DNA of 64,000 nucleotides from a virus. The notes under the pieces were generated by a model that did no database searches, had not been told where the DNA came from, and saw nothing but the letters and a program-made list of their open reading frames with translations. Both the position numbers and the translations under genes were made by a program. Location of the stretch: IMG/VR virus record IMGVR_UViG_2857776322_000004, positions 10,353 through 74,352 of that record; one strand, written 5' to 3'. Of the stretch, positions 1-64,000 are shown one piece after another. Within the stretch, counting starts at the first letter, position 1; the number at the start of each line of letters is the position of its first letter.

Positions 1-314
1 AAGGCGCCGGCATCACGGGCATGGCCCAGGGCGTCGTGCGCCAAGCCCTCCTCGGGGCCGCCGTCCCCTACGCCCTCGTCACCGCGGCCGGCCTCAAGAA
101 GTACGCCACCGGCACCGGCAACGCCAACAAGTCCGACATGCGCATGGCCCTGTACAAGCGCACCGGCCTCGACCTGCGCGACGACAACGAAGTCGACGCC
201 TGGTGGCTCCGCGCCATGGGCCTGGACCACCTCGGCCACCCCGTCGTCGAACTGCCCGCCGCACAACGCGCCATGCTCGACAAGGTCACCTGGCCCCAGG
301 CGGCTGCTCCGTGA
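1..314 (+). CDS. RuvC-like Holliday junction resolvase, 5'-truncated by window
   Basis: LKKYATGTGNANK...DDNEVDA motif typical of phage RuvC-like proteins; frame open from base 3. Confidence 0.75.
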   Translation, partial: GAGITGMAQGVVRQALLGAAVPYALVTAAGLKKYATGTGNANKSDMRMALYKRTGLDLRDDNEVDAWWLRAMGLDHLGHPVVELPAAQRAMLDKVTWPQAAAP

Positions 315-1012
315 GCACAACGAGTCTGACCAGACCACACGGCATCCCCACACAACGCCCCGACGGCAAGCGGTGCCGCGGTTGCGACGAGTACAAGTCC
401 CTGGACAACTTCAGCCTCCAGAACAGCCGCAGCTCGACCCAGAACCGTCGATCGGAATGCAAGCCGTGCCGCAACAAGGCAGCCCGCCGAAAGCGCGAAG
501 CCGGCCTCGCCGAAGTCCTCCGACAGCGCAACCTCCGCATACGCGAAGTCCTCGCCGACTTCCCCGACCCCAACGACGCAGCCCGAGAACTCAACGTTCT
601 CCGACGCACCGTGCTCACATGGCAGGTAGCCCTGCGACGGAACCCCGACACGTACCTGCGTCCACACGGCAACCTCAACATGGGCGACCGCGCCGACGCG
701 AGGGAACCACTCCCACCGCCCTCACCACCCCGGCCCGTCGCACCGCAACCCGCCCGACCCGACACGGCCTGGCGCGAGCACGCGGCCTGCCGAGGTCACA
801 AGCATCCCGACCTCTGGTACGGCGGCCCCGACCGCCCCAACTCGCTGTGGCCCGGCCGCAGCGACTACACGGCAAACATCAACGAGGCCATAGCGATCTG
901 CCGAACCTGCCCGGTCCGCAACCCATGCCTCGCCCACGCCCTCGCACACGACGAACAAGGCGTCTGGGGCGGCCTCACCGAAGACGAACGCAAGAAAGCC
1001 CCCGACCCGTGA
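311..1012 (+). CDS. Zn-finger + HTH-like + WhiB fusion protein
   Basis: GTG overlapping upstream stop; N-term CxxC..CxxC; C-term WREHAAC..CRTCPVRNPC..GVWGGLT WhiB signature. Confidence 0.8.
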   Translation: MSTTSLTRPHGIPTQRPDGKRCRGCDEYKSLDNFSLQNSRSSTQNRRSECKPCRNKAARRKREAGLAEVLRQRNLRIREVLADFPDPNDAARELNVLRRTVLTWQVALRRNPDTYLRPHGNLNMGDRADAREPLPPPSPPRPVAPQPARPDTAWREHAACRGHKHPDLWYGGPDRPNSLWPGRSDYTANINEAIAICRTCPVRNPCLAHALAHDEQGVWGGLTEDERKKAPDP

Positions 1013-1269
1013 CCGACTGGCGCCACCTCGCGCACTGCCGCAACAGCGACACCCACCCCGAACTCTTCTTCCCGGACGGCGAAACCACCACCCACCACCT
1101 GGCCCAGATCGCCCGCGCCAAAGCCGTCTGCGCCCAATGCCCCGTCCAAGGCCCCTGCGGCGACTGGGCACTCGCCCGACCCAGCGAAGCCGGCATCTGG
1201 GGCGGCCTCACCGAGAACGAACGCCGCGCCCTCAAACGCCGCGCCGCCCGCCGACGCACCGCAGCCTGA
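1009..1269 (+). CDS. whiB: WhiB family transcription factor
   Basis: WRHLAHC..ELFFP..AKAVCAQCPVQGPC..GIWGGLTENERR. Confidence 0.92.
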   Translation: MTDWRHLAHCRNSDTHPELFFPDGETTTHHLAQIARAKAVCAQCPVQGPCGDWALARPSEAGIWGGLTENERRALKRRAARRRTAA

Positions 1270-1363
1270 CCCAGACACAACGAAGGGCCCGCCGCAACCG
1301 CGACGAGCCCCACGACCGGCGACGCCCGAACCGCGCCGCCACGACCCCGAAAGGGCCGACACG

Positions 1364-2209
1364 ATGACGACCGTCACGCCACCGGAACTCACGGTACAGG
1401 CAACCATCTCCACCACGTTCCGCGCCGAAGTGATGCTCGTGACCCCCAAGGTCGCCAAAGCCATCCTCGACAGGCAGAACACGCACAACCGCAACCTCAG
1501 CGACCGCACCGTCGCCGACTACATGCGCGACATGCTCACGGACAACTGGCCTCTCAACGGCGAAGCCGCCAAGTTCGCCTACGACGGCACCTGCCTCGAC
1601 GGACAACACCGCTTCGCCGCCGTTTCCCTCTCCGGCGTGAGCGTGCCGATGCTCATCGTCACCGGCCTTCCCTTGAAGGTGCAGGAAACCATGGACACCG
1701 GCAAGCGCCGCTCCATGGCCGATGTCCTCACCCTGCGCGGCGAATCGAGCACGCACTCCCTCGCGGCCATCGTCAAACGCGTGTGGATGTGGGAAGGCGG
1801 CAACTACAAGTTCCACGGCGCCGGCAAACCCACCGTCGCCGAATGCACCGAACTCCTCCAGCGCAAACCTGAACTCCGCCGCTCCGCCGAAATCAGCGCT
1901 CGCGTCGGCCGTAGCTTCCGCTACCTGCCGCCCGCACCCGTCGGCCTCGCCCACCACCTGTTCTCGACCATCTCGCCCGAGGAAGCCCCCGAGTTCTTCG
2001 CACGCCTCGGCGACGGCGCCAGCCTCCCCATCCACCACCCCATCCTCACCCTCCGCACCCGCGCCATGAAAGACGTCGCCGGCGGCTTCCGCATCCCCGA
2101 ACCCCGCGCCATGGCCTACCTCATCCGCACATGGAACGCCGTCCGAGAGGGCCGCAGCATGTCCCGCATCATCCACGACCACGAAGACGCCATGCCCATG
2201 CCCAGGTAA
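1364..2209 (+). CDS. ParB/Srx-superfamily (DGQHR-motif) protein
   Basis: NRNLS..Y.RDM..W.LNGE..LDGQHR motif. Confidence 0.7.
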   Translation: MTTVTPPELTVQATISTTFRAEVMLVTPKVAKAILDRQNTHNRNLSDRTVADYMRDMLTDNWPLNGEAAKFAYDGTCLDGQHRFAAVSLSGVSVPMLIVTGLPLKVQETMDTGKRRSMADVLTLRGESSTHSLAAIVKRVWMWEGGNYKFHGAGKPTVAECTELLQRKPELRRSAEISARVGRSFRYLPPAPVGLAHHLFSTISPEEAPEFFARLGDGASLPIHHPILTLRTRAMKDVAGGFRIPEPRAMAYLIRTWNAVREGRSMSRIIHDHEDAMPMPR

Positions 2210-2243
2210 CCCCGCCACCGCCCACACCACCCCGGGAAACCCG

Positions 2244-2666
2244 ATGACCGACGCCGCCACCCTGGTCATGACCGCCCTCGAACACGCCTACAACCAGGAC
2301 ACGGACCGCGCCCTCGCCACCCTCCAGACCCTGGCCGAGGAACACGGAGACGCGGCCCTGTTCGGCGCCCCAGCCGCCTTCGCCGTCGTCGCCGTCCACG
2401 TACTCGAACGCCTTCACCCCCTCGCCCCCGGCGAGATGTGGGCAATCGGCTCCCTCGTCCGCGACATCGAAACCGCCAACCCCGCCAGCGTGTTCGCCGC
2501 CCGCTACGTCGTAGCCACCGCCAACCGCCAGGCGGACCACGCCCTTGCCCTCCTGCGCGCCGAAGCAAGCCACCCCGACGACGACCGCTTTCCACGCGCA
2601 GTCCTCGCCACCCTCGGCCTCGCCGCATCCCTCATGCGCGCCGTCCTCCCGAAAGACGCCCAATGA
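2244..2666 (+). CDS. hypothetical protein
   Basis: C-ending codon bias, coupled to next gene (ATGA). Confidence 0.75.
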   Translation: MTDAATLVMTALEHAYNQDTDRALATLQTLAEEHGDAALFGAPAAFAVVAVHVLERLHPLAPGEMWAIGSLVRDIETANPASVFAARYVVATANRQADHALALLRAEASHPDDDRFPRAVLATLGLAASLMRAVLPKDAQ

Positions 2667-3460
2667 ACCAACACGACGAACGCTCAGCCATCGCCGACAC
2701 CCTCGAGACCATCTCCGACGCCCTCGCCGCCGCCGGCCACCACCGCGAGGCAGACGAACTCCACGCCCTCGCCCACGACCTCCGCACCCCACACCGCGGC
2801 GAATGGGAAGCCGTCTTCGACCACGACGACGGCCGATACCTCCACCTCGGCTACGGACCCGACGAACCCACCGTCCAGGCCCGCGCCACCGCCTGGGCCC
2901 TGAGCTTCGGCGGACGCCTCGACTGGCACGACCCCTGGCCCGACGGCACCCGCCAAGCCGACTTCATCGCCCCCGACCAGGACCCCGGCACCGGCATCGA
3001 AGTCCGCCCCTCCAGCCGCCATGACCGGCAACGCCGCTTCAACGAACACCAACGCGAAGTCGTCATCCGACTCCGAGACGAACGCGACGAAGTCCTCATG
3101 CGGCTCGGCCGCATCGGCAACGGCCACGGCAAACACGTCACCGAACACGGCACGACCTCCGGCTACTGCCACGAATGCGGCCACCCCTGGCCCTGCCCCA
3201 CCAACACGTGGGCCACCACCAAACGAGACCTCGACCTCTGCTGGGACCCCTTCGACGACGAACCCCCGGCCCCCCAGCCCGAACCCGACGAGTACGTCGT
3301 CACCGTCCAGCGCATCGACGGCTACTGGGTCGGCTCCATCGCCGCCCTCGGACTCGCCGTCCAGGTCGACCACCACGACGACGTCGACCGGACCCTCCGC
3401 GAAGCCCTCGACCAAGACGGCCGCAACGCTGCCGCAGCGTTCTCCGTCACGTACAGCTGA
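2663..3460 (+). CDS. hypothetical protein (CxxC..WPC motif, HicB-like C-terminus)
   Basis: ATG 2663 overlaps upstream stop; C-term YVVTVQRIDGYWVGSI resembles HicB fold. Confidence 0.7.
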   Translation: MNQHDERSAIADTLETISDALAAAGHHREADELHALAHDLRTPHRGEWEAVFDHDDGRYLHLGYGPDEPTVQARATAWALSFGGRLDWHDPWPDGTRQADFIAPDQDPGTGIEVRPSSRHDRQRRFNEHQREVVIRLRDERDEVLMRLGRIGNGHGKHVTEHGTTSGYCHECGHPWPCPTNTWATTKRDLDLCWDPFDDEPPAPQPEPDEYVVTVQRIDGYWVGSIAALGLAVQVDHHDDVDRTLREALDQDGRNAAAAFSVTYS

Positions 3461-3495
3461 CGTCGAACCAACTTCCGGACAGGACAACCCCATCG

Positions 3496-3720
3496 GTGAA
3501 CGACAACGACCGGAACCTCGAAAACGTGAGGCTCGTCGCCGTCGACGGAACCGAAGCCCTCGGCTTCGTCATCATCCGACCCGGCACCAGCGGACCCGGA
3601 TCCGTGTCCCTCGAAGCCGGAGCCACCGGCCTCAGCAAGGGCGAAGGCGCCTACATCCTCCGCCGCGTCGCGGACCTGTGGGACGGCGAAGAAACCGCCG
3701 TAGGGAGACCGACCGGGTAA
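3496..3720 (+). CDS. hypothetical protein
   Basis: GTG after AGGA; codon bias. Confidence 0.6.
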   Translation: MNDNDRNLENVRLVAVDGTEALGFVIIRPGTSGPGSVSLEAGATGLSKGEGAYILRRVADLWDGEETAVGRPTG

Positions 3721-3908
3721 GACGTCGACCCCAATGCCCGATTCGACGCCATCGCACGCCTTGCGAACGCCCTCGAGGACTACCTCCCCGGCGACACCTG
3801 GCACCTCGCCAACGGCATCAAGCGGATCGCCGAAGGCACCGCAACGCCGACGGAAATCAGCACCGAACTCCCGAACTGACCGACAGCACCGGCCGAGAGA
3901 CCCACACA

Positions 3909-5213
3909 ATGAGCCTCACGTTCACCGACATCTTCTGCGGCGCCGGCGGCAGCAGCACCGGCCTGGTCGCCGCTGGCATGGAACTCAAACTCGCCGCGAA
4001 CCACTGGGCCAAGGCGATCGAAACCCATGCCGCCAACCACCCGAACGCCGAGCACGTCTGCGCCGACATCAACAACTACGACATGCGCCGACTCCCCACG
4101 ACCCGCGTCCTGTGGGGCTCGCCGATCTGCACCGAATCCACCCCCGCCGGAGGCAAGAAACGCCCACCGACCCGCGGCCAACTCGCCCTTCTCAAACACG
4201 GACCCGTCGCCGACGCCGCATGGGAACGCACCCGCGCCACCGCCTATGACATCATCCGCGCCACCGAAGTCCACCGCTACGACGCCGTCCTGTGCGAGAA
4301 CGTCGTCGAGTTCGCCACCGACTGGGAACTCTTCGGCTGGTGGCGCAATGGGATGGAACTCCTCGGCTACAACTCACAGATCACCTCCGTCTCCTCCGCC
4401 CACATCGGAGGCCCTGGCAACCTGCACGCCCCACAATGGCGCGACAGGATCTACATCGTCTTCACCCGCGCCGGGATCCCACTACCCGACCTGCGCCCCA
4501 CCCCACTCGCCCGCTGCAAGCAATGCGACCAGGACATCCCCGCCGTACAGTCCTGGCGCAACGGCCGCACCATCGGCAAGTACAAGCAGCAGTACGACTA
4601 CCGATGCCCCAACACCGCGTGCGGGCACGCCTTCGTCGAGCCGTACATCCGCCCCGCCGCCGACATCATCGACTGGACCAACCGCGGCCGCCGGATCGGC
4701 GACCGGCGCCGGCCGCTGGTGGAGAACACCCTCGCCCGCATCCGAGCGGGCCTCGCCGCGCACTCGACCACCGACGAAGGACTCCTCGTGCCCTGCGGCG
4801 GCGGATGGAACGACTCACCGACCTCGACCGCGGACCCCATGCGCACCCGCATGGCCAACCCGAAAGGCTTCGAGGCCCTGTTCGCCCCACCGAACATCCA
4901 ACCCCGGCGCAGCACCCCACCACGCAACCACGGCCTGGTGATTCCCTACCGCAAGGCCCTCCCCAAAACCACCGCGGAACCAATTCACACCATCAGCACC
5001 GTGGACTCCGCAGCCCTGGTCCAAGGCGGCCCGCAACTCGAAGACTGCTACTTCCGGATGGTCCAGCCGCGCGAACAACTCCTCGCCCAACGGTTCCCCG
5101 CGGACTACATCGTCCACGGCAACCAAGGCGAACAAACCATGCAGGCCGGCAACGCCGTCTCCGCCAACGTCGCCCAATGGATCGGCCAGCGCGTAGCCGC
5201 AGTCCTCGCGTAA
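3909..5213 (+). CDS. DNA cytosine-5 methyltransferase
   Basis: FTDIFCGAGG (motif I), SPICT (IV), ENV (VI), Q.RDR (VIII), QAGNAV (X). Confidence 0.92.
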   Translation: MSLTFTDIFCGAGGSSTGLVAAGMELKLAANHWAKAIETHAANHPNAEHVCADINNYDMRRLPTTRVLWGSPICTESTPAGGKKRPPTRGQLALLKHGPVADAAWERTRATAYDIIRATEVHRYDAVLCENVVEFATDWELFGWWRNGMELLGYNSQITSVSSAHIGGPGNLHAPQWRDRIYIVFTRAGIPLPDLRPTPLARCKQCDQDIPAVQSWRNGRTIGKYKQQYDYRCPNTACGHAFVEPYIRPAADIIDWTNRGRRIGDRRRPLVENTLARIRAGLAAHSTTDEGLLVPCGGGWNDSPTSTADPMRTRMANPKGFEALFAPPNIQPRRSTPPRNHGLVIPYRKALPKTTAEPIHTISTVDSAALVQGGPQLEDCYFRMVQPREQLLAQRFPADYIVHGNQGEQTMQAGNAVSANVAQWIGQRVAAVLA

Positions 5214-5253
5214 CCCCAGCAGCCAACCCGGCCTACAACACCCAGGACACGAC

Positions 5254-5664
5254 ATGACCACGCACTACACCGACGACGACCTCTACCGCGAAGCCGCGCG
5301 ACAACACCACAAAGCCACCCAGGACCCCGACTACGTCGGCATCGGCGAACAAATGGCCGACGAGAAGGTCGGCGACACCGACACCACATGGGACGAACTC
5401 GACGAGGAGGAATTCGACCTCGCCCGCACCGGAATCGACGAACTCCTCCACGACGCGGCCGACATGTCCCGCTGGGCCATCGACGCCGGCGCCGACCACC
5501 TCGAACCCCACGAACGCACCCTCGCCTACACGGCCAAGGACGGGCGGCCCCTCATCCGCATCCACTTCGCGTTCGCCGACGAGATCCCCGAGAAGAACCG
5601 CGAAGGCTGCATCGAGGCGTTCACCAACCACCTCCAAATGCTCGCCAGGGTGACGCTCGGATGA
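5254..5664 (+). CDS. hypothetical protein, paralog of N-terminal half of 10967-11758
   Basis: YTDDDL.REA..ADMSRWA..RIHFAF aligns with YTQEDL.AEA..PDLSEWA..RLHFAF. Confidence 0.8.
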   Translation: MTTHYTDDDLYREAARQHHKATQDPDYVGIGEQMADEKVGDTDTTWDELDEEEFDLARTGIDELLHDAADMSRWAIDAGADHLEPHERTLAYTAKDGRPLIRIHFAFADEIPEKNREGCIEAFTNHLQMLARVTLG

Positions 5665-5672
5665 GTGGGGGA

Positions 5673-6119
5673 TCAGCCCTGCGCCTCGAGGGCGGCCTTG
5701 GCGCGCTCGTACCACTCCACAGGCACGACGACAGCCACCCGCTTCCTGGCTCTGCTCGCGTCGACGACGAACTTCGGGAGATGGCCGTGGACTTCCTCCA
5801 GCGCCGTGGGCAGTACCTTGCGAAGTTGACCGACGAGGAGTTCGTCCCTGTCGAGAGTCCTCGGACGTGGCGCCCAGGGCGAGCCGATGACGTTGTGTCG
5901 AGAGCGCTCGACGCGTATGGCGCGCAGCTCTGCGGCGAGCGCGGAGGGGCGATTGTCGAACCACACCACCGAGCCCGACGCGACCTGCGGCCACCACGGC
6001 TTTTGGCGCGCATGCACGGTCAGCCGCGCGTAGGGGTTGATACCGATCCCGACGTACAGGAGCGCACCTTTCGCGTCGTACAGGCGGTACATCGCGGTTG
6101 GCTCGTTTTCAAGCCACAT
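5673..6119 (-). CDS. GIY-YIG nuclease fused to C-terminal Phd/YefM-like domain
   Basis: TAMYRLYD..LLYVGI..R..H..E..N; C-term VGQLRKVL..RVAVVVPVEWYE; RBS GGAGG. Confidence 0.85.
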   Translation of the reverse strand: MWLENEPTAMYRLYDAKGALLYVGIGINPYARLTVHARQKPWWPQVASGSVVWFDNRPSALAAELRAIRVERSRHNVIGSPWAPRPRTLDRDELLVGQLRKVLPTALEEVHGHLPKFVVDASRARKRVAVVVPVEWYERAKAALEAQG

Positions 6120-6134
6120 CTGAACCCTCCGGGG

Positions 6135-6332
6135 TTACACCGAGGAGGAGTCCCCCCGGTTTCTCTGGACCTCGATTGCCTCGGCATCTGGCACGGGAAC
6201 GATCGCGGCCACTCGCCTGCCTCGGCTGGTGACGTAGGTGATCTGGCCGCGGATGGCCGTCTCGTTCAGAACGTCGGACAGCGTGGTGCGCAGTTCGCGG
6301 ACGCCGATTTCGGAGCTTGTGTTCGCAGGCAT
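6135..6332 (-). CDS. Phd/YefM-family antitoxin-like DNA-binding protein
   Basis: IGVRELRTTLSDVLNE..ITYVTSRGRRVAAIVPV; ATG 6 nt after TAGCAT (leaderless-like). Confidence 0.85.
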   Translation of the reverse strand: MPANTSSEIGVRELRTTLSDVLNETAIRGQITYVTSRGRRVAAIVPVPDAEAIEVQRNRGDSSSV

Positions 6333-6338
6333 ACGCAC

Positions 6339-6382
6339 ATGCTAGCTGCGGTACGCTAGCGTACCTTGGTGTACACAAGGGT
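6339..6382 (-). promoter_or_regulatory. Operator/promoter of Phd cassette: 16-bp perfect palindrome GGTACGCTAGCGTACC (6350-6365), -10 TAGCAT (6344-6339), CCTTG-N7-CAAGG
   Basis: Read directly from sequence; function inferred. Confidence 0.6.
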
Positions 6383-6456
6383 TGTGGCGGAGACGGACTC
6401 CGCCCTCTGAGCGCACCCGTTCCCCATCTCCATGCACGGCAGAACGGACCATCTCC

Positions 6457-7443
6457 ATGGCACGTACTCACGCTCGCTTCTACACGACCATCTGGCGCGA
6501 TGCGGATTTCCGCCGGTTGCCGGGTTCGGCGCAGCGCATGTACTTCTTCCTGGCGTCTCAGCCGAATCTGACGCACGCGGGTGTGTTGCCGTTGACGTTG
6601 GCGCGTTGGGCGGCCTGTTCGGTGGACGGGTCGGAGCAGGAGCTGCTTGCGGATCTGGAGTTGCTGCACGAGCGCCGGTTCGTGGTGTTGGACCGGGCGA
6701 CGGAGGAGGTGATGATCCGGACGTTCGTCGTGGGCGACAAGGTGTACAAGATGCCGCGCGTGATGGGGTCGATGGTGGCTTCGGCGCAGCAGATCGAGTC
6801 GCCTGTGCTGCGCCGGACGCTGTTGGATGAGGTCGCGCGGATTCCGCTGGACGAGTTGAGTACGGAGCCGACGAAGAAGGCTCCTCACCTGTCGATTCGC
6901 GTCCAGGTGGAGGGGTTGATCGCGGAGCTGCGGGAGTCGTTCGGCGAGCCGGTCGCTTCGGCGGGTGTCGTCGACGGGGTGCCGCCGATGGATCCGGAGC
7001 CGCCCGGGGTGGATGCGCCGGTTCTCGATGCGGCTTTGGATCTGCGGTACCCGATTGCGCCTTCGGTTGCGGGTGTTCCGGATTGGCTTGCCCCGTTGGC
7101 TGGTGCGATGGCGCAGGCCGGGATCGGCGTCCCTTGGAGTTTCAAGGAGGGCGACTCCGAGCTGCTGCGTGCGGATGTCGAACGCGTGGGCCTGCGGGCG
7201 ATGTTCACGGAGGCGGTGGAGGCGTTCGCCGCCGCCGGCGACAAGCCGTTCTCCAGTCGCTGGTTCTACCCGCGGTGGCACGCCCTTCAGGTGGCTTCCG
7301 TAGTCCAGATGGGTTCCCGGCGTTCCAACAGCCGCCAGGCGCAGACGGATGACCAATACGAGCAGTCGCGTCGGGACGCGGAGGAGCGTCGTGCGGCGCG
7401 CTTGGCGGCGGAGGCGGGGGCACGGGCAAGGGGTGGTGGGTGA
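6457..7443 (+). CDS. Phage replication initiator-like protein (N-terminal HTH)
   Basis: ARFYTTIWRDADFRRL..AQRMYFFL.SQPNL..AGVLPL N-terminus common to actinophage replication proteins; precedes loader-like gene. Confidence 0.6.
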   Translation: MARTHARFYTTIWRDADFRRLPGSAQRMYFFLASQPNLTHAGVLPLTLARWAACSVDGSEQELLADLELLHERRFVVLDRATEEVMIRTFVVGDKVYKMPRVMGSMVASAQQIESPVLRRTLLDEVARIPLDELSTEPTKKAPHLSIRVQVEGLIAELRESFGEPVASAGVVDGVPPMDPEPPGVDAPVLDAALDLRYPIAPSVAGVPDWLAPLAGAMAQAGIGVPWSFKEGDSELLRADVERVGLRAMFTEAVEAFAAAGDKPFSSRWFYPRWHALQVASVVQMGSRRSNSRQAQTDDQYEQSRRDAEERRAARLAAEAGARARGGG

Positions 7444-8117
7444 TGGACGAGGTGGAGGCGGTGGATTTGGTGCGGTGGGTGCAGGCGTTGTGTCCGCAGC
7501 AGCACATCGACCGGTTGACGGGCGAGGCGTGGTTCGAGGTGTTGGAGCCGTTCGATTTCGAGGAGTGCAAGGCTGCGGCGACCGTGTGCGCTCGCGAGAA
7601 GCCGTTTGTGGCGCCGGCGGAGATCATCGCCGAGGTTCGGCGGGTGCATGCTGAGCGGTTGGCGTCGTTGGTGTTGTATGAGCCGGCGCCGGGCGAGGAC
7701 GTTGAGGGGTATCTCGAGCGGCTTCGGGCGCAGATCGCCGCGGTGGCGTCCGGGCGCAGTGTGCCGGAGATTGCGCGGGCGTCGGGTCCGCGGCTGCAAC
7801 TCGTGTCCGGTGGGGCAGGGCTTCGTGCGTTGCCTCCGGAAGTCGAGGCGGTGGTCGGGGGGTTGCGGCATCCGGCGCGGAGTGTGCGGTGTCCGTTGTG
7901 TGGCGCGCGCGAGGGGTTCTCGTGCCACTACTCGGATCGTCGCGTCGTGCCCACAGGGGCGCACGCGGAGCGGGTGGCGGTGTGGGCGGTGCAGCGGGTT
8001 GTGTGCCCGGCCTGCTCGGCGGTGCCGGGTACTCCGTGCCGGAGGTCGCCGGACGAGTCGTTGCGGCAGCCGGCGCATTCGGAGCGGGTGCAGGTGGCGG
8101 AGCGGGAGGCGGCGTGA
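7440..8117 (+). CDS. Helicase loader/inhibitor-like protein with C-terminal Zn fingers
   Basis: AW.EVL..FDF.ECKAA..PAEII N-term; CPLCGA..C and CPACSA..C. Confidence 0.55.
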   Translation: MMDEVEAVDLVRWVQALCPQQHIDRLTGEAWFEVLEPFDFEECKAAATVCAREKPFVAPAEIIAEVRRVHAERLASLVLYEPAPGEDVEGYLERLRAQIAAVASGRSVPEIARASGPRLQLVSGGAGLRALPPEVEAVVGGLRHPARSVRCPLCGAREGFSCHYSDRRVVPTGAHAERVAVWAVQRVVCPACSAVPGTPCRRSPDESLRQPAHSERVQVAEREAA

Positions 8118-8653
8118 TGTCGAAGGTCCCGGTCGAGTCGCTGATTCCGTTGGCCGCGCGGCTGATTGTGTTGGTGCACGGCGAGGGCGGCCGGTCCGAC
8201 ATAGGGGAGTTCCTGGCCGGGCTGAGCGACGACGAGCGTTGGGCGTTGCTCGTGGTCCTGGCCGCGATGGTCAATCCGGATCGGTCGCTGGGTGCGGCGC
8301 TGGGGTGGGTGGCGTGGGACGAGCGGGGTGACCCGGGGGCGCTGGGCCTGGCGGACACGCGGACGATCCGGGACGTCGCGCCGGACGTCGAAGCGGAGCC
8401 GTCATGCGGCGAGTTGATCGACTCGGAGGTTCTGAGGCGGGCGCTGGTGGGGGAGTTCGTTGATGCGTCGGATTCGGAGAAGCGCGCTGTGATTGAGGCC
8501 GCAGTGCGCGAGGGGGTCGAGCCTGTGGTCGTTTCCCGCGGCCTTGGTCTCGGTCTCAAGTGTGTGCAGAAGCAGATCGAGCGGGCCCGGGTGCGGCTCA
8601 CGAACGGAGGGACGGGTTGTGAGAACGCGGGTGTTCAGGGCGTCGCGAGCTGA
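8117..8653 (+). CDS. hypothetical protein (possible C-terminal HTH)
   Basis: ATG overlaps upstream TGA. Confidence 0.65.
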   Translation: MSKVPVESLIPLAARLIVLVHGEGGRSDIGEFLAGLSDDERWALLVVLAAMVNPDRSLGAALGWVAWDERGDPGALGLADTRTIRDVAPDVEAEPSCGELIDSEVLRRALVGEFVDASDSEKRAVIEAAVREGVEPVVVSRGLGLGLKCVQKQIERARVRLTNGGTGCENAGVQGVAS

Positions 8654-9095
8654 CGGTGGATGGGTGGTGACGTGTCTGGATGAGCGGTGTCGCCCGGATT
8701 CCCTCGGCTGCGAATGGGGTGGGCATGTGGTTGTGGTGGTTTCGGGTGAAGGCAGTGCGAAACGAGCGGAATCGGTGCATCGCCGCTGGTTGAGGTCCCT
8801 GCCGCGTGAGAAGCGAGTGCCCGTGATGTACGTCGTGGAGCGGTATGACGGCCGGTGGGCAGCGTTCTGCGAGGACGAGCGCTGCGCGCCGCATTGCGAG
8901 AAGGGTTCGCGACACTGCCTGGCCGTTACCCGATACAGGAGCAGCGCCAGAAGGGCCGTGGTCAGGCACCGCTGTTGGTTGCGGTCGGTGCCGCGTTTGG
9001 CTGCCCCGGAGGCGGTGCCGTGCGGGCCGGTGTGCGGCACGTGTGGTGGGCCGATCGCTGGCACGGTGGCGGGGGGTGCGGCATGTCGGTCGTGA
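8619..9095 (+). CDS. Cys-rich protein with internal tandem domain duplication
   Basis: GTG 8 nt after GGAGG; two copies of W..C.DERC.P...SA.RA..HR.WLRS.P. Confidence 0.6.
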   Translation: MRTRVFRASRADGGWVVTCLDERCRPDSLGCEWGGHVVVVVSGEGSAKRAESVHRRWLRSLPREKRVPVMYVVERYDGRWAAFCEDERCAPHCEKGSRHCLAVTRYRSSARRAVVRHRCWLRSVPRLAAPEAVPCGPVCGTCGGPIAGTVAGGAACRS

Positions 9096-9577
9096 TGTCT
9101 CCGTTGCTGCGCTGTGACGGGCGTGAGAGCGCGGGCGTTCGGTGTTCGTCGGAGTTGGTGGCGCCGGTGTCCGCGCGCACGGCCGAGGAGGTGCGGGCGT
9201 TCGCGTCGGCGGTGGGTTCGGGCAAGCCGGACGAGGGCCTGGACTGGTGTCCCGAGTGTCGTGGGTGGCGTGTGGATTCGCTGGCGGGTGCTTCGCGTCC
9301 CGAGGTGCGTCCGCAGGAGTTGCAAGTGTTGCGGGGGATCGCCCGCGGACTGACGAACGGTCAGATCGGTAGGGAGTTGTTCATCACCGAAGAGACGGTG
9401 AAGGGCTACCTGAAACACCTGTACAAGGCGCTCGGGGTGAAGACGCGTGCAGCTGCGGTCGGGGTGGGATTCCGGGCCGGGCTGTTGACCCTCGACGACG
9501 AGGCGATCAGGCCGATGGGCTCGAAGCGCGAAGCAGGGCAGGCGTCGGTCGACGGCAGGACTCGGAGGGATTCATGA
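9083..9577 (+). CDS. LuxR-family HTH regulator
   Basis: QELQVLRGIARGLTNGQIGRELFITEETVKGYLKHLYKALGVKTRAAAV. Confidence 0.9.
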   Translation: MSVVMSPLLRCDGRESAGVRCSSELVAPVSARTAEEVRAFASAVGSGKPDEGLDWCPECRGWRVDSLAGASRPEVRPQELQVLRGIARGLTNGQIGRELFITEETVKGYLKHLYKALGVKTRAAAVGVGFRAGLLTLDDEAIRPMGSKREAGQASVDGRTRRDS

Positions 9578-10701
9578 CCGAGACCCATGGAACGGTCGAC
9601 TCCGAGGTGGCGGTACCGCACTACGAGAAGTGGTCGACGGTGCCCCGATATTTGCTCACCCGTACCCAGCACGCCGAACTGGACCTGCCGCGCACCCCCT
9701 CCGGTCGGGTCGCTGCGAGGGTCACAGGGAAGGACTTCAAGGGCAAGCGAGCGACGTTCGATTTGTTCGACGTTCGAGAGTCGACGCCTACCCGCACCGG
9801 GGTGGCGAGGCTCCTGGCCTCCGATCCGGCGCTGTACACCTGCGGCCACTGCGGCGCCCACGACGAACGACCCACGAATGCCCGCCTGTACGGCAGTCCA
9901 CTGCTGTGTTCGACGTGTTTCGACGCCGACAGGATCGCCGTCGCCCAGCAGCGGGCCCGCAATACCCGCGCGGACCAGACGACGTGGGCCCGCAAGGTGT
10001 TGGCAGATCCGTCGGCGGTCTGGGTCCACGTGCACAAGGAACCCCGGGTGCGGGCCGGTGACGGTGGTCCGAGGTGCCCGGTGTGGACGGTGACGGCCGT
10101 CGATGCCACGAGGGCCTGGGTGCTGCGGATGGTTGTGCGCCCGAATGGCGCCCGGGCGGCGAATGCTCCTGCGAGCGCCGTTGACGAGGCCACTGCGGCG
10201 AAGCGGATCGCGCGCAAGTTGGGCGGCCGTCGGATCGTCGCGTGGGACTACGCGCACGCCGAACCCCTGATCCGGTGGGCAAAACAAGGCGGCCGGCCCG
10301 TGGTTCACGACTTTCGCGATGCGCTCCACGATCGCCTTGTTGGGTGGCGCGGTCTTGTCGATCGCAGAGGCCACGTCGTTCACACCTGCGTGTCACCGGG
10401 CCGGGCGGACCGTCTCCTGGTGGCGACCGTCCGCATGGCGGAGATCACCAGCGCCGCCGACGACCACCGGGCCCTCCTCGTCGCCGACCCGGGAGCGACC
10501 GTCGTCGACATCGCCGGCCGCCCCGAAAGCGCCTTGCGGCTGCACGCGATCCTGCGGGCGGTCGGTGTGGTCGTCGGCGACGCCGAGCCCACGCTCGTCG
10601 AGGTACCCGACGCGGGGGGCATGGTCCGCTTGCGGATCCTGTGCCACCGCGACGGTGTGGTTCGTACCGGGCCCCTCGGCGACGCCACTGAGGATGCCTG
10701 A
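9574..10701 (+). CDS. hypothetical protein (Zn ribbon, possibly degenerate exonuclease-like C-terminus)
   Basis: CGHCG..CSTC; coupled start. Confidence 0.7.
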   Translation: MTETHGTVDSEVAVPHYEKWSTVPRYLLTRTQHAELDLPRTPSGRVAARVTGKDFKGKRATFDLFDVRESTPTRTGVARLLASDPALYTCGHCGAHDERPTNARLYGSPLLCSTCFDADRIAVAQQRARNTRADQTTWARKVLADPSAVWVHVHKEPRVRAGDGGPRCPVWTVTAVDATRAWVLRMVVRPNGARAANAPASAVDEATAAKRIARKLGGRRIVAWDYAHAEPLIRWAKQGGRPVVHDFRDALHDRLVGWRGLVDRRGHVVHTCVSPGRADRLLVATVRMAEITSAADDHRALLVADPGATVVDIAGRPESALRLHAILRAVGVVVGDAEPTLVEVPDAGGMVRLRILCHRDGVVRTGPLGDATEDA

Positions 10702-10970
10702 TGGCCCGCACACCCGACGGCCGCCTCCGCACGCCCACCCCGGCGGAACTCAACCTCACCGACGTCGTGTCCGACGCCATCGCACGTGTCGCCGACGACC
10801 CCGACCACGAGGGCGACCCGTTCTGGCTCGCCGTCGCCGCCGTCTCCGCAGTCGTCGACCAGGGGTGGACACCCCCGCCGCCTGGATGGATCCCGCCCGC
10901 CAGGCCCGACATGCGCGGGCAGGGCGACCTGCTGACCGCCCCCACGCCCACCACCGGGAGCACACCGTGA
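10701..10970 (+). CDS. hypothetical protein
   Basis: TGATG coupling, codon bias. Confidence 0.7.
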   Translation: MARTPDGRLRTPTPAELNLTDVVSDAIARVADDPDHEGDPFWLAVAAVSAVVDQGWTPPPPGWIPPARPDMRGQGDLLTAPTPTTGSTP

Positions 10971-11758
10971 CCGACCAGCCGTACACCCAGGAGGACCTCC
11001 TCGCCGAGGCCACACGCCGGCGCCGCGACCGCACCACCTGGGACCTCGTCGACACCGTCATCCCCAGCACCGGCCTGTCCTGGGCGCACCTGTGCACGAA
11101 GGACTACTCGATCGCCGACGAGGAGATCCGCCGCCTCGTCCGGGGCGCCCCCGACCTGTCCGAGTGGGCGGTCGCCATGGGCGGCGACGGACTCCAGCCG
11201 TCCACCCACACGCTCAGCCTCCTCGGCGACGGCAAACACCCCTTTGGGCGGCTCCACTTCGCGTTCGAGGCGGACATGCCCGAGGACGCCCGCCGGGCCC
11301 TGATCGTTCTCGTCGGCGAAGCCCTCCAGGATGCCCTCGCCCAGAGGGTCCCGACCCGACTCACCACACACGGCCGCAGCCCGGCCGACAACCTGACGGA
11401 GCCCCAGCCGATGCCCGACCCCGAGCCTCCTGCCGACACCATCCGCCGGGCCGCCGACCTCATGCGCACCCGGGCTGCCGCAGCAACCCGCGGACCCTGG
11501 CTGTCCATGGATGGCGGCGACCGTCTCGTTCACGACCCCGGCCACGACTACGACCCGCCGGAGTACGTCGTCGACGAGCCGATGTCCTCGGCGGCGAATG
11601 CGGAGCACATTGCCGCGCTGCACCCGCTCGTCGCGGTCGCCATGGCGAACGTCCTGGAGCAGTTGGCCCGCAGCATCGACGAGTGCGACTTCTACGGCAC
11701 GCCCGCTTCGGCGCTCGCCCTCGAGCTGGCGTACACCTACCTGGGGAGGGAGGCGTGA
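10967..11758 (+). CDS. two-domain hypothetical protein (5254 paralog + ATRGPW..AEHIA Ead/Ea22-like domain)
   Basis: GTGA coupling; internal paralogy. Confidence 0.75.
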   Translation: MTDQPYTQEDLLAEATRRRRDRTTWDLVDTVIPSTGLSWAHLCTKDYSIADEEIRRLVRGAPDLSEWAVAMGGDGLQPSTHTLSLLGDGKHPFGRLHFAFEADMPEDARRALIVLVGEALQDALAQRVPTRLTTHGRSPADNLTEPQPMPDPEPPADTIRRAADLMRTRAAAATRGPWLSMDGGDRLVHDPGHDYDPPEYVVDEPMSSAANAEHIAALHPLVAVAMANVLEQLARSIDECDFYGTPASALALELAYTYLGREA

Positions 11759-12075
11759 CCGAACCCACTGCGGCGCCGATTGACCCGGGCGCGCTCCGGG
11801 CCGCCATCGACACCCTCAACGGTCCCTGCCGCACGAAGACCGATCTCGACGCCTCAGTGGCCGCCATCGACGTGCTCGACGGCGCCATGCCCACCGTCCT
11901 CGACCTGGTCGACCGGCTCACGGCCGAACGGGACCAGAAGGCCGCCGCTCTCGCCCGGGTTCTCGCCGAGTACGACGCGAGCTGGGCCGCAGCCGACTGC
12001 TACGGCGACGGTGACGTCGCGACCCGTGACCTCGTTGCCCGCATCCGCGCCGCCATCGAGGAGCCGACCCAGTGA
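11755..12075 (+). CDS. hypothetical protein
   Basis: GTGA coupling, RBS GGGAGG. Confidence 0.7.
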   Translation: MTEPTAAPIDPGALRAAIDTLNGPCRTKTDLDASVAAIDVLDGAMPTVLDLVDRLTAERDQKAAALARVLAEYDASWAAADCYGDGDVATRDLVARIRAAIEEPTQ

Positions 12076-12320
12076 CCGACCGCATCGACGTGTACGACGG
12101 CCTGCTGAACGCCGGCTGGACCGAGAACTCCGAGGGCCACCTGCGCTTCGGCCGGGCCCTGTGGAGCCTGCTCGACGACGACGGCGAGTGCACGGTCGCG
12201 GTCGGCGGCGCCGCCCACGCCCCGGGGTGGAGTGTGTGGTTCCCGGCCGAGGTGCCCGACGCGATCGTTCTGGGAGTGGCCCGGGCTGCGATCGAACTGG
12301 CCAAGGCGGCGGGCCGATGA
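12072..12320 (+). CDS. hypothetical protein
   Basis: GTGA coupling. Confidence 0.7.
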   Translation: MTDRIDVYDGLLNAGWTENSEGHLRFGRALWSLLDDDGECTVAVGGAAHAPGWSVWFPAEVPDAIVLGVARAAIELAKAAGR

Positions 12321-13570
12321 CCGACCAGCCGAGCACCGAGCCGCTCGACCTCGACGCGATCCGGGCCGACCTGGCCGTCGTGACCTCGCGGATCCAACCG
12401 GACGGGATCGTCGAGTGGTTCGCAGCGAAAGCCCGCCTCGCGACCCACGTGTCCGCGCTGCTGGCCGCACTCGCCGACGCCGAACGGCGCGTCGCCCTCG
12501 CACAGCGCATCGCCCACCGCGACGACTACGACCTCGACGTCGACCTACCCGGCGTGATCGGCGACGGCCTGTGCGGGATCGACTGGGACGGCGACGACCA
12601 CCCGCCGCAGTGGCTGGTCGATCGGGTCGTCGGGATCGTCCGGCCGCACCTGGCTCGGGCGACGGAGCGAGCCGAGTGGCGGGGGCTGGCGTGGCGGTCG
12701 GCCCGGGAGCGGGCCGTGCGGCTGCGGGCGGGGCTCGCCGAGGCCCGCGACGCCATGGACGAGGCGAGCAGCGCTCTGCTCCGCGCGGACGCGGTGGTCC
12801 TCGACGCGCGGGCCTGCATGCAGCGGCGGGCGGCCGACGAGGTGGATGCGCGGGCCGAGGGCCGGCAACTCCGGGCCGCACTCGCCGAGCGGGACGCCGA
12901 GATCGAGCGCCTGCGCACCACCGCCGTCGTGATCGGCCCCGGCCTGGGCGCCCTGACGGCGGACCTCGCCGGACGCGTGGCGGCGGAGATCGGACGCCGA
13001 GACGAGGCGGACGCGGATCCCGGGCGTGGGATGCCCACGCGGGGCGACTGGCGGCTGGCGCGGGACCGGACCCGGGCGGCCGAGCATGCGGCCGAGCGGC
13101 TGGAGGCCGAGCGGGACGAGGCGTGGGCCGACGCTGCCCGGCTGCGGTCGGCGTGGCGGTCCGCCTGGCGGGGCCGGCACGAGCTGCGGGCCGAGCACCG
13201 CGACGCCGTGGCCGTGGCCCGGTGGGCAGTCGCCGAGAACTACGCGCTCAAGCGCGCCGTGGGCTGGATGCGCGTCACCGACAAGCTCCCGGCCGCCGAG
13301 CCGCCGCTGTACCCGCCGATCGTCGAGTGGGTCGTCCAGGCCCACGAGCCGTGGAGCCGGTATGCAGCGGCGGACGGCTGGGTCAAGGACGGGGCGCCCT
13401 ATGCCACCCGGGAGGAAGCCCACGCTCGGGCTACCCGGTGGCGTGCGCGCCCGGGTTCACCGGCGGTGCGGGTGCTCCGGGTGGAGTCGACGCACTGGCT
13501 CGATGGCCCACGCGCCCCCGAGAGCCCCGCAGACGCGCCCGACCCGTCCAACGACTCATGCCCGACATGA
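12317..13570 (+). CDS. coiled-coil-rich hypothetical protein
   Basis: ATGA coupling; Ala/Arg/Glu heptad-like stretches. Confidence 0.7.
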   Translation: MTDQPSTEPLDLDAIRADLAVVTSRIQPDGIVEWFAAKARLATHVSALLAALADAERRVALAQRIAHRDDYDLDVDLPGVIGDGLCGIDWDGDDHPPQWLVDRVVGIVRPHLARATERAEWRGLAWRSARERAVRLRAGLAEARDAMDEASSALLRADAVVLDARACMQRRAADEVDARAEGRQLRAALAERDAEIERLRTTAVVIGPGLGALTADLAGRVAAEIGRRDEADADPGRGMPTRGDWRLARDRTRAAEHAAERLEAERDEAWADAARLRSAWRSAWRGRHELRAEHRDAVAVARWAVAENYALKRAVGWMRVTDKLPAAEPPLYPPIVEWVVQAHEPWSRYAAADGWVKDGAPYATREEAHARATRWRARPGSPAVRVLRVESTHWLDGPRAPESPADAPDPSNDSCPT

Positions 13571-13595
13571 AAACCACACGGACCGGAGGAACTGC

Positions 13596-13829
13596 ATGCC
13601 GAAGTACACGCTCCACCTCACGACTTGGGCCTCGACCTCAATCGACTTCGAGACCGACCTCACCGACCCGGCCGAGATCGAGGCTGCCTTCTGGGAGTCC
13701 AACCCGGACACGCCCAGCATCTGCGCGCAGTGCTCCGGCTGGGGGCGCGACACCAATCTCGAACTCGGCGACGAGTGGGAGATCGCCACGAATGACGACG
13801 TTCCGCTGATCGAGCCGGCGGACTCCTGA
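13596..13829 (+). CDS. hypothetical protein
   Basis: RBS GGAGG; acidic with CxxC. Confidence 0.75.
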   Translation: MPKYTLHLTTWASTSIDFETDLTDPAEIEAAFWESNPDTPSICAQCSGWGRDTNLELGDEWEIATNDDVPLIEPADS

Positions 13830-13948
13830 GCCGACGACAGGACCCAGCGGGCGGCGGAGGACGCCCGGCGCCCGCTGAGCCCGCAGACGGGCACACAGCC
13901 ACACGCACGGGCCAACCACGGCCCGGCCGACGACAGGAGACAGCACCG

Positions 13949-14179
13949 ATGACCGAGACCTGCGAGACCTGCACCAACCCCGAGATCTGCGAGCACTGCG
14001 ACGGCGATGGAGCACCAGGGTGCTCCTGCGAGGGGGGCTACATCGTCCCGACCCACTGCTGCGACTGCGGCCAGAACGAATACCAATGCGTCTGCTGCCC
14101 CGGGCGGCACCCCGACGTCGGCACCTGCGACTGCGCGCTGACCGTCACCCGCGCCGACGGCACCACGTTCATCGTCTGA
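13949..14179 (+). CDS. Cys-rich hypothetical protein
   Basis: RBS AGGAG; multiple CxxC. Confidence 0.7.
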   Translation: MTETCETCTNPEICEHCDGDGAPGCSCEGGYIVPTHCCDCGQNEYQCVCCPGRHPDVGTCDCALTVTRADGTTFIV

Positions 14180-14187
14180 CCTGCGCA

Positions 14188-14214
14188 GCCCGCCCCGCTG
14201 AACTCGGGGCGGGC
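14188..14214 (+). terminator. 10-bp GC hairpin after gene
   Basis: GCCCGCCCCG-ctgaact-CGGGGCGGGC. Confidence 0.45.
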
Positions 14215-14258
14215 CCGCACAGACCCTACCCACCAGCAGCCGACAGGAGACGCCACCG

Positions 14259-14462
14259 ATGACCACACCCACCACCGCCGGCCAGTGGAACGCGCTCCAC
14301 CCCGTCGGCACACCCGTCCACGCCTGGCCCGGATGCCGCGACGCCGAGCCCATGACCACCCGCACCCGCACGCCCGCCTGGACCCTCGGGCACGGCGCCC
14401 CCGTCGTCTCCGTCGAGGGCTACCCGGGCGGCATCAGCCTCACCCACATCGAACCCGCCTGA
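14259..14462 (+). CDS. hypothetical protein
   Basis: RBS AGGAG; WNALHPVGTPV..TRTPAWTLG. Confidence 0.75.
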   Translation: MTTPTTAGQWNALHPVGTPVHAWPGCRDAEPMTTRTRTPAWTLGHGAPVVSVEGYPGGISLTHIEPA

Positions 14463-14501
14463 CCTGCGCAGACCGTACCCACCAGCACGAAGGAGGCCCT
14501 C

Positions 14502-14816
14502 ATGGGCTGGAGTTCAGCAGGCCACATCTTCGACCCCGTCGCCCGCGCGCTCATCGACACCGGAGTCGACGGACCCACCAAACGCAAAGTCCTCGGCGAC
14601 CTGATCAAGAGGCTCCAGGACGGCGACTGGGACACCGAGGACGAATCGCTCGAGCAGTTCCTCGACGACCCCGACGTCGTCGCCGCGTTCGCCGACCACG
14701 GCATCCGCATGCAGGTCGACCCGGAAGCCGAACTCGCCGCCGCACGGGCCGAGATTGACGAGCTGCGCGGCCGCGTCGCCGAGCTGGAGCACCAGCTCGC
14801 CACCCGCGGCACCTGA
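14502..14816 (+). CDS. hypothetical protein
   Basis: RBS AGGAGG; MGWSSAG.IFDPVA..DWDTEDESL. Confidence 0.75.
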   Translation: MGWSSAGHIFDPVARALIDTGVDGPTKRKVLGDLIKRLQDGDWDTEDESLEQFLDDPDVVAAFADHGIRMQVDPEAELAAARAEIDELRGRVAELEHQLATRGT

Positions 14817-14868
14817 CCCAACCACCCGGCCGGGGCCACGCGCCCCGGCCCCACCACCGGAGACCACC

Positions 14869-15102
14869 ATGACCCGCCGCGAGTACACCGTCCGCACGGT
14901 CGAGCACGCCATCGACGCCCGGCCACCCTGGGGCGCGACGTTCAGCGAAATCAGCAAGGCCCTTCGGTCCATCGAGACCGAATACCGCCAACTGCACGGC
15001 CTGACCGCCGACGCGTCCATCCCCGACGACGCCCTCACGATGTTCCCCGGCGACGACGAGCTGATCATCCGTTTCACGATCAAGGAGGCGGCGACGCGAT
15101 GA
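14869..15102 (+). CDS. hypothetical protein
   Basis: RBS GGAG; codon bias. Confidence 0.7.
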   Translation: MTRREYTVRTVEHAIDARPPWGATFSEISKALRSIETEYRQLHGLTADASIPDDALTMFPGDDELIIRFTIKEAATR

Positions 15103-15413
15103 CCGAGCCCACCGTCCGCACCACCCGCCACGAGGTGTCGCTCCTGCCCGAAGGCGACATCAACGCCTACGCGTTCGCCGTCGAGGTCACCCGCAACCGA
15201 CGCGGGACCTGGTCCGTGCTGAACGGCGGCCACTGTCTCGCGGACGGCGCCCCCGGTCACCCGGACGGAGGCCGCTGCCACATCGACCACCGCTACGACG
15301 AAGACACCGCCATCGAACTCGCCAAACGCATCGCGCCGCACGTCACCGTCATGGGGCTCACCGTCGCCGAGGCACTCGCCCGCGGCCAGGCCGAGGAGGC
15401 CGACCCGATATGA
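15099..15413 (+). CDS. hypothetical protein
   Basis: ATGA coupling. Confidence 0.7.
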   Translation: MTEPTVRTTRHEVSLLPEGDINAYAFAVEVTRNRRGTWSVLNGGHCLADGAPGHPDGGRCHIDHRYDEDTAIELAKRIAPHVTVMGLTVAEALARGQAEEADPI

Positions 15414-15973
15414 CCGAGCCCACCACCGACCCGTCACCCCGCGCCTGCCCCTGCGCCATCGGGTGCTGCCCCATTCACACCCAGGCCGCACCCGTCGTCC
15501 ACGAGCCCACCTGCATCTGCCCTCTCGACATGGCGAATTGCCCGGTCCACACGCGGTCCGCGTCCGTGACTTTCGCAATCACACCCGAGCACATGCCCAT
15601 GATCCGGCTCCTCCTCGGGCGGCACACCGCCGACACGATCACCGACGACGCGCTCGACGCCCTGTACGCCGAGCGCGACCAACTCGCCGCCGCCGTGCAG
15701 CGCGTGCGGGACCTCGTCGCCGACATGCGGACCTGGCACACCCCCCGCGACATCGGCGTCAACTACGCCGACCGCATCCGGGCGGCACTCGACACCGACA
15801 GGCCGCTCGACCAACTGCGTCCGGACCCCCGGTTCAGCGGCGCGATCGGCCTGTTCGGCGCGATCAACGTTCCGATGCCGATGACCGCCGAGGAGTACGC
15901 CGGGATCGACGCGATGACGAAACGCCTCGCCCAGAAGGCGTGGGACGCCCTCGACAACCAGGAGCCGAAGTGA
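15410..15973 (+). CDS. hypothetical protein
   Basis: ATGA coupling. Confidence 0.65.
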   Translation: MTEPTTDPSPRACPCAIGCCPIHTQAAPVVHEPTCICPLDMANCPVHTRSASVTFAITPEHMPMIRLLLGRHTADTITDDALDALYAERDQLAAAVQRVRDLVADMRTWHTPRDIGVNYADRIRAALDTDRPLDQLRPDPRFSGAIGLFGAINVPMPMTAEEYAGIDAMTKRLAQKAWDALDNQEPK

Positions 15974-16305
15974 CCACCCAGGACCGACGGAACGCCATCG
16001 ACAGCCTCGACGTTGCACAACGACTGATCCACGAAGTTCCCGACCGGCCCATCCCCAGCGACCAAGCCACCGCCTTGTTCACCCGGGTCCAGGCATTCAT
16101 CCAGGCCGCCGCCGTGCACGCTCTCCTGGACATCGCCGACTCCATCCGCGAGACCTACGCCCGAGCCGCCACCCCGGCCCCGCAAGCGACTGGCGGCCTC
16201 ACCTGCGTCCACTGCGGTGCCGACTGCTCCTGCGGCTGGACCACGGACGACACCCCCAGGTTCGCGTGCCACCCGTCCTGCCCGCTGCCGCCCGCAGTGC
16301 CCTGA
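15970..16305 (+). CDS. hypothetical protein
   Basis: GTGA coupling. Confidence 0.65.
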   Translation: MTTQDRRNAIDSLDVAQRLIHEVPDRPIPSDQATALFTRVQAFIQAAAVHALLDIADSIRETYARAATPAPQATGGLTCVHCGADCSCGWTTDDTPRFACHPSCPLPPAVP

Positions 16306-16471
16306 CGCGCCGAGGGCCCGCGCTCGACCAGGGGAGTCCGGGAGCACGGGCCCATCGCCGGCCAGGGGGTGGGCCGGATCAGGGACGCTACGCCCGACCT
16401 GCGACAACCTCCATAGATAGATCATTTCGAGACCGGAACGAAACCGGACAGACATTACCCAGGAGGCGCCA

Positions 16472-16696
16472 ATGCCGCCACTCCGCTACGGCTACACCGG
16501 CCTCGCGCCCTACAGCACGGACATCCCGCCATGTCCCAAATGCGGCCACACGCACACAGCCACGACCTACCGGACCGTCGGCGACTGCGATCACGAGAAC
16601 ATCGGCACCCTCGTGGGCGACTTCCCCAACGAGCGCTTGTGCCGGAGATGCACGAACTGCGGCTACGGCTGGGACGAGAAAACGCTGGACACCTAA
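16472..16696 (+). CDS. small Zn-ribbon protein
   Basis: RBS AGGAGG; CPKCG..CRRCTNCGYGWDE. Confidence 0.7.
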   Translation: MPPLRYGYTGLAPYSTDIPPCPKCGHTHTATTYRTVGDCDHENIGTLVGDFPNERLCRRCTNCGYGWDEKTLDT

Positions 16697-16978
16697 CACG
16701 GCGGCGGCCCCGGTCACCCGAGGGTCGCACGGTCCCGCCTCACACCCCGGACCGTACCGCCCAGGGAGCGCACCCCCCGCCCCACCACGGCGATCGGCAA
16801 CGAAGTGAAGGCCGTCGTTGGGCCGGCGACCCCCTCCGGACGGGACCGGCGCAGGGCGAGCGAGACGACGACGTTCACGCGCGGATCCACCGTGGGCTTC
16901 GTGTCGGTCGGGTGGCCGAGCCTGACCACAACTCCGGGTTCTAGCCCGGTCATCGAAATCACAGGGAGGCCATAGGAC

Positions 16979-17535
16979 ATGGCAGGCGAAACCGTCATCA
17001 CCATTGTTGGAAATCTGACCGCCGATGTGGAATTGCGCTTTACCCCCTCCGGTGCGGCCGTCGCGAGCTTCACCGTGGCGTCCACGCCGCGCACGTTCGA
17101 CCGTCAGACGAACGAGTGGAAGGACGGCGAAGCGCTGTTCCTCCGCTGTTCGGCCTGGAAGCAGTTGGCCGAGAACGTGGCGGAATCCCTCCAGCGCGGC
17201 ACGGGCGTCATCGTCCAGGGCCGGCTGAAGCAGCGGTCCTACGAGACCAAAGAGGGCGAGAAGCGCACCGTCGTGGAGCTCGAGGTCGACGAGATCGGCC
17301 CGACCCTGAAGTGGGCGACCGCCAAGGTCACCAAGGCGAGCCGCGGTGGCGGCGGCCAGGGTGGTTACGGCGGCGGTCAGCAGGGCGGCGGCTACGGCGG
17401 TCGTCCCCAGCAGGGCGGTGGCGCACCCGCCGACGACCCGTGGGCAACCCCCGCAGGGGGCGGCCAGCAGCAGGGCGGCGGCGCGGGGGTTGGGGTCCCC
17501 CGCCGGGCGGCTACGCGGACGAACCTCCGTTCTGA
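16979..17535 (+). CDS. ssb: single-stranded DNA-binding protein (one-base frameshift at G-run 17485-17489)
   Basis: [26 protein letters not shown] fold; Gly-rich linker; acidic tail YADEPPF* is in the -1 frame. Confidence 0.93.
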
Positions 17536-17546
17536 GCAGGAGTTCC

Positions 17547-17572
17547 GGAGGGGCGGCGCGCGCCGCCCCTCC
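17547..17572 (+). terminator. 26-bp perfect palindrome after ssb
   Basis: GGAGGGGCGGCGCGCGCCGCCCCTCC. Confidence 0.55.
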
Positions 17573-17597
17573 TCGATCCGATCGAAGGAGAGCATCG

Positions 17598-17942
17598 GTG
17601 ACCAAGCATCTGGTGTTGGAGAAGAAGGCCCAGCCCGACGAGACCGTGCGTTGCGGTCCGATGGCGCTCACCCCGCACGTTCGGGAGGACTATTGGATGT
17701 TCCGCGTGCGGCTGACTGCCGAGCAGGCGGTCGTCGCGTTCCCGAAGTTCCGTACCGTGGGTATCGGTTTCGCGGTCGAGACCGACTGGAACACGAACCT
17801 CCCGTATACCTGCGACGCCGTGAAGATCTACGAGCACATCGCGCACAACGTGGGGGACGATTCGATCACCCGCGAGGACTGCGTCGCGGCGATCCGCCTG
17901 CTCCAGGACGCCATCGAGGCTGGCGTCGCGGGCGCCGTATGA
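17598..17942 (+). CDS. hypothetical protein
   Basis: RBS AAGGAG; [23 protein letters not shown]. Confidence 0.75.
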
Positions 17943-18322
17943 TGCCCGACGACTACGACGCCCTGGAGGCGCAGGCCGTCGACGAGCCGGCGTTCTCGAA
18001 CTCCGACGAGGGCTACGCCTGGATCGATGCGAACTGCGCGATCTGCGTGCACGAACTTCCCCCACGCGAGCGCCGAGACGGCGACGGCTGCCCCCTGATC
18101 CTCATCGCCTTGCTCGGCAAGCGGCCCCGACAGTGGTCCGACGGGCCACGCACGCCCGAGGGCCGCTACGCCATGGCGACGCAGTACGTGTGCAGCGAAC
18201 AGCGCGACGAGCCTGCGGCGGACGAGCTGCGCCCGGTCCCGGTGATGGCCGGCCAGGGAGAACTTCTGCCTTGCGAGTCCGCAGCGCCGCGCCGTCCGGT
18301 CCGGGACGGAGGTTCGTCGTGA
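17939..18322 (+). CDS. hypothetical Cys-containing protein
   Basis: ATGA coupling; [22 protein letters not shown]. Confidence 0.7.
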
Positions 18323-18537
18323 GCCTGCTCGTGTACGCCGTGGAAGCCGGACCCGATTCGACCTCGGTTGGTGACGACCTCGTCCACGCGTTCTGCTGCG
18401 ATCCGGACCTCGGCCTGTGCGGCGAGGACCTGAGTGGTACGTCCTGGGCCGCGGACGACGACATCGATTGCGTTGTGTGCGCCGACCTGGAGGAGGCGGG
18501 GTGGCCGTGCGATCCGGACTGCCCGAGGGTGTCGTGA
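18319..18537 (+). CDS. Cys-rich hypothetical protein
   Basis: GTGA coupling. Confidence 0.6.
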
Positions 18538-19027
18538 CGCCGGGCCGGGACCTCGGCGCAGTACGTGTGATCGTGATGGGAGGCCGCGACTACGAGGAAT
18601 GCGACGTCGTGATCCGCGGCCTCGTGCGCCTGCGATACGCCCATCCCGGGGCGACGTTGGTGGTCGTACAGGGGGAGTGTCCCACCGGGGCGGACCGTTG
18701 CGCCCGCACGTTCGTGACGCAGGCCCGCGCACGGTTCGGCTGGGACGTGGAAGGTGATCCGTTCCCGGCGGACTGGGACTCGTGCGGCGACGACTGCCCG
18801 ACGCGACCGCATCGGGTGCGCCGCCACCCCCGGGACGTCGTGCACCCGGGTGTGCTCCCCACGTACTGCCCGGGGGCCGGGCCGCGAAGGAACGCGCTGA
18901 TGGTCGCGGCCGGCGCCGACATTGCACACGCCTACCCCACGGCGAGGTCGCGCGGGACCTACAACTGCATGCGTCTCGCGAGCGCGGCGGGCATCCGGGT
19001 GGAGAAGTTCGCGGGGCCCGGCGGTGA
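18534..19027 (+). CDS. SLOG (YspA/DUF2493-like) protein; end inferred after one-base correction
   Basis: RVIVMGGRDY..VVQGECPTGAD..AGPRRN..MV..GT..CM..A..AGI; one extra G at 19013-16 gives TGA overlapping next GTG. Confidence 0.7.
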
Positions 19028-19239
19028 CCGCCGTCCTGATCCTGGCCGTCGTCTACGCGCTGGGCCTGTGCGGCCAGGTCGCGCTGGTGGTGTGGCTGCT
19101 GCGTACCGACGTGTGGTTCGGCACGATGGCGCGGATCAATCCCCGGGGCGTCGCGTTGGCCGGGGCGGTGTGGGCCGTGGCGTGGCCGGCCGTGGTGATC
19201 GCAGTCGTGCTGATTCGCTGGGCCGAGTCCAGGTCCTGA
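19024..19239 (+). CDS. small two-TM membrane protein
   Basis: two hydrophobic stretches. Confidence 0.6.
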   Translation: MTAVLILAVVYALGLCGQVALVVWLLRTDVWFGTMARINPRGVALAGAVWAVAWPAVVIAVVLIRWAESRS

Positions 19240-19477
19240 GCCCTGGAGCCGGCGGCACGCGGAACCTCCGCCAAAATAACTGCCAAAAAACATGACCAAA
19301 TACTTGTGGTGGGCAGCCCTGTGACTCTCTAATGGTGGAGCGAGCAGAACAGGCCGACGGCCGGACGCGTGCCGGCCGCCCGCCCTTCACGCCACGAGAT
19401 CCCTCGCCGCCGAACTCCGCGCCCCATGCCCGGGTTTCGTCGTGCCCGCCACCGGAGTCCTCCTCGATGGGAACCCC

Positions 19478-20113
19478 ATGAGCAACCCGCCCACCCGTCA
19501 CATCCTCGTCGTTCTCGACCGATCCGGCTCCATGGAGAACGTCCGCACCGACACCGAGGGCGGCCTGCGGGCATTCCTCGCCGAGCAGGCCGCGTCGCCC
19601 AGTACCGATGTCGTGACTCTCGTCCAGTTCGACTGCGAGATCGAGACGGTGTTCTCGGTCGTTCCCTTGGCGAACGTGCCGGAATTCCGCCTCGCGCCCC
19701 GATCCTCGACCGCGCTCCTGGATGCGATCGGCACGACCATCAACGGGGAGTCGGCACGCGTTGCCGCACTGGCCGAGGCGGACCGCCCGGACGAGACCGT
19801 GGTCGTCATCCTCACCGACGGTGCGGAGAACGCCTCCCGGGAGTACACCCTGACGCAGATCGAGAAGCTGATCGGGGAACGCCGCGACGAGGGCTGGGTG
19901 TTCGTGTTTCTCGGTGCCGATCAGGACGCGTTCGCGGTGTCCGGCCGCATGGGCATCGACCGGGACACCACCCTCAGCTATTCCGGCCGCAAGACGACGG
20001 GCTCCATGCGGACCGCCGGGACGATGATCTCCCGGGGCAGCGGAGGCGGCTCCTACACGTTCACCGACGACGAGCGCGCACAGACGATGCCGGAAAGCGA
20101 ATCCGACCGGTGA
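19478..20113 (+). CDS. vWA domain protein
   Basis: VVLDRSGSM (MIDAS), TALLDAIG, VILTDGAEN. Confidence 0.88.
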   Translation: MSNPPTRHILVVLDRSGSMENVRTDTEGGLRAFLAEQAASPSTDVVTLVQFDCEIETVFSVVPLANVPEFRLAPRSSTALLDAIGTTINGESARVAALAEADRPDETVVVILTDGAENASREYTLTQIEKLIGERRDEGWVFVFLGADQDAFAVSGRMGIDRDTTLSYSGRKTTGSMRTAGTMISRGSGGGSYTFTDDERAQTMPESESDR

Positions 20114-20676
20114 GCGCCGTCGACTACGACTTCGAGTTCCTCGAGGACGGCCACACGATCCGGCCGATCAGCATCGGCATGGCCGCAGACGACGGCCGCG
20201 AATACTACGCCGTCGTCCGCAACGAGGACACCATGTACGCGGCCGTCCGCCACCAGTGGCTCCGCGCGAACGTCGTTCCTCACCTGCCGTTTCGGCGCGC
20301 CGACGTGAACGAATGCCCGGACGCGTGGGATTGGGCCGACGACCACCCGGACATGCACCGGGTCAAGCCCGTCGAGACGATCGCGAACGAGGTTCGCATC
20401 TTCCTCCAGGCGACGCCGGATCTCCACTTGTGGGCCTGGTACGGGGCATACGACCACGTCGCCCTGGCGCAGCTGTTCGGGGCCATGGTCGAACTGCCCG
20501 CAGGCATCCCCATGTGGACGAACGACACCCGGCAGGAATGCGCCCGACTCCGCTTGGACCCCGACGATCTTCCACGGCAGCCGTCCGACGTCCACCACGC
20601 CCTTGCCGACGCCCGCCACAACCGTGCGCGGCGCGAGTTCCTGCGGCGCCACGCCGCCGCTCTCGGACGTGCGTGA
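20110..20676 (+). CDS. DEDDh 3'-5' exoribonuclease (DUF5051/Rv2179c-like)
   Basis: YDFEFLEDG..ISIGM..LWAWYGAYDHV..HHALADARH. Confidence 0.85.
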   Translation: MSAVDYDFEFLEDGHTIRPISIGMAADDGREYYAVVRNEDTMYAAVRHQWLRANVVPHLPFRRADVNECPDAWDWADDHPDMHRVKPVETIANEVRIFLQATPDLHLWAWYGAYDHVALAQLFGAMVELPAGIPMWTNDTRQECARLRLDPDDLPRQPSDVHHALADARHNRARREFLRRHAAALGRA

Positions 20677-20717
20677 CCACGCCGACCACCCGCCCCCATC
20701 GTCTCGGAGGCACCCGT

Positions 20718-21149
20718 ATGGCCATCGAAACGGCCACCACCCATGCCCGCATCCGCGACGCGCTCCTCGACGGCGCGGACTTGCACCATCTGAACGTGAC
20801 CGTGCGCGAGGTCGACGTCCTCGCAGCGATGGTCGATCTCGCCCTCAACGGCGGGAACGAGACGCGCGAAGGCCGCCTGCACGGTCGCGCCGTCGAGGTC
20901 CTGGCCGGTCTCGGCCGCGGCCTCTCCAACGCCGACATCGGCCGCGAGATGGGCCTGAACGAGGGGACCGTCCGCAAGTACGCCAGCGAGCTGTTCAAAA
21001 CGCTCGGCGCCTGCAACCGCGGCCAGGCCGTGGTGCTCGGCCTGGCTTCCGGAGACCTCGACCTCGCCGAGTTGGCCGAGGCCATCGCCCGGGACAACCT
21101 CGCCGCCGAACACAGCCGCGGCGCTTCTCTGCGCGCCAGCGCCGCCTGA
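20718..21149 (+). CDS. LuxR-family HTH regulator
   Basis: GLSNADIGREMGLNEGTVRKYASELFKTLGACNRGQAV. Confidence 0.88.
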   Translation: MAIETATTHARIRDALLDGADLHHLNVTVREVDVLAAMVDLALNGGNETREGRLHGRAVEVLAGLGRGLSNADIGREMGLNEGTVRKYASELFKTLGACNRGQAVVLGLASGDLDLAELAEAIARDNLAAEHSRGASLRASAA

Positions 21150-21188
21150 CGTCCCACTGGCCTGCCCACATCACACCCGGGAGATCCC

Positions 21189-21968
21189 ATGTTCTTCAGC
21201 AGCAGGAAAACCGCCGACCCGACTCCCGTCGTCCCCGCCGGCAGCCGGCCCGGTTCCGCCGCGCACTCCGGATCCGCCATCGACCTCACGAAGATCACCG
21301 CCACCGCACCCGCCCTCGTCGACCTGTACAAGAAGGCCGGCGTGTCGCTGAAGAAGCACGGCCTGGCGGGCGTTCGCGCGGCGGTGTACCTCGTCCTGGA
21401 CCACTCCGGCAGCATGTTCGACTACTACGCCGACGGCACCGTGCAGGCCCTCGCGGAGCGGGTACTGGCCGCCGCCGCGCACTTCGACGACGACGGCACC
21501 GTGCCCGTGGTCCTCTTCGAGTCCCGCGCCCACCGGCCCGAGCCGATCGTGCTCGGCTCCCACCAGGGCCGAATCGCCGAACTCGCCGCCGACTGCCCCT
21601 GGGGCGGCACCGACTACGCCTGCGCCATCGACGCCGTGGTCAAGCACTACAAGGCGTCCGGTGCCACCGATCCGGCGTTCGTGATCTTCCAGACCGACGG
21701 CGCACCCGCTTCGAGGCCCGACGCCGAGAGCGCGCTGCGTCACGCCTCGACGCTGCCGATCTTCTGGCAGTTCGTCGGCTTCGGCTCCGAAGGACAGTTC
21801 GACTTCCTGCGCCGCCTCGACACCCTCCGCAATCGCGCCGTGGACAACGCGGGCTTCTTCGCGGCCGGGCCGGACCCGCGCGCCATGTCCGACACGGAAC
21901 TCTACGACAAGCTCATGACCGAGTTCCCGCAGTGGCTGATCGACGCGCGCGCCGCAGGTGTCCTGTGA
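21189..21968 (+). CDS. vWA domain protein (TerF-vWA-like)
   Basis: VYLVLDHSGSM.DYY.DGTVQALAER..FDDDG..FQTDG..IFWQFVGFG. Confidence 0.85.
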   Translation: MFFSSRKTADPTPVVPAGSRPGSAAHSGSAIDLTKITATAPALVDLYKKAGVSLKKHGLAGVRAAVYLVLDHSGSMFDYYADGTVQALAERVLAAAAHFDDDGTVPVVLFESRAHRPEPIVLGSHQGRIAELAADCPWGGTDYACAIDAVVKHYKASGATDPAFVIFQTDGAPASRPDAESALRHASTLPIFWQFVGFGSEGQFDFLRRLDTLRNRAVDNAGFFAAGPDPRAMSDTELYDKLMTEFPQWLIDARAAGVL

Positions 21969-22492
21969 GGGATCCGGACACCCGCAATCCGCGACGTGGA
22001 CACCATGCGTGGAAGGCGATCGTCACCGGGGCCCTGCTGGGCTCGGCCGCACAGTTCCTTCCGGTTCACGTCCACCTGGTCTTCCTTGCGATCTCGTTGT
22101 GCCTGATGTTCGGCGGCATCCTTCGGTCGGGGTGGCACGACCGCGGCAACTGCGACATCTGCATCCGCCACGCCCCGGTGGACGGCGCCGTCGAAGCATA
22201 CGAACTGAGCCCGGTACTCGCTGTTTACCACCTGCTCCGAAAGCCTTGGTTCGTAGGTGCGTACATCACGTCCATACTCGCCGGGCTCATCGTCGTGGCG
22301 CTGTTCCAGGAATCCTGGGCGCGTTGGTTCTACCCAATGCCGCTGCTGTTCGTCGCGGCGACCGAAATCCTCGCGCGACTGCACGCCCCGGTCAGCCCAT
22401 GGTGCTTCCGCTGCCACCCGAACGGCGGCGGAGGCGGCGGCCACGACGACATCGTCGACGACCCCACCCCGGCGTCCCCCGTTTCCCGCTGA
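21965..22492 (+). CDS. membrane protein with Cys/His motifs
   Basis: hydrophobic segments; HD..CDIC and WCFRC. Confidence 0.65.
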   Translation: MRDPDTRNPRRGHHAWKAIVTGALLGSAAQFLPVHVHLVFLAISLCLMFGGILRSGWHDRGNCDICIRHAPVDGAVEAYELSPVLAVYHLLRKPWFVGAYITSILAGLIVVALFQESWARWFYPMPLLFVAATEILARLHAPVSPWCFRCHPNGGGGGGHDDIVDDPTPASPVSR

Positions 22493-22511
22493 GCCTCCGA
22501 AGGGCCTTGCC

Positions 22512-23594
22512 TTGTCCACTCTCCGCGTCACCGCCGAACGGCTGACCATCCACCCCCACCCCAACGCCGACGCGCTGGAGCTGGCACAGGTGGGGCTCTA
22601 TCGCGCCGTCGTACCGAAGGGCACCTACACCACCGGCGACGCGGCGCTCTACATCCCCGAACAGGCCGTCGTTCCGGACCCGTTGATCGCGGAACTCGGA
22701 CTGACGGGACGCCTCGCGGGTCCCGATCACAACCGCGTCCGCGCGATCCGCCTGCGCGGCGAACTCTCCCAGGGCATCGTGTGCCGCCCCGCCTCCCTGG
22801 CCGGCGTCGACCTCGAGGCAGCCGCGGCGGCCGGCACCGACTTCGCCGAACGACTGGGGGTCACCAAGTGGGTGCCGCCGATCCCCGTCCACATGAGCGG
22901 CGACGTCGTTCCGGCGCCGGATCTCCTGCGATGGATCGAGATCGAGAACATCCGGCGCCACCCCGGCCTTTTCACCCCCGGCGAGCACGTGATCGCCACC
23001 GAGAAGATCCACGGAACCGCCTGCCTCTACACCCACGTGGCCGCGACGGGGGAGGGGTTCGTGTCCTCCAAGGGCTTCGGCTCCAAGTCCCTGGCACTGG
23101 TCCGCAACGACCACAACCTGTACTGGCGGACCGTCCTCGCCCACGGCGTACCCGAGGTCGCCGCCTGCATCGCGAAGACACTCGGAGCGGAGCGAGTGGG
23201 AATCTTCGGTGAGGTGTACGGCGCCGGCGTCCAGGACCTGGCCTACGGCGTCGACGCGAAACAGGCAACGCCCGGGTACGCCGTGTTCGACGTCGCCCTC
23301 GCCCACGCGGAGGGGCGGCAGTGGTTGAGCGCTCACGTCCTGCCCTCTCTGCTGCGATGGAACGGCGAACTCCCCGTGGTTCCGCGCCTGTACGACGGGC
23401 CCTACGACGAAGCCACCCTGCTGGGGCTCGCCGAGGGCACCGAGACGATCTCGGGGACGTCGGCGCACGTGCGCGAGGGCATCGTCGTGCGGCCCTACTA
23501 CGAGCGGCACAGCCCGATCCTCGGCGGCCGGGCCATCGGGAAGATCGTGTCCGAGGCGTACCTGACCCGCAAGGGCGGGACGGAATTCGAATGA
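22512..23594 (+). CDS. ATP-dependent RNA ligase, DRB0094 (Rnl5) family
   Basis: HPNADALELAQVG N-term; TEKIHGT (motif I), FGEVYG, FDV, REGIVV, KIVS. Confidence 0.9.
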   Translation: MSTLRVTAERLTIHPHPNADALELAQVGLYRAVVPKGTYTTGDAALYIPEQAVVPDPLIAELGLTGRLAGPDHNRVRAIRLRGELSQGIVCRPASLAGVDLEAAAAAGTDFAERLGVTKWVPPIPVHMSGDVVPAPDLLRWIEIENIRRHPGLFTPGEHVIATEKIHGTACLYTHVAATGEGFVSSKGFGSKSLALVRNDHNLYWRTVLAHGVPEVAACIAKTLGAERVGIFGEVYGAGVQDLAYGVDAKQATPGYAVFDVALAHAEGRQWLSAHVLPSLLRWNGELPVVPRLYDGPYDEATLLGLAEGTETISGTSAHVREGIVVRPYYERHSPILGGRAIGKIVSEAYLTRKGGTEFE

Positions 23595-24187
23595 GTGAGC
23601 CGGCGAAGCTCCATGCCGCCGTCCGCGAGGCGATCATCGCCACGGTCGGCGAACTCGCCCTGCCGATCACGGCCTACGACACCTCCTGCCTCGTCCAGGC
23701 CGTGACCACCGCGATCGGCCGCCACTACCGACCCCCGGCCGAGACGGCTACGCCCGCCCCGGGAAAGGCCACGGGCAAGGTTCTCGGGCCGATCCCGCAC
23801 GGCACCGCCGCAGGCTACGGCCGAGAGGCATACCGCAAGCTCCCCCACTGCGACCCGTGCCGCAAGGCCATGGCCGCCGCCCAGGCCGAACGGCGCACCC
23901 GGCCACCCGAGGAACGCACCGGCCGCAAGGCCACCATGACCCTCGCGGAGATCGTCGCCGAGCGCACCACCCCCGAGGACGACCACCTCGTATGGGCGGG
24001 CGGCCAGGTGCGGTGGCAGGGGGAGAGGCTGACCGGCGCCCAGGCGGCCTGGAGCGTCCACCGCTCCCGGCCTTACGTCGGTTACATCCGGCGGACGTGC
24101 AAACGGTCCGACTGTGTGGCGCACCTAGCCGATCGGCGGGATCGGGAATTCGAGGACGCCGTCATGGGGACCGTTCATGCCGACTGA
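23591..24187 (+). CDS. hypothetical protein with HGT..GY..CDPC Zn motif
   Basis: ATGA coupling. Confidence 0.7.
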   Translation: MSEPAKLHAAVREAIIATVGELALPITAYDTSCLVQAVTTAIGRHYRPPAETATPAPGKATGKVLGPIPHGTAAGYGREAYRKLPHCDPCRKAMAAAQAERRTRPPEERTGRKATMTLAEIVAERTTPEDDHLVWAGGQVRWQGERLTGAQAAWSVHRSRPYVGYIRRTCKRSDCVAHLADRRDREFEDAVMGTVHAD

Positions 24188-24374
24188 TCCGACAGCCGAA
24201 CTCAGGCAGGCCGCCCTTGAACTCGGCGCCGACGAACCCGTGGCACTCGCGATCGCGGCGTGGCTCGAAGGCGTGGCGGAACGCATGGGCGCGGGCGGCT
24301 GGGTCCTCCCGCCCGAACGCACCCACGCGCTCAAGATCGCCCGCGCCGTACTGCGCCGTTCCACTGCCTCCTGA
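24177..24374 (+). CDS. hypothetical protein
   Basis: similar to C-terminus of 10967-11758. Confidence 0.6.
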   Translation: MPTDPTAELRQAALELGADEPVALAIAAWLEGVAERMGAGGWVLPPERTHALKIARAVLRRSTAS

Positions 24375-24460
24375 CGCAACGGGGCCCGCCTCACTGGGGG
24401 AGACGGGCCGCAACCACGTTACCCCGACTGCCGATCCCTTTGTCCCCTTTGGAGAAACCC

Positions 24461-24634
24461 GTGCTGCGCTTCGCACTCGGCGCCCTGGCCGGCACCCTGA
24501 CCGGCGCCATCGTCGTCCACGTCACCGACCGCCCCGCCCTCGCCGTCCTGGTGGGCCTCGGTGTGGCCTGCGTGATCTGGGCCTGGCGTCTGGTGATCGA
24601 CGCGATCGACGAGGTCCTGGACGTGCTGACGTGA
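24461..24634 (+). CDS. small membrane protein
   Basis: RBS GGAG; two TM-like stretches. Confidence 0.6.
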   Translation: MLRFALGALAGTLTGAIVVHVTDRPALAVLVGLGVACVIWAWRLVIDAIDEVLDVLT

Positions 24635-25449
24635 GCGACAGCACCGCCCTGGGCGACCGCATGAAACGCCACGAGCAGGCCACCCGCACCGTCCTGCCGG
24701 CCCGCACATACACGGTGATCCGCGTCGACGGCCGCAGCTTCCACACCTACCTGCGTGGATGCACCAAACCGTTCGACGAGCGGTTCATGGCCGACATGGA
24801 CCTCGTCGCCGAGGCCCTGTGCGCGGAGATCTCCGGCACGGTTCTCGCCTACACGCAATCCGACGAAGTCTCGGTCCTGTGCACCGACTTCCAGGCGGCG
24901 GGCACGCAGCCCTGGTTCGGCGGAGTCGTCGCCAAGCAGACCTCCATCGCCGCCTCGGTGGCCACCGCCGCCCTCAACGCCGCCCGCCCCGGCAAACGAG
25001 CCCTCTTCGACGCCCGCGTGTTCACCCTGCCGAACCCGATCGAAGTCGCGAACTACCTGATCTGGCGCCAGCGCGACGCCGTCCGCAACAGCATCTCCAT
25101 GGCAGCCCAGGCCCACATCCCGCACAAACAACTCCACGGCGTCAACGCCAACCGCATGCAGGAAATTCTGTGGTCGAGGCACGGCATCAACTGGAACGAC
25201 TACCCCGACGGGGCCAAACGCGGCCGGCTGACCCGCCGCCACACGGGCGAACGCGAAGTCACCTGGACACACCGGCACACCGGCGAGACGCACACCGAGA
25301 CCGCGCTGCGTTCCCGGTGGGAGACCGCCGCCGCGCCGCACTTCACCACCGAGGCGGGCGGCTTCCTCGCCGAGGCCATCCCGCCCATTCCCCGGCTGAA
25401 CACCGATCAGGAGACCTCGCCGGACGACCGACCCAAGGAGAATCCGTGA
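24631..25449 (+). CDS. thg1: tRNA(His) guanylyltransferase Thg1 / Thg1-like 3'-5' polymerase
   Basis: IRVDGRSFH, YTQSDE (catalytic carboxylates), FDARVF, YLIWRQRDAVRN. Confidence 0.92.
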   Translation: MSDSTALGDRMKRHEQATRTVLPARTYTVIRVDGRSFHTYLRGCTKPFDERFMADMDLVAEALCAEISGTVLAYTQSDEVSVLCTDFQAAGTQPWFGGVVAKQTSIAASVATAALNAARPGKRALFDARVFTLPNPIEVANYLIWRQRDAVRNSISMAAQAHIPHKQLHGVNANRMQEILWSRHGINWNDYPDGAKRGRLTRRHTGEREVTWTHRHTGETHTETALRSRWETAAAPHFTTEAGGFLAEAIPPIPRLNTDQETSPDDRPKENP

Positions 25450-26672
25450 CGTCCCTCCACGGCGACGGGTTCCGGGCCGAAACACCACCGGCCCGCTACG
25501 ACGCCGGACCACCGGAAGGATGGTGGTACGGAACACGCTCCGTCCGAGGACCGCTGTGCCTGGCCGACCTGTTCCCGCTCGCGGACCTCGAAGCCGAGAT
25601 CGCGAGCGGCCACGTCACCCGCAAGCGACACCCCGAACTCCCGCTGTCCATCCACACCTACGCCCCCGCGTGCCAGTACGAGAACCACTGGAACCCGGTC
25701 ACGATGCGCTGCCGCGGGCTGGTAGCCGACGACAACGGGAGGATCGTTGCGCTGCCGTTCCCGAAGATCTTCCTGGCGTCCATGCACACCCAGGGCCACC
25801 CCTTCGCCCCGCCACTTCCCGCAGGGGCGCCGTTCGAGGTCTACGACAAGGTCGACGGCTCCCTCGGAATCGTGTTCCACTACGGCGGGCGCTGGCACGC
25901 CGCGACGAAGGGCTCGTTCTCCTCGGCGCAGGCCCTGTGGGCCCAGGCCCGCATCGACACGTCCGACACGGGGGACCTCGATCCCGCGGTGACGTACCTC
26001 GCCGAGATCGTCCACCCCGGAAACCGAATCGTCGTCGACTACGGCGAGTCCAAAGACCTCGTGCTGCTGGGCGCGTATCGCCCGTTCGACGGCACAGAAG
26101 TCGAACTTCGGGAAGTCGCACCGCACTGGTCGCGGATCGGCTCGGTCGTGCGCTCCTGGGGCAGCAGACAGTCCTTCGCCGCCCTTGACGGCCTGGAGGG
26201 GCTGGCCGCTGTGAACCACTCGATGGACGGCCGCCCCGTCTCGGGACTCGCAGCCGAGGGCTACGTCGTCCGCTTCGCGTCCGGACTCCGCGCGAAGATC
26301 AAATACGCGGACTACCTGACCCTGCACAAGCTCTACACCGGCACCAGCGAACGCACCGTATGGGAAGCCCTGGCCTCCGGCCGCGACATCGGCGAACTCT
26401 TCGACCGCATCCCCGACGAATTCCGCGACTGGGTCGACGACGTGGCGAACCGACTGACCGCCAGGGCCGACGCGTGGATCGCCAACGCCGTCGCGGCCCA
26501 CAAGGCCATCGGCACCTGCCCCGACCGTCGCACATTCGCCGAACGCGCCAAGGACTCGCCGTACCGCGCCGCGCTGTTCATGCTCCTCGACGGCCGCGAC
26601 ATCCGCCCACTCGCCTGGAAGCAGGTCCGCCCCGCCGGCCCCACCGCATTCACGACCTCGGACCAGGAGTGA
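25446..26672 (+). CDS. T4 Rnl1-like RNA ligase
   Basis: CRGLV..VALPFPKIF, YDKVDGS (motif I), YLAEIVHPGNRIVVDY, EGYVVRF, KIKY. Confidence 0.9.
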   Translation: MTSLHGDGFRAETPPARYDAGPPEGWWYGTRSVRGPLCLADLFPLADLEAEIASGHVTRKRHPELPLSIHTYAPACQYENHWNPVTMRCRGLVADDNGRIVALPFPKIFLASMHTQGHPFAPPLPAGAPFEVYDKVDGSLGIVFHYGGRWHAATKGSFSSAQALWAQARIDTSDTGDLDPAVTYLAEIVHPGNRIVVDYGESKDLVLLGAYRPFDGTEVELREVAPHWSRIGSVVRSWGSRQSFAALDGLEGLAAVNHSMDGRPVSGLAAEGYVVRFASGLRAKIKYADYLTLHKLYTGTSERTVWEALASGRDIGELFDRIPDEFRDWVDDVANRLTARADAWIANAVAAHKAIGTCPDRRTFAERAKDSPYRAALFMLLDGRDIRPLAWKQVRPAGPTAFTTSDQE

Positions 26673-26677
26673 CCACC

Positions 26678-27565
26678 ATGCCCACCGTTCACCTCACCAC
26701 GGGCCTGCCCGCCTCCGGCAAGACCGGCCTGGCCCGGGGCCTCGACGCGCTCCGGTTCAGCCTGGACGACTACCGGGCGATGATGCGCCGCGACAGGTCG
26801 ACCTGGAACGGCGACCTGGAGAAGATCGCCGTCGAGGCGATGATCCGCTCCGCGCACGCCGCCGTCGAAGGCGGCCGCGACATCGTCGTCGACAACACCC
26901 ACCTGACCGCGAACCTCCCCGGCAGATACAAGGACGCGTTCCCCACCGCGGTGTTCCGCGTGCACGACCTCATGGCCGTGCCCGTCGAGGAGTGCATCCG
27001 CCGCGACGCCGAACGCGAACAACCCGTCGGCGAGGACGTCATCCGCAACCTCCACGCCCGACACGTCAAGGCCACGCGCAACGGGTGGCGCCTGACCGAC
27101 GCGTGGATGAACGACCGCCACACACCCGATCCGTACATCCCCGACACCAGCCTGCCCACGGCGGTTCTGTGCGACATCGACGGAACCCTCGCCCTGAACG
27201 AGAGCGGACGGGGACCCTACGACTTCCACCGGTGCGGGGAGGACACCGTCAACCGGGCCGTTGCCGACGAACTTGCCCTGCACGACCGCGCCAACCACAT
27301 CATCGTCCTGCTCTCCGGCCGCGGCTCCGAGTACCGGCCCGAGACCGTCGCGTGGCTCGCAGCCCACGGCATCGCCTACGACGAACTGTGGATGCGCCCC
27401 CTGGGGGACTTCCGCCGCGACGACCTCGTCAAGGCCGAGCTGTTCGACAAGCACGTGCGCCACCGATTCGCCGTGCGCTTCACCCTCGACGACCGGGACC
27501 GCGTCGTGGCGCTGTGGCGCCGCATGGGAATCCCCACCTGGCAAGTCAACTACGGCGCGTTCTGA
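26678..27565 (+). CDS. T4-like polynucleotide kinase/3'-phosphatase (Pnkp)
   Basis: P-loop GLPASGKT; HAD CDIDGT, LSGR, LDDR. Confidence 0.92.
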   Translation: MPTVHLTTGLPASGKTGLARGLDALRFSLDDYRAMMRRDRSTWNGDLEKIAVEAMIRSAHAAVEGGRDIVVDNTHLTANLPGRYKDAFPTAVFRVHDLMAVPVEECIRRDAEREQPVGEDVIRNLHARHVKATRNGWRLTDAWMNDRHTPDPYIPDTSLPTAVLCDIDGTLALNESGRGPYDFHRCGEDTVNRAVADELALHDRANHIIVLLSGRGSEYRPETVAWLAAHGIAYDELWMRPLGDFRRDDLVKAELFDKHVRHRFAVRFTLDDRDRVVALWRRMGIPTWQVNYGAF

Positions 27566-27589
27566 TACGCCCCGACGAACGGAGCCGAC

Positions 27590-27763
27590 GTGGACGACGT
27601 CGAACGGGTCCGCGACGTGGTCGCGTGGATCCGCGCCGAGGCGCGGAAGCGGCGATCGAGTTGCGTCCCCTGGTTGCAGATCGCCGACAAGATCGACCCC
27701 GACAAGGCCGGCGACCCGAACCACCGCGGCCTGCGCTCGTACTGGGATCAGGTGAGGGAGTGA
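27590..27763 (+). CDS. hypothetical protein (57 aa)
   Basis: GTG after GGAG; stop overlaps next start. Confidence 0.55.
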   Translation: MDDVERVRDVVAWIRAEARKRRSSCVPWLQIADKIDPDKAGDPNHRGLRSYWDQVRE

Positions 27764-28143
27764 ACTCCTGGCATCACGCCCAGTCGTCCGCCCGCAAATG
27801 GGGCGGCGAACCCGACGTCTACCTGCCGATTCACGAACTGATCGACTCAAGCAAACGCGTGATCGGCGACGTCCGACACCGCTCGCTCTACCACCACACC
27901 GCCGGGGTCTGGCTTTGCCAGGAGGTGTTCGGCGTGACCCTCGACGTCCCCCGGCGACACGGCACACTCCGGGTCCCCGTGCGGCTCGTCGCCGAACAGC
28001 ACGTCCTCGAAGACCTCGGATGGCTCCCCAGCCCCGCCGACTACCTCGACGGCATGCCCATCAAGCCCTGGATGTCCGGCAGCCGGCGCAAGTCCGTCCC
28101 CCTGTCCCACCTACTCCTCGACCCGCCCGGAGACCCCAAGTGA
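27760..28143 (+). CDS. DUF6915-like His-rich protein
   Basis: HAQSSARKWGG..IHELIDSSK..RHRSLYHH..AEQHVLEDLG. Confidence 0.75.
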   Translation: MNSWHHAQSSARKWGGEPDVYLPIHELIDSSKRVIGDVRHRSLYHHTAGVWLCQEVFGVTLDVPRRHGTLRVPVRLVAEQHVLEDLGWLPSPADYLDGMPIKPWMSGSRRKSVPLSHLLLDPPGDPK

Positions 28144-28634
28144 GCACCGAACACCGCACTTTCCTCGGCCTCGTCGTCAAAGGCGACATCACCCGAGGCA
28201 AACGTGCGGAGCAGCGGCCCCTCGAAGAACTCCAGCCGCTCCTCCAGGCCGTCCTCGACGACCCGACCATCATCGAGTTCGGGTGGCGGCAATACACCCC
28301 GTACTTCGCGGACGGCGATGTGTGCGAATTCGGCGTCCACGGACTCTGGTTCCGCACCGACATCGACGACGAGGACGCGAGCACGTGGGACCTGGAGGTC
28401 TTCGGGCACCCCAGCCTCGGCGAGGAGCCGGGTACTTGGGACGAAACCGCGAGGGACTACGTGGTCGGACCCTACGAAGGACCCGACAAGGCTCGGTACG
28501 AGCGCTGCCGCAACCTTGCATCCGCAATCACCGACAGCGCCTTCGAACACGTCCTGCTCGCGGCGTTCGGGGACCACGCCCAGGTGACGGTCCGCAAGGA
28601 CGGCATCGAAGTCGAGACCTACGAACACGAATGA
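28140..28634 (+). CDS. acidic conserved hypothetical protein coupled to DUF6915
   Basis: WRQYTPYFADGDVCEFGV..FGDHAQVTV..YEHE. Confidence 0.75.
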   Translation: MSTEHRTFLGLVVKGDITRGKRAEQRPLEELQPLLQAVLDDPTIIEFGWRQYTPYFADGDVCEFGVHGLWFRTDIDDEDASTWDLEVFGHPSLGEEPGTWDETARDYVVGPYEGPDKARYERCRNLASAITDSAFEHVLLAAFGDHAQVTVRKDGIEVETYEHE

Positions 28635-28671
28635 CCCACGGCGAGCAACGGCACGGCTGAACGGAACGCCC

Positions 28672-29349
28672 GTGAACGACACCACCCCCTCCCCGGACGG
28701 ACCCGCCTGCGCCGTCTGCGGCTACGCCCTCCACGGCGACCAACAGGACCGCACCGCCTGCCGCCACTGCGAAACCCGCGTCGACGCGCACCTGGAATCC
28801 CTCCCAGGCCACTACGCGGCACTCGCCGACGCCCTCCTCCCCGGAGCCCACGCCGAGGGGACTCCCGTGTCCGGAACGCGCGTCCCACCACTGCCCGTCC
28901 AGCTCGAGGCGCTGAACCTGCGCGCCCCGGGCGGCATGGTCACGATCCTCACCGAGTGGGAGGACGACTGGCGCCGCCTCTACGGCTGGGCACCCCCAGG
29001 CCCCCGCGGCCGCGCCGAGGAAGCCCTCGACAACACCGTGCGGTTCCTCCGCAACAACCTCGGTTGGGCATGCCGCCAGCACCCGGCCATCGGCGAGTTC
29101 GCCCACGAGATCGGCGACCTCGTCGCACGCAGCAAGGCCGCCTGCGGCAAACGCAGCGACGCCAAATACGTCGGCAACTGCCCAGGCCCCGACGACGAAC
29201 GGCCTTGCGGCGCACGCCTGTACGCCGACCCCTGGATGGACTTCATCCGCTGCCGCCTCTGCCGCTGCGAATGGCCCCGATCCGAATGGATCGGCCTCGG
29301 CATCCGCATGCACGGCGGAACACCCCCCACCGCGAAAAGGATTGCCTGA
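28672..29349 (+). CDS. Zn-finger protein (possible transcription regulator)
   Basis: CAVC..CRHC; C-term CP..CG..CRLC. Confidence 0.7.
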   Translation: MNDTTPSPDGPACAVCGYALHGDQQDRTACRHCETRVDAHLESLPGHYAALADALLPGAHAEGTPVSGTRVPPLPVQLEALNLRAPGGMVTILTEWEDDWRRLYGWAPPGPRGRAEEALDNTVRFLRNNLGWACRQHPAIGEFAHEIGDLVARSKAACGKRSDAKYVGNCPGPDDERPCGARLYADPWMDFIRCRLCRCEWPRSEWIGLGIRMHGGTPPTAKRIA

Positions 29350-30293
29350 TGGGTCGCGAAGTGCGACGAGTGCCCCTGGACTTCGACTGGCCACTCAACA
29401 GGGTTTGGAGCGGCTACCTCATGCCGGACGAACTTCGAGAAGACCCGTGCCCGGACTGCGAGAGCGGGTGGTCGCCGCACGCCCAACACCTCTACGACCA
29501 GTGGTACGGCAAGGCCCCCTTCGACCCCGCGAGCACCGGCTCGACGCCCCTCCGGCACGAAACCCCCGTCGTGCGCGCGCTCGCCGAACGCAACATCCAG
29601 CACGCCCCCTCGTATTACGGCAGTGGCGAATACGCAATCGTCCGCGAGGCGCGGCGACTCGCAGACATGTGGAACACACAATGGGGCCACCACCTCTGCC
29701 AGGCCGACGTCGACGCACTGGTCACCGACGGTCGGCTGATGGACTTCACCCACACGTGGACCCGCGAAACGGGGTGGCGGAAGATCGAACCTCCCGTCAC
29801 ACCGACCGCCGCAGCAGTCAACGAATGGTCCATAGGCACCCTCGGACATGACTCGATCAATGCACATATCGTGATCCGCGCGCGTTGCGAACGCGAAGGC
29901 ATCGACGACACCTGCCCCACGTGTCAAGGCCACGCCACCGTCGAAACCTACCCCGGCCAGCGAGCCGAAGCCGAGGCGTGGGAGCGAACCGACCCGCCCG
30001 ACGGCGACGGCTGGCAACTGTGGGAGACCGTGAGCGAGGGCTCACCGGTCTCGTCCGTATTCGCGACAGCCGACGAGCTGGCCGAGTGGATGACGCTGCC
30101 CGAGCGCGCAGAACGGCGGCTCTCACTCGACGTCGCGCGACGGTTCGTCGCCGACGGCTGGGCGCCCACGTTCGTGGGCGTGCCCGGCATCGGCCTCCTA
30201 TCGGGAGAGGCGTTCATCGGCGGATTCGCAGACCCCGCCGCAGTGCCCGACGACGCCTCGGACCTGACGGTCGACGGGGAGGAACCCGCATGA
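29349..30293 (+). CDS. conserved phage hypothetical protein
   Basis: MGREVRRVPLDFDWP..GWQLWETVSEGSP.S.VF. Confidence 0.75.
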   Translation: MGREVRRVPLDFDWPLNRVWSGYLMPDELREDPCPDCESGWSPHAQHLYDQWYGKAPFDPASTGSTPLRHETPVVRALAERNIQHAPSYYGSGEYAIVREARRLADMWNTQWGHHLCQADVDALVTDGRLMDFTHTWTRETGWRKIEPPVTPTAAAVNEWSIGTLGHDSINAHIVIRARCEREGIDDTCPTCQGHATVETYPGQRAEAEAWERTDPPDGDGWQLWETVSEGSPVSSVFATADELAEWMTLPERAERRLSLDVARRFVADGWAPTFVGVPGIGLLSGEAFIGGFADPAAVPDDASDLTVDGEEPA

Positions 30294-30775
30294 GCGGCCT
30301 CGTGACAGCCCTGACTACGTTCGTTCGCGCCCGGATCGAAGAAGACGAAACCGTCGCCCGCCAGGCAACCCCCGGCCCCTGGCATCAACGCTGGGAAGGC
30401 CAGGAACTCCAGGTCTATGCACCGGGCCAGGCGTACCCGTACAGCGTCGCAACGTGGACCTACCTGATTCACACCGGTCCTCGCGCCGAAGAGGAGCGAG
30501 CCACGTGCAACACCTCGAACTCCGACCACATCACCCGGCATCACCCCCTCCGCGTACTGCGCGAGGCCCAGATGAAGCGCGCCATTCTCGCAGCCCACCC
30601 GATCACCGACCACGTGATCCCGCCCGGCTACGGACCGGGAGGTGAACCGTTCGGGTGCAAGGTCTGCCACGACTGGGATGGCGCCACCGAAGGCCGCGGA
30701 TACTGCGTCACGCTCCGACTCCTGGCCGGCATGTATGTCGACCACCCCGATTACGAGGAAGCCTGGAGACCATGA
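30290..30775 (+). CDS. DUF6221-like protein
   Basis: FVRARIEED..ATPGPW..RVLRE..KRAIL..TLRLLAGMY.DHPDY..AWRP. Confidence 0.75.
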   Translation: MSGLVTALTTFVRARIEEDETVARQATPGPWHQRWEGQELQVYAPGQAYPYSVATWTYLIHTGPRAEEERATCNTSNSDHITRHHPLRVLREAQMKRAILAAHPITDHVIPPGYGPGGEPFGCKVCHDWDGATEGRGYCVTLRLLAGMYVDHPDYEEAWRP

Positions 30776-31089
30776 ACAGCGAGCGCGTCCGGCAACCCTG
30801 TACTTCCGACGCAGCCGGCAGTACAGGGACTCCGACGGCCGCCGACAGGGCGAACCTCGACCCGAAGCCCTGGATCTACAAGGACCACCCCGCGAACGGC
30901 GACTGGTCCACCGAACCCTGGCAGTGGACCATCCCCGGCTGCCCCTGCGACATCGACGGAGGAGACCTTCGGAACCACCACTGGATCATCGTCTACGCCC
31001 ACGCCCTGGCGCACGCCGCACGCTGCCCGGCGATGCCTAGACCGGCCGCGCCAGGCCAGGGCGCAGCCGCTCGAACACCGGATGCCTGA
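30772..31089 (+). CDS. hypothetical protein
   Basis: ATGA coupling; overlaps convergent ligase end. Confidence 0.5.
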   Translation: MNSERVRQPCTSDAAGSTGTPTAADRANLDPKPWIYKDHPANGDWSTEPWQWTIPGCPCDIDGGDLRNHHWIIVYAHALAHAARCPAMPRPAAPGQGAAARTPDA

Positions 31090-32017
31090 GATACCCGCCC
31101 GACGTCCACCCCGTCGCGCTCACCTCGGCAACCAGCCGCGGCTCCACCCAGCGCGCACCACGACCCTCACTCACCGGCCCCGCGAACGGCGACGTCTCGC
31201 GCGGCACAACCGCGAACAGCTCCGCGAGCTGCCGCTGCTCCGCACCGGACATGCCCGATCCCACGGCCCCGACGAACCGCAACCCGCCGGCCTCGGCAAC
31301 GCCCACCAGGAGCGCACCGGGAACACCACCGGACCGGCCCCGAACCGGCAGCCAACCGCCGATCACCACGTCGATGCGGACCTGGTGCTTGATCTTGATC
31401 CACTCGTCCGAGCGCACCCCGGGCCGGTACGGCGACGTCAGCAACTTGCAGACGATCCCCTCGAAACCCTGCTCCCGCGTCAGCTCGAACGCCCGGCGGC
31501 CGTGGCCCACCGTGTGCGCAGGCGTCGCCCAGCGGGCACCCGCCAGACCCAGGCCCAGCAGTTCGCCGCGGCGCGCCGTGTACGACTCGGTCAAAAGGCT
31601 GCGACCGTCCAGGTGCAGGACGTCGAAGATCATCAGATGTACGGGCGTCGTGCGCGCGAGCCGACCCGCCCTGGCCCCGTCGCGCACGGTCATCCGCGTC
31701 TGAAGGGCCCCGAAGTCGGGGCGGCCCCGCTCGTCCAGGACGACCACCTCTCCGTCGAGAATCGCCGGACGGCGCAGCGAGGCTCCGAGCGCGGCCAGCT
31801 CCGGATAGGTACCCGACGCATCCCGGCCGGTGCGGGTTACCGGGCGCGCCGTCCCGTCGCCCGAGCAATAGACGAGCAGCCGGGCGCCGTCCCACTTGAC
31901 CTCGTAGCCGTAGAGGCCGTCGACGGCTGCCGACGGGAGACGGCCGGGGGAGGCCAGCATCGGGGACAGCCGGGGGAGGCCCACCGGTCCCGCCGCCGAG
32001 GGGCGCCGCGTCGCCAT
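31037..32017 (-). CDS. ATP-dependent DNA ligase (LigD/LigC-type ligase domain)
   Basis: SPMLA, EVKWDG, ILDGEVV, FDVL, EGIVCK, WIKIK, OB-fold FVGAVGSG..LRHP.F. Confidence 0.9.
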   Translation of the reverse strand: MATRRPSAAGPVGLPRLSPMLASPGRLPSAAVDGLYGYEVKWDGARLLVYCSGDGTARPVTRTGRDASGTYPELAALGASLRRPAILDGEVVVLDERGRPDFGALQTRMTVRDGARAGRLARTTPVHLMIFDVLHLDGRSLLTESYTARRGELLGLGLAGARWATPAHTVGHGRRAFELTREQGFEGIVCKLLTSPYRPGVRSDEWIKIKHQVRIDVVIGGWLPVRGRSGGVPGALLVGVAEAGGLRFVGAVGSGMSGAEQRQLAELFAVVPRETSPFAGPVSEGRGARWVEPRLVAEVSATGWTSGGYLRHPVFERLRPGLARPV

Positions 32018-32123
32018 GCAACGAGCCTCACGCCGCTCGGCCCTCCCCGCACCCGGAGTCGGCCGACCGGGCGACAGCACAGAAGAGGGGCGCTCGCCGC
32101 AGCGAACACCCCTCCCGAACCTC

Positions 32124-32309
32124 TCAACCCAGGCGACCGGCCAACATCGCCCACGCGCCCACCGGCACGACGATCACCGGCGACCACGCGTCCTTGCTGT
32201 CCCGCACACCCACCCCAGTGACCAGGCGCGCGACCTCTACGCAGTAGTCCTGTTCGCTGTGGCGGGACTTTCGCCACTGCGGTACGCGGTTACCTCCAGA
32301 GCCGTACAC
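32124..32309 (-). CDS. DUF397 (BldB-like) protein
   Basis: WRKSRHS..CVEVA..VGVRDSK..AW. Confidence 0.88.
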   Translation of the reverse strand: MYGSGGNRVPQWRKSRHSEQDYCVEVARLVTGVGVRDSKDAWSPVIVVPVGAWAMLAGRLG

Positions 32310-33181
32310 ACGTCTCGCCTTCGTCGATCCACCAGTTCCAGTGACGCCTCGGGCGACAGGGCAGCCTCGACCAATCGGTCGAACGTCCTCCGGAACGTAC
32401 CGATGTCGTCCGGCGCGTCGACCAACTGGGACCCCGTCAACTGCTCAAGCCACGCCGCGAAGTGCCCAGGCTCAGTCTCCATCAGAACCATCGGAGACGA
32501 CACCGTCCACGGCGAAGTGAACGGCAGAACCTGGAAGCGCAGCATGGGCCAACGGGACGCCAACATCAGCACGTGCTCCAACTGGTCGGCCAGCACCGAC
32601 AGGCCGCCGATCGGGTGGTACAGCGCGGCCTCGGACACGACGAACCAGGCCGGTACCTCGCGCTCCACGTAGTCCACCGCACGCGCCACCCGGATCCGCT
32701 GCCGCTCTGCGGCCACCTCCGGCAACAGCGTCGGATCCTGCATGTGGATCGTCGCCCACGCACACTGCGGCGACTGCAACGGCCCAGGGAACCGCAGCGT
32801 CTCGAAGCCGAACACGCTCAAAGCACCTTCCTCGAGGCGCATCAGTCGGCGCAGGCGATCGGGCACGCCGTTCAGCAAGTCCCGCATGCCTTCGCCGTAG
32901 CCGTCCTCCTCAGCGTCCATCTCGAAGTCCAGCGGACGAAAGCCGAGTTCGGTGAGCCTGCGCCCGAACATTGCCTCCAGGATGTGCTGGTAGACCGCCG
33001 TGGGCCTCGGCGGATTCGCCGACTCCCACCTGCGGATGTGTCGCACCGACAGACCGACGGGACGACCCAGAACTTTCGCCGCTTCCTCGAAGGCAGCGGC
33101 GAACTCGGCTTGCGAGTACCAGCCCATGGCCAAGCGAGCGGAGACCAGCGCGGGGTTCCCGGGAGTATGGGTGCGGGTCAT
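32237..33181 (-). CDS. XRE HTH-DUF5753 regulator
   Basis: N-term HTH (SQAEF..IRRWE); C-term FETLRFPG.LQ..R..RQ..SEAAL..QLEH..QVLPF..F.RL..ALSP. Confidence 0.85.
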   Translation of the reverse strand: MTRTHTPGNPALVSARLAMGWYSQAEFAAAFEEAAKVLGRPVGLSVRHIRRWESANPPRPTAVYQHILEAMFGRRLTELGFRPLDFEMDAEEDGYGEGMRDLLNGVPDRLRRLMRLEEGALSVFGFETLRFPGPLQSPQCAWATIHMQDPTLLPEVAAERQRIRVARAVDYVEREVPAWFVVSEAALYHPIGGLSVLADQLEHVLMLASRWPMLRFQVLPFTSPWTVSSPMVLMETEPGHFAAWLEQLTGSQLVDAPDDIGTFRRTFDRLVEAALSPEASLELVDRRRRDVCTALEVTAYRSGESPATANRTTA

Positions 33182-33714
33182 GACGCCCGTCCCAGGGAGC
33201 TTCGAAGGCTCTGGACTCGCGGCTGCCGGAGGCGCGGGACGCGGTGTTCGCGTGCCAGCGTGCGCAGCGATTCGTAGGTCCACGGGGTCAGAGGGGCAAT
33301 CTTGGTGGCGGAGACACCCGCGCGCATCTCCTCGAGGATGACTTCCTCGAGGCGGGTGCGGGCGGCGGTGAGTGCCTGTTCGGCGAGGTGGTAGTCGGCC
33401 CTGCGGCTGGTGAAGTGTGTGGACGGGGTCCAGGTGCTTCGGCGGGGCGGACGGGCCACCTCGGCGCCGAGTACGCCGGGTGCCACGTTCCATCGGGGCC
33501 GGTCGTGGGCGATCGTCAGTGCCTCGGCGGATTCCGCCTCGTCGCGCGTGTCGAACCACTCGACCTCACGGGTGACGACTTGGCCCCACCAGGGCGACTG
33601 ACTCGTGTGGTCCGCCCAACGCCGGCGGGGGTTGGTGGCGATGCCGACGTAGATGAGTGCGTCGCCGGCGTCGAAGAAGCGGTAGACCGCGGTGCGGCCC
33701 TTGTGCACGGCCAT
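33178..33714 (-). CDS. GIY-YIG nuclease fused to C-terminal HTH paralogous to 33728-34015
   Basis: TAVYRFFD..LIYVGI..R..H..E..N; C-term 32/79 identical to upstream gene by manual alignment. Confidence 0.85.
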   Translation of the reverse strand: MAVHKGRTAVYRFFDAGDALIYVGIATNPRRRWADHTSQSPWWGQVVTREVEWFDTRDEAESAEALTIAHDRPRWNVAPGVLGAEVARPPRRSTWTPSTHFTSRRADYHLAEQALTAARTRLEEVILEEMRAGVSATKIAPLTPWTYESLRTLAREHRVPRLRQPRVQSLRSSLGRAS

Positions 33715-33727
33715 GCATGCCTCCGGA

Positions 33728-34015
33728 TCAGCCGGAGGCGGGGCCTCCGGACGGGTCTGACGTGTCCCTGATGGATCGAACGGTGGGTGGTCGCTTCAGC
33801 GGAACGCCGTACTCGCGGGCAATGCCTCGTAGCTTTTCGTGGGACCACGGCACGACCTCGGCGACCTTCTTGGGGCTCGCGTCCGGGTGCCGCAGTTCCT
33901 CGGCTGCGGTCTCGCGCAACTTGGTCTCGGCGAGTGCGAGTGCGGCTTGCGCCGCCTCAAACTCCGCCAGTACCGCGAGGAGCCGAGCGCTCGGTTCGTA
34001 GGTGTCCTTGGCCAT
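33728..34015 (-). CDS. small helix + HTH DNA-binding protein
   Basis: SPKKVAEVVPWSHEKLRGIAREYGVP; own promoter upstream. Confidence 0.8.
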   Translation of the reverse strand: MAKDTYEPSARLLAVLAEFEAAQAALALAETKLRETAAEELRHPDASPKKVAEVVPWSHEKLRGIAREYGVPLKRPPTVRSIRDTSDPSGGPASG

Positions 34016-34037
34016 GACGGCATGTTCGCACAACCGG

Positions 34038-34138
34038 TTTGGCCATTGCGATTGCCCTGCACCGACCATAGATAGGACAGGCGATTTGGTCAAGGTAGCT
34101 TGGTCACTCTTGTTTGGCCAAACTATCTGTCCTAAACT
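34038..34138. promoter_or_regulatory. Divergent promoters with four TTGGYCA operator boxes
   Basis: minus: TTGACC(34093-88)-N17-TATGGT(34070-65); plus: TTGTTT(34110-15)-N17-TAAACT(34133-38); boxes at 34038, 34085, 34099 and 34113 (TTTGGCCAAA). Confidence 0.7.
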
Positions 34139-34180
34139 GGAGTCAGAAGCACCCGGTGATTCCAACCGAAGGGGCCTGCC

Positions 34181-34423
34181 GTGTCCGACACCCTGTTCCG
34201 TTCCGCCGACCTGATCGAGCCTTACGACCTGGTCGTGTACGCGGGTTCGAAGGCCGAGTTCCACGGGTTCTACGAGGCCGTGCCGTGCTTCTGCCGTCAC
34301 TGCATTCACGACTTCGCGCGGGGCCGGAACGACGTGCGGTACGAGTTGGTGGACCCGTGGGGCGAGTCGGCGCAGTTGCGCTGCGTGCGGCGGGCGTCCA
34401 TTCGGCCCGCGCGTCTCGGCTGA
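34181..34423 (+). CDS. hypothetical protein
   Basis: first gene after rightward promoter; RBS AGGGG. Confidence 0.7.
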   Translation: MSDTLFRSADLIEPYDLVVYAGSKAEFHGFYEAVPCFCRHCIHDFARGRNDVRYELVDPWGESAQLRCVRRASIRPARLG

Positions 34424-34502
34424 TCGAACCGGTCCGGGGCGGCGCACCGCCCCGGACTTCCCGAGTCCGTATCCGGTCCACTCGTTCCCGAAGGAGAAGC
34501 AG

Positions 34503-34865
34503 ATGTCTTACGACCTGTTGATGGTTGAGCCGGCCGGCCGCGCGGACGAGGGCTGGTTCAGCATGGCGAGCGGGAACATGGCGGCCGTGCGCGGCGCCAT
34601 GACCGACCTGGGCATGCTCGTGCCGGGCGCGGACGACGTGGACGCGTGGGGTGAGACCGCTCTGCCGGTGGGCATCCCCGTCCACAAGCTGTCGGACAAC
34701 GGTGGTTGGCGGGTGACTCCGCGCGAGATCTCGGCGGCCCTGCTGGCGTACTCGATGGCGTCGCACACGGATCGGGCGACGGCGCGTGGCGTGTACGGGC
34801 GTTGGGACGAGTGGGTGCTGTTCCTGGTGGACGCGTGCGAGACGGGTGGGTTCCGTGTCGAGTGA
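34503..34865 (+). CDS. hypothetical protein
   Basis: RBS AAGGAG. Confidence 0.75.
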   Translation: MSYDLLMVEPAGRADEGWFSMASGNMAAVRGAMTDLGMLVPGADDVDAWGETALPVGIPVHKLSDNGGWRVTPREISAALLAYSMASHTDRATARGVYGRWDEWVLFLVDACETGGFRVE

Positions 34866-35334
34866 GGGGGTCATCCGGACGAAGTTCCGGTACGCGGTGG
34901 GTCGTCCTCTCGTCGTCGTGGAGACGCGGGGGGCCGGCCCGGGAGCCCAGGCCGAGCACACGAAGCGGTACTTGGCCGCGATCCACGCCGAACAGGATGC
35001 CTATGCCGACGAGTTGGAGGCGTCCGGCGGATATCGACCGGCGATAGAGGCCATCCGCGCGAAGCGGTGGAGGTTCACCCGCGGGCACGCGGCGACGTTG
35101 GGTTGCCGAGCGGTGCCGCGCCCGTCGAAGTCGGCGTTCGCGCCGGCGTCGTGGGTGGCGTGGACCGACGTCAACACGGGCGCGGCCCGGCGCGGTGTCG
35201 TGGTGGGCCCGGTCGAGAGGTGGTCGGTGTCGATTGTCCCGGCGGACGGCGGGGATGTCGTCTCGGCCGTGAGGCGGGGCGATGGAGTGTTCCTGGACGG
35301 GATGACCGTGGTGTCGGTCGACCCGCCGGAGTGA
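34855..35334 (+). CDS. hypothetical protein
   Basis: G-ending codon bias; start uncertain. Confidence 0.55.
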   Translation: MSSEGVIRTKFRYAVGRPLVVVETRGAGPGAQAEHTKRYLAAIHAEQDAYADELEASGGYRPAIEAIRAKRWRFTRGHAATLGCRAVPRPSKSAFAPASWVAWTDVNTGAARRGVVVGPVERWSVSIVPADGGDVVSAVRRGDGVFLDGMTVVSVDPPE

Positions 35335-35390
35335 GGTCGGCCCGGCCCGGCCGGGCCGGGGTGGAGACAACCGTTCGGGAAGGGGCGGTC

Positions 35391-35726
35391 GTGAAGGCGT
35401 TGTTGCGGGGGTTGGGGCTGGTGTTGCGGGCCCTGGCGGACGAGTTGCTGCGGGAGCCGGAGTGCCCGCGGGACATGGTGACGGTGGATGCGTATCTGCG
35501 GGCCGCCGGTGCGTCGGCGGAGTGGCGGGCGCGGTGGTCGCCGACGGTGGGGCGCATGGTGGCGGACTCGTACCGGTCGCGTACCGGTGCGGAGCCGGCG
35601 CAGGTGCGGGAGTGGCACAACGGGGCGTGGCGGGCGGTGTACGCGTATCCGTTGACGCACGTGTCGCAGATCCAGGTGGCGTGGTCGGACTGCGCGTTCC
35701 TTCCGGTAGCGAAGGCTCGGGTGTGA
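35391..35726 (+). CDS. hypothetical protein
   Basis: RBS AAGGGG. Confidence 0.6.
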   Translation: MKALLRGLGLVLRALADELLREPECPRDMVTVDAYLRAAGASAEWRARWSPTVGRMVADSYRSRTGAEPAQVREWHNGAWRAVYAYPLTHVSQIQVAWSDCAFLPVAKARV

Positions 35727-36052
35727 CGGGTCTGCGGGTGTGCGACGGCGGTCTCGCCGGGGGCTGCTCGCGTGCTGCGCAGTGGTCGGTGTGCAGGGCG
35801 GGTGAGGCGCACGAGGCGGGAGCCCGGTTCGCGTGCGGCCGGCATCTGACCATCGCGGTGGACGAGATCACGGGTGGCGAGTGCTGCCGGCTGGACCTGC
35901 GTCGGATCGTGTGCCTGGAGCGTTGAGGTGGCGTCCGCGCCACGGTCGTGGCGCGGCGTCCGGTGTGGGATCACAGACTTGAGCAGGGCCCCGGGACGTC
36001 GAGATGCGAGGTCGCCGTCCGGGGCCCCAGAGACACGGGAGTGTGCACTCCG

Positions 36053-37396
36053 ATGTCCCAGATTTCGAACCCTAGCCGGGGTGATGGCGTGGGCGCCATG
36101 CCGGTGGCGCGGGGGCGCCCCGGGGGGTGGCTTCCGGTTGCCGCTGCGTGTGCTGCGGATGCGTTCCTCGGGTTCCTTGCGTTTCGGTTGTCGTTCGCGG
36201 CGTTGACGGCGATCGCGGTGGAGCACGGCGTCCAGGGCGGCATTGCGTGGATGTTCGCGGTGATGGTGGACGGCGGCGCGGTGACGGGCACGGTCGGGGT
36301 GGTGATGGCGAAGCGGTCCGGGCGCGGAGTGGGCCCGTACTGGTGTGTGGTGGTGGGCTCGACGGGGGTGAGTTTGGCGTTCAACTGTGCGCACAGCGAC
36401 GGGACGGGCCTGGGTGTGGCGATCGCGGTGACGCCGCCGCTTGCGCAACTGGTGGCGACGGAGCTTTTGGTGCGGCTTCTGCCGGAGCCCGACGCGGTGC
36501 CCACGGACGTCCAGCTCGCCTCGGTGGAGCGGGCCGTGGCTGTGGCGGTGGACGCGGCCGATCGGGCGCGCGAGAGTCTCGCCCTGGTCAAGCGGGCCCG
36601 GGAGGAGGCCGGCGCGGCGGCGCAGGTTGCGGTGAAGGAGGCGGCCGGCGCGGCGGCGCTCGAGGTGGATGCGGTCGCGGAGCGCGCGGAGCGTGCGGCG
36701 GATACCGCGATGGGGGCGGCGGAGCGTGCGGCGGAGGTGGTGGCGTCGGCGCACGCGGAGGCCGCCGACGTGCTCGATCGTGTGGGCACGGCGGCCAAGC
36801 ACGTGGCACGCGACGCCACGGCCGTGGCGCGGGACCTGGAAGCCGTGGCGGCCGGGGTCGTGTCGGTGGAGCGGTGTGCGTCGGAGGTCGGCGAGCACGT
36901 GGCGCGGGTGGAGCGGATCGCCGACGGTGCAGAGGCGGCGGTGGCGCGGGCGGCCGAGGCCGCCGGGCGGGACGCCACGGCGGAGGCGCGACGGGCGGCG
37001 GACGCTGCGGTGGGTGCGGTCGATCGTGTGTCGGGGCACCTGGTGGAGGTCGGCGTGGCGCGGCGGGAGGAGGCGGAGGTTTGGGCCGCCTCGGTGCGTG
37101 AGGTCGAGCGGCTGGTCGCTGTGGCGCGGGGGCATGCGGAGGCCGCGGAGGCGGCGGCGCGTCCGGTGGTGGACGAGGGGCCGTATCCGGTGGGGACGTC
37201 GGAGCGGGTGGTGTACGACCTGTGGGTGGGCGGTGGTCGGTGGCCGGAGGAGAGTGAGATTCAGGCCGCGTTGCGTGCGGCGGGTCTGGGGTCGAGTCGG
37301 CAGCAGGCGCAGAAGAAGCGGACGTTGGTGGGTCGGGACTTTCCGGAGTTGCCGCGTAAGCGGGAGCAGTTGGAGTTGGCGGCTGCTGGGCGTTGA
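36053..37396 (+). CDS. DUF2637 membrane protein with long Ala/Glu coiled coil
   Basis: AFRLSFAALTAIA..AWMFAVMVDG..SLAFNCAH..PPLAQLVATELL. Confidence 0.75.
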   Translation: MSQISNPSRGDGVGAMPVARGRPGGWLPVAAACAADAFLGFLAFRLSFAALTAIAVEHGVQGGIAWMFAVMVDGGAVTGTVGVVMAKRSGRGVGPYWCVVVGSTGVSLAFNCAHSDGTGLGVAIAVTPPLAQLVATELLVRLLPEPDAVPTDVQLASVERAVAVAVDAADRARESLALVKRAREEAGAAAQVAVKEAAGAAALEVDAVAERAERAADTAMGAAERAAEVVASAHAEAADVLDRVGTAAKHVARDATAVARDLEAVAAGVVSVERCASEVGEHVARVERIADGAEAAVARAAEAAGRDATAEARRAADAAVGAVDRVSGHLVEVGVARREEAEVWAASVREVERLVAVARGHAEAAEAAARPVVDEGPYPVGTSERVVYDLWVGGGRWPEESEIQAALRAAGLGSSRQQAQKKRTLVGRDFPELPRKREQLELAAAGR

Positions 37397-37443
37397 TGTG
37401 GGGGTGTGCGGTGGGGTGCCCTTTCCTTGCTTCAAAATAACCC

Positions 37444-37482
37444 TTGCCAACGGCAAGACTTATTGATAGATTAAGTCTTGCC
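37444..37482 (+). promoter_or_regulatory. Promoter TTGCCA-N17-TAGATT with 11-bp inverted-repeat operator
   Basis: -35 37444-49, -10 37467-72; GGCAAGACTTA-N9-TAAGTCTTGCC 37452-37482. Confidence 0.8.
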
Positions 37483-37505
37483 AACGACAAGGGAAGGGGC
37501 TCACA

Positions 37506-37700
37506 ATGGGCAACAAGGAGATCAAGAACCTCATCAAGGCGCTGGAGGCGCAGGGCTTCACCGTCGTCCAGTCCAAGAGCAACCACTACAAGGTCTACAA
37601 GGGGGGCCGCCTGATCGCCACGCTGCCCGCCACCCCGTCCGACCGTCGCAGCCTCCTGAACTGCATCGCGGTTCTGCGCCGCGCCGGCTACAACGGCTGA
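37506..37700 (+). CDS. hicA: HicA-family mRNA interferase toxin
   Basis: IKALEAQGFTV..SNHYKVY..TLPATPSD dsRBD-like fold with catalytic His. Confidence 0.75.
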   Translation: MGNKEIKNLIKALEAQGFTVVQSKSNHYKVYKGGRLIATLPATPSDRRSLLNCIAVLRRAGYNG

Positions 37701-37706
37701 CCGCAA

Positions 37707-37740
37707 GGGTCCTCCCGGGGGTGCCGCCCCGGGAGGACCC
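37707..37740 (+). terminator. 14-bp hairpin between toxin and antitoxin genes
   Basis: GGGTCCTCCCGGGG-gtgccg-CCCCGGGAGGACCC. Confidence 0.5.
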
Positions 37741-37783
37741 CGGTCCCTCCCAGACCAACGACAAGGAAGGAACCAACCACATC

Positions 37784-38284
37784 ATGACCGCCATCGCCTG
37801 GTCGGCGCGCATCGACATCGAGGGCGCGCCCCACGAGGACGACGTGGACACCGTGCTCGAACAGCTCGCCGCCCACTCGCCCGCGATCGGAACGACCGCG
37901 GCCGGCAACCTGACCGTCCGCATCGCCGTCGAGGCCACCACCGCGCGCCAGGCCGCCGACGCCGCCCTGCGGCTGGCCACTGCGGCGGCCCAGGCCGCGA
38001 ACCTCGGCCGCACCGTCATCGCCGTCGAGGTCACCCGCTGGGACGAGTTCGAACGCGAACTCGCGCAGCCGACCGTCCCGGAGCTGTGGGGCCTGGCCGA
38101 GATCGCCGAGCACCTCGAGGTCAGCCGCAGTCGCGCCGGACAGCTCGCCGCCCGGGACGACTTCCCGCCGGCGGTCCAGCGCATCAAGGCGGGCCCGCTC
38201 CACATCGCCGAGCAGGTGCGCGCCTGGACCGAGACCTGGAAGCGCCGCAACGGCCGCCCGCCCCTGACGGAGACCATCGCCTGA
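37784..38284 (+). CDS. putative antitoxin with C-terminal AlpA/MerR-like HTH
   Basis: C-term LWGLAEIAEHLEVSRSRAGQL..DFP; position after hicA. Confidence 0.7.
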   Translation: MTAIAWSARIDIEGAPHEDDVDTVLEQLAAHSPAIGTTAAGNLTVRIAVEATTARQAADAALRLATAAAQAANLGRTVIAVEVTRWDEFERELAQPTVPELWGLAEIAEHLEVSRSRAGQLAARDDFPPAVQRIKAGPLHIAEQVRAWTETWKRRNGRPPLTETIA

Positions 38285-38308
38285 CCCACCCGATCCCTTG
38301 TCCTGGCA

Positions 38309-38345
38309 CAGTGCCCCCGGCCCGCAATGCGGACCGGGGGCACTG
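38309..38345. terminator. hairpin between convergent genes
   Basis: CAGTGCCCCCGG..CCGGGGGCACTG. Confidence 0.6.
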
Positions 38346-38349
38346 CCGT

Positions 38350-38544
38350 TCACCCCTCGCCCAGCTGCGCCCGAAGATCCGCCGCCTCCCGCTGCGCCGC
38401 AGCGAGATCGGCCATCATCCGCCGGGTCCCCTCGGCGACGCCCTCGTCCCACACCTGCCGCACCAACGCCTCGGCCTGCGCCTGGTCCAACCCGGTGGCC
38501 TGCATGACGCGTTCGGTCAGTCGCACGATCGGATGCTCGTTCAT
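38350..38544 (-). CDS. hypothetical protein
   Basis: RBS GAGGGA; helical 64 aa. Confidence 0.65.
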   Translation of the reverse strand: MNEHPIVRLTERVMQATGLDQAQAEALVRQVWDEGVAEGTRRMMADLAAAQREAADLRAQLGEG

Positions 38545-38676
38545 TCCCTCAGCACACCCGCACCGGCGCGGGGCGGCCACACGGCGGCCGGACGGCGCGT
38601 CCGAACGGGTGGACACGTCCGACGCCCGTGTCAGGCTGATGGCGTGCACCAGCCCGGTACGAGACTGCGAGGAACC

Positions 38677-38991
38677 GTGAGCCGACACGCACGCTGGGAA
38701 TCGGAACGCGCCGACCGTTCGACACCCGCACGCTTTCGACCACGCGCGCAGGTAGACCTCGAGGTTGCGGACGCGCTGGCCCAGGAGGTCTACGACCGGC
38801 GCACCGAACTGGGCCTGAGCCGGTCCGGCTTCGCCGACCGGGCCGGCGTCGCCGAGCGGGTGATCGCGCGGCTGGAGGACGGCCCGCACCTGCCGACGTC
38901 CGCAGCCCAGGCCCGTCTTCGTGACGCCCTGTCCCATCCACGACGAGGCCCGGCCCGCCCGACTCGTCCGCTTCCCGGGGGCCGGGCGTGA
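38677..38991 (+). CDS. XRE-family HTH protein
   Basis: RRTELGLSRSGFADRAGVAERVIARLEDG. Confidence 0.75.
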   Translation: MSRHARWESERADRSTPARFRPRAQVDLEVADALAQEVYDRRTELGLSRSGFADRAGVAERVIARLEDGPHLPTSAAQARLRDALSHPRRGPARPTRPLPGGRA

Positions 38992-39191
38992 GCGGCCCGC
39001 CGCGCGACCTCGATCCCCGTCTCGTCACCTGCGCGGACTGCGGCGAGCCGTACATCCAGGAGTGGGTGAGTATCGGTGCCACCGTCGCCATCACCGACGA
39101 CCCCGCCGACCTCGACACAGTCGGGAACAGGGGGACCGTCCACTTCGGGACGCGTCACGGCCCGTGCGTAGGCAAGGCAGTGACGCGGTGA
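38988..39191 (+). CDS. hypothetical protein
   Basis: GTGA coupling; CADCG. Confidence 0.6.
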   Translation: MSGPPRDLDPRLVTCADCGEPYIQEWVSIGATVAITDDPADLDTVGNRGTVHFGTRHGPCVGKAVTR

Positions 39192-39565
39192 CCGGCGACC
39201 TGATGGTGTTCCTGACGGCGCGGCTGGACGAGCGAGAGCGCTGGGCTCGCGCGGCCATACCGGGCCCCTGGCACGCCGACGGCGGAAGCGTCTACACCAC
39301 CCACCCCACCGACGAAGTCACCGGTTACTGCGGCGGAAACGCCGACCACATCGCAGCCCACGACCCCGCGCGCGTCCTCCGCGACGTGGCAGCCCAGCGG
39401 GCGATCATCGGCTGGCACTTCGTTCAATACGACGTCCCAACAGACGGCACCTGGGTCCAGGTCTGCCGCTGTGGCTACGACGCGCCCTGCGCAACGCTTC
39501 GCCACCTGGCCGCCGTGTATGCCGACCACCCCGACTACCAGGGGGAGTGGCGCCCCACGGAGTGA
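39188..39565 (+). CDS. DUF6221-like protein
   Basis: FLTARLDE..PGPW..HIAAHDPARVLRDV..TLRHLAAVYADHPDY..WRP. Confidence 0.75.
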   Translation: MTGDLMVFLTARLDERERWARAAIPGPWHADGGSVYTTHPTDEVTGYCGGNADHIAAHDPARVLRDVAAQRAIIGWHFVQYDVPTDGTWVQVCRCGYDAPCATLRHLAAVYADHPDYQGEWRPTE

Positions 39566-39602
39566 CTGATCGTAACGAGCGCCGGCTTCTTTCGAGGGCA
39601 AG

Positions 39603-39712
39603 TGCAGCGTTGGTAACGCCCAGGGTGTTACCAACGCTGCATGTCCACGCATCCGTCCACGCCGGGCGATTGCGGAACGTGTCAAGCACCCCGCATTAAT
39701 GCGGGATGCTTG
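39603..39712. promoter_or_regulatory. Two long inverted repeats upstream of DUF3307 gene
   Basis: 15-bp arms 39603-39641; 30-bp near-perfect palindrome 39683-39712 with core CCCGCATTAATGCGGG. Confidence 0.55.
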
Positions 39713-39772
39713 GGCCTGTCCGGCGGGAGCGGCCACCGTGGAGGCCGACACCCACCTGCCCAAGGAGAGCGA

Positions 39773-40219
39773 ATGACCGCCCCTGCCACTCGCTTCGGCG
39801 CCGTCGCAGCCATCCTGCTGGCCGCCCACCACGTCGGCGATTACTGGCTCCAGACCCATGGTCAGGCCCAGGCCAAGGGCAAGCCCGGTGCCGAGGGGCG
39901 CCGCGCGTGCGCCGCCCACGTCGCCACGTACACCCTCGGCCAGGCCGCCGCTCTGGCCGCCGCCGACCGCTACCTCGGCCTCGGCATCCGCCGTCGGCGC
40001 GCTGTGACCGGACTCGCCGTCTCGGCTGCGACGCACTACCTCGTGGACCGGCGGAGGCCCCTCGAGGCGATCGCCAACAGGCTCGGCAAGGGGAAGTTCT
40101 ACCGCGTCGGAGCGGGCCACGGCTGTCTCGGAACCGGCGCCGGCGCGATGGATCAGTCCTGGCATCTCGCCTGGTGCACTCTCGCCGCGGCCGTCGTTGC
40201 CGGGCCCGGACGCCGCTGA
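39773..40219 (+). CDS. DUF3307-like membrane protein
   Basis: AHHVGDYWLQT..AHVATY..ATHYLVDRR..DQSWHL. Confidence 0.75.
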   Translation: MTAPATRFGAVAAILLAAHHVGDYWLQTHGQAQAKGKPGAEGRRACAAHVATYTLGQAAALAAADRYLGLGIRRRRAVTGLAVSAATHYLVDRRRPLEAIANRLGKGKFYRVGAGHGCLGTGAGAMDQSWHLAWCTLAAAVVAGPGRR

Positions 40220-40243
40220 CCCTCTCACCCCCAAGGAGCAGAC

Positions 40244-40540
40244 ATGCACACCGACGACCCGCACACCCTGGGAGCACTCCGCCGGGCCATGGCCGCCTTG
40301 GCGAGCCTCCCGGACGACACTCCCGTGATCCTCGCCAAGGACAGTGAGGGGAACGGGTACAGCCCTTTCGCCGGGACCTCCGAAGGCATGTACTTCGCCG
40401 AAAGCTCCTACGCCGGCAGCCGGTACCTCACTGACGACGAACTCGCCGAGGAAATGGCGCAGCCCGGGAGCGGTTGGTCGGAGGACGACGGGGCACCCGA
40501 GGGGTCCGTTCTCGCCGTGTTCCTGACTCCGATCAACTGA
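40244..40540 (+). CDS. conserved phage hypothetical protein
   Basis: RBS AAGGAG; VILAKDSEGNGYSPF. Confidence 0.75.
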   Translation: MHTDDPHTLGALRRAMAALASLPDDTPVILAKDSEGNGYSPFAGTSEGMYFAESSYAGSRYLTDDELAEEMAQPGSGWSEDDGAPEGSVLAVFLTPIN

Positions 40541-40618
40541 CGGCGTCGTGACCCCGGCGTTCCCTGCGGGCGCCGCGCCCGGTGGCGAGTGCCGGCCTGG
40601 CACCACACACTCGTGCTC

Positions 40619-40903
40619 ATGGACTTCTCCGAGGTCGACGTCCTGATCGTTTTGGACGGGCTGGCCGTTGACGGCACGGCCGACATCCGGGACTGGTACC
40701 CGCCCGGTGCCGAACGTCCGCCGGGCGCACCGGAGCAGTGGTCCGCCTCGATCAGCTCCGAGTACCCCCTGACCGCCGTCGCCCCGGTCGGTGCGCACGG
40801 CGATCTCCACGTCGACGAGACCGGGGCACACGCCCGATTCGAGGTCGTCCAGGTCGCCGACTACACCGCCCAGGTGCTCGGCCGGGGCGACATCACCCCC
40901 TGA
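40619..40903 (+). CDS. hypothetical protein
   Basis: codon bias; start uncertain. Confidence 0.55.
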   Translation: MDFSEVDVLIVLDGLAVDGTADIRDWYPPGAERPPGAPEQWSASISSEYPLTAVAPVGAHGDLHVDETGAHARFEVVQVADYTAQVLGRGDITP

Positions 40904-40939
40904 TCGGCGCAGCTCCGGTCGGTTCGCGCGCTCTCGACG

Positions 40940-41197
40940 AACCTCGTTCCGAGGGTCTTCCGCAACCTCCTGCCCAACCCCCTGCGGAACCCCTTCCGGA
41001 GGGGGTTCCGCAACCCCCTCCCGTGTTCGCCGTCCCGATCGGCCGCACCCACGCATCCGTTCCTGCGCCGGCCTCCGACTACCCAGGTCACAGGGTGTTC
41101 GGAGGGTTCGGTCCGAACGCTCCGAACCCTCCGAAGGAACCCCCTCCGCAACCCCCTCGGGAACCCCCTCCGGAAGGGGGTACGGAGGGGGTCAGGG
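40940..41197. repeat. Two clusters of 12-bp-period repeats, consensus AACCCCCTCCGN, some inverted
   Basis: units at 40940, 52, 64, 76, 88, 41000 (inverted), 41012 and 41138, 50, 62, 74, 86. Confidence 0.75.
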
Positions 41198-41360
41198 GAG
41201 ACGCGCGTCTCCCCGTTCCCCGATCCCCGTACTCCGATCCCCGGGCCCCAGCCCCCGCCCCGCGCACGCACGCGAACCGGGCTGGTCATGTTGCGAGTTC
41301 GACGAACCGGCCGACGGAGGGGGAGGGGAAAACCGCGTGTCCGTCGGCTCGGCGTCGGGT

Positions 41361-41366
41361 TAGAGT
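41361..41366 (+). promoter_or_regulatory. -10 element TAGAGT of Y RNA/Ro60 operon
   Basis: 6 nt before the first base of the first Y RNA stem (41373). Confidence 0.6.
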
Positions 41367-41372
41367 GATGAC

Positions 41373-41443
41373 GTCCAGGTGCGCAAGGCATCGGCTACTT
41401 CTTTGGGTGAAACTACGCCGACCGCCGTCTCCGATCTCTGGAC
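41373..41443 (+). ncRNA. short Y RNA-like element (no tRNA-like domain)
   Basis: GTCCAG/CTGGAC terminal stem; GGTGCGCA..TACTTC..CGATCTC motifs shared with the next two units. Confidence 0.65.
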
Positions 41444-41463
41444 CTCGACAACTTCATACGCAC

Positions 41464-41596
41464 CTCCCGGTGCGCAGACGACGGATACTTCAATCCAACG
41501 GTCGCGGGTTCGAGTCCCGTCCGGTTGCCCAGGTGGCCGGTAGCTCAGGTGGTAGAGCATTGGGCCCTTCCTCCGTCGCCGCTTCGACCTCGGGAG
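41464..41596 (+). ncRNA. yrlA: YrlA-like Y RNA with permuted tRNA mimic
   Basis: CTCCCG/CGGGAG stem; T arm GCGGG-TTCGAGT-CCCGT precedes D arm TAGCTCAGGTGGTAGAGC; adjacent to TROVE gene. Confidence 0.85.
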
Positions 41597-41607
41597 GACA
41601 GCGTCGG

Positions 41608-41747
41608 GGGTGCCCGGTGCGCAGGCCGGGAGTTCTTCCGCTGATAACGGGGAGGTCCCGGGTTCGAATCCCGGCGGACGCGACGTCGTCTGTAGCTCAG
41701 TGGCCGAGAGCGCCTTGAAAGCCCAGCCGCCTCGATCTCGGGCACCC
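41608..41747 (+). ncRNA. yrlA: second YrlA-like Y RNA
   Basis: GGGTGCCCG/CGGGCACCC stem; AGGTC-CCGGG-TTCGAAT-CCCGG T arm, closed acceptor, TAGCTCAGTGGCCGAGAGC D arm. Confidence 0.85.
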
Positions 41748-41788
41748 ACCACGCCGATCCTTCCCCCACCCGCTTGGGGACCGCCACC

Positions 41789-43474
41789 ATGAGCCGCTTC
41801 AACACTCGTTCCGCACGCCCTACCGTCTTCTCGCCCGTGACCACCACTGGGCGCACCACGACGAACCACCAGGGCACCGTTGGCCACCTGCGCGACGCGC
41901 GCAGCGAGCTGTTCCTGCTTGCCGTTGCCAACTTCGTTGGCACGGATACGTTCTACGAGGCTGGCGGCGAGCGCGACGACCGCTACACCGCGCTCGTGCG
42001 CACCGTCGCCGTCGAAGACCCGGCGTGGATGGTCGAGTTCGTGCGGTGGCTCCGCCACGAGGCGAACATGCGCAGTGCCGCGCTGGTTGCTGCGGCCGAG
42101 ACCGTCAAGGGCCGCCTCGACGCCGGCCTGGACCGTGTCCCCACCACGTCGGTACGCACCGCCACCATGTCCGAGGTCGGCGCCCGCACACTGACGGTGA
42201 CGGGCGGCACGGGGTATTCGCGCAAGGTCGTGGACGCGGCACTCGCTCGCGCGGACGAGCCGGGGGAACTCCTGGGCTACTGGACCGCGCGCTACGGCCG
42301 TGCCGTACCCAAGCCGATCAAGCGCGGCATCGCCGACGCGGTCCGCCGCCTGTACAACGAGCGCTCACTGCTCAAGTACGACACCGCCTCAAAGGGCTAT
42401 CGCTTCGGTGACGTCATCGAACTCGTTCACCCGGCACCCGAAGCAACGTGGCAGGGGGAGTTGTTCAAGCACGCCATCGACCGACGCCACAACCGCGACG
42501 AGGTCATCCCCGACGGCCTTTCGGTACTCCAGGCGGCGAAGACCTTGTCCCACCTGCCGGTCGCGGATCGGCGCGCCTACGTCCTGAACCCGTCGCTGGT
42601 CGCCTCCCCGGGTGGCCTGGCCGGCGCGGGATTCACCTGGGAGCGGCTGGCCGGCTGGTTGCAGGGGCCGATGGACGCAGCGGCATGGGCGGCGATCGTC
42701 CCGTCGATGGGCTACATGGCGCTGCTGCGGAACCTGCGCAACCTCGACGAGGCCGGAGTACCCGACGACGTTGCCGAGCGCGTGGCGGCCCGCCTGGCGG
42801 ATCCCGAAGAGGTCGCCCGATCCGGGCAGTTCCCGTTCCGCTTCTACGCCGCGCACAAGGCGGTGCAGTCGCTGCGCTGGGGCCACGCCCTGGAGAAGGC
42901 GCTGCGGGCCTCCCTGGCGAACGTGCCCGCCCTGCCCGGACGCACCCTCGTTCTGGTGGACCAGTCGCCGTCGATGTTCCCCGGCTATCCCTTCTCGACG
43001 GCGAACACGAGCGACATTACGCTCGCCGACAAGGCGAAGCTGTTCGGTTCGGCGCTGGCGCTGCGCGCGGCCGACGCCGACCTGGTCGGCTACGGAATCG
43101 CGAACTACACCGTGCCGTTCCACCGGAGCGACGCCGTCCTGACCGCCATGGGTCGCTTCCACATGGAGGACGGCACCGACACCCCGGCCGCCATCCGCGA
43201 CCACTACAAGAACCACGACCGCGTCGTCATCGTGACCGACGAGCAGACCGGCAACATGTGGACGCGGACCGGGCTCACGGTCGACTCGACCGTGCCTGCC
43301 AACGTCCCCGTCTACACCTGGAACCTGGCCGGCTACCGGACCGGGCACGCCCCCTCGGGGGCGGCGAACCGGCACACCTTCGGCGGCCTGACCGACGCGG
43401 CCTTCCGGATGATTCCGCTCCTGGAGTCCGGCCGAAGCGCGACCTGGCCATGGGAGCAGCGCGCGGCGGCGTGA
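41789..43474 (+). CDS. rsr: Ro60/TROVE-domain RNA-binding protein with vWA domain
   Basis: SELFLLAV..TFYE..WLR.EANMRS..MALLRNLRN..FPFRFY..DQSPSM (MIDAS)..IVTDEQ. Confidence 0.93.
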   Translation: MSRFNTRSARPTVFSPVTTTGRTTTNHQGTVGHLRDARSELFLLAVANFVGTDTFYEAGGERDDRYTALVRTVAVEDPAWMVEFVRWLRHEANMRSAALVAAAETVKGRLDAGLDRVPTTSVRTATMSEVGARTLTVTGGTGYSRKVVDAALARADEPGELLGYWTARYGRAVPKPIKRGIADAVRRLYNERSLLKYDTASKGYRFGDVIELVHPAPEATWQGELFKHAIDRRHNRDEVIPDGLSVLQAAKTLSHLPVADRRAYVLNPSLVASPGGLAGAGFTWERLAGWLQGPMDAAAWAAIVPSMGYMALLRNLRNLDEAGVPDDVAERVAARLADPEEVARSGQFPFRFYAAHKAVQSLRWGHALEKALRASLANVPALPGRTLVLVDQSPSMFPGYPFSTANTSDITLADKAKLFGSALALRAADADLVGYGIANYTVPFHRSDAVLTAMGRFHMEDGTDTPAAIRDHYKNHDRVVIVTDEQTGNMWTRTGLTVDSTVPANVPVYTWNLAGYRTGHAPSGAANRHTFGGLTDAAFRMIPLLESGRSATWPWEQRAAA

Positions 43475-43481
43475 TCGCGCT

Positions 43482-43511
43482 GGGTGGGTGGATCTTGGAT
43501 TCTGCCCACCC
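43482..43511 (+). terminator. hairpin after TROVE gene
   Basis: GGGTGGGTGGA-tcttggat-TCTGCCCACCC. Confidence 0.5.
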
Positions 43512-43573
43512 CGCCGGCACCATGGCATGCCCGTGTCGCGAGCACGCGCAGCCCGATCGGCGAAGGAGCCACC

Positions 43574-43900
43574 ATGGCGGAGCTGTCAGGCAGGTACACC
43601 GGAGTCCTCGTTCCCGGCGGCGACAACTACACGATCGCGCACACCGCCGAGGTGGGTCTGGACGCCATGGACCTCGCCGCGATCGACGATCTTCACGCGC
43701 GTATCCGCGACCAGGTCCCGTGGTTCGAAGTCCCGGTGCTGTCCGGCCGTCACTTCGGGCGTGCCCTCGGCCCTGCCGGTGATGCACAGCTCTACGTCAT
43801 CTCCGACGAGCCCCTGACCGACGAACAGAACGCCGTCCTCGACCGGTTCGCTCAGACCGGCGAGTGGCCGTGGTTCAAGCGCGAGCACGCGGATTCCTGA
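43574..43900 (+). CDS. hypothetical protein
   Basis: RBS AAGGAG. Confidence 0.7.
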   Translation: MAELSGRYTGVLVPGGDNYTIAHTAEVGLDAMDLAAIDDLHARIRDQVPWFEVPVLSGRHFGRALGPAGDAQLYVISDEPLTDEQNAVLDRFAQTGEWPWFKREHADS

Positions 43901-43908
43901 CAGACGAC

Positions 43909-43989
43909 TTGCGGGCGACCGCGAGTGAACATAGTCTCTGCTCTACTGGTGATCTTGCACTCACGGGCCGTCCGCAAGGGCGGCCCTTT
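43909..43989 (+). promoter_or_regulatory. Promoter TTGCGG-N17-TAGTCT followed by GCAA-tetraloop hairpin + TTT
   Basis: -35 43909-14, -10 43932-37; GGGCCGTCC-GCAA-GGGCGGCCC 43965-86. Confidence 0.55.
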
Positions 43990-44010
43990 CGCATGTCCGG
44001 GGGTGAACTC

Positions 44011-44232
44011 GTGTCCCTGGAGCAGTACCTCGTCGACGACAAGGCCGCTGCGGCCTGGACCGGCCGGCCTGCGTCGACCATCCGCCGCTGGGGCCTCGAA
44101 GGCCGCATCGCCAAACACGGGAACGGACGCGGAGCCGTCCGATACGACCTTCGCGAACTGCAACCCTGGAGCCCCGCTAACGGGCCCATGAAGGCCCCGC
44201 CACTGCCCGACCACTTCACCGCCGCGGCGTGA
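44011..44232 (+). CDS. MerR/excisionase-like HTH protein
   Basis: LVDDKAAAAWTGRPASTIRRWGLEGRI..RYDLREL. Confidence 0.75.
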   Translation: MSLEQYLVDDKAAAAWTGRPASTIRRWGLEGRIAKHGNGRGAVRYDLRELQPWSPANGPMKAPPLPDHFTAAA

Positions 44233-44372
44233 CCGCAGCCCCTCGAACCCGGCGCCTCGTACACCCACCGAGGCGGGGCGCCGGCCGATCTCGTGGGTGG
44301 GCGTCCGCGCTCCCGACCTGGAGGCTGTGGCGGCCCGGGTACGTGTCGAGCCGCGCCCGCCCACGAGTTCAC

Positions 44373-44924
44373 CTACTGGCCGGGTTGGACGACCGGCTGT
44401 AGGTTGTCGTGCTCGTCCGTCCGCCACTGCCTGCCCGCGCGGTCCGTGAACGTCACCGTGGGGCGGGAGTTCTCCAGCGTTGCGGTGCTGAGCCGGGAGG
44501 ATTCCAACAGCGCCTTGCGGCCGGGCCCCAGGACCGCCACGGGAGATCCGGAGCGGACGGCCGTGCCCCCGTCGGGCGGGAATACCACAGCGTCCGAGAC
44601 GACGTAGCTCTCTCCGAAGCGGGCATCCAAGTCGGTGATCGGCTCGCTGCTCGCGTTCGTCACCTGGACTATCCACGCGTCGTCGACGATCCGACAGGCG
44701 ACCGAGATGCGCAGTGCCTGGGCGCTGCGCCGATCCTCGGCGTCCTCGATGAGTGCGGACCGTTGAAGTGCGAGCACTTCGGACTGGTCCTGAATGAACT
44801 GCTGTTGAGCGGCGATCTGTCGGCGCTGACTGCGGAGCGTCCAGAACGCGGCCCAGGCCGCGAGCGATGCGCCGATGGCGCCGATCCATGTGGGTGCATC
44901 GCCCCACTCGATGTCGTTGATCAT
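44373..44924 (-). CDS. N-terminally membrane-anchored hypothetical protein
   Basis: WGDAPTWIGAIGASLAAWAAFWTL then coiled coil and beta-rich domain. Confidence 0.7.
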   Translation of the reverse strand: MINDIEWGDAPTWIGAIGASLAAWAAFWTLRSQRRQIAAQQQFIQDQSEVLALQRSALIEDAEDRRSAQALRISVACRIVDDAWIVQVTNASSEPITDLDARFGESYVVSDAVVFPPDGGTAVRSGSPVAVLGPGRKALLESSRLSTATLENSRPTVTFTDRAGRQWRTDEHDNLQPVVQPGQ

Positions 44925-44972
44925 CGGCGCAGCGTAGGGCCGTCCCGCCCACCCGTGGGGGTGTTTGGGGAT

Positions 44973-45248
44973 TCAGTCGCCGCGGGTTCCCCAGGGGCGG
45001 CCCCCGCCGGTTCCCGCGCCCGGTCGGTTGGCGATGTATTCCTCGATCGTGGAGGGGTACCAGCAGGGCCGGGTGCCGAGTACGGCGTCCGGCTCGGGTA
45101 GGACTCCGGGGACCTGGGGGGAGCCCGGCGCGATGCCGTGTTCCCGCCGGTAGACCTTTGCCCGGTTGTGATACACAAGCACGGTGCGGGGTCCCACCCC
45201 GAGGCGGCGCGCCACGGCCGCCACGTCCAACAGTTGCTCGGTCGACAC
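44973..45248 (-). CDS. AlpA/MerR-like HTH DNA-binding protein
   Basis: LLDVAAVARRLGVGPRTV..LPEPDAVLG.RPCWYPSTI..RPG. Confidence 0.75.
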   Translation of the reverse strand: MSTEQLLDVAAVARRLGVGPRTVLVYHNRAKVYRREHGIAPGSPQVPGVLPEPDAVLGTRPCWYPSTIEEYIANRPGAGTGGGRPWGTRGD

Positions 45249-45258
45249 GACCCCTCCG

Positions 45259-45289
45259 TAACCTTGACTCACGTGGTGCGACAAGGTTA
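45259..45289. promoter_or_regulatory. Operator TAACCTTG-N15-CAAGGTTA, copy 1
   Basis: 31-bp inverted repeat immediately upstream of HTH gene. Confidence 0.65.
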
Positions 45290-45321
45290 TGGGGGGCGGA
45301 GTCCGCTCGAGAGTCGAACCC

Positions 45322-45552
45322 CTATTCGTCGTCGAGGCTTTCCCGGTACAGCCGCTGCGCCTCGGCCTCGGCGTCCTCGGGGTCGGACGCGTGGACGGTC
45401 TCCGCCCAGCGGTACCAGCCGTCTGCGCAGGGGTCGGAATCGACGACGGCCGTGTCGACCTTGATCACGGCCGAGACGACGAGTCTGCCGCCGCACTCCT
45501 CGGTCAGGCCGGTGACCAGGTATTCGGTCATGCCGCAGTTGTCACACGCCAT
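45322..45552 (-). CDS. hypothetical protein
   Basis: RBS GAGGAGG. Confidence 0.65.
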   Translation of the reverse strand: MACDNCGMTEYLVTGLTEECGGRLVVSAVIKVDTAVVDSDPCADGWYRWAETVHASDPEDAEAEAQRLYRESLDDE

Positions 45553-45607
45553 GCTTCCTCCTCGGGGGAACGGGCCGGCGCCCGCAGGGCAGGCGCCGGC
45601 GAGGACT

Positions 45608-46636
45608 TCAGACCCGCAGCGCCTCGAAGGCGCGGGACTTGATCTTGTTGACGGTCGGGCTGGTGACGGTGCGGACCGCGCGGGCGTCGGCGGCGAAGTC
45701 CTCGCCGCGCGTCTTGCCCCCGCTTACCGCCGCGTGGTGGTCCAGGTACTCGGTCACGGCCTGGTAGCCGGCCCAGCGGGTCCCCTCGATCCCCGCCATG
45801 GTCGGGGCGGTCAGCAGCGCGCCGAGCGCGCCGACGACCCCCGCGTGGTGGCGCAGCCGGCGCGGCGTCCGCACCGTCGGCTCGGGAAACAGGTCGGCGA
45901 CGATCGAGTCGAACTCGGCGCGGCGCAACTCGGTTTCGATCATCCGCTGCGCCTCGGCCTCGAACGCGTCCACCCATGCCCAGGTCAATCCGAGCGCCTG
46001 CCGGGCCTCGGCGATGTGCCCCCGGGCGCCGGACGTGTGACGGATCGCGAACGTCGAATGGGCGTTGCGCAGCGCGGCGGCCTGCGTGTTGGCGCAGACG
46101 ATCCGGGTCGGGGTGACGATCAGGCGGAACGCCGACGATCCGTCGTGCGAGTTGAGTGCCGCGATGAACAGGTCGACGTCGTCCCCGCCGCCCAGGCGCA
46201 GCGTGCGGGGCAGGCGCATGGTGACGAAGACCTGCCGGCCGTCGTGCAGGCTGCCGGCGGTCTCGAAGTGGGCGCCGGCCTCGTCGACGAGGGTGTTCAG
46301 CAGGTCGGCGTGCGCCTCGTTCTGGACGGGGTGGTAGTCGTTGCCGACGATGCCCAGGACGTCGGGGCGGCCCGTGAACGGGTGGGTGCGGACGGTGGCG
46401 TACCGGTCCGGGACGCGCAGGCGGGTGACGCCGTCGTCGCCGAGAACGGCGCAGTCGACGGGGACGGTGTGCACGTTCCAGTTGCCCAGGTGGGCGAGGC
46501 GCATGGCGTCCTCGGCGGTGAACGTGTCGGTGGTGACGGTGCCCAGGCGGTGCCACGCGTCCTGTCGGGCGGTGACGAACGCCGCGCATCCGGTGGCCTT
46601 GTCGATCTCGATTCCGTGCACGGTCCGAACCCCCAT
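45608..46636 (-). CDS. DUF932 / TIGR03299 phage-plasmid-like protein (start may be GTG 46621)
   Basis: AWHRLG..Y.PVQN..FETAGSL.DGR.VF..NSHDGSS..TP.RIVCANT..IRHT..T.W..Y.AVTE. Confidence 0.85.
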   Translation of the reverse strand: MGVRTVHGIEIDKATGCAAFVTARQDAWHRLGTVTTDTFTAEDAMRLAHLGNWNVHTVPVDCAVLGDDGVTRLRVPDRYATVRTHPFTGRPDVLGIVGNDYHPVQNEAHADLLNTLVDEAGAHFETAGSLHDGRQVFVTMRLPRTLRLGGGDDVDLFIAALNSHDGSSAFRLIVTPTRIVCANTQAAALRNAHSTFAIRHTSGARGHIAEARQALGLTWAWVDAFEAEAQRMIETELRRAEFDSIVADLFPEPTVRTPRRLRHHAGVVGALGALLTAPTMAGIEGTRWAGYQAVTEYLDHHAAVSGGKTRGEDFAADARAVRTVTSPTVNKIKSRAFEALRV

Positions 46637-46670
46637 AACCTTGTATTAGGAAGTGATACAAGGTTACCCT
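46636..46670. promoter_or_regulatory. Operator TAACCTTG-N15-CAAGGTTA copy 2, overlapping rightward promoter TTGTAT-N18-TACCCT
   Basis: 46636-46666; -35 46641-46, -10 46665-70. Confidence 0.65.
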
Positions 46671-46757
46671 GCGGGGCCGACAAATCCCAGCTCTGAGCAG
46701 CGAGTTCACCGAAAAATCGCCCCGGAACCCGGGCCGCGCGCACCGACGGAGGGCCCC

Positions 46758-47159
46758 ATGGCCAACGCGATCTACCCCTCGGGCAAGCAGGGGTTCCTGT
46801 CCGACCTCGACCTCACCACCGCCACCCTCAAAGTCGTCCTGGTCGACACCGCCGCCTACACCTACAGCGCGAACCACTCCAACCTCTCGGACATCCCCGC
46901 CCCGGCGCGCGTGGCCACCTCCGGTGCCCTCGCCTCCAAGACCGTCACCGGCGGAGTCTTCGACGCGGCGGACCTGACCATCCCAGGGTTCACCGGCCCC
47001 ACCGTCGAAGCCCTCGTGATCTACAAGGACACCGGCACCGCGTCCACGTCCACGCTGATCGCCTACATCGACACCGGCGGCAACCTGCCCTACCAGCCGA
47101 ACACGGCACAGGTCGACATCGCCTGGGACAACACGGCCACCAAGATCCTCGCTCTGTAG
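46758..47159 (+). CDS. putative virion structural protein
   Basis: MANAIY..LKVVLV..GVFDAAD..VEALVIYKDTG..LIAYID pattern seen in phage structural regions (recollection, not searched). Confidence 0.6.
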   Translation: MANAIYPSGKQGFLSDLDLTTATLKVVLVDTAAYTYSANHSNLSDIPAPARVATSGALASKTVTGGVFDAADLTIPGFTGPTVEALVIYKDTGTASTSTLIAYIDTGGNLPYQPNTAQVDIAWDNTATKILAL

Positions 47160-47187
47160 CCCCCGACTCCGCCGAGGGTGACCCACC

Positions 47188-48126
47188 GTGACCGACTTCC
47201 GCATCTGGCCCAACACGGACGGTCGGACCGAGAGCAGCACCGAAGAAACACCCGTCTCCCTCGGCACCGAGTTCGTGCTCTCGGCGACCGGTTGGGCGAA
47301 GGCGTTGCACTACTGGCGCGCCACCGAGGCGGAACTCGGCACCGTCACCGGCGCCATCTACGCCGTCGACACCGACGCCGAGATCGACGGGACCGCCGTC
47401 ACCTTCGTCGTCTCCGGCGTCGGATGGCAGACCTACACCCTGGCCGCGCCGGTCCGCCTCGAGGCGGACACCCGCTACGTCGTGTCGGTCCACCACCCGA
47501 ATCGCTACGCCATGGGCCTCGGCGCGTACTTCTCAGCCGGGCCCGGCGCAGCGGGCATCACCAACGGCATCATCACGGCACCACCGACCTCGGCGGTCAC
47601 CTCACCCAACGGACAGGGCCGTTACGAGTACGGGCCCACCCGCGTCGCCCCCCGCCAAACGTTCAACGCGAACGCCTACCTGTCGGACGTCACCGTCGGC
47701 GACACCGACCCGGGCGGCACTGTGCTCACCCCCGTGGGGATCCCCGGAACCGCCACCGTCGGCACCCCCACACTCACCCCCGACCCCGTCACCCTCACTC
47801 CCCAGGGCATCGACGGCACCTCGACCGTCGGCCTACCCACCCTGGCACCGAGGCCCGTCACCCTTGCCCCCCAGGGCATCGCATCCGGGGCAATCATCGG
47901 CGAACCGACCCTGACAGCGACGGCGACCCTGACCCCCCAAGGCATCGGCTCCACCTCCACCGTCGGCACGCCCGGCCTCACCCCGGGCACCGTCGTCCTG
48001 CGGCCCGTCGGCATCCCGAGCACCGCCAGGGTCGGCGAACCCGTGATCCGTCTCCCCGGCGACCACAGCCACGACATCAGCCTGGGCGCGCTCACCGACC
48101 CGTGGACCCTCGGCGCCCTCGCATGA
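47188..48126 (+). CDS. DUF4082-like domain + Thr/Pro-rich repeats, putative virion surface protein
   Basis: VSLGTEF..ALHYW..GAIY..GWQ..PV.L..YVVSV; five L.P.GI..T..VG.P repeats. Confidence 0.7.
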   Translation: MTDFRIWPNTDGRTESSTEETPVSLGTEFVLSATGWAKALHYWRATEAELGTVTGAIYAVDTDAEIDGTAVTFVVSGVGWQTYTLAAPVRLEADTRYVVSVHHPNRYAMGLGAYFSAGPGAAGITNGIITAPPTSAVTSPNGQGRYEYGPTRVAPRQTFNANAYLSDVTVGDTDPGGTVLTPVGIPGTATVGTPTLTPDPVTLTPQGIDGTSTVGLPTLAPRPVTLAPQGIASGAIIGEPTLTATATLTPQGIGSTSTVGTPGLTPGTVVLRPVGIPSTARVGEPVIRLPGDHSHDISLGALTDPWTLGALA

Positions 48127-48136
48127 GAGGCACCCC

Positions 48137-48439
48137 GTGATCACTCTCGTCGAAGTCCGCCGCAACCGCCTCACCCGCAAACACCTCGCCGTGCCCGTCG
48201 CCCGCGCCGGTGCCGCCCCGGACCCGGCCTGGGGCGTCGAGTTCGCATTCGTCGACCGCGACACACGCCCCGGCGACGCCGACTGGATCACGGGGGAGTG
48301 GGACGGACCCCGCGCCCAGATCCTCGTCGGCCCCGGCGGCACCGCAACCCCCGCCGTCGGCATCCACACCGTCTGGCTGCGCATCACCGCCGCACCCGAA
48401 CTCGTCGTCGAACCCGTCGGCATCCTCGACATCACCTGA
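48137..48439 (+). CDS. putative structural protein (beta-rich)
   Basis: VEFAF..P..DWITGEW..AQILVGP..VWLRIT..PE. Confidence 0.6.
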   Translation: MITLVEVRRNRLTRKHLAVPVARAGAAPDPAWGVEFAFVDRDTRPGDADWITGEWDGPRAQILVGPGGTATPAVGIHTVWLRITAAPELVVEPVGILDIT

Positions 48440-48448
48440 CGGAGCACC

Positions 48449-48712
48449 GTGACCGACACCGCCACACGCCGCATCCGCTGCCGGATCCCCTACGCCGTCC
48501 ACCTCTACCCGGACGGCATGCCCGCCGCCCTCATCGAGGACCTGGCGCGCAAATCGTTCGCACGCTCCGGCATCACCCTCCCCGAACACCCCAGCCTCGA
48601 GGTCCACACCGCCGACGAGGACGAGTTGGCGATCATGTTCCTCGGCCGCACCCACGAGGGCCTGGGCGCCCACGTCGTGGAGTACACGACGAACCGGACG
48701 GAGCAGCAGTGA
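48449..48712 (+). CDS. hypothetical protein
   Basis: RBS GGAG; coupled downstream. Confidence 0.65.
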   Translation: MTDTATRRIRCRIPYAVHLYPDGMPAALIEDLARKSFARSGITLPEHPSLEVHTADEDELAIMFLGRTHEGLGAHVVEYTTNRTEQQ

Positions 48713-49419
48713 CCCGCGACCTCCTCGTCCTCGTCCCCACCCGCGGCCGGCCCCACGCCGTCGCCGAGCTCCTCGACACCTGGCACTGCGGGCCGTCCAC
48801 CGACCTCCTCCTCGGCGTCGACGACGACGACCCCGAACTCCCCGCGTACCGCGCCCTGATCGAAGCCCACAACGAACCGGCAGTCATTCTCCAGACCGGC
48901 CCGCGGCTGCGCCTCGGCGGCACCCTCAACGCCCTCGCCGCCGAACACGCCCCCCACTACCGCGCGATCGCGTTCATGGGCGACGACCACCGCCCCCGCA
49001 CCATCGGCTGGGACACCGCGCTCCTCGCCGAACTCGACCGCCTGCGCGCCGAGCGCGGCGCCGGCCTGGTCTACGGCGACGACCTCCTCATGGGGGAGCG
49101 CCTGCCCACCGCCGTCGCCATGACGAGCAACATCGTCACCACCCTCGGCCGCATGGTCCCCACCGGCTTGATCCACCTGTACCTGGACAACTACTGGCTC
49201 GACCTCGGCCACGCCCTCGACGCCATCACCTACATGCCGAACGTGGTCATCGAGCACCTGCACCCCAGCGCCGGCAAGGCCGCGTGGGACCAGCGCTACG
49301 ACGAGGTCAACACCCCCGAGATGTACGACGCCGACCAAGCCACATACGAGGCATTCGCCGCCGCCGGTGGCCTGGACCGCGACGCCGCCCGCATCCGGGA
49401 GGACCCGTGTCGATCCTGA
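48709..49419 (+). CDS. GT-A fold glycosyltransferase
   Basis: LVLVPTRGRP, GVDDDDP, N.LA, FMGDDH, H.Y.DN, EHLH. Confidence 0.8.
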   Translation: MTRDLLVLVPTRGRPHAVAELLDTWHCGPSTDLLLGVDDDDPELPAYRALIEAHNEPAVILQTGPRLRLGGTLNALAAEHAPHYRAIAFMGDDHRPRTIGWDTALLAELDRLRAERGAGLVYGDDLLMGERLPTAVAMTSNIVTTLGRMVPTGLIHLYLDNYWLDLGHALDAITYMPNVVIEHLHPSAGKAAWDQRYDEVNTPEMYDADQATYEAFAAAGGLDRDAARIREDPCRS

Positions 49420-49646
49420 CGTGCACCGGATGCGGGGCGACCAAGGCCGAACCGGACGGCACACCCACCGACCACTTCCCCTCGGAGCACTGCGGCCAGT
49501 GCCCGCCCTGGCGCTGCAACCAATGCGGCGACCCGTGCTCGGCCACGAACCCGTGCGGCTGTTGGGTCACCTTCGAAGGCATGGCGTTCGCCGACATCAA
49601 GGCCCACCTGGCCGCAGCCGGCTTCGACCTCGCGATCCCGACGTGA
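49407..49646 (+). CDS. small Cys-rich protein
   Basis: CTGC..HCGQC..CNQC..C..CGC. Confidence 0.6.
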   Translation: MSILTCTGCGATKAEPDGTPTDHFPSEHCGQCPPWRCNQCGDPCSATNPCGCWVTFEGMAFADIKAHLAAAGFDLAIPT

Positions 49647-50236
49647 CCGAACACCGACTCTTCCCCGAAGGCACGGTGCCCGAGTACACCCGACCCGACT
49701 GGTACGCCGGCCGCGACCGCGCCCCGCACCTCGAACAGGCAGCCCACACGGCGCGCCTGCACGAGGCGGCGCGCCTGGTCGGCGTCGCCTTCCGCCAGAC
49801 CGGGCCGACGCCGCGAACCGTGGTCGACCTCGGGGCCGGCGACGGAGGACTCCTCACGCTGCTCCCCGGCGAACTGACCGCCTGGGGTTACGACCTACAG
49901 CCGACCAACGTCCGGGCCGCCAACGACGAGCGCGGCGTCGACGTGCGCCTCGGCGACGTGGTCGACGGCGACATCCAGTGGGGTGACATCGCCGTCGCCA
50001 CCGAGATGCTCGAGCACCTCGTCGACCCGCACGCCTTCGTCCGCCGCATCGCCGAGCACTCGCCGATCATCATCGCCTCCTCGCCCTGGAACGAGACCCC
50101 GGAGCAGCACTACGAGTTCCACACCTGGGCCTGGGACCGGGACGGCTACGCCGCCCTCCTGGAACAGGCTGGCTACGAGATCCGGGCACACAGGACCGTC
50201 GGACCGTTCCAGCTCATTGCGGGGGTGAAACCGTGA
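49643..50236 (+). CDS. class I SAM-dependent methyltransferase
   Basis: VVDLGAGDGGLL, WGYD, TEMLEHL.DP. Confidence 0.88.
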   Translation: MTEHRLFPEGTVPEYTRPDWYAGRDRAPHLEQAAHTARLHEAARLVGVAFRQTGPTPRTVVDLGAGDGGLLTLLPGELTAWGYDLQPTNVRAANDERGVDVRLGDVVDGDIQWGDIAVATEMLEHLVDPHAFVRRIAEHSPIIIASSPWNETPEQHYEFHTWAWDRDGYAALLEQAGYEIRAHRTVGPFQLIAGVKP

Positions 50237-50556
50237 TACGCACGCCACTCGAAGACCCGACGTACACCCCGAAGCACCCACCCGTCGGCGGTCGGATCCC
50301 GGCCGTCGTCGAACGATGGGGACCACGCAGCCAACGCCGCTGGTTCCGGCGCTTCGGCCGCAACCTCGCCACCCCCCTCGCCTCCCTCACCGCAGCCGAG
50401 TACCAACGGCACCTCGACATCATCGACGCCATGCACGTCCACTCGCTCGAACACGCCGGCCCCTGCTGCGCCGGGTGCTTCCTCGAGCGCGAGGAGACTG
50501 GCATCCCCGTCAACGACCACGGCTGCTGCTGCCAGTCGACCCGACAGGAGGTGTAA
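50233..50556 (+). CDS. hypothetical protein
   Basis: GTGA coupling; CCAGC..CCC. Confidence 0.6.
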   Translation: MIRTPLEDPTYTPKHPPVGGRIPAVVERWGPRSQRRWFRRFGRNLATPLASLTAAEYQRHLDIIDAMHVHSLEHAGPCCAGCFLEREETGIPVNDHGCCCQSTRQEV

Positions 50557-50559
50557 CCC

Positions 50560-50718
50560 ATGCCCGCCACCCTCGGCACCGTCGTCATCCCCTGCCCGAC
50601 CTGCAACCGGGACGTCGACGTCCACCTGCGTGTCATCGGTTCGGACCCCTACACCGGCCTCGAAGTCGCCCCCTGGATAGACCACACCTGCGCCGATCCC
50701 GCACAGGAGACCGCGTGA
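50560..50718 (+). CDS. small Zn-binding protein
   Basis: RBS AGGAGG; CPTC..HTC. Confidence 0.55.
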   Translation: MPATLGTVVIPCPTCNRDVDVHLRVIGSDPYTGLEVAPWIDHTCADPAQETA

Positions 50719-51617
50719 AGGTTCTCCTGACCGGCTCCGAGGGCTTCGTCGGCCGCCACCTGCGCCGCGCCCTCGAGGAGCGCGGCGACGACGTCACCGG
50801 CGTCGACCTCGGCCGCGGCCTCGACTGCATCCACCTGTTCCGCCGCGGTGACCACCGCAAACCGACCGGCTTCCCCGACCTGCCGACCCGGTACGACCTC
50901 GCCATCCACTGCGCCGCCATCGTCGGCGGCCGGCAGTCCATCGACGGCAGCCCCCTGTCGATCGCCACGAACCTCGCCCTCGACGCCTGGTTCTTCCGCT
51001 GGCTGGTCGACCGCCACGGGGCCCGCCGCGCCGTCTACTTCAGCTCCTCCGCCGCCTACCCGGTCGCCCTCCAGGACCCCGAAGGCCGCGCCTTGACCGA
51101 GTCCGACATCGACCTCGCCGACCCGCAACTCCCGGACCAGACCTACGGTTGGGCCAAGCTCACCGGCGAGCAGCTCGCCGCGCACGCCGAGGCGGCGGGT
51201 ACCCGCGTCCACGTGTTCCGGCCGTTCTCCGGCTACGGCACCGACCAGGACAACGACTATCCGTTCCGGGCGTTCGTCGACCGCGCCCGCCGCCAGGCCG
51301 ACCCCTTCACGATCTGGGGCGACGGCAACCAGGTCCGCGACTGGATCCACATCGACGACGTCGTCACCGCGGTCCTCACGGCCGTCGACCAGGACGTGCC
51401 CGGCCCGGTCAACCTCTCCACCGGCCGCGCCACCTCGTTCAACGACCTGGCCGACATGATCATCGCCGAGTACGGCTACCGGCCGGCGATCCGGCACGAA
51501 CTCGCCGCACCCCGCGGTGTCGCGTACCGGGTCGGCGACCCCACCCGGATGAAGACCTTCCACACCCCCCGGGTCTCCCTCGAGGAAGGCATCCGGCGGG
51601 CCCTCGCGAACCGGTAG
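50715..51617 (+). CDS. NAD-dependent nucleotide-sugar epimerase/dehydratase
   Basis: LTGSEGFVG, HCAA, SSSAAY, YGWAK (YxxxK), RPFSGYG, RDWIHIDD. Confidence 0.92.
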   Translation: MKVLLTGSEGFVGRHLRRALEERGDDVTGVDLGRGLDCIHLFRRGDHRKPTGFPDLPTRYDLAIHCAAIVGGRQSIDGSPLSIATNLALDAWFFRWLVDRHGARRAVYFSSSAAYPVALQDPEGRALTESDIDLADPQLPDQTYGWAKLTGEQLAAHAEAAGTRVHVFRPFSGYGTDQDNDYPFRAFVDRARRQADPFTIWGDGNQVRDWIHIDDVVTAVLTAVDQDVPGPVNLSTGRATSFNDLADMIIAEYGYRPAIRHELAAPRGVAYRVGDPTRMKTFHTPRVSLEEGIRRALANR

Positions 51618-51686
51618 GGCTCCCCGGGCGTCCGGGCCCAGGTCGGGCATCATGGTCGTGCCCTGCACTCGGCGTTGGGAGCCACG

Positions 51687-52169
51687 GTGAGCGACCCCAG
51701 TCCGCGCGGTACCTACCTCGTCATCGCCGACGTGCTGCGTCGCGAACTCGAGGAGGCGCAGCCCGCAGGCGACGCGCTCCTGTCCGAGTCCGGCATCCAG
51801 GAGCGCTTCGGTGTGGCGCGCACCACCGCCCGGCGGGCCCTGACCGTCCTTGCCCGTGAGAAGTTGATCACCCCGGTCAAGGGCATCGGATGGAAGCCCC
51901 GCGACCCGGCGGATACGGGCGCCACGCCGCTGCCCGAGCGCATCCTCGCCGACCTCGTCGACGCGGTCCGCCGGGAGGAGCTGGCCGTCGGCGACCCGAT
52001 CCGGAGCGAGGCGGAGCTGTCGGCGGCGTTCGAAGCCTCGCGCGGCAGGGTTCGCCAAGCCCTCGCCGTCCTCGAGGGCCGCGGCATCGTGACCGCCGTC
52101 CCCGGCAAAGCTCGCCGCCTCGCCGCCCTTCCGGATCCAACCGGCGACACCGACGGCGCTCCCGACTGA
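51687..52169 (+). CDS. GntR-family protein made of two tandem wHTH domains
   Basis: LLSESGIQERFGVARTTARRAL..L and IRSEAELSAAFEASRGRVRQAL..L.G. Confidence 0.8.
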   Translation: MSDPSPRGTYLVIADVLRRELEEAQPAGDALLSESGIQERFGVARTTARRALTVLAREKLITPVKGIGWKPRDPADTGATPLPERILADLVDAVRREELAVGDPIRSEAELSAAFEASRGRVRQALAVLEGRGIVTAVPGKARRLAALPDPTGDTDGAPD

Positions 52170-52205
52170 CCCGGCCGACGACCGCACGACCTCCAGGGAG
52201 GCCGC

Positions 52206-52880
52206 GTGTCCGTTGCCGTCGTCCTGCCCTGGCGCGCCGGGGATCCGGCCCGGACCCGCAACCACGGCCACGTTCGCGCCTACCTGCGCGACCACCTCCC
52301 GCGCGCCCTCCACCTCGACGCCGACAGCCCCCACGCCGCGTTCTCCCGCGCCGCCGCCCGCAACCACGGCATCCGCCACGCCGCCGACCTCGGCGCCGAC
52401 ATCGTCGTCCTGTGCGACGCCGACACCCTCCCCGACCCCGACGCCCTCCACGCCGCCGTCGAAGGCGCAGCCGACGGCCGCCTCCACCTGCCCCACACCT
52501 GGTATCGCGGCCTCGACGCCCAGGGCACCGCCGACTACCTCAACGGCGCCCCCCTCGCCGCCTGCGGCACCGAACTCACCATGACCGGCTCCACCGGCGG
52601 CGTCCTCGTCATCCGTCCCGACGCCTGGACCCTCGCCGGCGGCATGGACGAACGCTTCACCGGCTGGGGCTGCGAGGACACCGCGTTCCTCGCCGCCGCG
52701 GACACCCTCCTCGGCCACTCCGTCCGCCACCCCGCCCAACTCGTCCACCTCTGGCACCCCAAGGACGACGCCCCCGGGCCCGGCCGCGACGCCAACTACG
52801 CACTCCTGGCCCGCTACAGGGCCGCCGAGGGCGACGTCCCCACCATGCGCGCCCTGGTCACCGAACGAGCACACGCGTAG
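52206..52880 (+). CDS. GT2/GT7-like glycosyltransferase
   Basis: VVLPWR, FSRAAARNHG, CDADT, GGMDERFTGWGCED, HLWH. Confidence 0.88.
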   Translation: MSVAVVLPWRAGDPARTRNHGHVRAYLRDHLPRALHLDADSPHAAFSRAAARNHGIRHAADLGADIVVLCDADTLPDPDALHAAVEGAADGRLHLPHTWYRGLDAQGTADYLNGAPLAACGTELTMTGSTGGVLVIRPDAWTLAGGMDERFTGWGCEDTAFLAAADTLLGHSVRHPAQLVHLWHPKDDAPGPGRDANYALLARYRAAEGDVPTMRALVTERAHA

Positions 52881-52920
52881 TCACACGGCTCTCCCGAACC
52901 CATCGAGCGGGGGTGCACGC

Positions 52921-53142
52921 ATGGCAGCAACGCCCAACGACGAGTCCAGGCTCGCCGACCTCCTGCCCGACGGCTGCGTACTCCTCGAATACGCCGTATC
53001 CATCAAGGCGTTGGACGAGGACGGCGACATCGTGCTCCTCAACTACCGCACGCCCGGCCTGGCCGCGTGGGAAGCCCTCGGCATGCTCACCTGCGCCGCC
53101 GACACCCTCCGTGCACGGATGCAGGAGTGGGAAGCCACATGA
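52921..53142 (+). CDS. hypothetical protein
   Basis: RBS GGGGG; coupled downstream. Confidence 0.65.
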   Translation: MAATPNDESRLADLLPDGCVLLEYAVSIKALDEDGDIVLLNYRTPGLAAWEALGMLTCAADTLRARMQEWEAT

Positions 53143-53810
53143 CGGTTCCTCTGATCGTCCTCACCAACGGCCGCCGCGACTGCCTCGAACAGACCATGAC
53201 GGCCCTCCGCCGGCACCTGCACGGCGTCGCCCACACCACGATCGTCGACGACACCGGCGACCCGGAACACCGCTCCTGGCTCGCCGACAGCTTCACCGCC
53301 GACATCGTCCCCGTCGAACCGGACTCGCCCGCCGGCTACTGGCGCGCCATGCGCACCGTCTGGGGCCTGGCGGCAGGGGAGCGGGCGATCGCCTTCTGGG
53401 AGGACGACTTCGTCCTGGAGACAGACGTCGACCTTGACGCGCTCACCGCGGTGCTCGACACGCACACACACCTGACGCAGATCGCCCTGCTGCGCCAACC
53501 CTGGTTCGGTAACGAGCACGCCGCCGGCGGCCTCATCGAAGCCCTGGAGGCCCAGGGCAACGAGTTCACCCAGCGCACCGACGGCGAACGCGCCTGGATC
53601 GAACACCGGGCCTGCTTCACCGGCAACCCGTGCGTCATCCCCGCCGCCACCCTCGCGCGGCCCTGGCCCGACACGCCCTGGAGCGAATCCGTCTTCGGCC
53701 GCGCCCTATTCGCCTCGGACCCCACGCTTCGCGGCGCCTACTGGGGGCGCCGCGGCGACCCGCCCCGCGTCCGCCACATCGGCCGGCACCGCACCGGCAC
53801 GGACTACTGA
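53139..53810 (+). CDS. GT-A fold glycosyltransferase
   Basis: IVLTNGR, IVDD, FWEDDF, FTGNP, VRHIG. Confidence 0.8.
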   Translation: MTVPLIVLTNGRRDCLEQTMTALRRHLHGVAHTTIVDDTGDPEHRSWLADSFTADIVPVEPDSPAGYWRAMRTVWGLAAGERAIAFWEDDFVLETDVDLDALTAVLDTHTHLTQIALLRQPWFGNEHAAGGLIEALEAQGNEFTQRTDGERAWIEHRACFTGNPCVIPAATLARPWPDTPWSESVFGRALFASDPTLRGAYWGRRGDPPRVRHIGRHRTGTDY

Positions 53811-53839
53811 ACCGCCACACCGCCACGGAGACCCATCCC

Positions 53840-54013
53840 ATGACCTGGTTCCTGTACGGCCTCGCCGCCTGGTGGACCCTCAGCGTCCTCCTCGTGATCG
53901 CCAGCGTCGGCAAGCCCCGCCAACCTCTCACCGCACCCATGGCGGCGGTACTGACCATCCTCAACTTCGGCCTCATCGCCGGCCTGCTCATGGTCGCCTC
54001 GAACATCGGATGA
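53840..54013 (+). CDS. small two-TM membrane protein
   Basis: RBS GGAG; hydrophobic. Confidence 0.65.
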   Translation: MTWFLYGLAAWWTLSVLLVIASVGKPRQPLTAPMAAVLTILNFGLIAGLLMVASNIG

Positions 54014-54017
54014 CGGC

Positions 54018-54212
54018 ATGAGTGAACCCACGCCCAAGGCCCGCCACGAGCTGCGCCCGCCCACCATCGACGAGGCCCTGACCAACGCCAGCCGGCTCCT
54101 CAACGGCGCCGAGATGGAAGTCGGCAACCCGCCTGTTGCCCAGCGCCTCGACGAACTCGCCTGCACCTGGCTCAACATCGCCCGCTTTCTCCACGAACGC
54201 AGCGAGCCCTGA
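54018..54212 (+). CDS. hypothetical protein
   Basis: codon bias. Confidence 0.6.
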   Translation: MSEPTPKARHELRPPTIDEALTNASRLLNGAEMEVGNPPVAQRLDELACTWLNIARFLHERSEP

Positions 54213-54304
54213 CCGCCACACCCACCACGTCCGCGGCCCGATCACCGCGGACAGGCAGCCCCGGCGGCCGAGCGCCGGGGCCGCCGACCCCTCGGGAGAC
54301 ACCC

Positions 54305-55333
54305 ATGCACTGGCACAGCATCGACTACCGCAAGCGCGACGGCGCCAAGCCCGGCACGCCCTTCGACCGCGGCTTCTGGCTCCACCTGCCCCGCGCAATG
54401 CCCCTGTGCCGCCTCGTCGGCCACCGGGCCGTCGTGGACGGCACAACCGGCTTCGGGCCCGACGACCCCGGCTCACGCTGGGTCTGCTGCGACCGGTGCG
54501 GCACCCGCCCCGACCCGCAGGGCCACCTCGACCCGGCCCGCTGGAACATCGGCGACCCCTACGACGACGAACGCGCACCGGAGCCCCACCACCCCTTGGG
54601 CCGGCCCACGCGCGCCACCAGCGAGGTCCCCGGCCCCTGGCGCACCTCACCCGAGGGCGTCATCGGCGGCCAGGTCGTCGTCGGCAAGACGTTCGGAGGG
54701 ATCGGCATCGACCTGAAGCTGGGCCACGCCGGCAGCGAACACACCCTCGCGGCGAGCATCACTCTCAACCCGCTCGGAGCCGTCTACATCCACACCGAGG
54801 GCTACGGCACCTGGCTGCAACGCCGCCTCAACCCCACCGGCTACCACCCCAAGCGCATCGAATTCCGCACCTACAAGGGCAGCGTCTACTGGACGCTCGG
54901 CACCGACCGGGACTCCTACTCAAAGGGCGACCCGCGCTGGCGCCACGGCAGCACCGTCATCGATCCCCGCGACCGCATCCTCGGCCCGCGCCGCCACACC
55001 TACGACAAGGTCGGCGACCCCGTCACCGCCACCGTCCGCATGCCCCACGGCGACGACCACGGGGTCACCCTCCAACTCGAACGCTGCACCACCGGCCGCG
55101 CCAGGGGCCGCAAGACCACCTCCTGGTCGGTCGACTGGGAGAGCAACGGCATCCCTTACAAGCCCGACGGCACCGGCCGCTACACGGGATCCGCCGTCAC
55201 CGTCTCCGACCGCTCCGTCCAGGCCGGCACCTGGCCCCACCACGCAACGGCCGCCATCGCCGCCTCGATCACCACCAGCCGCGACCGCCACCGATGGCCG
55301 GTCCCGACGGCGGCCGTCGAAGCACCCGCATGA
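54305..55333 (+). CDS. hypothetical protein, paralog of next gene
   Basis: CRLVGH..RWVCCDRCG..NIGDPY..PGPW. Confidence 0.75.
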   Translation: MHWHSIDYRKRDGAKPGTPFDRGFWLHLPRAMPLCRLVGHRAVVDGTTGFGPDDPGSRWVCCDRCGTRPDPQGHLDPARWNIGDPYDDERAPEPHHPLGRPTRATSEVPGPWRTSPEGVIGGQVVVGKTFGGIGIDLKLGHAGSEHTLAASITLNPLGAVYIHTEGYGTWLQRRLNPTGYHPKRIEFRTYKGSVYWTLGTDRDSYSKGDPRWRHGSTVIDPRDRILGPRRHTYDKVGDPVTATVRMPHGDDHGVTLQLERCTTGRARGRKTTSWSVDWESNGIPYKPDGTGRYTGSAVTVSDRSVQAGTWPHHATAAIAASITTSRDRHRWPVPTAAVEAPA

Positions 55334-56226
55334 GCCGGCTCTACCGGATCACCCGCATCCCACGCCCCGCCTCGCGATGCCTGTGGCGCGGGCACGACCC
55401 CGTCATCGCCGGTGCCCCGGGCGCGCCGGGCACGAGCCCGCCGACCCGCTGGGTCACCTGCTCCCGATGCGGGATGGAACCCACGGGACGAGGCGACCTC
55501 TCGCCTCTGGTCGGGAACATCGGCGACCCCTACACGGGCCGCTTCGACGGGCCCAACACCAACGACCTTCGCCACGCCACCGCCGAGGGCTACCTCGTTC
55601 ACACACCGCCCGGCCCCTGGCCATACAGAGCCCTCCCACGCAGCCTGAGCATCCGGATCGCACCGAGCGGTCGCGGCGTGCGGGCGGGCTTCGTGCTGCG
55701 CCCGCGGCGCAGCGAACGCGTCGCGGCCTGGCTCGAACTCGGCCGACTCGGGTCGATTCACGTGGACACCCGCGTAGACGCCGACTGCGGGCCGGACCAC
55801 TGGACCGATCGCCTCGTGAGCGTGTCCTACGTGGCGCGCCGCCTGAGCCTCGACGGATCCGCACGCCGCATCGCCGAACTGGACCTCGACTGGCGCAACC
55901 ACATCCTCGGCCCCGTCCGGGTAACCGTCACCGAACTCGCCACGGCCTCGGCGACCGCGCGACTGCCCGACGGACGCACCTGCGCCCTCCGCCTCCGCCT
56001 CAGTCGCCGCGACGTCCGCCGAACCCGAGGCCGAACCCGCCGCGAATGGCGCGCCGACTGGAACTGCCCGCAACTTCACCCGTACCTCGAACCACCCGGT
56101 TCGGGACGCATCCACCTCCCGGCCGAGCCCCACGGCGACACGTGGATCGATAGAGCGACGGCCGCCGCAGAAGCGGCCCTTCCCGGCGCCGTGATCACCC
56201 CGGCAGCCGCCCACGACCACCCGTGA
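55330..56226 (+). CDS. hypothetical protein, paralog of previous gene
   Basis: CLWRGH..RWVTCSRCG..NIGDPY..PGPW. Confidence 0.7.
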   Translation: MSRLYRITRIPRPASRCLWRGHDPVIAGAPGAPGTSPPTRWVTCSRCGMEPTGRGDLSPLVGNIGDPYTGRFDGPNTNDLRHATAEGYLVHTPPGPWPYRALPRSLSIRIAPSGRGVRAGFVLRPRRSERVAAWLELGRLGSIHVDTRVDADCGPDHWTDRLVSVSYVARRLSLDGSARRIAELDLDWRNHILGPVRVTVTELATASATARLPDGRTCALRLRLSRRDVRRTRGRTRREWRADWNCPQLHPYLEPPGSGRIHLPAEPHGDTWIDRATAAAEAALPGAVITPAAAHDHP

Positions 56227-56507
56227 CCCACCCCGGAGTACCCATGCCCCAGCCACGACCGACCGTCGGCCGCATCGTCCACTACGTCGGCCACGGCAGC
56301 CCGGTCCGCGACGACGGCACCCAGGCATACCCCGCCGAGTGCCGAGCGGCCATCGTCACGGAGGTGCCCCACGACGGCTTCGGCACCGAGTCCGTCGGCC
56401 TGTGCATTCTCAATCCGGGCGGCGTCTTCTTCGGCGAGCTGATCATCCACGACGAGAACGACCACGCCGGCGGAACCTGGCACTGGCCCGAGCGGGAGGC
56501 CGCGTGA
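56223..56507 (+). CDS. conserved phage hypothetical protein
   Basis: PTVGRIVHYV..CRAAIVTEV..GTWHWPER. Confidence 0.75.
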   Translation: MTHPGVPMPQPRPTVGRIVHYVGHGSPVRDDGTQAYPAECRAAIVTEVPHDGFGTESVGLCILNPGGVFFGELIIHDENDHAGGTWHWPEREAA

Positions 56508-57190
56508 GCGTCGCCGTCGTCCTGCCCTGGCGCGACACCGGCCCCGAACGCGCCCGCGCCCACGACCTGGTCACCGCCCACTGGGAGCGCATCCTCCCCG
56601 GCGCCCGGCTGGTCGACATCGACACCACCCACGAACCGTTCTGCCTCGCCGCGTGCCGCAACGCCGGTGTCGCCTGGGCCGAACGGCACCACGTCGACGT
56701 CGTCGTCCTCGCCGACGCCGACACCCTCGCCGAAGCCGAACCCGTCGGCGCGGCCGTCCACGCCGCGGCCCGCTCCCACGTGGTCCAACTGCCCTACACC
56801 GAGTACCGCTCCCTGCGGGGCGACGGCACCGCCCAATACCTCGCCGGCGTCCCCCTGCCCGACTGCAACGCGTTCGTCGTCCCCGGCGCCTGCTCCGGCG
56901 TGTACATCACCACCCCCGCCACCTGGTGGGCCCACGGCGGCCAGGACGAACGCTTCCGCGGCTGGGGCTTCGAGGACGCCGCCTGGCACACCGCACACAC
57001 CACCCTCCTCGGCGCCGACCCCGCCCGCCACCCCGGCCGCGTCTACTCCCTGACCCACCCCAGCGCCGTCAAGGAAGGCGAGCAGTACACGGCCAACGCC
57101 GCACTCTGCCACCGCTACCACCGCGCGGCCGCCGACCCCGACGCCATGCGCGCCCTCATCGCCGAAGCCCACACCCCGGAGCACGCGTGA
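56504..57190 (+). CDS. GT2/GT7-like glycosyltransferase, paralog of 52206-52880
   Basis: VVLPWR, RNAG, ADADT, GGQDERFRGWGFED. Confidence 0.88.
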   Translation: MSVAVVLPWRDTGPERARAHDLVTAHWERILPGARLVDIDTTHEPFCLAACRNAGVAWAERHHVDVVVLADADTLAEAEPVGAAVHAAARSHVVQLPYTEYRSLRGDGTAQYLAGVPLPDCNAFVVPGACSGVYITTPATWWAHGGQDERFRGWGFEDAAWHTAHTTLLGADPARHPGRVYSLTHPSAVKEGEQYTANAALCHRYHRAAADPDAMRALIAEAHTPEHA

Positions 57191-57438
57191 ACACCGGCAC
57201 ACCCGTCACCTACACCTGGACCGTCACCTATCTCGGCGACACCGCGGCCGCGCCCTACACCGCCACCGTCGAGGCCGTCGAAGCCGTCGACGGCGCGGCC
57301 AACGGGTGGGTCCGCTTCCGCGACGCCTCCGACGACTACGTCCTGATGGTGCGCACCTGCGAGATCCGCAGCATCCGCCGCGGCGCACCCGTTACCACCC
57401 CGGTTGCCCCCGGCGGCGCCGCACCCGGCGAGGGCTGA
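57187..57438 (+). CDS. hypothetical protein
   Basis: GTGA coupling. Confidence 0.6.
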   Translation: MNTGTPVTYTWTVTYLGDTAAAPYTATVEAVEAVDGAANGWVRFRDASDDYVLMVRTCEIRSIRRGAPVTTPVAPGGAAPGEG

Positions 57439-57489
57439 CTCGGCGCCCCTGTACGACCCGCACGGCGTCCCGGCGGCTCCGGGCGGCAC

Positions 57490-57729
57490 TCAGGAGTCGG
57501 CGGCGGCCCGGCGAGCCTCCTCCGCCCGGCGCACGGCCTTTGCGACGGCCGTGCCCGTCGTCCCCAACTCCCGGCCCATGGCGGCCTGGTTGCCGCCGAA
57601 CTCGGTCCGCAACCCCTCCGCGATCGCCAGGGCCCGGCGCAGCGCCGACGCCTCGGCCAGCCGCCTCAGCCGGTCCTGTTCCGCGTCCTCGGCGGCCACC
57701 CGCTCACGCCACGTCCTGCGCCTGCCCAT
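57490..57729 (-). CDS. small helix + HTH protein
   Basis: RBS GGAGG; GNQAAMGRELGTTGTAVAKAVRR. Confidence 0.75.
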   Translation of the reverse strand: MGRRRTWRERVAAEDAEQDRLRRLAEASALRRALAIAEGLRTEFGGNQAAMGRELGTTGTAVAKAVRRAEEARRAAADS

Positions 57730-57838
57730 CCTGGTCCTCCATGCCTCCGGCCGGTCGGCCGGGTCGTCCCGTCGCTCCGCTCCGTACCGGCAGGGCGGGC
57801 GAACCACCGGCGGGCCACAGGGCCCGCCGGCCCGGCGG

Positions 57839-58249
57839 TCAGGCTGCCAGTACCTCGAACACGTCGTTCGGGCCGCACTGCTGGCTCATCTCGGTGCCCC
57901 AGGCGTCCACCACCGTCAGCCGCACCCAGGTGCCGCGGTTGACCGCTCCGGCGACCCGCAGCGGGCTCGTGCCGCCCATGCCGTCGTCCTCCAGCATCCG
58001 CATCCCCACCCGCAGGTCCCGGCCCAGGACCGACACCATCGCCGGCGCCGGCGCGGCTACCGGGGCGGCCGGAGCGGCGGGCTTCGCGGTGCGGCGGGCG
58101 CAGGTCTTGCAGGTCTTGCGGCCGTGGCCCGCCTCCAGCGTGGCGTTCACCCGGCGCCCGCAGGTGGTGCGGCCCTGGCCGCGGACCTCGTGGGCGACGA
58201 CGCCGCGGCCGACGGTGACCTGCGCGGTGGCGGTGGCGGTGGTGGTCAT
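57839..58249 (-). CDS. hypothetical protein (H/C Zn motif + beta domain)
   Basis: RBS AGGAG; H..TCG..TCKTC. Confidence 0.7.
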   Translation of the reverse strand: MTTTATATAQVTVGRGVVAHEVRGQGRTTCGRRVNATLEAGHGRKTCKTCARRTAKPAAPAAPVAAPAPAMVSVLGRDLRVGMRMLEDDGMGGTSPLRVAGAVNRGTWVRLTVVDAWGTEMSQQCGPNDVFEVLAA

Positions 58250-58289
58250 CTCGGGCTCCTCGGTTCGCTGTTCCCCTGCCGGTGACACG

Positions 58290-58329
58290 AAGGTAAACCC
58301 CGGGGTTGAGGTATGTCAACCCCGGGGTT
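58290..58329 (-). promoter_or_regulatory. Consensus promoter TTGACA-N18-TACCTT with two AACCCCGGGGTT palindromes
   Basis: -35 58319-14, -10 58295-90; boxes 58296-58307 and 58318-58329. Confidence 0.85.
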
Positions 58330-58350
58330 CAGATCGATGGGAGTCGGCCA

Positions 58351-58499
58351 ATGCCCCACCCCCGACCAGCCCCCGACATCGGCGCCGCGGCCCGCCGGCT
58401 CGCCGCAGCCCAGGCAGCCCAACGCCACGCCCAAGCCGCCCTCCTCCACGCCCGAGCCGAAGCACGCCGCCGACTCGCCGACCTCCCCCGGCCCCGTAG
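58351..58499 (+). CDS. small hypothetical protein (stop restored by +1 C at 58485-89)
   Basis: Ala-rich helix; one extra C gives TAG directly before the HNH ATG. Confidence 0.4.
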
Positions 58500-58805
58500 A
58501 TGGCCGGCACCCCCGGAGCCTGGGTCGGCAGCAACCGCCGCAACCGCCTCCCCACCGACTGGGCCGCCCGCTGCGCCGCCGTCTACGCCCGCGACGGCCA
58601 CACCTGCCACGTCTGCGGCCGGGACGGCGCCGACCAGATCGACCACATCCGACCCGGCGACGACCACAGCCTCACCAACCTCGCCCCCATCCACGACGAC
58701 CCCTGCCACCGCGCCAAGTCCAGCCGCGAAGGCATCCGCGCCGCCGCCGCCCGCCGCGCATTGGGACGCCATCCCGAGGAACCCCACCCCGGCATCCGGA
58801 GCTGA
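58500..58805 (+). CDS. HNH endonuclease (packaging-associated type)
   Basis: RDGHTCHVCG..DHIRPGDDHSLTNLAPIH..CH..KS. Confidence 0.88.
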   Translation: MAGTPGAWVGSNRRNRLPTDWAARCAAVYARDGHTCHVCGRDGADQIDHIRPGDDHSLTNLAPIHDDPCHRAKSSREGIRAAAARRALGRHPEEPHPGIRS

Positions 58806-58806
58806 C

Positions 58807-59064
58807 ATGCCCCGCTACGTCGTCAACGCCGCCAGCACCGAGGCTAGCGTCATCGTCGAAAGCCCCGACCTCCACCTCGGCATCACCGACGGCTGGGCCA
58901 CCTTCACCGACGACCGCGGCATCCTCCTGACCGTGCCCCGCGAACACCTCCACTCCATCCAACGCATCGACCAGGACCACCCCGCCACCAACCCCGACGG
59001 GCCGCCGAAACAAGAGCCGGCCACACCGCAAGCCGACCCCGCCCCGACCCCGCCCCGCCCGTAG
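58807..59064 (+). CDS. hypothetical protein
   Basis: codon bias; follows HNH stop. Confidence 0.6.
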   Translation: MPRYVVNAASTEASVIVESPDLHLGITDGWATFTDDRGILLTVPREHLHSIQRIDQDHPATNPDGPPKQEPATPQADPAPTPPRP

Positions 59065-59111
59065 GCCACCCGCCGCCACACCCGCATCCGCACGCCAGGA
59101 GGCGACCACCC

Positions 59112-59375
59112 ATGGCGACCAACACCAGGACCCACACCGGCAGGCGCGGCACCGGCAACCCGGCGCCCCTGCGCACCTACTGGTCCACCGGACGCGGCGG
59201 AACCACCAAGATCAGGTGGAACACACCCGGAGATCACACCCGGTGCACCAGGCAGCTCCGCACCTACCTCGGCCCCAGGGCCGCGGCCTACTGCGCACGC
59301 CTGCACCGGGACATGACCGGAGTCTGGCCCGGCGACCGCCGCAACATCGGCCGCATGCCCACGCGCCGCCGATGA
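59112..59375 (+). CDS. basic conserved phage protein
   Basis: RBS AGGAGG; LRTYW..KIRWNTPGD..RC..L..YLGP.A..YCA.LH..WPG. Confidence 0.75.
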   Translation: MATNTRTHTGRRGTGNPAPLRTYWSTGRGGTTKIRWNTPGDHTRCTRQLRTYLGPRAAAYCARLHRDMTGVWPGDRRNIGRMPTRRR

Positions 59376-59401
59376 CCCGGTCGCGGGGCGCCGGCGGATG
59401 G

Positions 59402-59560
59402 ATGGCACCCGACACCCTCCACGTCACCCCGGCCCGGGAGACGACCGACCACCCGCTCCGCCCCGACTGCTCCTGCGGGCCCAGGGTCCAAGGTGTCCGG
59501 CGGGCCGACGGGACCAACGGTTGGGTGGTCGTCCACCGCGCCCAGGGCGACGGCGAGCCT
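59402..59560 (+). CDS. small phage protein (HVTP..H..DCSCGP..DG..GW..H); stop position uncertain
   Basis: recognisable motif only in first ~50 codons of a longer open frame. Confidence 0.35.
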
Positions 59561-59774
59561 GCCGGCAGCCGACCCGGCGACCACCCGAGCCCGCCGGGCG
59601 GGCATCACACACACCGGTCGGTTGGGCCGACCGCCGAGCCCGACCAACCGTGCTGTCGGGCAAGGTGTCCAATCGGTCGGATGATCGTCCGATCGATCAA
59701 CCAACCGAACGGGTCGATCGGCGAACCATCGAGCCGGTTGCTCGACCTCCAGGTGCAACCGACCGGTCGGATAT

Positions 59775-59850
59775 GCCAACTCTGTTGGCCTCACGCATGC
59801 CAACTCTGTTGGCATGACAGCGCCACCCGAGGCGGCCAACACTGTTGGCC
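59775..59850. repeat. three 15-bp palindromes GCCAAC-WCT-GTTGGC
   Basis: 59775-89, 59799-813, 59835-49. Confidence 0.85.
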
Positions 59851-60066
59851 TACCGAGGTGGGGGGTTGCCCCCTGGACCAAGATCCGCTCATCGGGGCGT
59901 GTACGCGCTCGGGCCGGCTACGGGTCTGGGGCATCCGCGCGGGGCTCCGACCTGCGATGGAATCGAAGTGGTCTAGACCACACTTCGGGAGCCGATGAGG
60001 CAATGATCTTCATAGATCCAGGTCAGCGAGCCATAGCCTACACAGATCACGTGCTACAGTATTGGC

Positions 60067-60696
60067 ATGAGTCTTGCCTCGACAGCCTGCGTTCAGTGCG
60101 GTGGTCCGCTGCCGACGATGCACCGGGCCGATAGGAAGCACTGCTCCCGTTCCTGCGAGGCGCGCGCCTACCGGGCCCGCAAGCAGGCCAAGGCAGCTGC
60201 CGAAAGGGCAGCGGGAGTACGCCACGTACCCGCGGTCCTGCGCGAGCGGGCACGCTGGGTCAGGCACGTGGCGAAGCGACCGATGCGCACCGACGGCCGA
60301 TGGGCCTCGACAACCGACCCTTCGACCTGGTCGGACTTCGACACCGCATACCGCTCGACCGTGGGCGAGGGCATCGGCTACGTCCTTGCGACCGGTGACG
60401 ACGTCTTGGTCGTCGACCTGGACGATGCCCTCGAGCAGGGCGAACTGCTCCCCTGGGCGCAGCGGATCGTGGACGCGCTCCCGGCCACGTACATGGACAG
60501 GGGACGCTCCGGCAACGGGCTGCACCTGTGGTTCCGGGGCAAGGTCCCGGCGGGGCGGCGCATCCGACGTCGGGGCGTCGCCATCGAGTGGTACTCGGAC
60601 CGCCGGTACATCATCGTCGGCGACCGAGTGCCCGACGCTCCTCTGCAACTGGCCGACCTGCCGAACGCCGCCGCGATACTGACGGCTCTGCTGTGA
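60067..60696 (+). CDS. Zn finger + primase-polymerase (AEP)-like domain protein
   Basis: CVQCG..HCSRSC; ASTTDPSTW..GIGYVL..VVDLDD..SGNGLHLW..IEWY..RY; TACAGT -10 six nt before ATG. Confidence 0.8.
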   Translation: MSLASTACVQCGGPLPTMHRADRKHCSRSCEARAYRARKQAKAAAERAAGVRHVPAVLRERARWVRHVAKRPMRTDGRWASTTDPSTWSDFDTAYRSTVGEGIGYVLATGDDVLVVDLDDALEQGELLPWAQRIVDALPATYMDRGRSGNGLHLWFRGKVPAGRRIRRRGVAIEWYSDRRYIIVGDRVPDAPLQLADLPNAAAILTALL

Positions 60697-61397
60697 GCAC
60701 CGCGGGGCAACCGAGGGCGGGCGGAGTGTGTACCGAATGCGGCATCGCGTTCCCCGCCCCGAAGCGCGGGCCCGTCGGGACGTACTGCTCGCCTTCGTGC
60801 CGGGCGGCGGCCGGCTACGTGCGCGCACGAGCCGACGGGCGAGCCGCCCAATGGGCCGCAGATTCGCGCGCCCGGCGAGCGAAGCCGGCCACCGTGTTCG
60901 TGTGCCCCTTCTGCGGGAGCGAGTTCCCCACCGTGCGGGACGATCGCAAGACCTGCGGGGCGCCCGAGTGCCGCCAGGCGCTGACGGCGCGACGCATGGC
61001 CGCCTACCAGCGCAACTACAAGGAGCAGCACGGCCGGTGGCAGTCGGCGCAGCATCACCACAGCGACCGGGCACGCGCACGTCGGCGCGAGCGGCAGGCA
61101 GAGATGCCGGCGCGTCAGCGCTACGCGGCCCAATACAAGGCATACGACAGCGCGCGGCGGCTCACCCTAAAGGCCGCGCGCGTCGAGGTGTTCGAGCCCC
61201 GCGAGATCTTCGAGCGGGACGCGTGGACCTGCGGCATCTGCGGTGAGCCGGTGGACCCGGCGATCGCATGGCCCTCCGGGCGAAGCGCCTCTCTCGATCA
61301 CGTGATCCCGCTGTCCGGGGGCGGCGAACACAGCCGCCGGAACACCCGGTGCACGCACCTGGCCTGCAACCTGGCCAAGGGCAGCCGCCTCACGTAG
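60693..61397 (+). CDS. Zn-finger HNH endonuclease
   Basis: two CxxC..C fingers; IFERDAWTCGICG..SLDHVIPLSGGGEH..N..THLACN..K. Confidence 0.9.
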   Translation: MSTAGQPRAGGVCTECGIAFPAPKRGPVGTYCSPSCRAAAGYVRARADGRAAQWAADSRARRAKPATVFVCPFCGSEFPTVRDDRKTCGAPECRQALTARRMAAYQRNYKEQHGRWQSAQHHHSDRARARRRERQAEMPARQRYAAQYKAYDSARRLTLKAARVEVFEPREIFERDAWTCGICGEPVDPAIAWPSGRSASLDHVIPLSGGGEHSRRNTRCTHLACNLAKGSRLT

Positions 61398-61413
61398 CAC
61401 GAGCAACAACCAA

Positions 61414-61549
61414 GCGACCACGTCTCCACGGAGAGCGGACCCCGGAGGTCCGCGCCGTCGGGCCGTGGTCGCTCGCGTTTCCCGGAGGAACGCGCACGAC
61501 CCAGGAGGTCGCCCCGATGACCGTCATCACGACCGGGCGGAACGGCTGA
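61414..61549 (+). promoter_or_regulatory. Structured leader (predicted four-way junction) and 10-codon uORF coupled to terS
   Basis: pairings 61414-22/64-72, 23-26/31-34, 35-41/47-53, 54-56/61-63; uORF 61517-61549 ends TGATG. Confidence 0.5.
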
Positions 61550-62018
61550 TGGCCGGCCGTGGCCCCGCGCCCAAGGACCCCTCCCGGCGCGCGCGTGCGA
61601 ACAAGGATCCCGTAGCGCAGACGCTGCTCCGCTTCGAGCACGCCGAACCACCCGACCTGCCCACCTTCCACATCGAGAAGGACGGCGAGCTGATCGAGTA
61701 TCAGTGGCCGCACCGCACGGTGGAGTGGTGGGACATGTGGAAGGCAAGTCCCCAGGCCGACAACTTCAGCTCCACCGACTGGGACTTCCTCCTGGACACC
61801 GCCATCGTGCACGCCCGCCTGTGGTCGGGCGAGGTGACCGCCGCAGCCGAACTGCGGCTTCGCGTGGCCAAGTTCGGCGCCACCCCGAGGACCGCGCGCG
61901 ACTGCGCATGGCGTTCGCGGAGGCCGACGAGAAGGACTCCAAGCGGCCCGCAAGCCCGACGTCGCGTGAACGGTACGGGACGCTGCGCGTCCTCAAGCCT
62001 CCGACCGCGGAGGACTGA
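61549..62018 (+). CDS. terS: terminase small subunit (one-base frameshift near 61883-86)
   Basis: MAGRGPAPK..W..W..SPQA..TDW..LLDTA..AELRLRVAKFGATP / EDRARLR in shifted frame. Confidence 0.8.
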
Positions 62019-63691
62019 TGCCGTGGCGGCCGTCCGTGGCGGGCGAGCTGCCGACCCTCGGGTGGGGCGTCCTCGACTGGATGACCGACATCCTCGCGGC
62101 GCCCGATCGGCCGGAGTACGAGCCGTTCGTCCCCACGCGGGAGCAGGGGGAGTTCATCCTCCGCTTCTACGAACTCGACCCGGTCACGGGCAAGCGTCTC
62201 CGCCGCCGCGCCGTGCTCTCCCGCCCCCGAGGTTGGGGGAAGTCCCCGCTGTTGGCCGCGATCGCCTGCGCGGAGGCCCTGGGCCCCGTGCTGTTCGCCG
62301 ATTGGGACGACGATGGGCAACCCGTCGGGAAGCCCTGGTGCGAGGTCAGAACCCCGCTCGTCCAGATTGCCGCGGTCAGCGAGAAGCAGACCCAGAACTC
62401 CTGGGTGCCGCTGCTGGAGATGCTGCGCGAGGGCCCCGCCCGGGACGAATACCCGGGGCTCGAAGTCCTCGACACGTTCGTCAACCTGCCGCGCGGACGC
62501 ATCGAACCCATCACGTCGTCACCCGCCAGCGTCAAGGGCAACAAGCCCGTTTTCGCGGTCCTGGACCAGTCCGAGGAATGGGTCCGGTCCAACGGCGGAC
62601 TGAAGATGGCGAAGACAATGCGGATCAACGCCGCGAAGATCGGCGGCTCGACCATCGAGTCCCCGAACGCCTTCACCCCTGGTGACGGCTCAGTGGCCGA
62701 GGAATCCGCCGCCTACTGGGCCCAGATCCAGGAAGGGCGCGCCCGCGACGACGGCCTGTACTACGACCACCGGGAAGCTCCTGCGGCAACGGACCCCGCC
62801 GATCGCGAATCGCTGGTTGCGGGCCTGCGGGTGGCCTACGGGGACTCCTCCGATCACCCGGACGGATGCGTTCTCCACGACCCGCCCTGCGAACCCGGCT
62901 GGTCGCCGATCGACCGCCTCGTCGCGGACTTCTACGACCCGTCCAATGACGTCCAGACCCTGCGCGCCGACTTCCTCAACCAGGTCACCCACGCGGCCGA
63001 CGCCTGGGTGTCCGCTCCGGATTGGGCCGGCGTCGCGGCCACGGCCAAACGCATCGAACCCAAGGACACCATCGTCCTGGGCTTCGACGGTTCGCGTCGC
63101 CGCTCGCACGCGGTCACCGACGCCACGGCACTGGTCGGCTGCCGAGTCTCCGACGGCCACCTGTTCCTCCTCGGCTGCTGGGAACAACCGGACGGAGCCC
63201 TCGGCAAGAACTGGCAGGTACCCACCACCGAGGTCCTGGCCACCGTCGACGAGGCATTCGCGACATACCGCGTCGTCGGCATGTACGCGGACCCGGCGAA
63301 ATGGGAATCGCACGTCGCGACGTGGGAGGCCCGCTACGGCAAGCGCCTGCGGGTGAAGGCCACCGTTCAGCATCCGATCGAGTGGTGGATGGTCGGCGGT
63401 CGCGCGGTGCAGATCGTGCGTGCCCTGGAGAAGTTCCGCTCCGCGATCACGGACGAGGAGCTGACCCACGACGGATCCTCCGCGCTGACTCGCCACATCC
63501 TCAACTGCCGGCGCCGCATGTCGCGCTCGGGACTCCAGATCGCCAAGGAACACCCGGAGTCTGCCAACAAGATCGACGCCGCCGTTGCGGCCGTCCTCGC
63601 CTGGCAGGCCCGGGTCGACGCCGTGTCCAAGGGACTCGGCAAGAGCAATAGGGCGGCTCCCGGCGGGGGCCGCGTCATCGTACTGCGCTGA
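62018..63691 (+). CDS. terL: terminase large subunit
   Basis: RPRGWGKSP Walker A, QIAAVSEKQT, VLDQSE, GFDGS nuclease motif, KIDAAVAA.LA. Confidence 0.93.
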   Translation: MPWRPSVAGELPTLGWGVLDWMTDILAAPDRPEYEPFVPTREQGEFILRFYELDPVTGKRLRRRAVLSRPRGWGKSPLLAAIACAEALGPVLFADWDDDGQPVGKPWCEVRTPLVQIAAVSEKQTQNSWVPLLEMLREGPARDEYPGLEVLDTFVNLPRGRIEPITSSPASVKGNKPVFAVLDQSEEWVRSNGGLKMAKTMRINAAKIGGSTIESPNAFTPGDGSVAEESAAYWAQIQEGRARDDGLYYDHREAPAATDPADRESLVAGLRVAYGDSSDHPDGCVLHDPPCEPGWSPIDRLVADFYDPSNDVQTLRADFLNQVTHAADAWVSAPDWAGVAATAKRIEPKDTIVLGFDGSRRRSHAVTDATALVGCRVSDGHLFLLGCWEQPDGALGKNWQVPTTEVLATVDEAFATYRVVGMYADPAKWESHVATWEARYGKRLRVKATVQHPIEWWMVGGRAVQIVRALEKFRSAITDEELTHDGSSALTRHILNCRRRMSRSGLQIAKEHPESANKIDAAVAAVLAWQARVDAVSKGLGKSNRAAPGGGRVIVLR

Positions 63692-63717
63692 GAACTCAAA
63701 CGGATGGGCGGTGAACC

Positions 63718-64000
63718 TTGGCCGCCGACATCATTTCCCTGCCGCTGACCTACCTGACGGATGATCAGAAGCAACTCATGGCGGTGATGCGTCAGGAGTT
63801 GCAGGCGAACCGGTTCAAGCTCCAGTTGCGGGACGCCTACTACGACGGCCGGCAGTTGATTCGGGACCTGGGCATCAGCATCCCCCCGCAACTCAAGGGC
63901 CTGCATACCGTCATCGGGTGGCCGCGGATCGGCGTGGATGCGTTGGAGCAGCGCCTCGACCTCGAGGCGATGCGCTGGTCGGACGGTTCGGACTCCTCGG
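63718..64000 (+). CDS. portal protein (SPP1 gp6-like), 3'-truncated by window
   Basis: TTG start; DAYYDGRQ..DLGISIPP..VIGWPRIGVDALEQRL. Confidence 0.85.
   Translation, partial: MAADIISLPLTYLTDDQKQLMAVMRQELQANRFKLQLRDAYYDGRQLIRDLGISIPPQLKGLHTVIGWPRIGVDALEQRLDLEAMRWSDGSDSS

Follow-up and report, generated by a model that had tools for sequence, protein, structure and literature searches.

The large prophage of the Streptomyces family analysed here carries two copies of a widespread actinophage module. In this module, a small DNA-binding gene (gene X) is followed by a gene for a mini GIY-YIG nuclease, whose DNA-binding tail is exchangeable. The paired architecture pointed out in the earlier note is recurrent and no coincidence: the small gene is closely linked to the gene of a compact GIY-YIG nuclease, which appears to be active and carries a DNA-binding domain at its C-terminus. 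According to the sequence comparisons, the tail and the upstream gene share a family in both cassettes, but the tail is not a local duplicate of X. We tentatively read the cassette, with slightly less than even confidence, as a mobile accessory unit of temperate phages and integrative elements of actinobacteria, which comprises a homing-type, site-directed nuclease and its own controller.

Two cassettes in the window

The window is the whole stretch of DNA analysed, and its length is 64 kb. Both of the previously described cassettes are present in it. Cassette 1 (5673–6332) combines a Phd-type gene X with a GIY-YIG-Phd nuclease, and cassette 2 (33178–34015) combines a long-helix and HTH gene X with a GIY-YIG-helix-HTH nuclease (Table 1).

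Table 1. Features of the two cassettes and of their surroundings in the window.
Feature	Position	Strand	Evidence
X1, 65-aa Phd/YefM-type DNA-binding protein, first gene of cassette 1	6135–6332	−	PF02604 4e-7, TIGR01552 9e-7
P0001, 148 aa: GIY-YIG nuclease (residues 8–76), flexible linker, Phd-fold tail (residues 93–147)	5673–6119	−	PHROG 16880 2.8e-20
Divergent control region, cassette 1	6339–6456		GTAC-N6-GTAC palindrome GGTACGCTAGCGTACC (16 bp, 6350–6365) and TGTACA element (6370–6375)
Replication initiation protein, first gene of the divergent rightward operon	6457–7443	+	PHROG 3171 4.5e-39, PHROG 8064 9e-34
X2 (P0004), 95-aa long-helix and HTH protein, hHTH-A member	33728–34015	−	A4 profile; aligns end to end with nuclease tails
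P0003, 178 aa: GIY-YIG nuclease (residues 8–76), disordered linker, hHTH-A tail (helix 99–131, HTH 136–156)	33178–33714	−	PF01541 6.7e-9
Divergent control region, cassette 2	34016–34180		TTGGYCA boxes including the palindrome TTTGGCCAAA
XRE-type HTH and DUF5753 gene, translationally coupled to the nuclease gene	32237–33181	−	ATGA overlap; Pfam DUF5753 5e-34
DUF397 gene, last small gene of the leftward operon	32124–32309	−	PF04149 1.6e-13

X1 scores above the family thresholds of PF02604 (30.2 bits, cut-off 29.8) and TIGR01552 (28.1 bits, cut-off 20.8). The upstream gene is of the Phd/YefM type in cassette 1 only, and X2 has no match in Pfam. An alternative start of X1 is the GTG at 6338; the X1 orthologues at the loci L014 and L023 begin with MPANT. 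The nuclease gene starts 15 nt after X1 in cassette 1 and 13 nt after X2 in cassette 2. The description of both as two-gene cassettes does not hold for cassette 2, where the stop codon of the nuclease gene overlaps the start codon of the XRE-DUF5753 gene, and the DUF397 gene follows. DUF397 genes are the usual partners of XRE-DUF5753 genes. The same overlap and synteny are repeated at L008.

The GIY-YIG catalytic domain of the module has about 70 residues. It belongs to the GIY-YIG superfamily (PF01541) by family match, by the beta-beta-alpha-beta-alpha core and by the catalytic Tyr, Tyr, Arg, His/Tyr, Glu and Asn residues. P0003 scores 36.4 bits against the PF01541 cut-off of 22.6 bits. P0001 stays below this cut-off (19.5 bits), but it still matches PHROG 16880 (2.8e-20) and P0003. 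The domains of the two cassettes, previously aligned by hand with 35 of 70 residues identical, are indeed related, with 41% identity and an E value of 1e-20. The catalytic positions Y11, Y22, G24, R32, H36, E64 and N76 are kept in both nucleases according to the homologue alignments; the first six are invariant in 24 homologues, and N76 is invariant inside each subfamily. The MWLD start of P0001 is kept in 17 homologues, and P0003 has thirteen full-length homologues. The AF2 models of the GIY-YIG domains show pLDDT values above 90, and their best Foldseek matches are the UvrC N-terminal domains (1yd6 and 1ycz) with a probability of 1.0. The P0001 model (pLDDT 89) matches both the UvrC GIY-YIG domain and Phd/YefM proteins with a probability of 1.0, and the P0003 model also matches the UvrC GIY-YIG domain.

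Upstream of each X, a divergent operon is faced across operator-like repeats, as noticed earlier, and these boxes are conserved or covarying at orthologous loci. The layout GTAC-N6-GTAC-N4/5-TGTACA also precedes the Phd gene at L014 and L023, though the flanks differ. In cassette 2, six TTGGYCA boxes are located within 114 bp (34008–34121), compared with 17 in the whole 64 kb, and L008 has homologous boxes (TTGAACA/TGAACA) with identical spacing. The first of the six boxes (34008–34014) is located just inside the X2 coding start.

Combinations of upstream genes, tails and nucleases

The earlier note held that each tail matches the gene immediately upstream, and that the nuclease had been grafted onto a duplicate of a local repressor. 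The two proteins are of the same family in both cassettes, but the neighbour is not the closest family member in either. The P0001 tail matches X1 weakly (37% over 57 aa with gaps, E = 9e-4), and its score is 42 against its own X versus 51–56 against Phd genes at unrelated loci. The cassette 2 tail shows 39% identity to X2 over 83 aa (E = 2e-12), and P0004 scores 158–224 against six unrelated stand-alone members versus 153 against its own neighbour's tail. The own tail takes rank 37 of 165 at L074 and rank 82 of 165 at L075. At none of the loci compared is the best match the own neighbour. By this comparison of the fused domain with the adjacent gene, which the earlier note proposed, the duplication does not hold. 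X and the tail form separate conserved lineages with different HTH/basic-arm signatures (GIAxEYGVPLKR versus xLAxxxxVPRxR), and no genome-specific covariation was detected in the alignment of the two lineages.

X and tail families combine freely over about 65 related loci, and include Phd, RHH, XRE, several HTH types and GntR. On one conserved GIY-YIG domain, the tail is of the Phd, helix-HTH, XRE, RHH-like or GntR wHTH type. X and the tail share a family at L001, L002, L008, L010, L014, L023, L074 and L075, and weakly in the mycobacteriophage Llama, whose gp44/gp43 is probably a further such pair. Judged from sequence, these same-family pairs recur in the Phd, helix-HTH and XRE classes. The families differ at L021, L029, L033, L037, L038, L071, L072 and L073; for example, a Phd X is paired with an RHH tail (L021) or a helix-HTH tail (L072), an RHH X with an XRE tail (L037), and the X at L073 is a DUF6907 protein. 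X:X' heterodimerization cannot therefore be the general principle.

The helix-HTH domain family of cassette 2, unnamed before, is called hHTH-A here. It comprises about 256 clusters (A4 profile), has no Pfam model and merits a family definition. The domain is found alone or fused to GIY-YIG, T5orf172 (P0126 and P0160) or Endonuclease VII (P0196). Nuclease genes of the GIY-YIG, Endonuclease VII (L077) and T5orf172 (L081 and L082) types all have a small gene of this kind upstream. T5orf172 and Endonuclease VII are catalytic types used by homing endonucleases (F-CphI, PMC6083498; Odn, PMC8263062).

The order of genes also resembles that of type II toxin–antitoxin operons, where a small DNA-binding gene comes first and is tightly coupled to the next gene or overlaps it by 4 nt. 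Phd, RHH and XRE are classic antitoxin folds, and the X proteins have Phd, RHH-like and XRE folds, which counts against the homing-type reading. Partners are swapped promiscuously, as in toxin–antitoxin networks, and same-family X/tail pairs recur. A family member, NormanBulbieJr gp70, is reported to be moderately cytotoxic upon overexpression (bioRxiv 10.64898/2025.12.12.693979); this is also in line with the homing-type reading and is the one indirect sign of DNA cleavage by the family. In a toxin–antitoxin-like or abortive-infection module, the nuclease would be the toxin, and X would be both the operon repressor and an antitoxin that binds and inhibits it, perhaps as X:X' heterodimers where the folds match. 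We regard this as rather unlikely. The X proteins are nearly pure DNA-binding domains with little or no toxin-binding extension (the hHTH-A domain covers residues 3–90 of the 95 residues of P0004). A single X family accompanies nucleases of three unrelated folds, and the X proteins of a single nuclease subfamily have at least five unrelated folds; specific protein–protein neutralization is hard to reconcile with this mixing. PADLOC gave no match to the module, and the downstream gene matches no toxin family (Doc, YoeB/RelE/ParE or VapC) in Pfam, NCBIfam or PADLOC. In addition, tail-less and X-less members are present in replication operons (L031, L034, L055 and NormanBulbieJr gp70).

X and the tail are of the same family in four of the eight hHTH-A-tailed loci with context, above what indifference predicts. 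This excess is a hint of some functional interplay and counts against the homing-type reading. In one such interplay, which we consider improbable, X would cover the resident sites that the X'-nuclease would otherwise cut, so that only incoming, unprotected operator DNA would be cleaved; the enzyme would then be an exclusion nuclease matched to the repressor. The clustered operator boxes adjoining the cassette and the same-family pairs of the Phd, hHTH-A and XRE classes are in line with such self-protection, and there is a precedent in ICP1 Odn, which cuts the origin of its rival by means of a copied RepA DNA-binding domain (PMC8263062). The separate lineages of X and tail, with their different signatures and lack of genome-specific covariation, argue against it, as do the unlike folds paired at many loci. 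In another, similarly improbable form, X would gate the nuclease by mixed dimers or site competition where the folds are shared; the sequence-directed nuclease would be kept inactive on the DNA of its own prophage and released on incoming relatives. If this were true, a paralogue of the DNA-binding domain would act as the antidote, a new immunity logic built repeatedly by actinophages from Phd, helix-HTH and XRE modules.

Genomic setting and possible function

In the early regions of phages, the X/nuclease pairs are usually inverted islands, and replication-initiator genes are often next to them. Among 22 modules with X, a divergent gene is located upstream in 17, and eight are fully inverted islands; seven further inverted islands are L071–L074, L077, L081 and L082. 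The nuclease gene adjoins replication initiator or loader genes of at least five PHROG families in either orientation. The initiator gene of the window is homologous to NormanBulbieJr gp71 and to a gene at L031, and each directly adjoins a GIY-YIG gene. The nuclease family is sporadic: it was found in 43 of 401 Streptomycetaceae genomes (about 10%) and is patchy even among close relatives. The sporadic distribution and the inverted islands fit homing without demonstrating it. Classical free-standing homing endonuclease genes are single and partnerless, which counts against the homing-type reading.

On the homing-type reading, the compact GIY-YIG domain would cut DNA, and the C-terminal tail (Phd fold or helix-HTH), joined to it by a flexible linker, would bind a specific sequence; I-TevI and ICP1 Odn are built in this way. 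X would bind the repeated boxes before its own gene, so that the operon would be autoregulated and the divergent promoter repressed. In this way, X would limit the amount or the timing of the nuclease, just as C proteins control restriction endonucleases. Related or competing replicons would be the likely targets: the module would home into relatives that lack the nuclease, or rival phages and plasmids would be excluded. From the frequent location beside replication initiators, we infer that the origin or initiator region may be the target.

The nuclease could instead be a working part of the replication or recombination of the element, for example by nicking at or near the origin. It would then be neither selfish nor defensive, and X would merely be an early-region repressor. 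The nuclease gene is directly beside an initiator or helicase-loader gene at no fewer than ten loci, and at several loci (L034, L050, L055 and NormanBulbieJr gp70-gp71) it is co-transcribed with replication genes, with stop/start overlaps. However, the family is missing from most phages with the same initiator families and sporadic among close relatives, the great variation of the tails is independent of the differences in initiator family, and cassette 1 is oriented away from the replication operon in the window. We consider this role highly improbable.

A C5 methyltransferase gene (3909–5213) converges on the nuclease gene of cassette 1, and other methyltransferase genes are near the module at L073, L074 and L080. 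GIY-YIG restriction enzymes exist, and Eco29kI and PD-T4-3 are among the Foldseek matches. In a restriction–modification-like unit, the methyltransferase would protect the element and the Phd gene would be the C protein for a GIY-YIG restriction enzyme. This is hardly credible, since an unrelated 136-aa gene separates the methyltransferase gene from the nuclease gene, no methyltransferase gene was found near cassette 2 or at most loci, and phage methyltransferases are common anyway.

Comparison with known systems

The module is common, being present in about one in ten Streptomycetaceae genomes and roughly 190 sequenced mycobacteriophages, where it is annotated merely as 'GIY-YIG endonuclease' without functional study. 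In one genomic niche beside the replication and immunity controls of temperate phages, three catalytic domains of nucleases are recombined with at least six small DNA-binding folds, and antitoxin folds such as Phd serve as the DNA-binding tail of a nuclease. If the nucleases are site-specific, they would be a natural library of compact, programmable-by-swap nucleases and would probably mediate competition or the spread of genes between actinophages. The term 'new system' in the earlier note was nevertheless too strong, in view of these annotated phage records and of the nucleases with borrowed DNA-binding domains already known as homing endonucleases and ICP1 Odn (PMC8263062).

Annotated relatives are present in cluster F mycobacteriophages. 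Llama gp43, Avani gp47 and NormanBulbieJr gp70 ('G-I-Y Y-I-G endonuclease') belong to the same GIY-YIG subfamily (E = 5e-21 and 5e-29, the latter for gp70). Llama and Avani show the layout of the module, with a 64-aa helix-HTH gene that overlaps the nuclease gene. NormanBulbieJr gp70 is directly upstream of a putative replisome organizer. These genes differ from the present cassettes in hosts and tails, and they are annotated without functional study apart from the gp70 cytotoxicity score.

In the Phd/Doc and YefM/YoeB systems, the small gene also comes first behind a palindromic operator; X1 passes the Phd thresholds, and the P0001 tail has the Phd/YefM fold. The downstream gene here, however, encodes a predicted DNA nuclease with its own Phd-fold domain rather than Doc, YoeB or RelE, and X has no evident toxin-binding extension. 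The C proteins of restriction–modification systems are small dimeric DNA-binding proteins, encoded just upstream of the nuclease gene and often overlapping it, with repeated palindromic boxes before their own gene. The placement of X and its boxes is similar, and we infer a similar regulation. In contrast to C proteins, X comes from several unrelated folds, and the module has no obligatory methyltransferase.

[quoted passage not shown] Their genes are likewise sporadic and inserted among conserved phage genes, in many cases next to genes for replication or nucleotide metabolism, and the spacing of the Y, Y, R and H residues here presumably matches that of I-TevI. The catalytic domain of the module is shorter, a small DNA-binding partner is co-transcribed, and the tails have the folds of regulators or antitoxins (Phd, RHH, XRE and GntR) instead of NUMOD/IENR1 modules. 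The origin-directed nuclease of ICP1 (Odn, Gp88) was shown experimentally to cleave the origin of its rival (Barth et al., 2021, PMC8263062). Odn is also a phage-encoded GIY-YIG-superfamily domain joined to a DNA-binding domain that is present in a separate regulator or initiator, with domains shuffled, and the hHTH-A tail here is likewise found on T5orf172 domains. The DNA-binding domain of Odn, however, is N-terminal and is copied from RepA of the enemy element, and the odn gene has no upstream partner gene, whereas the module described here is known from sequence and models.

Architecture and setting of the two cassettes

Two cassettes, each a small DNA-binding gene (X) followed by a GIY-YIG gene with a C-terminal DNA-binding domain (the tail), were proposed in the earlier note, and both were confirmed, at 5673–6332 and 33178–34015. 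X and the nuclease gene are adjacent in both cases. The description as two-gene units, however, does not hold for cassette 2, which is longer: an XRE-DUF5753 gene starts at the nuclease stop, the two codons overlapping as ATGA, and a DUF397 gene and an ATP-dependent ligase gene follow on the same strand. The nuclease/XRE-DUF5753 coupling is also present in L008, a compared locus orthologous to cassette 2.

Features of the window around the two cassettes
Feature	Position	Strand	Remarks
X1	6135–6332	-	65 aa; Phd family (Pfam 4e-7, TIGR01552 9e-7)
Cassette 1 nuclease	5673–6119	-	148 aa; starts 15 nt after X1
16-bp palindrome	6350–6365		cassette 1
X2	33728–34015	-	95 aa
Cassette 2 nuclease	33178–33714	-	178 aa; starts 13 nt after X2
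Seventh box	33127–33133	-	TTGGCCA
C5 cytosine methyltransferase	3909–5213	+
136-aa protein	5254–5664	+	PHROG 34277; function without assignment
HicA-like pair	37506–38284	+	64-aa gene, then 187-aa gene, possibly HicB-like
Paralogue 1	30290–30775	+
Paralogue 2	39188–39565	+

Over their first 80 residues the two nucleases share 41% identity (E 1e-20), and both proteins are members of a compact GIY-YIG subfamily. Tyr11, Tyr22, Gly24, Arg32, His36 and Glu64 are invariant among 24 diverse subfamily members, and Asn76 is invariant inside each subfamily. The kinship of the two domains and the retention of their catalytic positions, as claimed previously, are thus borne out. AlphaFold2 modelled the domains with confidence (pLDDT 89 for the cassette 1 nuclease and 80 for the cassette 2 nuclease). 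Using Foldseek on these models, the N-terminal domains of both nucleases were matched to the UvrC GIY-YIG domain and the cassette 1 tail to Phd/YefM, each with a probability of 1.0. In the cassette 2 tail, a helix of 33 residues leads into a helix-turn-helix (HTH). This tail has no Pfam match, and the Foldseek list for the nuclease model held no convincing structural match attributable to it. The profile of its domain family, designated hHTH-A and including X2, gave only a weak and unconvincing match against PDB sequences (a 'CAP repeat' chain, E 0.017). PADLOC returned only insignificant PDC-S14 matches.

Operator-like repeats, also claimed in the earlier note, were found before both cassettes. 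At cassette 1 the 16-bp palindrome is present; the arrangement GTAC-N6-GTAC-N4/5-TGTACA, of which it is part, is located directly upstream of the Phd gene, and the same layout is kept in two orthologous cassettes of other genomes, in which the surrounding sequence differs. The window contains 17 matches to TTGGYCA, six of them clustered within 114 bp at cassette 2, and in L008 the boxes have the same spacing with the sequence changed to TTGAACA. The repeated boxes of both cassettes are credible candidate operators. About 50 nt past the nuclease stop, a seventh box falls just within the beginning of the XRE-DUF5753 gene.

The window (70% G+C) comes from a Streptomycetaceae genome of 11 Mb, in which it is part of a 7-Mb contig. 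Its proteins have their nearest named relatives in Embleya. Nearly the whole window reads as one large temperate-phage-like region; no close relative of this prophage was found by nucleotide searches of the phage collection. Most genes run rightward, and this direction is broken mainly by the two leftward cassettes. Among the rightward genes are those for the C5 methyltransferase, a replication initiator and RNA-repair enzymes, to which the reading of the translated products alone adds a Ro60-type gene, glycosyltransferases and, near 62 kb, a terminase-like gene. The methyltransferase and 136-aa genes converge on cassette 1, with 8 nt between the stop codons at 5664 and 5673. The HicA-like pair is part of a rightward operon, and of this region only the HicA stretch had a nucleotide match in the phage collection, to Microbacterium phage Bachaco. 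The two paralogues, one on either side of cassette 2, have a common N-terminal motif, ARxxEDE..A..ATPGPW, which resembles that of genes carrying a DUF6221 flag in related phage contigs (L078, L082). Elsewhere in the same genome, a third member of the GIY-YIG subfamily (L003, contig C5:4821–5075) is extended at its N-terminus and bears a Cys/His-rich tail of 136 aa common to L012, L013, L018 and L067, and a truncated copy is present on another small contig (L004, C8:8652–8777).

Relation between the tail and its neighbour

The earlier note held that each tail matches the gene immediately upstream and is a duplicate of it. The match is clear in cassette 2, where the tail aligns with X2 over its whole length (39% identity, E 2e-12), but weak in cassette 1 (E 9e-4). 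The duplication is contradicted by the ranking of scores. The cassette 1 tail scores 42 against its own X, and 51, 56 and 39 against Phd genes beside unrelated GIY-YIG genes. X2 scores 158–224 against six unrelated stand-alone hHTH-A members and 153 against the neighbouring tail, and the closest relatives of that tail are other GIY-YIG tails. L074 and L075 also combine an hHTH-A X with an hHTH-A tail, and there the tail of the same locus comes 37th and 82nd of 165. In the HTH and basic arm, one signature is conserved among X proteins and another among tails, and the two do not covary genome by genome. As the neighbour is no closer than unrelated members and the signatures are separate, the proposal of a local duplicate is abandoned; from these sequence comparisons, the relation appears to be a family-level tendency.

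The tree of X and tails gave a first impression that X derived from the tail. This idea was rejected: three groups join at a single node, so that the rooting is undecided, and the apparent rarity of X in a word-indexed search was overturned by an exhaustive profile search.

Distribution and combinations of the module

This hHTH-A profile, built from X and tail sequences, was searched against 1.8 billion representatives and gave 256 clusters. We classified 163 members (150 listed matches plus earlier matches), including 93 stand-alone proteins of about 80–120 aa and 32 GIY-YIG fusions. The others are fusions with T5orf172/MUG113 or Endonuclease VII, tandem double copies (such as P0086, P0087, P0100 and P0103), or proteins with C-terminal extensions without assignment; in P0127, P0134, P0136 and P0151 an N-terminal hHTH-A is followed by such a half of about 80 aa. 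A stand-alone hHTH-A gene precedes an Endonuclease VII-HTH gene in L077 and a frameshifted GIY-YIG gene in L080. The latter (L080:1312–2022) has a GIY-YIG-family-like beginning (GRTALYRLYDKAGRL) and then loses frame, either as a pseudogene or through an assembly error. The T5orf172-hHTH-A fusions of L081 and L082 are preceded by RHH-like genes.

Matches to the GIY-YIG profile occur in 43 of the 401 Streptomycetaceae genomes sampled and in a few further actinomycete families. In 23 of about 55 analysed loci, a small gene (≤135 aa) on the same strand lies within 120 nt upstream of the nuclease and often overlaps it. X and tail combine freely among loci, and a tail in one locus can be X in another: the L033 tail matches X of L029, L052 and L057.

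Combinations of X and tail among the compared loci
X	Tail	Loci
Phd	Phd	L002, L014, L023
hHTH-A	hHTH-A	L001, L008, L074, L075
XRE	XRE	L010
Phd	RHH-like	L021
Phd	hHTH-A	L072
RHH	XRE	L037
HTH	RHH-like	L038
DUF6907	hHTH-A	L073
another HTH class	GntR wHTH	L029

In most cases a divergent gene is located upstream of the pair, which often forms an inverted island among small phage genes that all run in one direction. The nuclease gene repeatedly adjoins replication initiator or helicase-loader genes of at least five PHROG families, being divergent from them in the window, L023 and L072, and co-transcribed with them in L031, L034, L050, L055 and L066. With these neighbours in view, a genuine replication role for the nuclease may be considered, but we regard it as very unlikely. 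At L034 the initiator gene (1205–2431) has an internal HNH-endonuclease-like segment (PHROG 5718, 7e-151) and lies beside a tail-less GIY-YIG gene; thus, two different nuclease modules are present at this initiator.

The same subfamily is encoded by cluster F mycobacteriophages (about 190 records). In Llama and Avani, a 64-aa helix-HTH gene overlaps a GIY-YIG-helix-HTH gene beside the integrase. Llama gp44 and the gp43 tail gave no BLASTP alignment, and each is linked to hHTH-A by weak profile matches (E about 2e-3). NormanBulbieJr gp70 matches the family profile (E 5e-29) and immediately precedes gp71, which is homologous to the initiator of the window. [quoted passage not shown]

Proposed function and comparison with known systems

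X is nearly a pure DNA-binding domain, is interchangeable across folds and nuclease types, and is accompanied by conserved boxes. It therefore fits a transcriptional controller better than a protein-binding antitoxin, and a toxin-antitoxin-like module is considered rather unlikely. Same-family X/tail pairs are nevertheless too frequent for complete indifference, and X and tail may thus interact in such loci. As the nuclease resembles homing endonucleases and Odn in design and X resembles a controller, we tentatively favour a module of a controller and a site-directed selfish or exclusion nuclease. In this module, a conserved and apparently active nuclease core is joined by a flexible linker to a tail taken from a common pool that also serves T5orf172 and Endonuclease VII domains, and X, facing the repeated boxes, would control transcription of a dangerous gene. 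Protection by site competition is an improbable alternative.

The earlier note knew of no description of the paired architecture. Literature searches found no paper on the paired X and nuclease, and mycobacteriophages, Streptomyces and antitoxins all go unmentioned in the text of a 2006 GIY-YIG survey; the design principle, however, is not new, and the genes already bear the annotation GIY-YIG endonuclease. C proteins of restriction systems are transcriptional controllers of a dangerous gene, and X may be likened to them; that the whole module is a restriction-modification-like unit is hardly to be expected. Homing endonucleases share with the module a nuclease core, a flexible linker and a DNA-binding tail. 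ICP1 Odn is also similar in design, its nuclease domain being joined to a DNA-binding domain shared with other proteins: it is a T5orf172 nuclease carrying a copied RepA DNA-binding domain, and it cuts the origin of a rival (PMC8263062).

Follow-up and report, generated by a model that had tools for sequence, protein, structure and literature searches.

In restriction–modification systems, C proteins such as C.PvuII and C.Esp1396I are small dimeric HTH proteins whose genes lie just upstream of, and are co-transcribed with, the nuclease gene, and whose own promoter holds several palindromic sites of uneven quality.

The GIY-YIG homing endonuclease I-TevI, from the td intron of phage T4, doubles as an autorepressor: it binds an operator that covers its own promoter and cuts this site inefficiently (PMC2988022). 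The ICP1 nuclease Odn (Gp88) is 42% identical to RepA_N of PLE (PMC8263062), whilst T5orf172 homing nucleases have DNA-binding domains homologous to CapR, a repressor, and phage nuclease genes are located at mosaic boundaries between phages (PMC10055350). Finally, the Cluster F mycobacteriophages carry an annotated pair comprising an ‘HTH DNA binding protein’ and a ‘GIY-YIG endonuclease’ (Llama gp44 and gp43, Avani gp48 and gp47), in the same order as the genes described below. This pair adjoins the integrase and immunity repressor genes, and we found no functional study of it in the literature.

The locus described here lies in a prophage of an Embleya-like actinomycete with a genome of 10.96 Mb. 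All coordinates refer to the window, that is, the whole 64,000-nucleotide stretch of DNA that was analysed. The reading we favour, to which we give about an even chance, is that an autoregulating controller (P0002) and an I-TevI-like targeted nuclease (P0001) would together form a mobile specificity cassette, with the helix-plus-HTH domain that each protein is predicted to carry (the X domain) as its DNA-binding part. The genes, protein domains and cassette referred to in the text are as follows:

32124–32309, minus strand: small DUF397/BldB-like ORF overlapping the end of P0004 (PHROG 10815, E 1.3e-9)
32237–33181, minus strand: P0004, an XRE-type protein with DUF5753 (PF19054, E 5e-34)
33178–33714, minus strand: P0001, 178 amino acids, a GIY-YIG nuclease with a C-terminal X domain, from PF01541 and PHROG matches
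33235–33420, minus strand: X domain of P0001 (residues 99–160), helix 99–131 plus HTH 136–156 in the AF2 model, paralogous to P0002
33421–33486, minus strand: disordered linker of P0001 (residues 77–98), pLDDT 44–77, without secondary structure
33487–33693, minus strand: GIY-YIG catalytic domain of P0001 (residues 8–76), from AF2 and Foldseek
33728–34015, minus strand: P0002, 95 amino acids, a stand-alone X domain of long helix plus HTH, from the ORF and its translation
34181–34423, plus strand: P0003, a divergent 80-amino acid Cys-containing protein, first gene of the rightward operon
33183–34105: variable cassette of boxes, leftward promoter, P0002 and P0001, delimited by DNA identity to genome G073

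P0001 is a predicted nuclease with intact catalytic residues. Residues 9–73 match PF01541 (E 6.7e-9, 36.4 bits; curated cut-off 22.6), as do 37 of the 38 members of the P0001 family that were scanned, and the protein matches PHROG 3312 and 16880, both labelled ‘endonuclease’, with no match in PADLOC. In the AF2 model, strands 8–14, 20–26 and 48–54 and helices 29–45 and 57–71 (pLDDT > 90 over residues 8–71) make up a three-stranded sheet with flanking helices, as in the GIY-YIG superfamily, and the best Foldseek matches are the GIY-YIG domain of UvrC (1yd6; E 2e-4, probability 1.0), Slx1 and I-TevI (1ln0). Residues Y11, Y22, G24, R32, H36, E64 and N76 are invariant across 18 homologues; among 38 more distant members Y11, G24 and E64 remain invariant, with Y22, R32 and H36 at least 90% conserved. 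The earlier proposal that one of two paralogous domains at this locus is tethered to a nuclease thus holds. Searches with P0001 returned only one distant match in genome contigs and one locus in viral contigs; an orthologue 89% identical is present in Embleya (sp. NPDC059237; proteins P0005 and P0022).

With its catalytic domain, flexible low-pLDDT linker and separate putative DNA-binding domain, P0001 has the modular layout of I-TevI, in which a flexible linker likewise connects an N-terminal GIY-YIG domain with the same catalytic residues to a C-terminal DNA-binding domain that contains an HTH. There are differences, however. P0001 is 178 amino acids long and its gene is not in an intron; residues 72–98 hold no Cys or His cluster, and with no cysteine at all the linker lacks a zinc finger of the I-TevI type. 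The DNA-binding module of P0001 has a stand-alone paralogue encoded upstream in the same operon, and it is to that paralogue that the array of boxes described below appears to belong.

The paralogy itself is clear. BLASTP aligns residues 92–173 of P0001 with residues 3–85 of P0002 at 32 of 83 positions identical (39%, E 2e-12), and the Smith–Waterman score of 153 for the P0001 C-terminus against P0002 was reached by none of 2000 shuffles (29 ± 5.6). The initial annotation had reached the same conclusion with a figure of 32/79. It had also called the common domain an HTH, which was an assumption: P0002 has no match in Pfam, PHROG or PADLOC, whilst the label fits the structural models and a set of weak fold and profile matches, which together suggest that an HTH comes after a long helix. 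The AF2 model of P0002 (pLDDT 84) has helices at residues 10–41, 48–52 and 59–68 and is confident over residues 10–70. The structures that resemble it most are nearly all HTH domains of DNA-binding proteins (TrpR, Mu C, DeoR, Sin, Mor and Fis), with low Z scores, the highest being that to TrpR (Z 5.1, rmsd 1.4 Å over 47 amino acids); a Foldseek search of the PDB with the same model found nothing at E ≤ 0.001, all matches having E > 1. A tblastn search of 50,697 phage records with P0002 also found nothing. A profile built from the X domain recovered 292 cluster representatives, and the matches at the weak end of this search bear HTH_23, HTH_28, Sigma70_r4 and Mor; the Atlas neighbours of the X domain are likewise HTH clusters, and T5orf172/MUG113 is present in five of 147 X-domain proteins. 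Some proteins hold two X domains in tandem, one encoded at locus L023 and several others among the top matches of the profile search.

The two copies appear to have had separate histories. In a phylogenetic tree the stand-alone copies cluster together (support 80/83), as do the fused copies (89/93), and the pair has therefore been co-inherited for a long time. P0002 is the nearest relative of the fused domain, with no other strong copy in the genome. The putative recognition helices ESLRTLAREH (P0001) and EKLRGIAREY (P0002) have six of ten residues in common. Among stand-alone proteins encoded next to TTGGnCAA arrays the recognition helix is almost the same throughout, E(T/K)(L/V)RGIA(R/N)EY, whereas the helices of the fused copies vary widely and diverge strongly at loci L004, L063 and L064.

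P0002 and P0001 are separated by 13 nucleotides, with a GGAGG (33720–33724) directly after the P0002 stop codon and 5 nucleotides ahead of the P0001 ATG; P0002 itself has no obvious Shine–Dalgarno sequence. The ATG of P0004 overlaps the stop codon of P0001 (ATGA), which places P0004 in the same operon. The small ORF after P0004 presumably encodes a DUF397 protein, a label we take from its motif WRKS..CVEVA..VRDSKD. Genes for a ligase, XRE/DUF5753, DUF397, P0003, unknown proteins and DUF2637 make up the neighbourhood (31000–38300), with no DNA methyltransferase among them. P0003 has homologues in four other genomes but no family match in Pfam or PHROG and no DNA-binding signature.

A small predicted HTH gene upstream of a nuclease gene, a 13-nucleotide gap and boxes in its own promoter match the plan of the C-protein operons. 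On the other hand, there is no adjacent methyltransferase, the modelled fold of P0002 is not the XRE-type fold of C proteins, no C-box sequence is seen and, unlike in C-protein systems, the nuclease bears a copy of the controller domain. In this last respect there is a parallel with Odn and the T5orf172 nucleases, GIY-YIG-superfamily enzymes with a domain homologous to a separate DNA-binding protein, as here at 39% identity. The domain order is reversed relative to ICP1 Odn, the putative DNA-binding domain of P0001 being C-terminal. In ICP1, moreover, the donor protein is that of an antagonist element whose origin the nuclease attacks, whilst P0002, the donor here, is encoded next to P0001 in the same operon and co-inherited with it. 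Self-targeting must therefore be avoided somehow.

The start of P0002 and the region between P0002 and P0003 hold the following putative promoters and boxes:

34008–34015: box TTGGCCAT over the P0002 start codon, reading ATGGCCAA on the minus strand
34039–34046: box TTGGCCAT in the P0002 leader
34086–34093: box TTGGTCAA, coinciding on its minus strand with the leftward −35 hexamer (TTGACC)
34100–34107: box TTGGTCAC, 14 bp from either neighbour
34112–34123: best box, GTTTGGCCAAAC, a perfect 12-bp palindrome within the −35/spacer of the rightward promoter candidate
34065–34093, minus strand: leftward promoter-like site TTGACC-N17-TATGGT, from a promoter scan
34110–34138, plus strand: rightward promoter candidate TTGTTT-N17-TAAACT, read from the sequence
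34073–34134: inverted copies of a 21-nucleotide module (box, 5 nucleotides, CTGTCC, then TA...), with one copy directed at each promoter

The window contains 17 matches to TTGGYCA (7.8 ± 2.8 expected), and six of them fall within 34008–34121, where they form five sites, one of them palindromic. Four graded boxes had been described initially; all four are present (34039, 34086, 34100 and 34114), and the extra site at 34008 brings the count to five. The best box TTTGGCCAAA is found once in the 10.96-Mb genome, at this position. Of the two promoters proposed earlier, the leftward one is borne out, TTGACC-N17-TATGGT being the only match of the promoter scan in 32000–35000 (0.1 expected). The rightward TTGTTT-N17-TAAACT is present but scores 7/12, below the scan threshold, and its −35 is not conserved. 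Several related boxes of graded quality thus overlap both putative promoters, with the best in the core of the rightward promoter and two over the leftward −35. The arms of the inverted repeat formed by the two modules (34073–34093 and 34114–34134) are 76% complementary.

Further clues come from an orthologous locus (L004) in the prophage of genome G073, which matches this one in both the operon and the divergent gene. Identity is high for P0003 (86%) and P0004 (84%), and lower for P0002 (54%) and P0001 (about 47%). At the DNA level, identity is about 80–93% on both flanks and falls to about 45–70% in the cassette, the left edge of the drop coinciding exactly with the P0001 stop codon and P0004 start. 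In G073, the only close relative, the cassette as a whole is thus a divergent allele, and its edges are sharp. Within that allele TTGTTCA occurs three times (0.10 expected), at positions aligned with the boxes and with the same 14-bp spacing: GTTTGGCCAAAC aligns with AGCTTGTTCAAGCT, TTGGTCAC aligns with TTGTTCAC with its 14-bp spacing kept, and an inverted TTGTTCA occupies the position equivalent to the P0002-leader box at 34039. The geometry of the leftward promoter is also kept (TTGTCA-N17-TAGCGT), and the rightward −10 is retained (TAGACT) but not the −35.

The comparison bears on which protein reads the boxes. We considered P0004 for this role, but its N-terminal HTH is near-identical in G073 whereas the core of the boxes differs there, making P0004 an unlikely reader and pointing to one encoded within the cassette. 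It bears also on mobility. As part of the favoured reading, and with the same middling confidence, we propose that the boxes, the leftward promoter and both genes may move jointly as a specificity module swapped between related prophages. A search of roughly 400 family genomes with P0003 and P0004 turned up no relative with an ‘empty site’ in place of the cassette, so that the case for mobility is the mosaic pattern itself, a pattern that could have come from ordinary phage module exchange.

Arrays of this kind are not confined to the two prophages. The stand-alone X genes at loci L063, L064 and L084 are preceded by TTGGnCAA-like arrays phased at 13–14 bp (15–16 matches, against about three expected). 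The X genes of L064 and L084 also bear the same ATGGCCAAG or GTGGCCAAG at their start, a recurrence of the start-codon box that may partly reflect a conserved Met-Ala-Lys N-terminus. At L084 the nuclease has a different C-terminal domain in place of the X domain and the array is still present, indicating that the boxes go with the stand-alone protein. As the layout of the array is conserved in the orthologue and at these other loci, the boxes are very likely protein-binding sites, predicted to overlap both promoters, and to judge from the sequences P0002 is the most likely reader of the array in its own divergent promoter.

A survey of the wider GIY-YIG family shows how often the two domains occur together. 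A stand-alone X gene lies directly upstream in 14 of 100 non-redundant loci, and the nuclease has a C-terminal X domain in six of these 14, against six of the other 86 (odds ratio 10, p 0.0015, the loci not being independent of one another). The remaining eight of the 14 have a different nuclease C-terminus, and six of the 12 X-fusion nucleases lack an upstream X gene. For the X type, then, an upstream paralogue mirrors the fused domain in 6/12 by a profile-based count; for the family as a whole, the count is by BLAST only, and mirrored paralogues were found at five of 83 loci, against five of 332 control pairs. With so low a count, mirroring was dropped as a general rule of the nuclease family. 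A second cassette in the window (cassette B), about 460 nucleotides from a C5-methyltransferase-like ORF, has the same gene order with a Phd/YefM-like partner, and upstream partners at other loci match the Phd, VapB and MqsA antitoxin families.

The Cluster F nuclease belongs to the same GIY-YIG family as P0001 (32% identity, E 6e-13), is 175 amino acids long and also ends in a helix plus HTH. Its 64-amino acid HTH partner gene overlaps the nuclease start by 4 bp, and the similarity of Llama gp44 to the C-terminus of gp43 is marginal, 42 of 2000 shuffles reaching the same score. We looked for a box array between the Llama integrase gene and gp44, but the repeats found there are of the TCACCCTA type and look integrase-related.

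How might such a cassette work? In the reading we favour, P0002 would act as a small dimeric controller of the 165-bp divergent region, where it would bind the phased boxes of TTGGnCAA type. Given where the boxes lie (the best in the rightward −35/spacer, two over the leftward −35 and two in the leader and over the P0002 start), it would autoregulate the leftward operon (P0002, P0001, XRE/DUF5753 and DUF397) and dampen expression of the rightward one. P0001 would be a ‘beads-on-a-string’ GIY-YIG endonuclease, its DNA-binding module an old and diverged duplicate of the controller. Its own helix-plus-HTH, on the flexible linker, would bring it to a related, probably not identical, site, where it would nick or cut the DNA. 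The likely substrates would be competing or allelic phage DNA, as with homing or exclusion nucleases, and at its own operator P0001 may, like I-TevI, bind without cutting.

The initial annotation put forward a different picture, a lambda-like divergent switch in which two paralogous binders read several operators. Spelt out, this would have both paralogues reading the same graded boxes and competing, or forming mixed dimers, to set the balance between leftward and rightward transcription, with cleavage either an added function or incidental. The paralogues and the box array over both promoters are indeed there. Across the whole fold 39% of positions are identical between the two domains, with the recognition helix residues they have in common, the tandem-X proteins imply that a pair of unlike X domains can work at a single site, and I-TevI is a precedent for a GIY-YIG enzyme that doubles as a repressor (PMC2988022). 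What is not borne out is that both proteins read the boxes: the L084 array is present although its nuclease has no X domain, more than half of the loci with an upstream X gene (8/14) have another nuclease C-terminus, and fused helices diverge (L004, L063, L064) where stand-alone helices are constant. The likeness to lambda CI/Cro and OR1–OR3 extends to divergent promoters under several related, graded sites; unlike CI and Cro, however, the paralogues are encoded on the same side in one leftward operon, which leaves the ratio of P0002 to P0001 to be set by translation rather than by opposing promoters, and no DNA-binding signature is seen in P0003, the gene on the other side. The modelled fold, a long helix plus HTH as in Fis, Mor and TrpR, is also unlike the lambda CI/Cro HTH, and no feature of the region points to a link with an integrase, lysogeny control or bistability. 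The ‘lambda-like’ label is therefore dropped, and we consider a switch read by both proteins to be fairly unlikely.

In a second alternative, the genes would form a toxin–antitoxin-like or abortive infection pair, with P0001 a DNA-damaging toxin that P0002 neutralises in two ways, through mixed dimers held together by the shared long helix and through repression of the operon, so that loss of P0002 frees the nuclease. A small DNA-binding gene followed by an enzyme gene, tight coupling and a palindromic operator-like site are the pattern of type II systems, the long helix of the models would make a plausible dimer interface, and the antitoxin-family partners in cassette B and elsewhere fit the idea. 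Against this, neither protein has a PADLOC match and P0002 has none in Pfam, many partners would be unable to pair through a common domain, as the nuclease C-terminus is of another fold, and the stand-alone and fused lineages have long been separate. We know of no such toxin family, and regard the proposal as improbable.

It is highly improbable that the boxes are not operators at all but overlapping −35-like elements in A+T-rich promoter sequence of a G+C-rich genome, beside genes that became neighbours by local duplication: TTGGYCA is close to the −35 consensus (TTGACA-like), one box is itself the leftward −35 and TTGGNCAA with one mismatch allowed is over-represented in the window as a whole (104 matches, 67 expected), yet the 12-bp palindrome is perfect and unique in the genome, the orthologue keeps the phasing and positions with a changed core in surroundings only about 50% identical, and arrays recur beside homologous genes in unrelated metagenomic loci.

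Returning to the controller-and-nuclease cassette, a bolder reading is a protein-based system that tells self from non-self. In an ‘operator-directed nuclease with occupancy immunity’, a P0001-type nuclease would be aimed at controller-type sites by its copy of the DNA-binding domain of the controller; the resident sites, occupied by the stand-alone protein, would go uncut, whilst bare sites on an incoming related phage would be cut. We think this decidedly unlikely as it stands. If true, however, related phages would be excluded or the whole specificity cassette would home, and the way this GIY-YIG module has paired repeatedly and independently with an upstream domain of matching type (X, XRE, Phd or GntR) would represent a general design principle.

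The cassette resembles modular phage nucleases that are already known and by itself reveals no new kind of genetic switch. The X domain nevertheless appears as a small DNA-binding family without a Pfam model, delimited here by its 292 cluster representatives, and TTGGnCAA arrays phased at 13–14 bp offer a candidate recognition motif for it, making the pairing of protein and site directly testable. The work also supplies a hypothesis for the HTH-plus-GIY-YIG pairs that sit beside the integrase and repressor genes of Cluster F phages. If the model holds, the locus would be an actinobacterial addition to the few phage nucleases targeted by the DNA-binding domain of a regulator (Odn/RepA and T5orf172/CapR), with the twist that donor, nuclease and operator array would be kept together as one exchangeable unit.

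The window has a G+C content of 70% and lies on contig C1 (7.0 Mb) of a 10.96-Mb genome; the closest homologues in public databases come from Embleya sp., and the neighbouring genes, which encode RNA-repair enzymes, DUF932, DUF2637 and DUF6221 proteins and a TROVE Ro60-type protein, fit a prophage. The cassette comprises two genes:

33728–34015, leftward (−): P0002, a stand-alone protein of 95 amino acids
33178–33714, leftward (−): P0001, a GIY-YIG nuclease of 178 amino acids (PF01541 match, residues 9–73)

GGAGG follows the P0002 stop codon, 5 nt ahead of the P0001 ATG; the P0001 stop shares ATGA with the start of P0004, an XRE/DUF5753 gene, and a DUF397-like ORF comes next. P0002 and P0001 are therefore the first genes of a longer operon. 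The XRE/DUF5753 gene, which with its DUF397-like partner (32124–33181, minus strand) we take to be a WhiJ/BldB-type pair, is translationally coupled to the nuclease gene; it is 84% conserved in the orthologous prophage of G073, a genome of the same genus, and has many host-genome paralogues at 44–50% identity. Downstream of the operon, on the same strand, lies an ATP-dependent DNA ligase gene (31037–32080; PF01068 and PF04679), a further member of the prophage's RNA and DNA repair gene set.

The paralogy between the stand-alone protein and the nuclease C-terminus, proposed in the initial annotation, is borne out: P0001 residues 92–173 and P0002 residues 3–85 are identical at 32/83 positions (E 2e-12), with a Smith–Waterman score reached by none of 2000 shuffles. 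The catalysis-defining GIY-YIG residues of P0001 (Y11, Y22, G24, R32, H36, E64 and N76) are invariant in an alignment of 18 homologues. Its AF2 model (pLDDT 83) has the GIY-YIG fold at residues 8–71, a disordered linker (72–98), a 33-residue helix and short helices at 136–142 and 147–156; Foldseek matches are the UvrC GIY-YIG domain (E 2e-4), Slx1 and I-TevI. The P0002 model (pLDDT 84) has the same long helix and two short helices. P0002 has no match in Pfam, PHROG or PADLOC, and in an exhaustive structural comparison Z was at most 5.1, the top matches being almost all HTH DNA-binding domains (TrpR, Mu C, Mor, DeoR, Sin, Tn3 resolvase HTH, Fis, NtrC). A profile of this shared module, the X domain, found 292 cluster representatives among 1.84 billion, mostly stand-alone proteins of 75–125 amino acids, with some tandem doubles and some C-terminal copies in proteins of ~180 amino acids; fusion partners in 147 matches were GIY-YIG (12), T5orf172/MUG113 (5) and Endonuclease_7 (1), and the weakest matches contain HTH_23, HTH_28, Sigma70_r4 or Mor. 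The X domain is likely to be an HTH. One ~166-amino-acid protein (L023 1243–1740, genome G176) consists of two X domains 58% identical to one another, and tandem doubles also occur among several of the best profile matches, which suggests that X domains act pairwise at a single site.

The window contains 17 matches to TTGGYCA (7.8 expected), six of them inside 34008–34121. The four boxes originally described in this divergent control region are all present, but the count was too low, as a fifth lies over the P0002 start codon. The palindrome GTTTGGCCAAAC is perfect, and the genome has a single copy of TTTGGCCAAA. Allowing one mismatch, TTGGNCAA has 104 matches window-wide (67 ± 9 expected), beyond the operator region too, an excess that codon or composition bias may explain. 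The putative leftward promoter, TTGACC-N17-TATGGT, was the sole promoter-like site reported by a scan; its proposed rightward counterpart, TTGTTT-N17-TAAACT, is present in the sequence but falls under the scan threshold. The rightward gene, P0003 (34181–34423), codes for a small Cys-containing protein that is also conserved in four other genomes, in prophage-like regions (L046–L049); in two of them DUF932 directly follows. The small DNA-binding gene from which it diverges differs each time (X-like in L046, RHH-like in L049).

The most informative result is the comparison with G073, which has the same operon and divergent gene. P0003 and P0004 are 86 and 84% identical between the two, P0002 only 54% and P0001 about 47%. 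DNA identity is about 80–93% on either flank but about 45–70% from about 34105 to 33183, a stretch that holds the boxes, the leftward promoter and both genes and whose left boundary coincides exactly with the P0001 stop. TTGGYCA is absent from the diverged stretch of G073, where TTGTTCA instead occurs three times (0.10 expected), always at positions aligned with the window; two copies keep the window's 14-bp spacing, and the leftward promoter geometry is retained (TTGTCA-N17-TAGCGT). Conservation of the layout, with the core changed and the surrounding sequence scrambled, argues for the boxes being real binding sites. Since P0004 is nearly unchanged, their reader should be encoded inside the variable cassette.

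To ask which protein this is, 130 loci of the P0001 GIY-YIG family were gathered from genomes, metagenomes and viral contigs; they form 110 clusters at 80% identity. By X-domain HMM, a stand-alone X gene lies directly upstream of the nuclease in 14 of the 100 loci with enough upstream sequence; the nuclease ends in an X domain in six of these and in an RHH-like domain, a Phd-like domain, another HTH or nothing in the other eight. Three loci (L063, L064 and L084) have 3–4 TTGGnCAA-like boxes with 13–14-bp phasing upstream of the X gene and one or two more at its start, giving 15–16 matches against about 3 expected. The L084 nuclease lacks an X domain. The stand-alone proteins of every array-bearing locus have the helix E(T/K)(L/V)RGIA(R/N)EY, whereas fused copies vary (ESLRTLAREH, QTLRNLAGDK, APVFRKVGKK, TPMIQAIGKR). 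In the X-domain tree stand-alone copies cluster together, as do fused copies, and the duplication therefore predates the divergence between the two alleles of the cassette. From the L084 array, the helices and the tree we infer that it is the stand-alone protein to which the boxes belong; the fused domain has probably shifted to different targets. The two-binder switch of the initial annotation is unlikely. In the window the P0001 and P0002 helices are still identical at 6/10 residues, so both may recognise the boxes. A second X-gene subgroup (L113, L117, L121, L137, L141) has a different conserved motif, ATAGCCAACATACACTTG, directly 5' of the start codon, with 10-bp inverted arms, ATAGCCAACA ... 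TGTTGGCTAT, in L121 and L137; its recognition helix also differs (ETIRRIARA).

Of 400 genomes searched in the family, 34 carry the P0001 catalytic module, and few do so elsewhere in the class; 192 phage records also have it, nearly all of them from mycobacteriophages. Cluster F phages have an equivalent gene order beside integrase and repressor. The C-terminus of these nucleases varies greatly (GntR, XRE, X, Phd-like, RHH-like, Cys-rich or none), and the gene immediately upstream often encodes a small DNA-binding protein. The two match as X type in L003, L004, L063, L064, L113 and L121, as XRE in L006 (E 1.5e-11) and as GntR in L025 (E 3e-4); by BLAST alone such matches are rare (5/83 loci). 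Codon 19 of the L006 nuclease gene (about 1555, G381) is an in-frame TAG, which may mark a pseudogene or reflect a sequencing error. A subfamily with the insert GNGRNKPKEWW and a Cys-rich C-terminal domain, HGHCxxCRxPYPC, is found in L009, L012, L013, L019 and L043, the last on a small contig from the same genome as the window (G000 contig C5, 4818–5069).

A second pair of the same design lies in the window:

5673–6338, minus strand: cassette B, a 67-amino-acid Phd-like protein, then a 148-amino-acid GIY-YIG protein
6350–6365: 16-bp palindrome GGTACGCTAGCGTACC in the divergent promoter of cassette B
about 4100–5213, plus strand: C5-cytosine-methyltransferase-like ORF, ending ~460 nt from cassette B

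The catalytic domains of cassette B and P0001 are 41% identical, and the cassette B nuclease C-terminus weakly resembles the Phd-like protein (E 8e-4; 4/2000 shuffles reach the score). The nearby methyltransferase-like ORF raises the possibility that cassette B is restriction-modification-like.

A toxin–antitoxin-like pair is a quite improbable account of P0002 and P0001, and the absence of any operators, against which the G073 layout argues, is more improbable still. The locus has the anatomy of an I-TevI-like 'beads-on-a-string' enzyme placed under a small controller. I-TevI binds to an operator that overlies its own promoter but cuts it inefficiently (PMC2988022), and phage-encoded members of this superfamily are known to have DNA-binding domains in common with RepA (Odn) and the CapR repressor and to lie at genetic-exchange boundaries (PMC8263062, PMC10055350). 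Given this anatomy and the I-TevI, Odn/RepA and CapR precedents, there is about an even chance that the locus is a controller and targeted nuclease, with binding, promoter activity and cleavage that we infer, moving as one specificity cassette.
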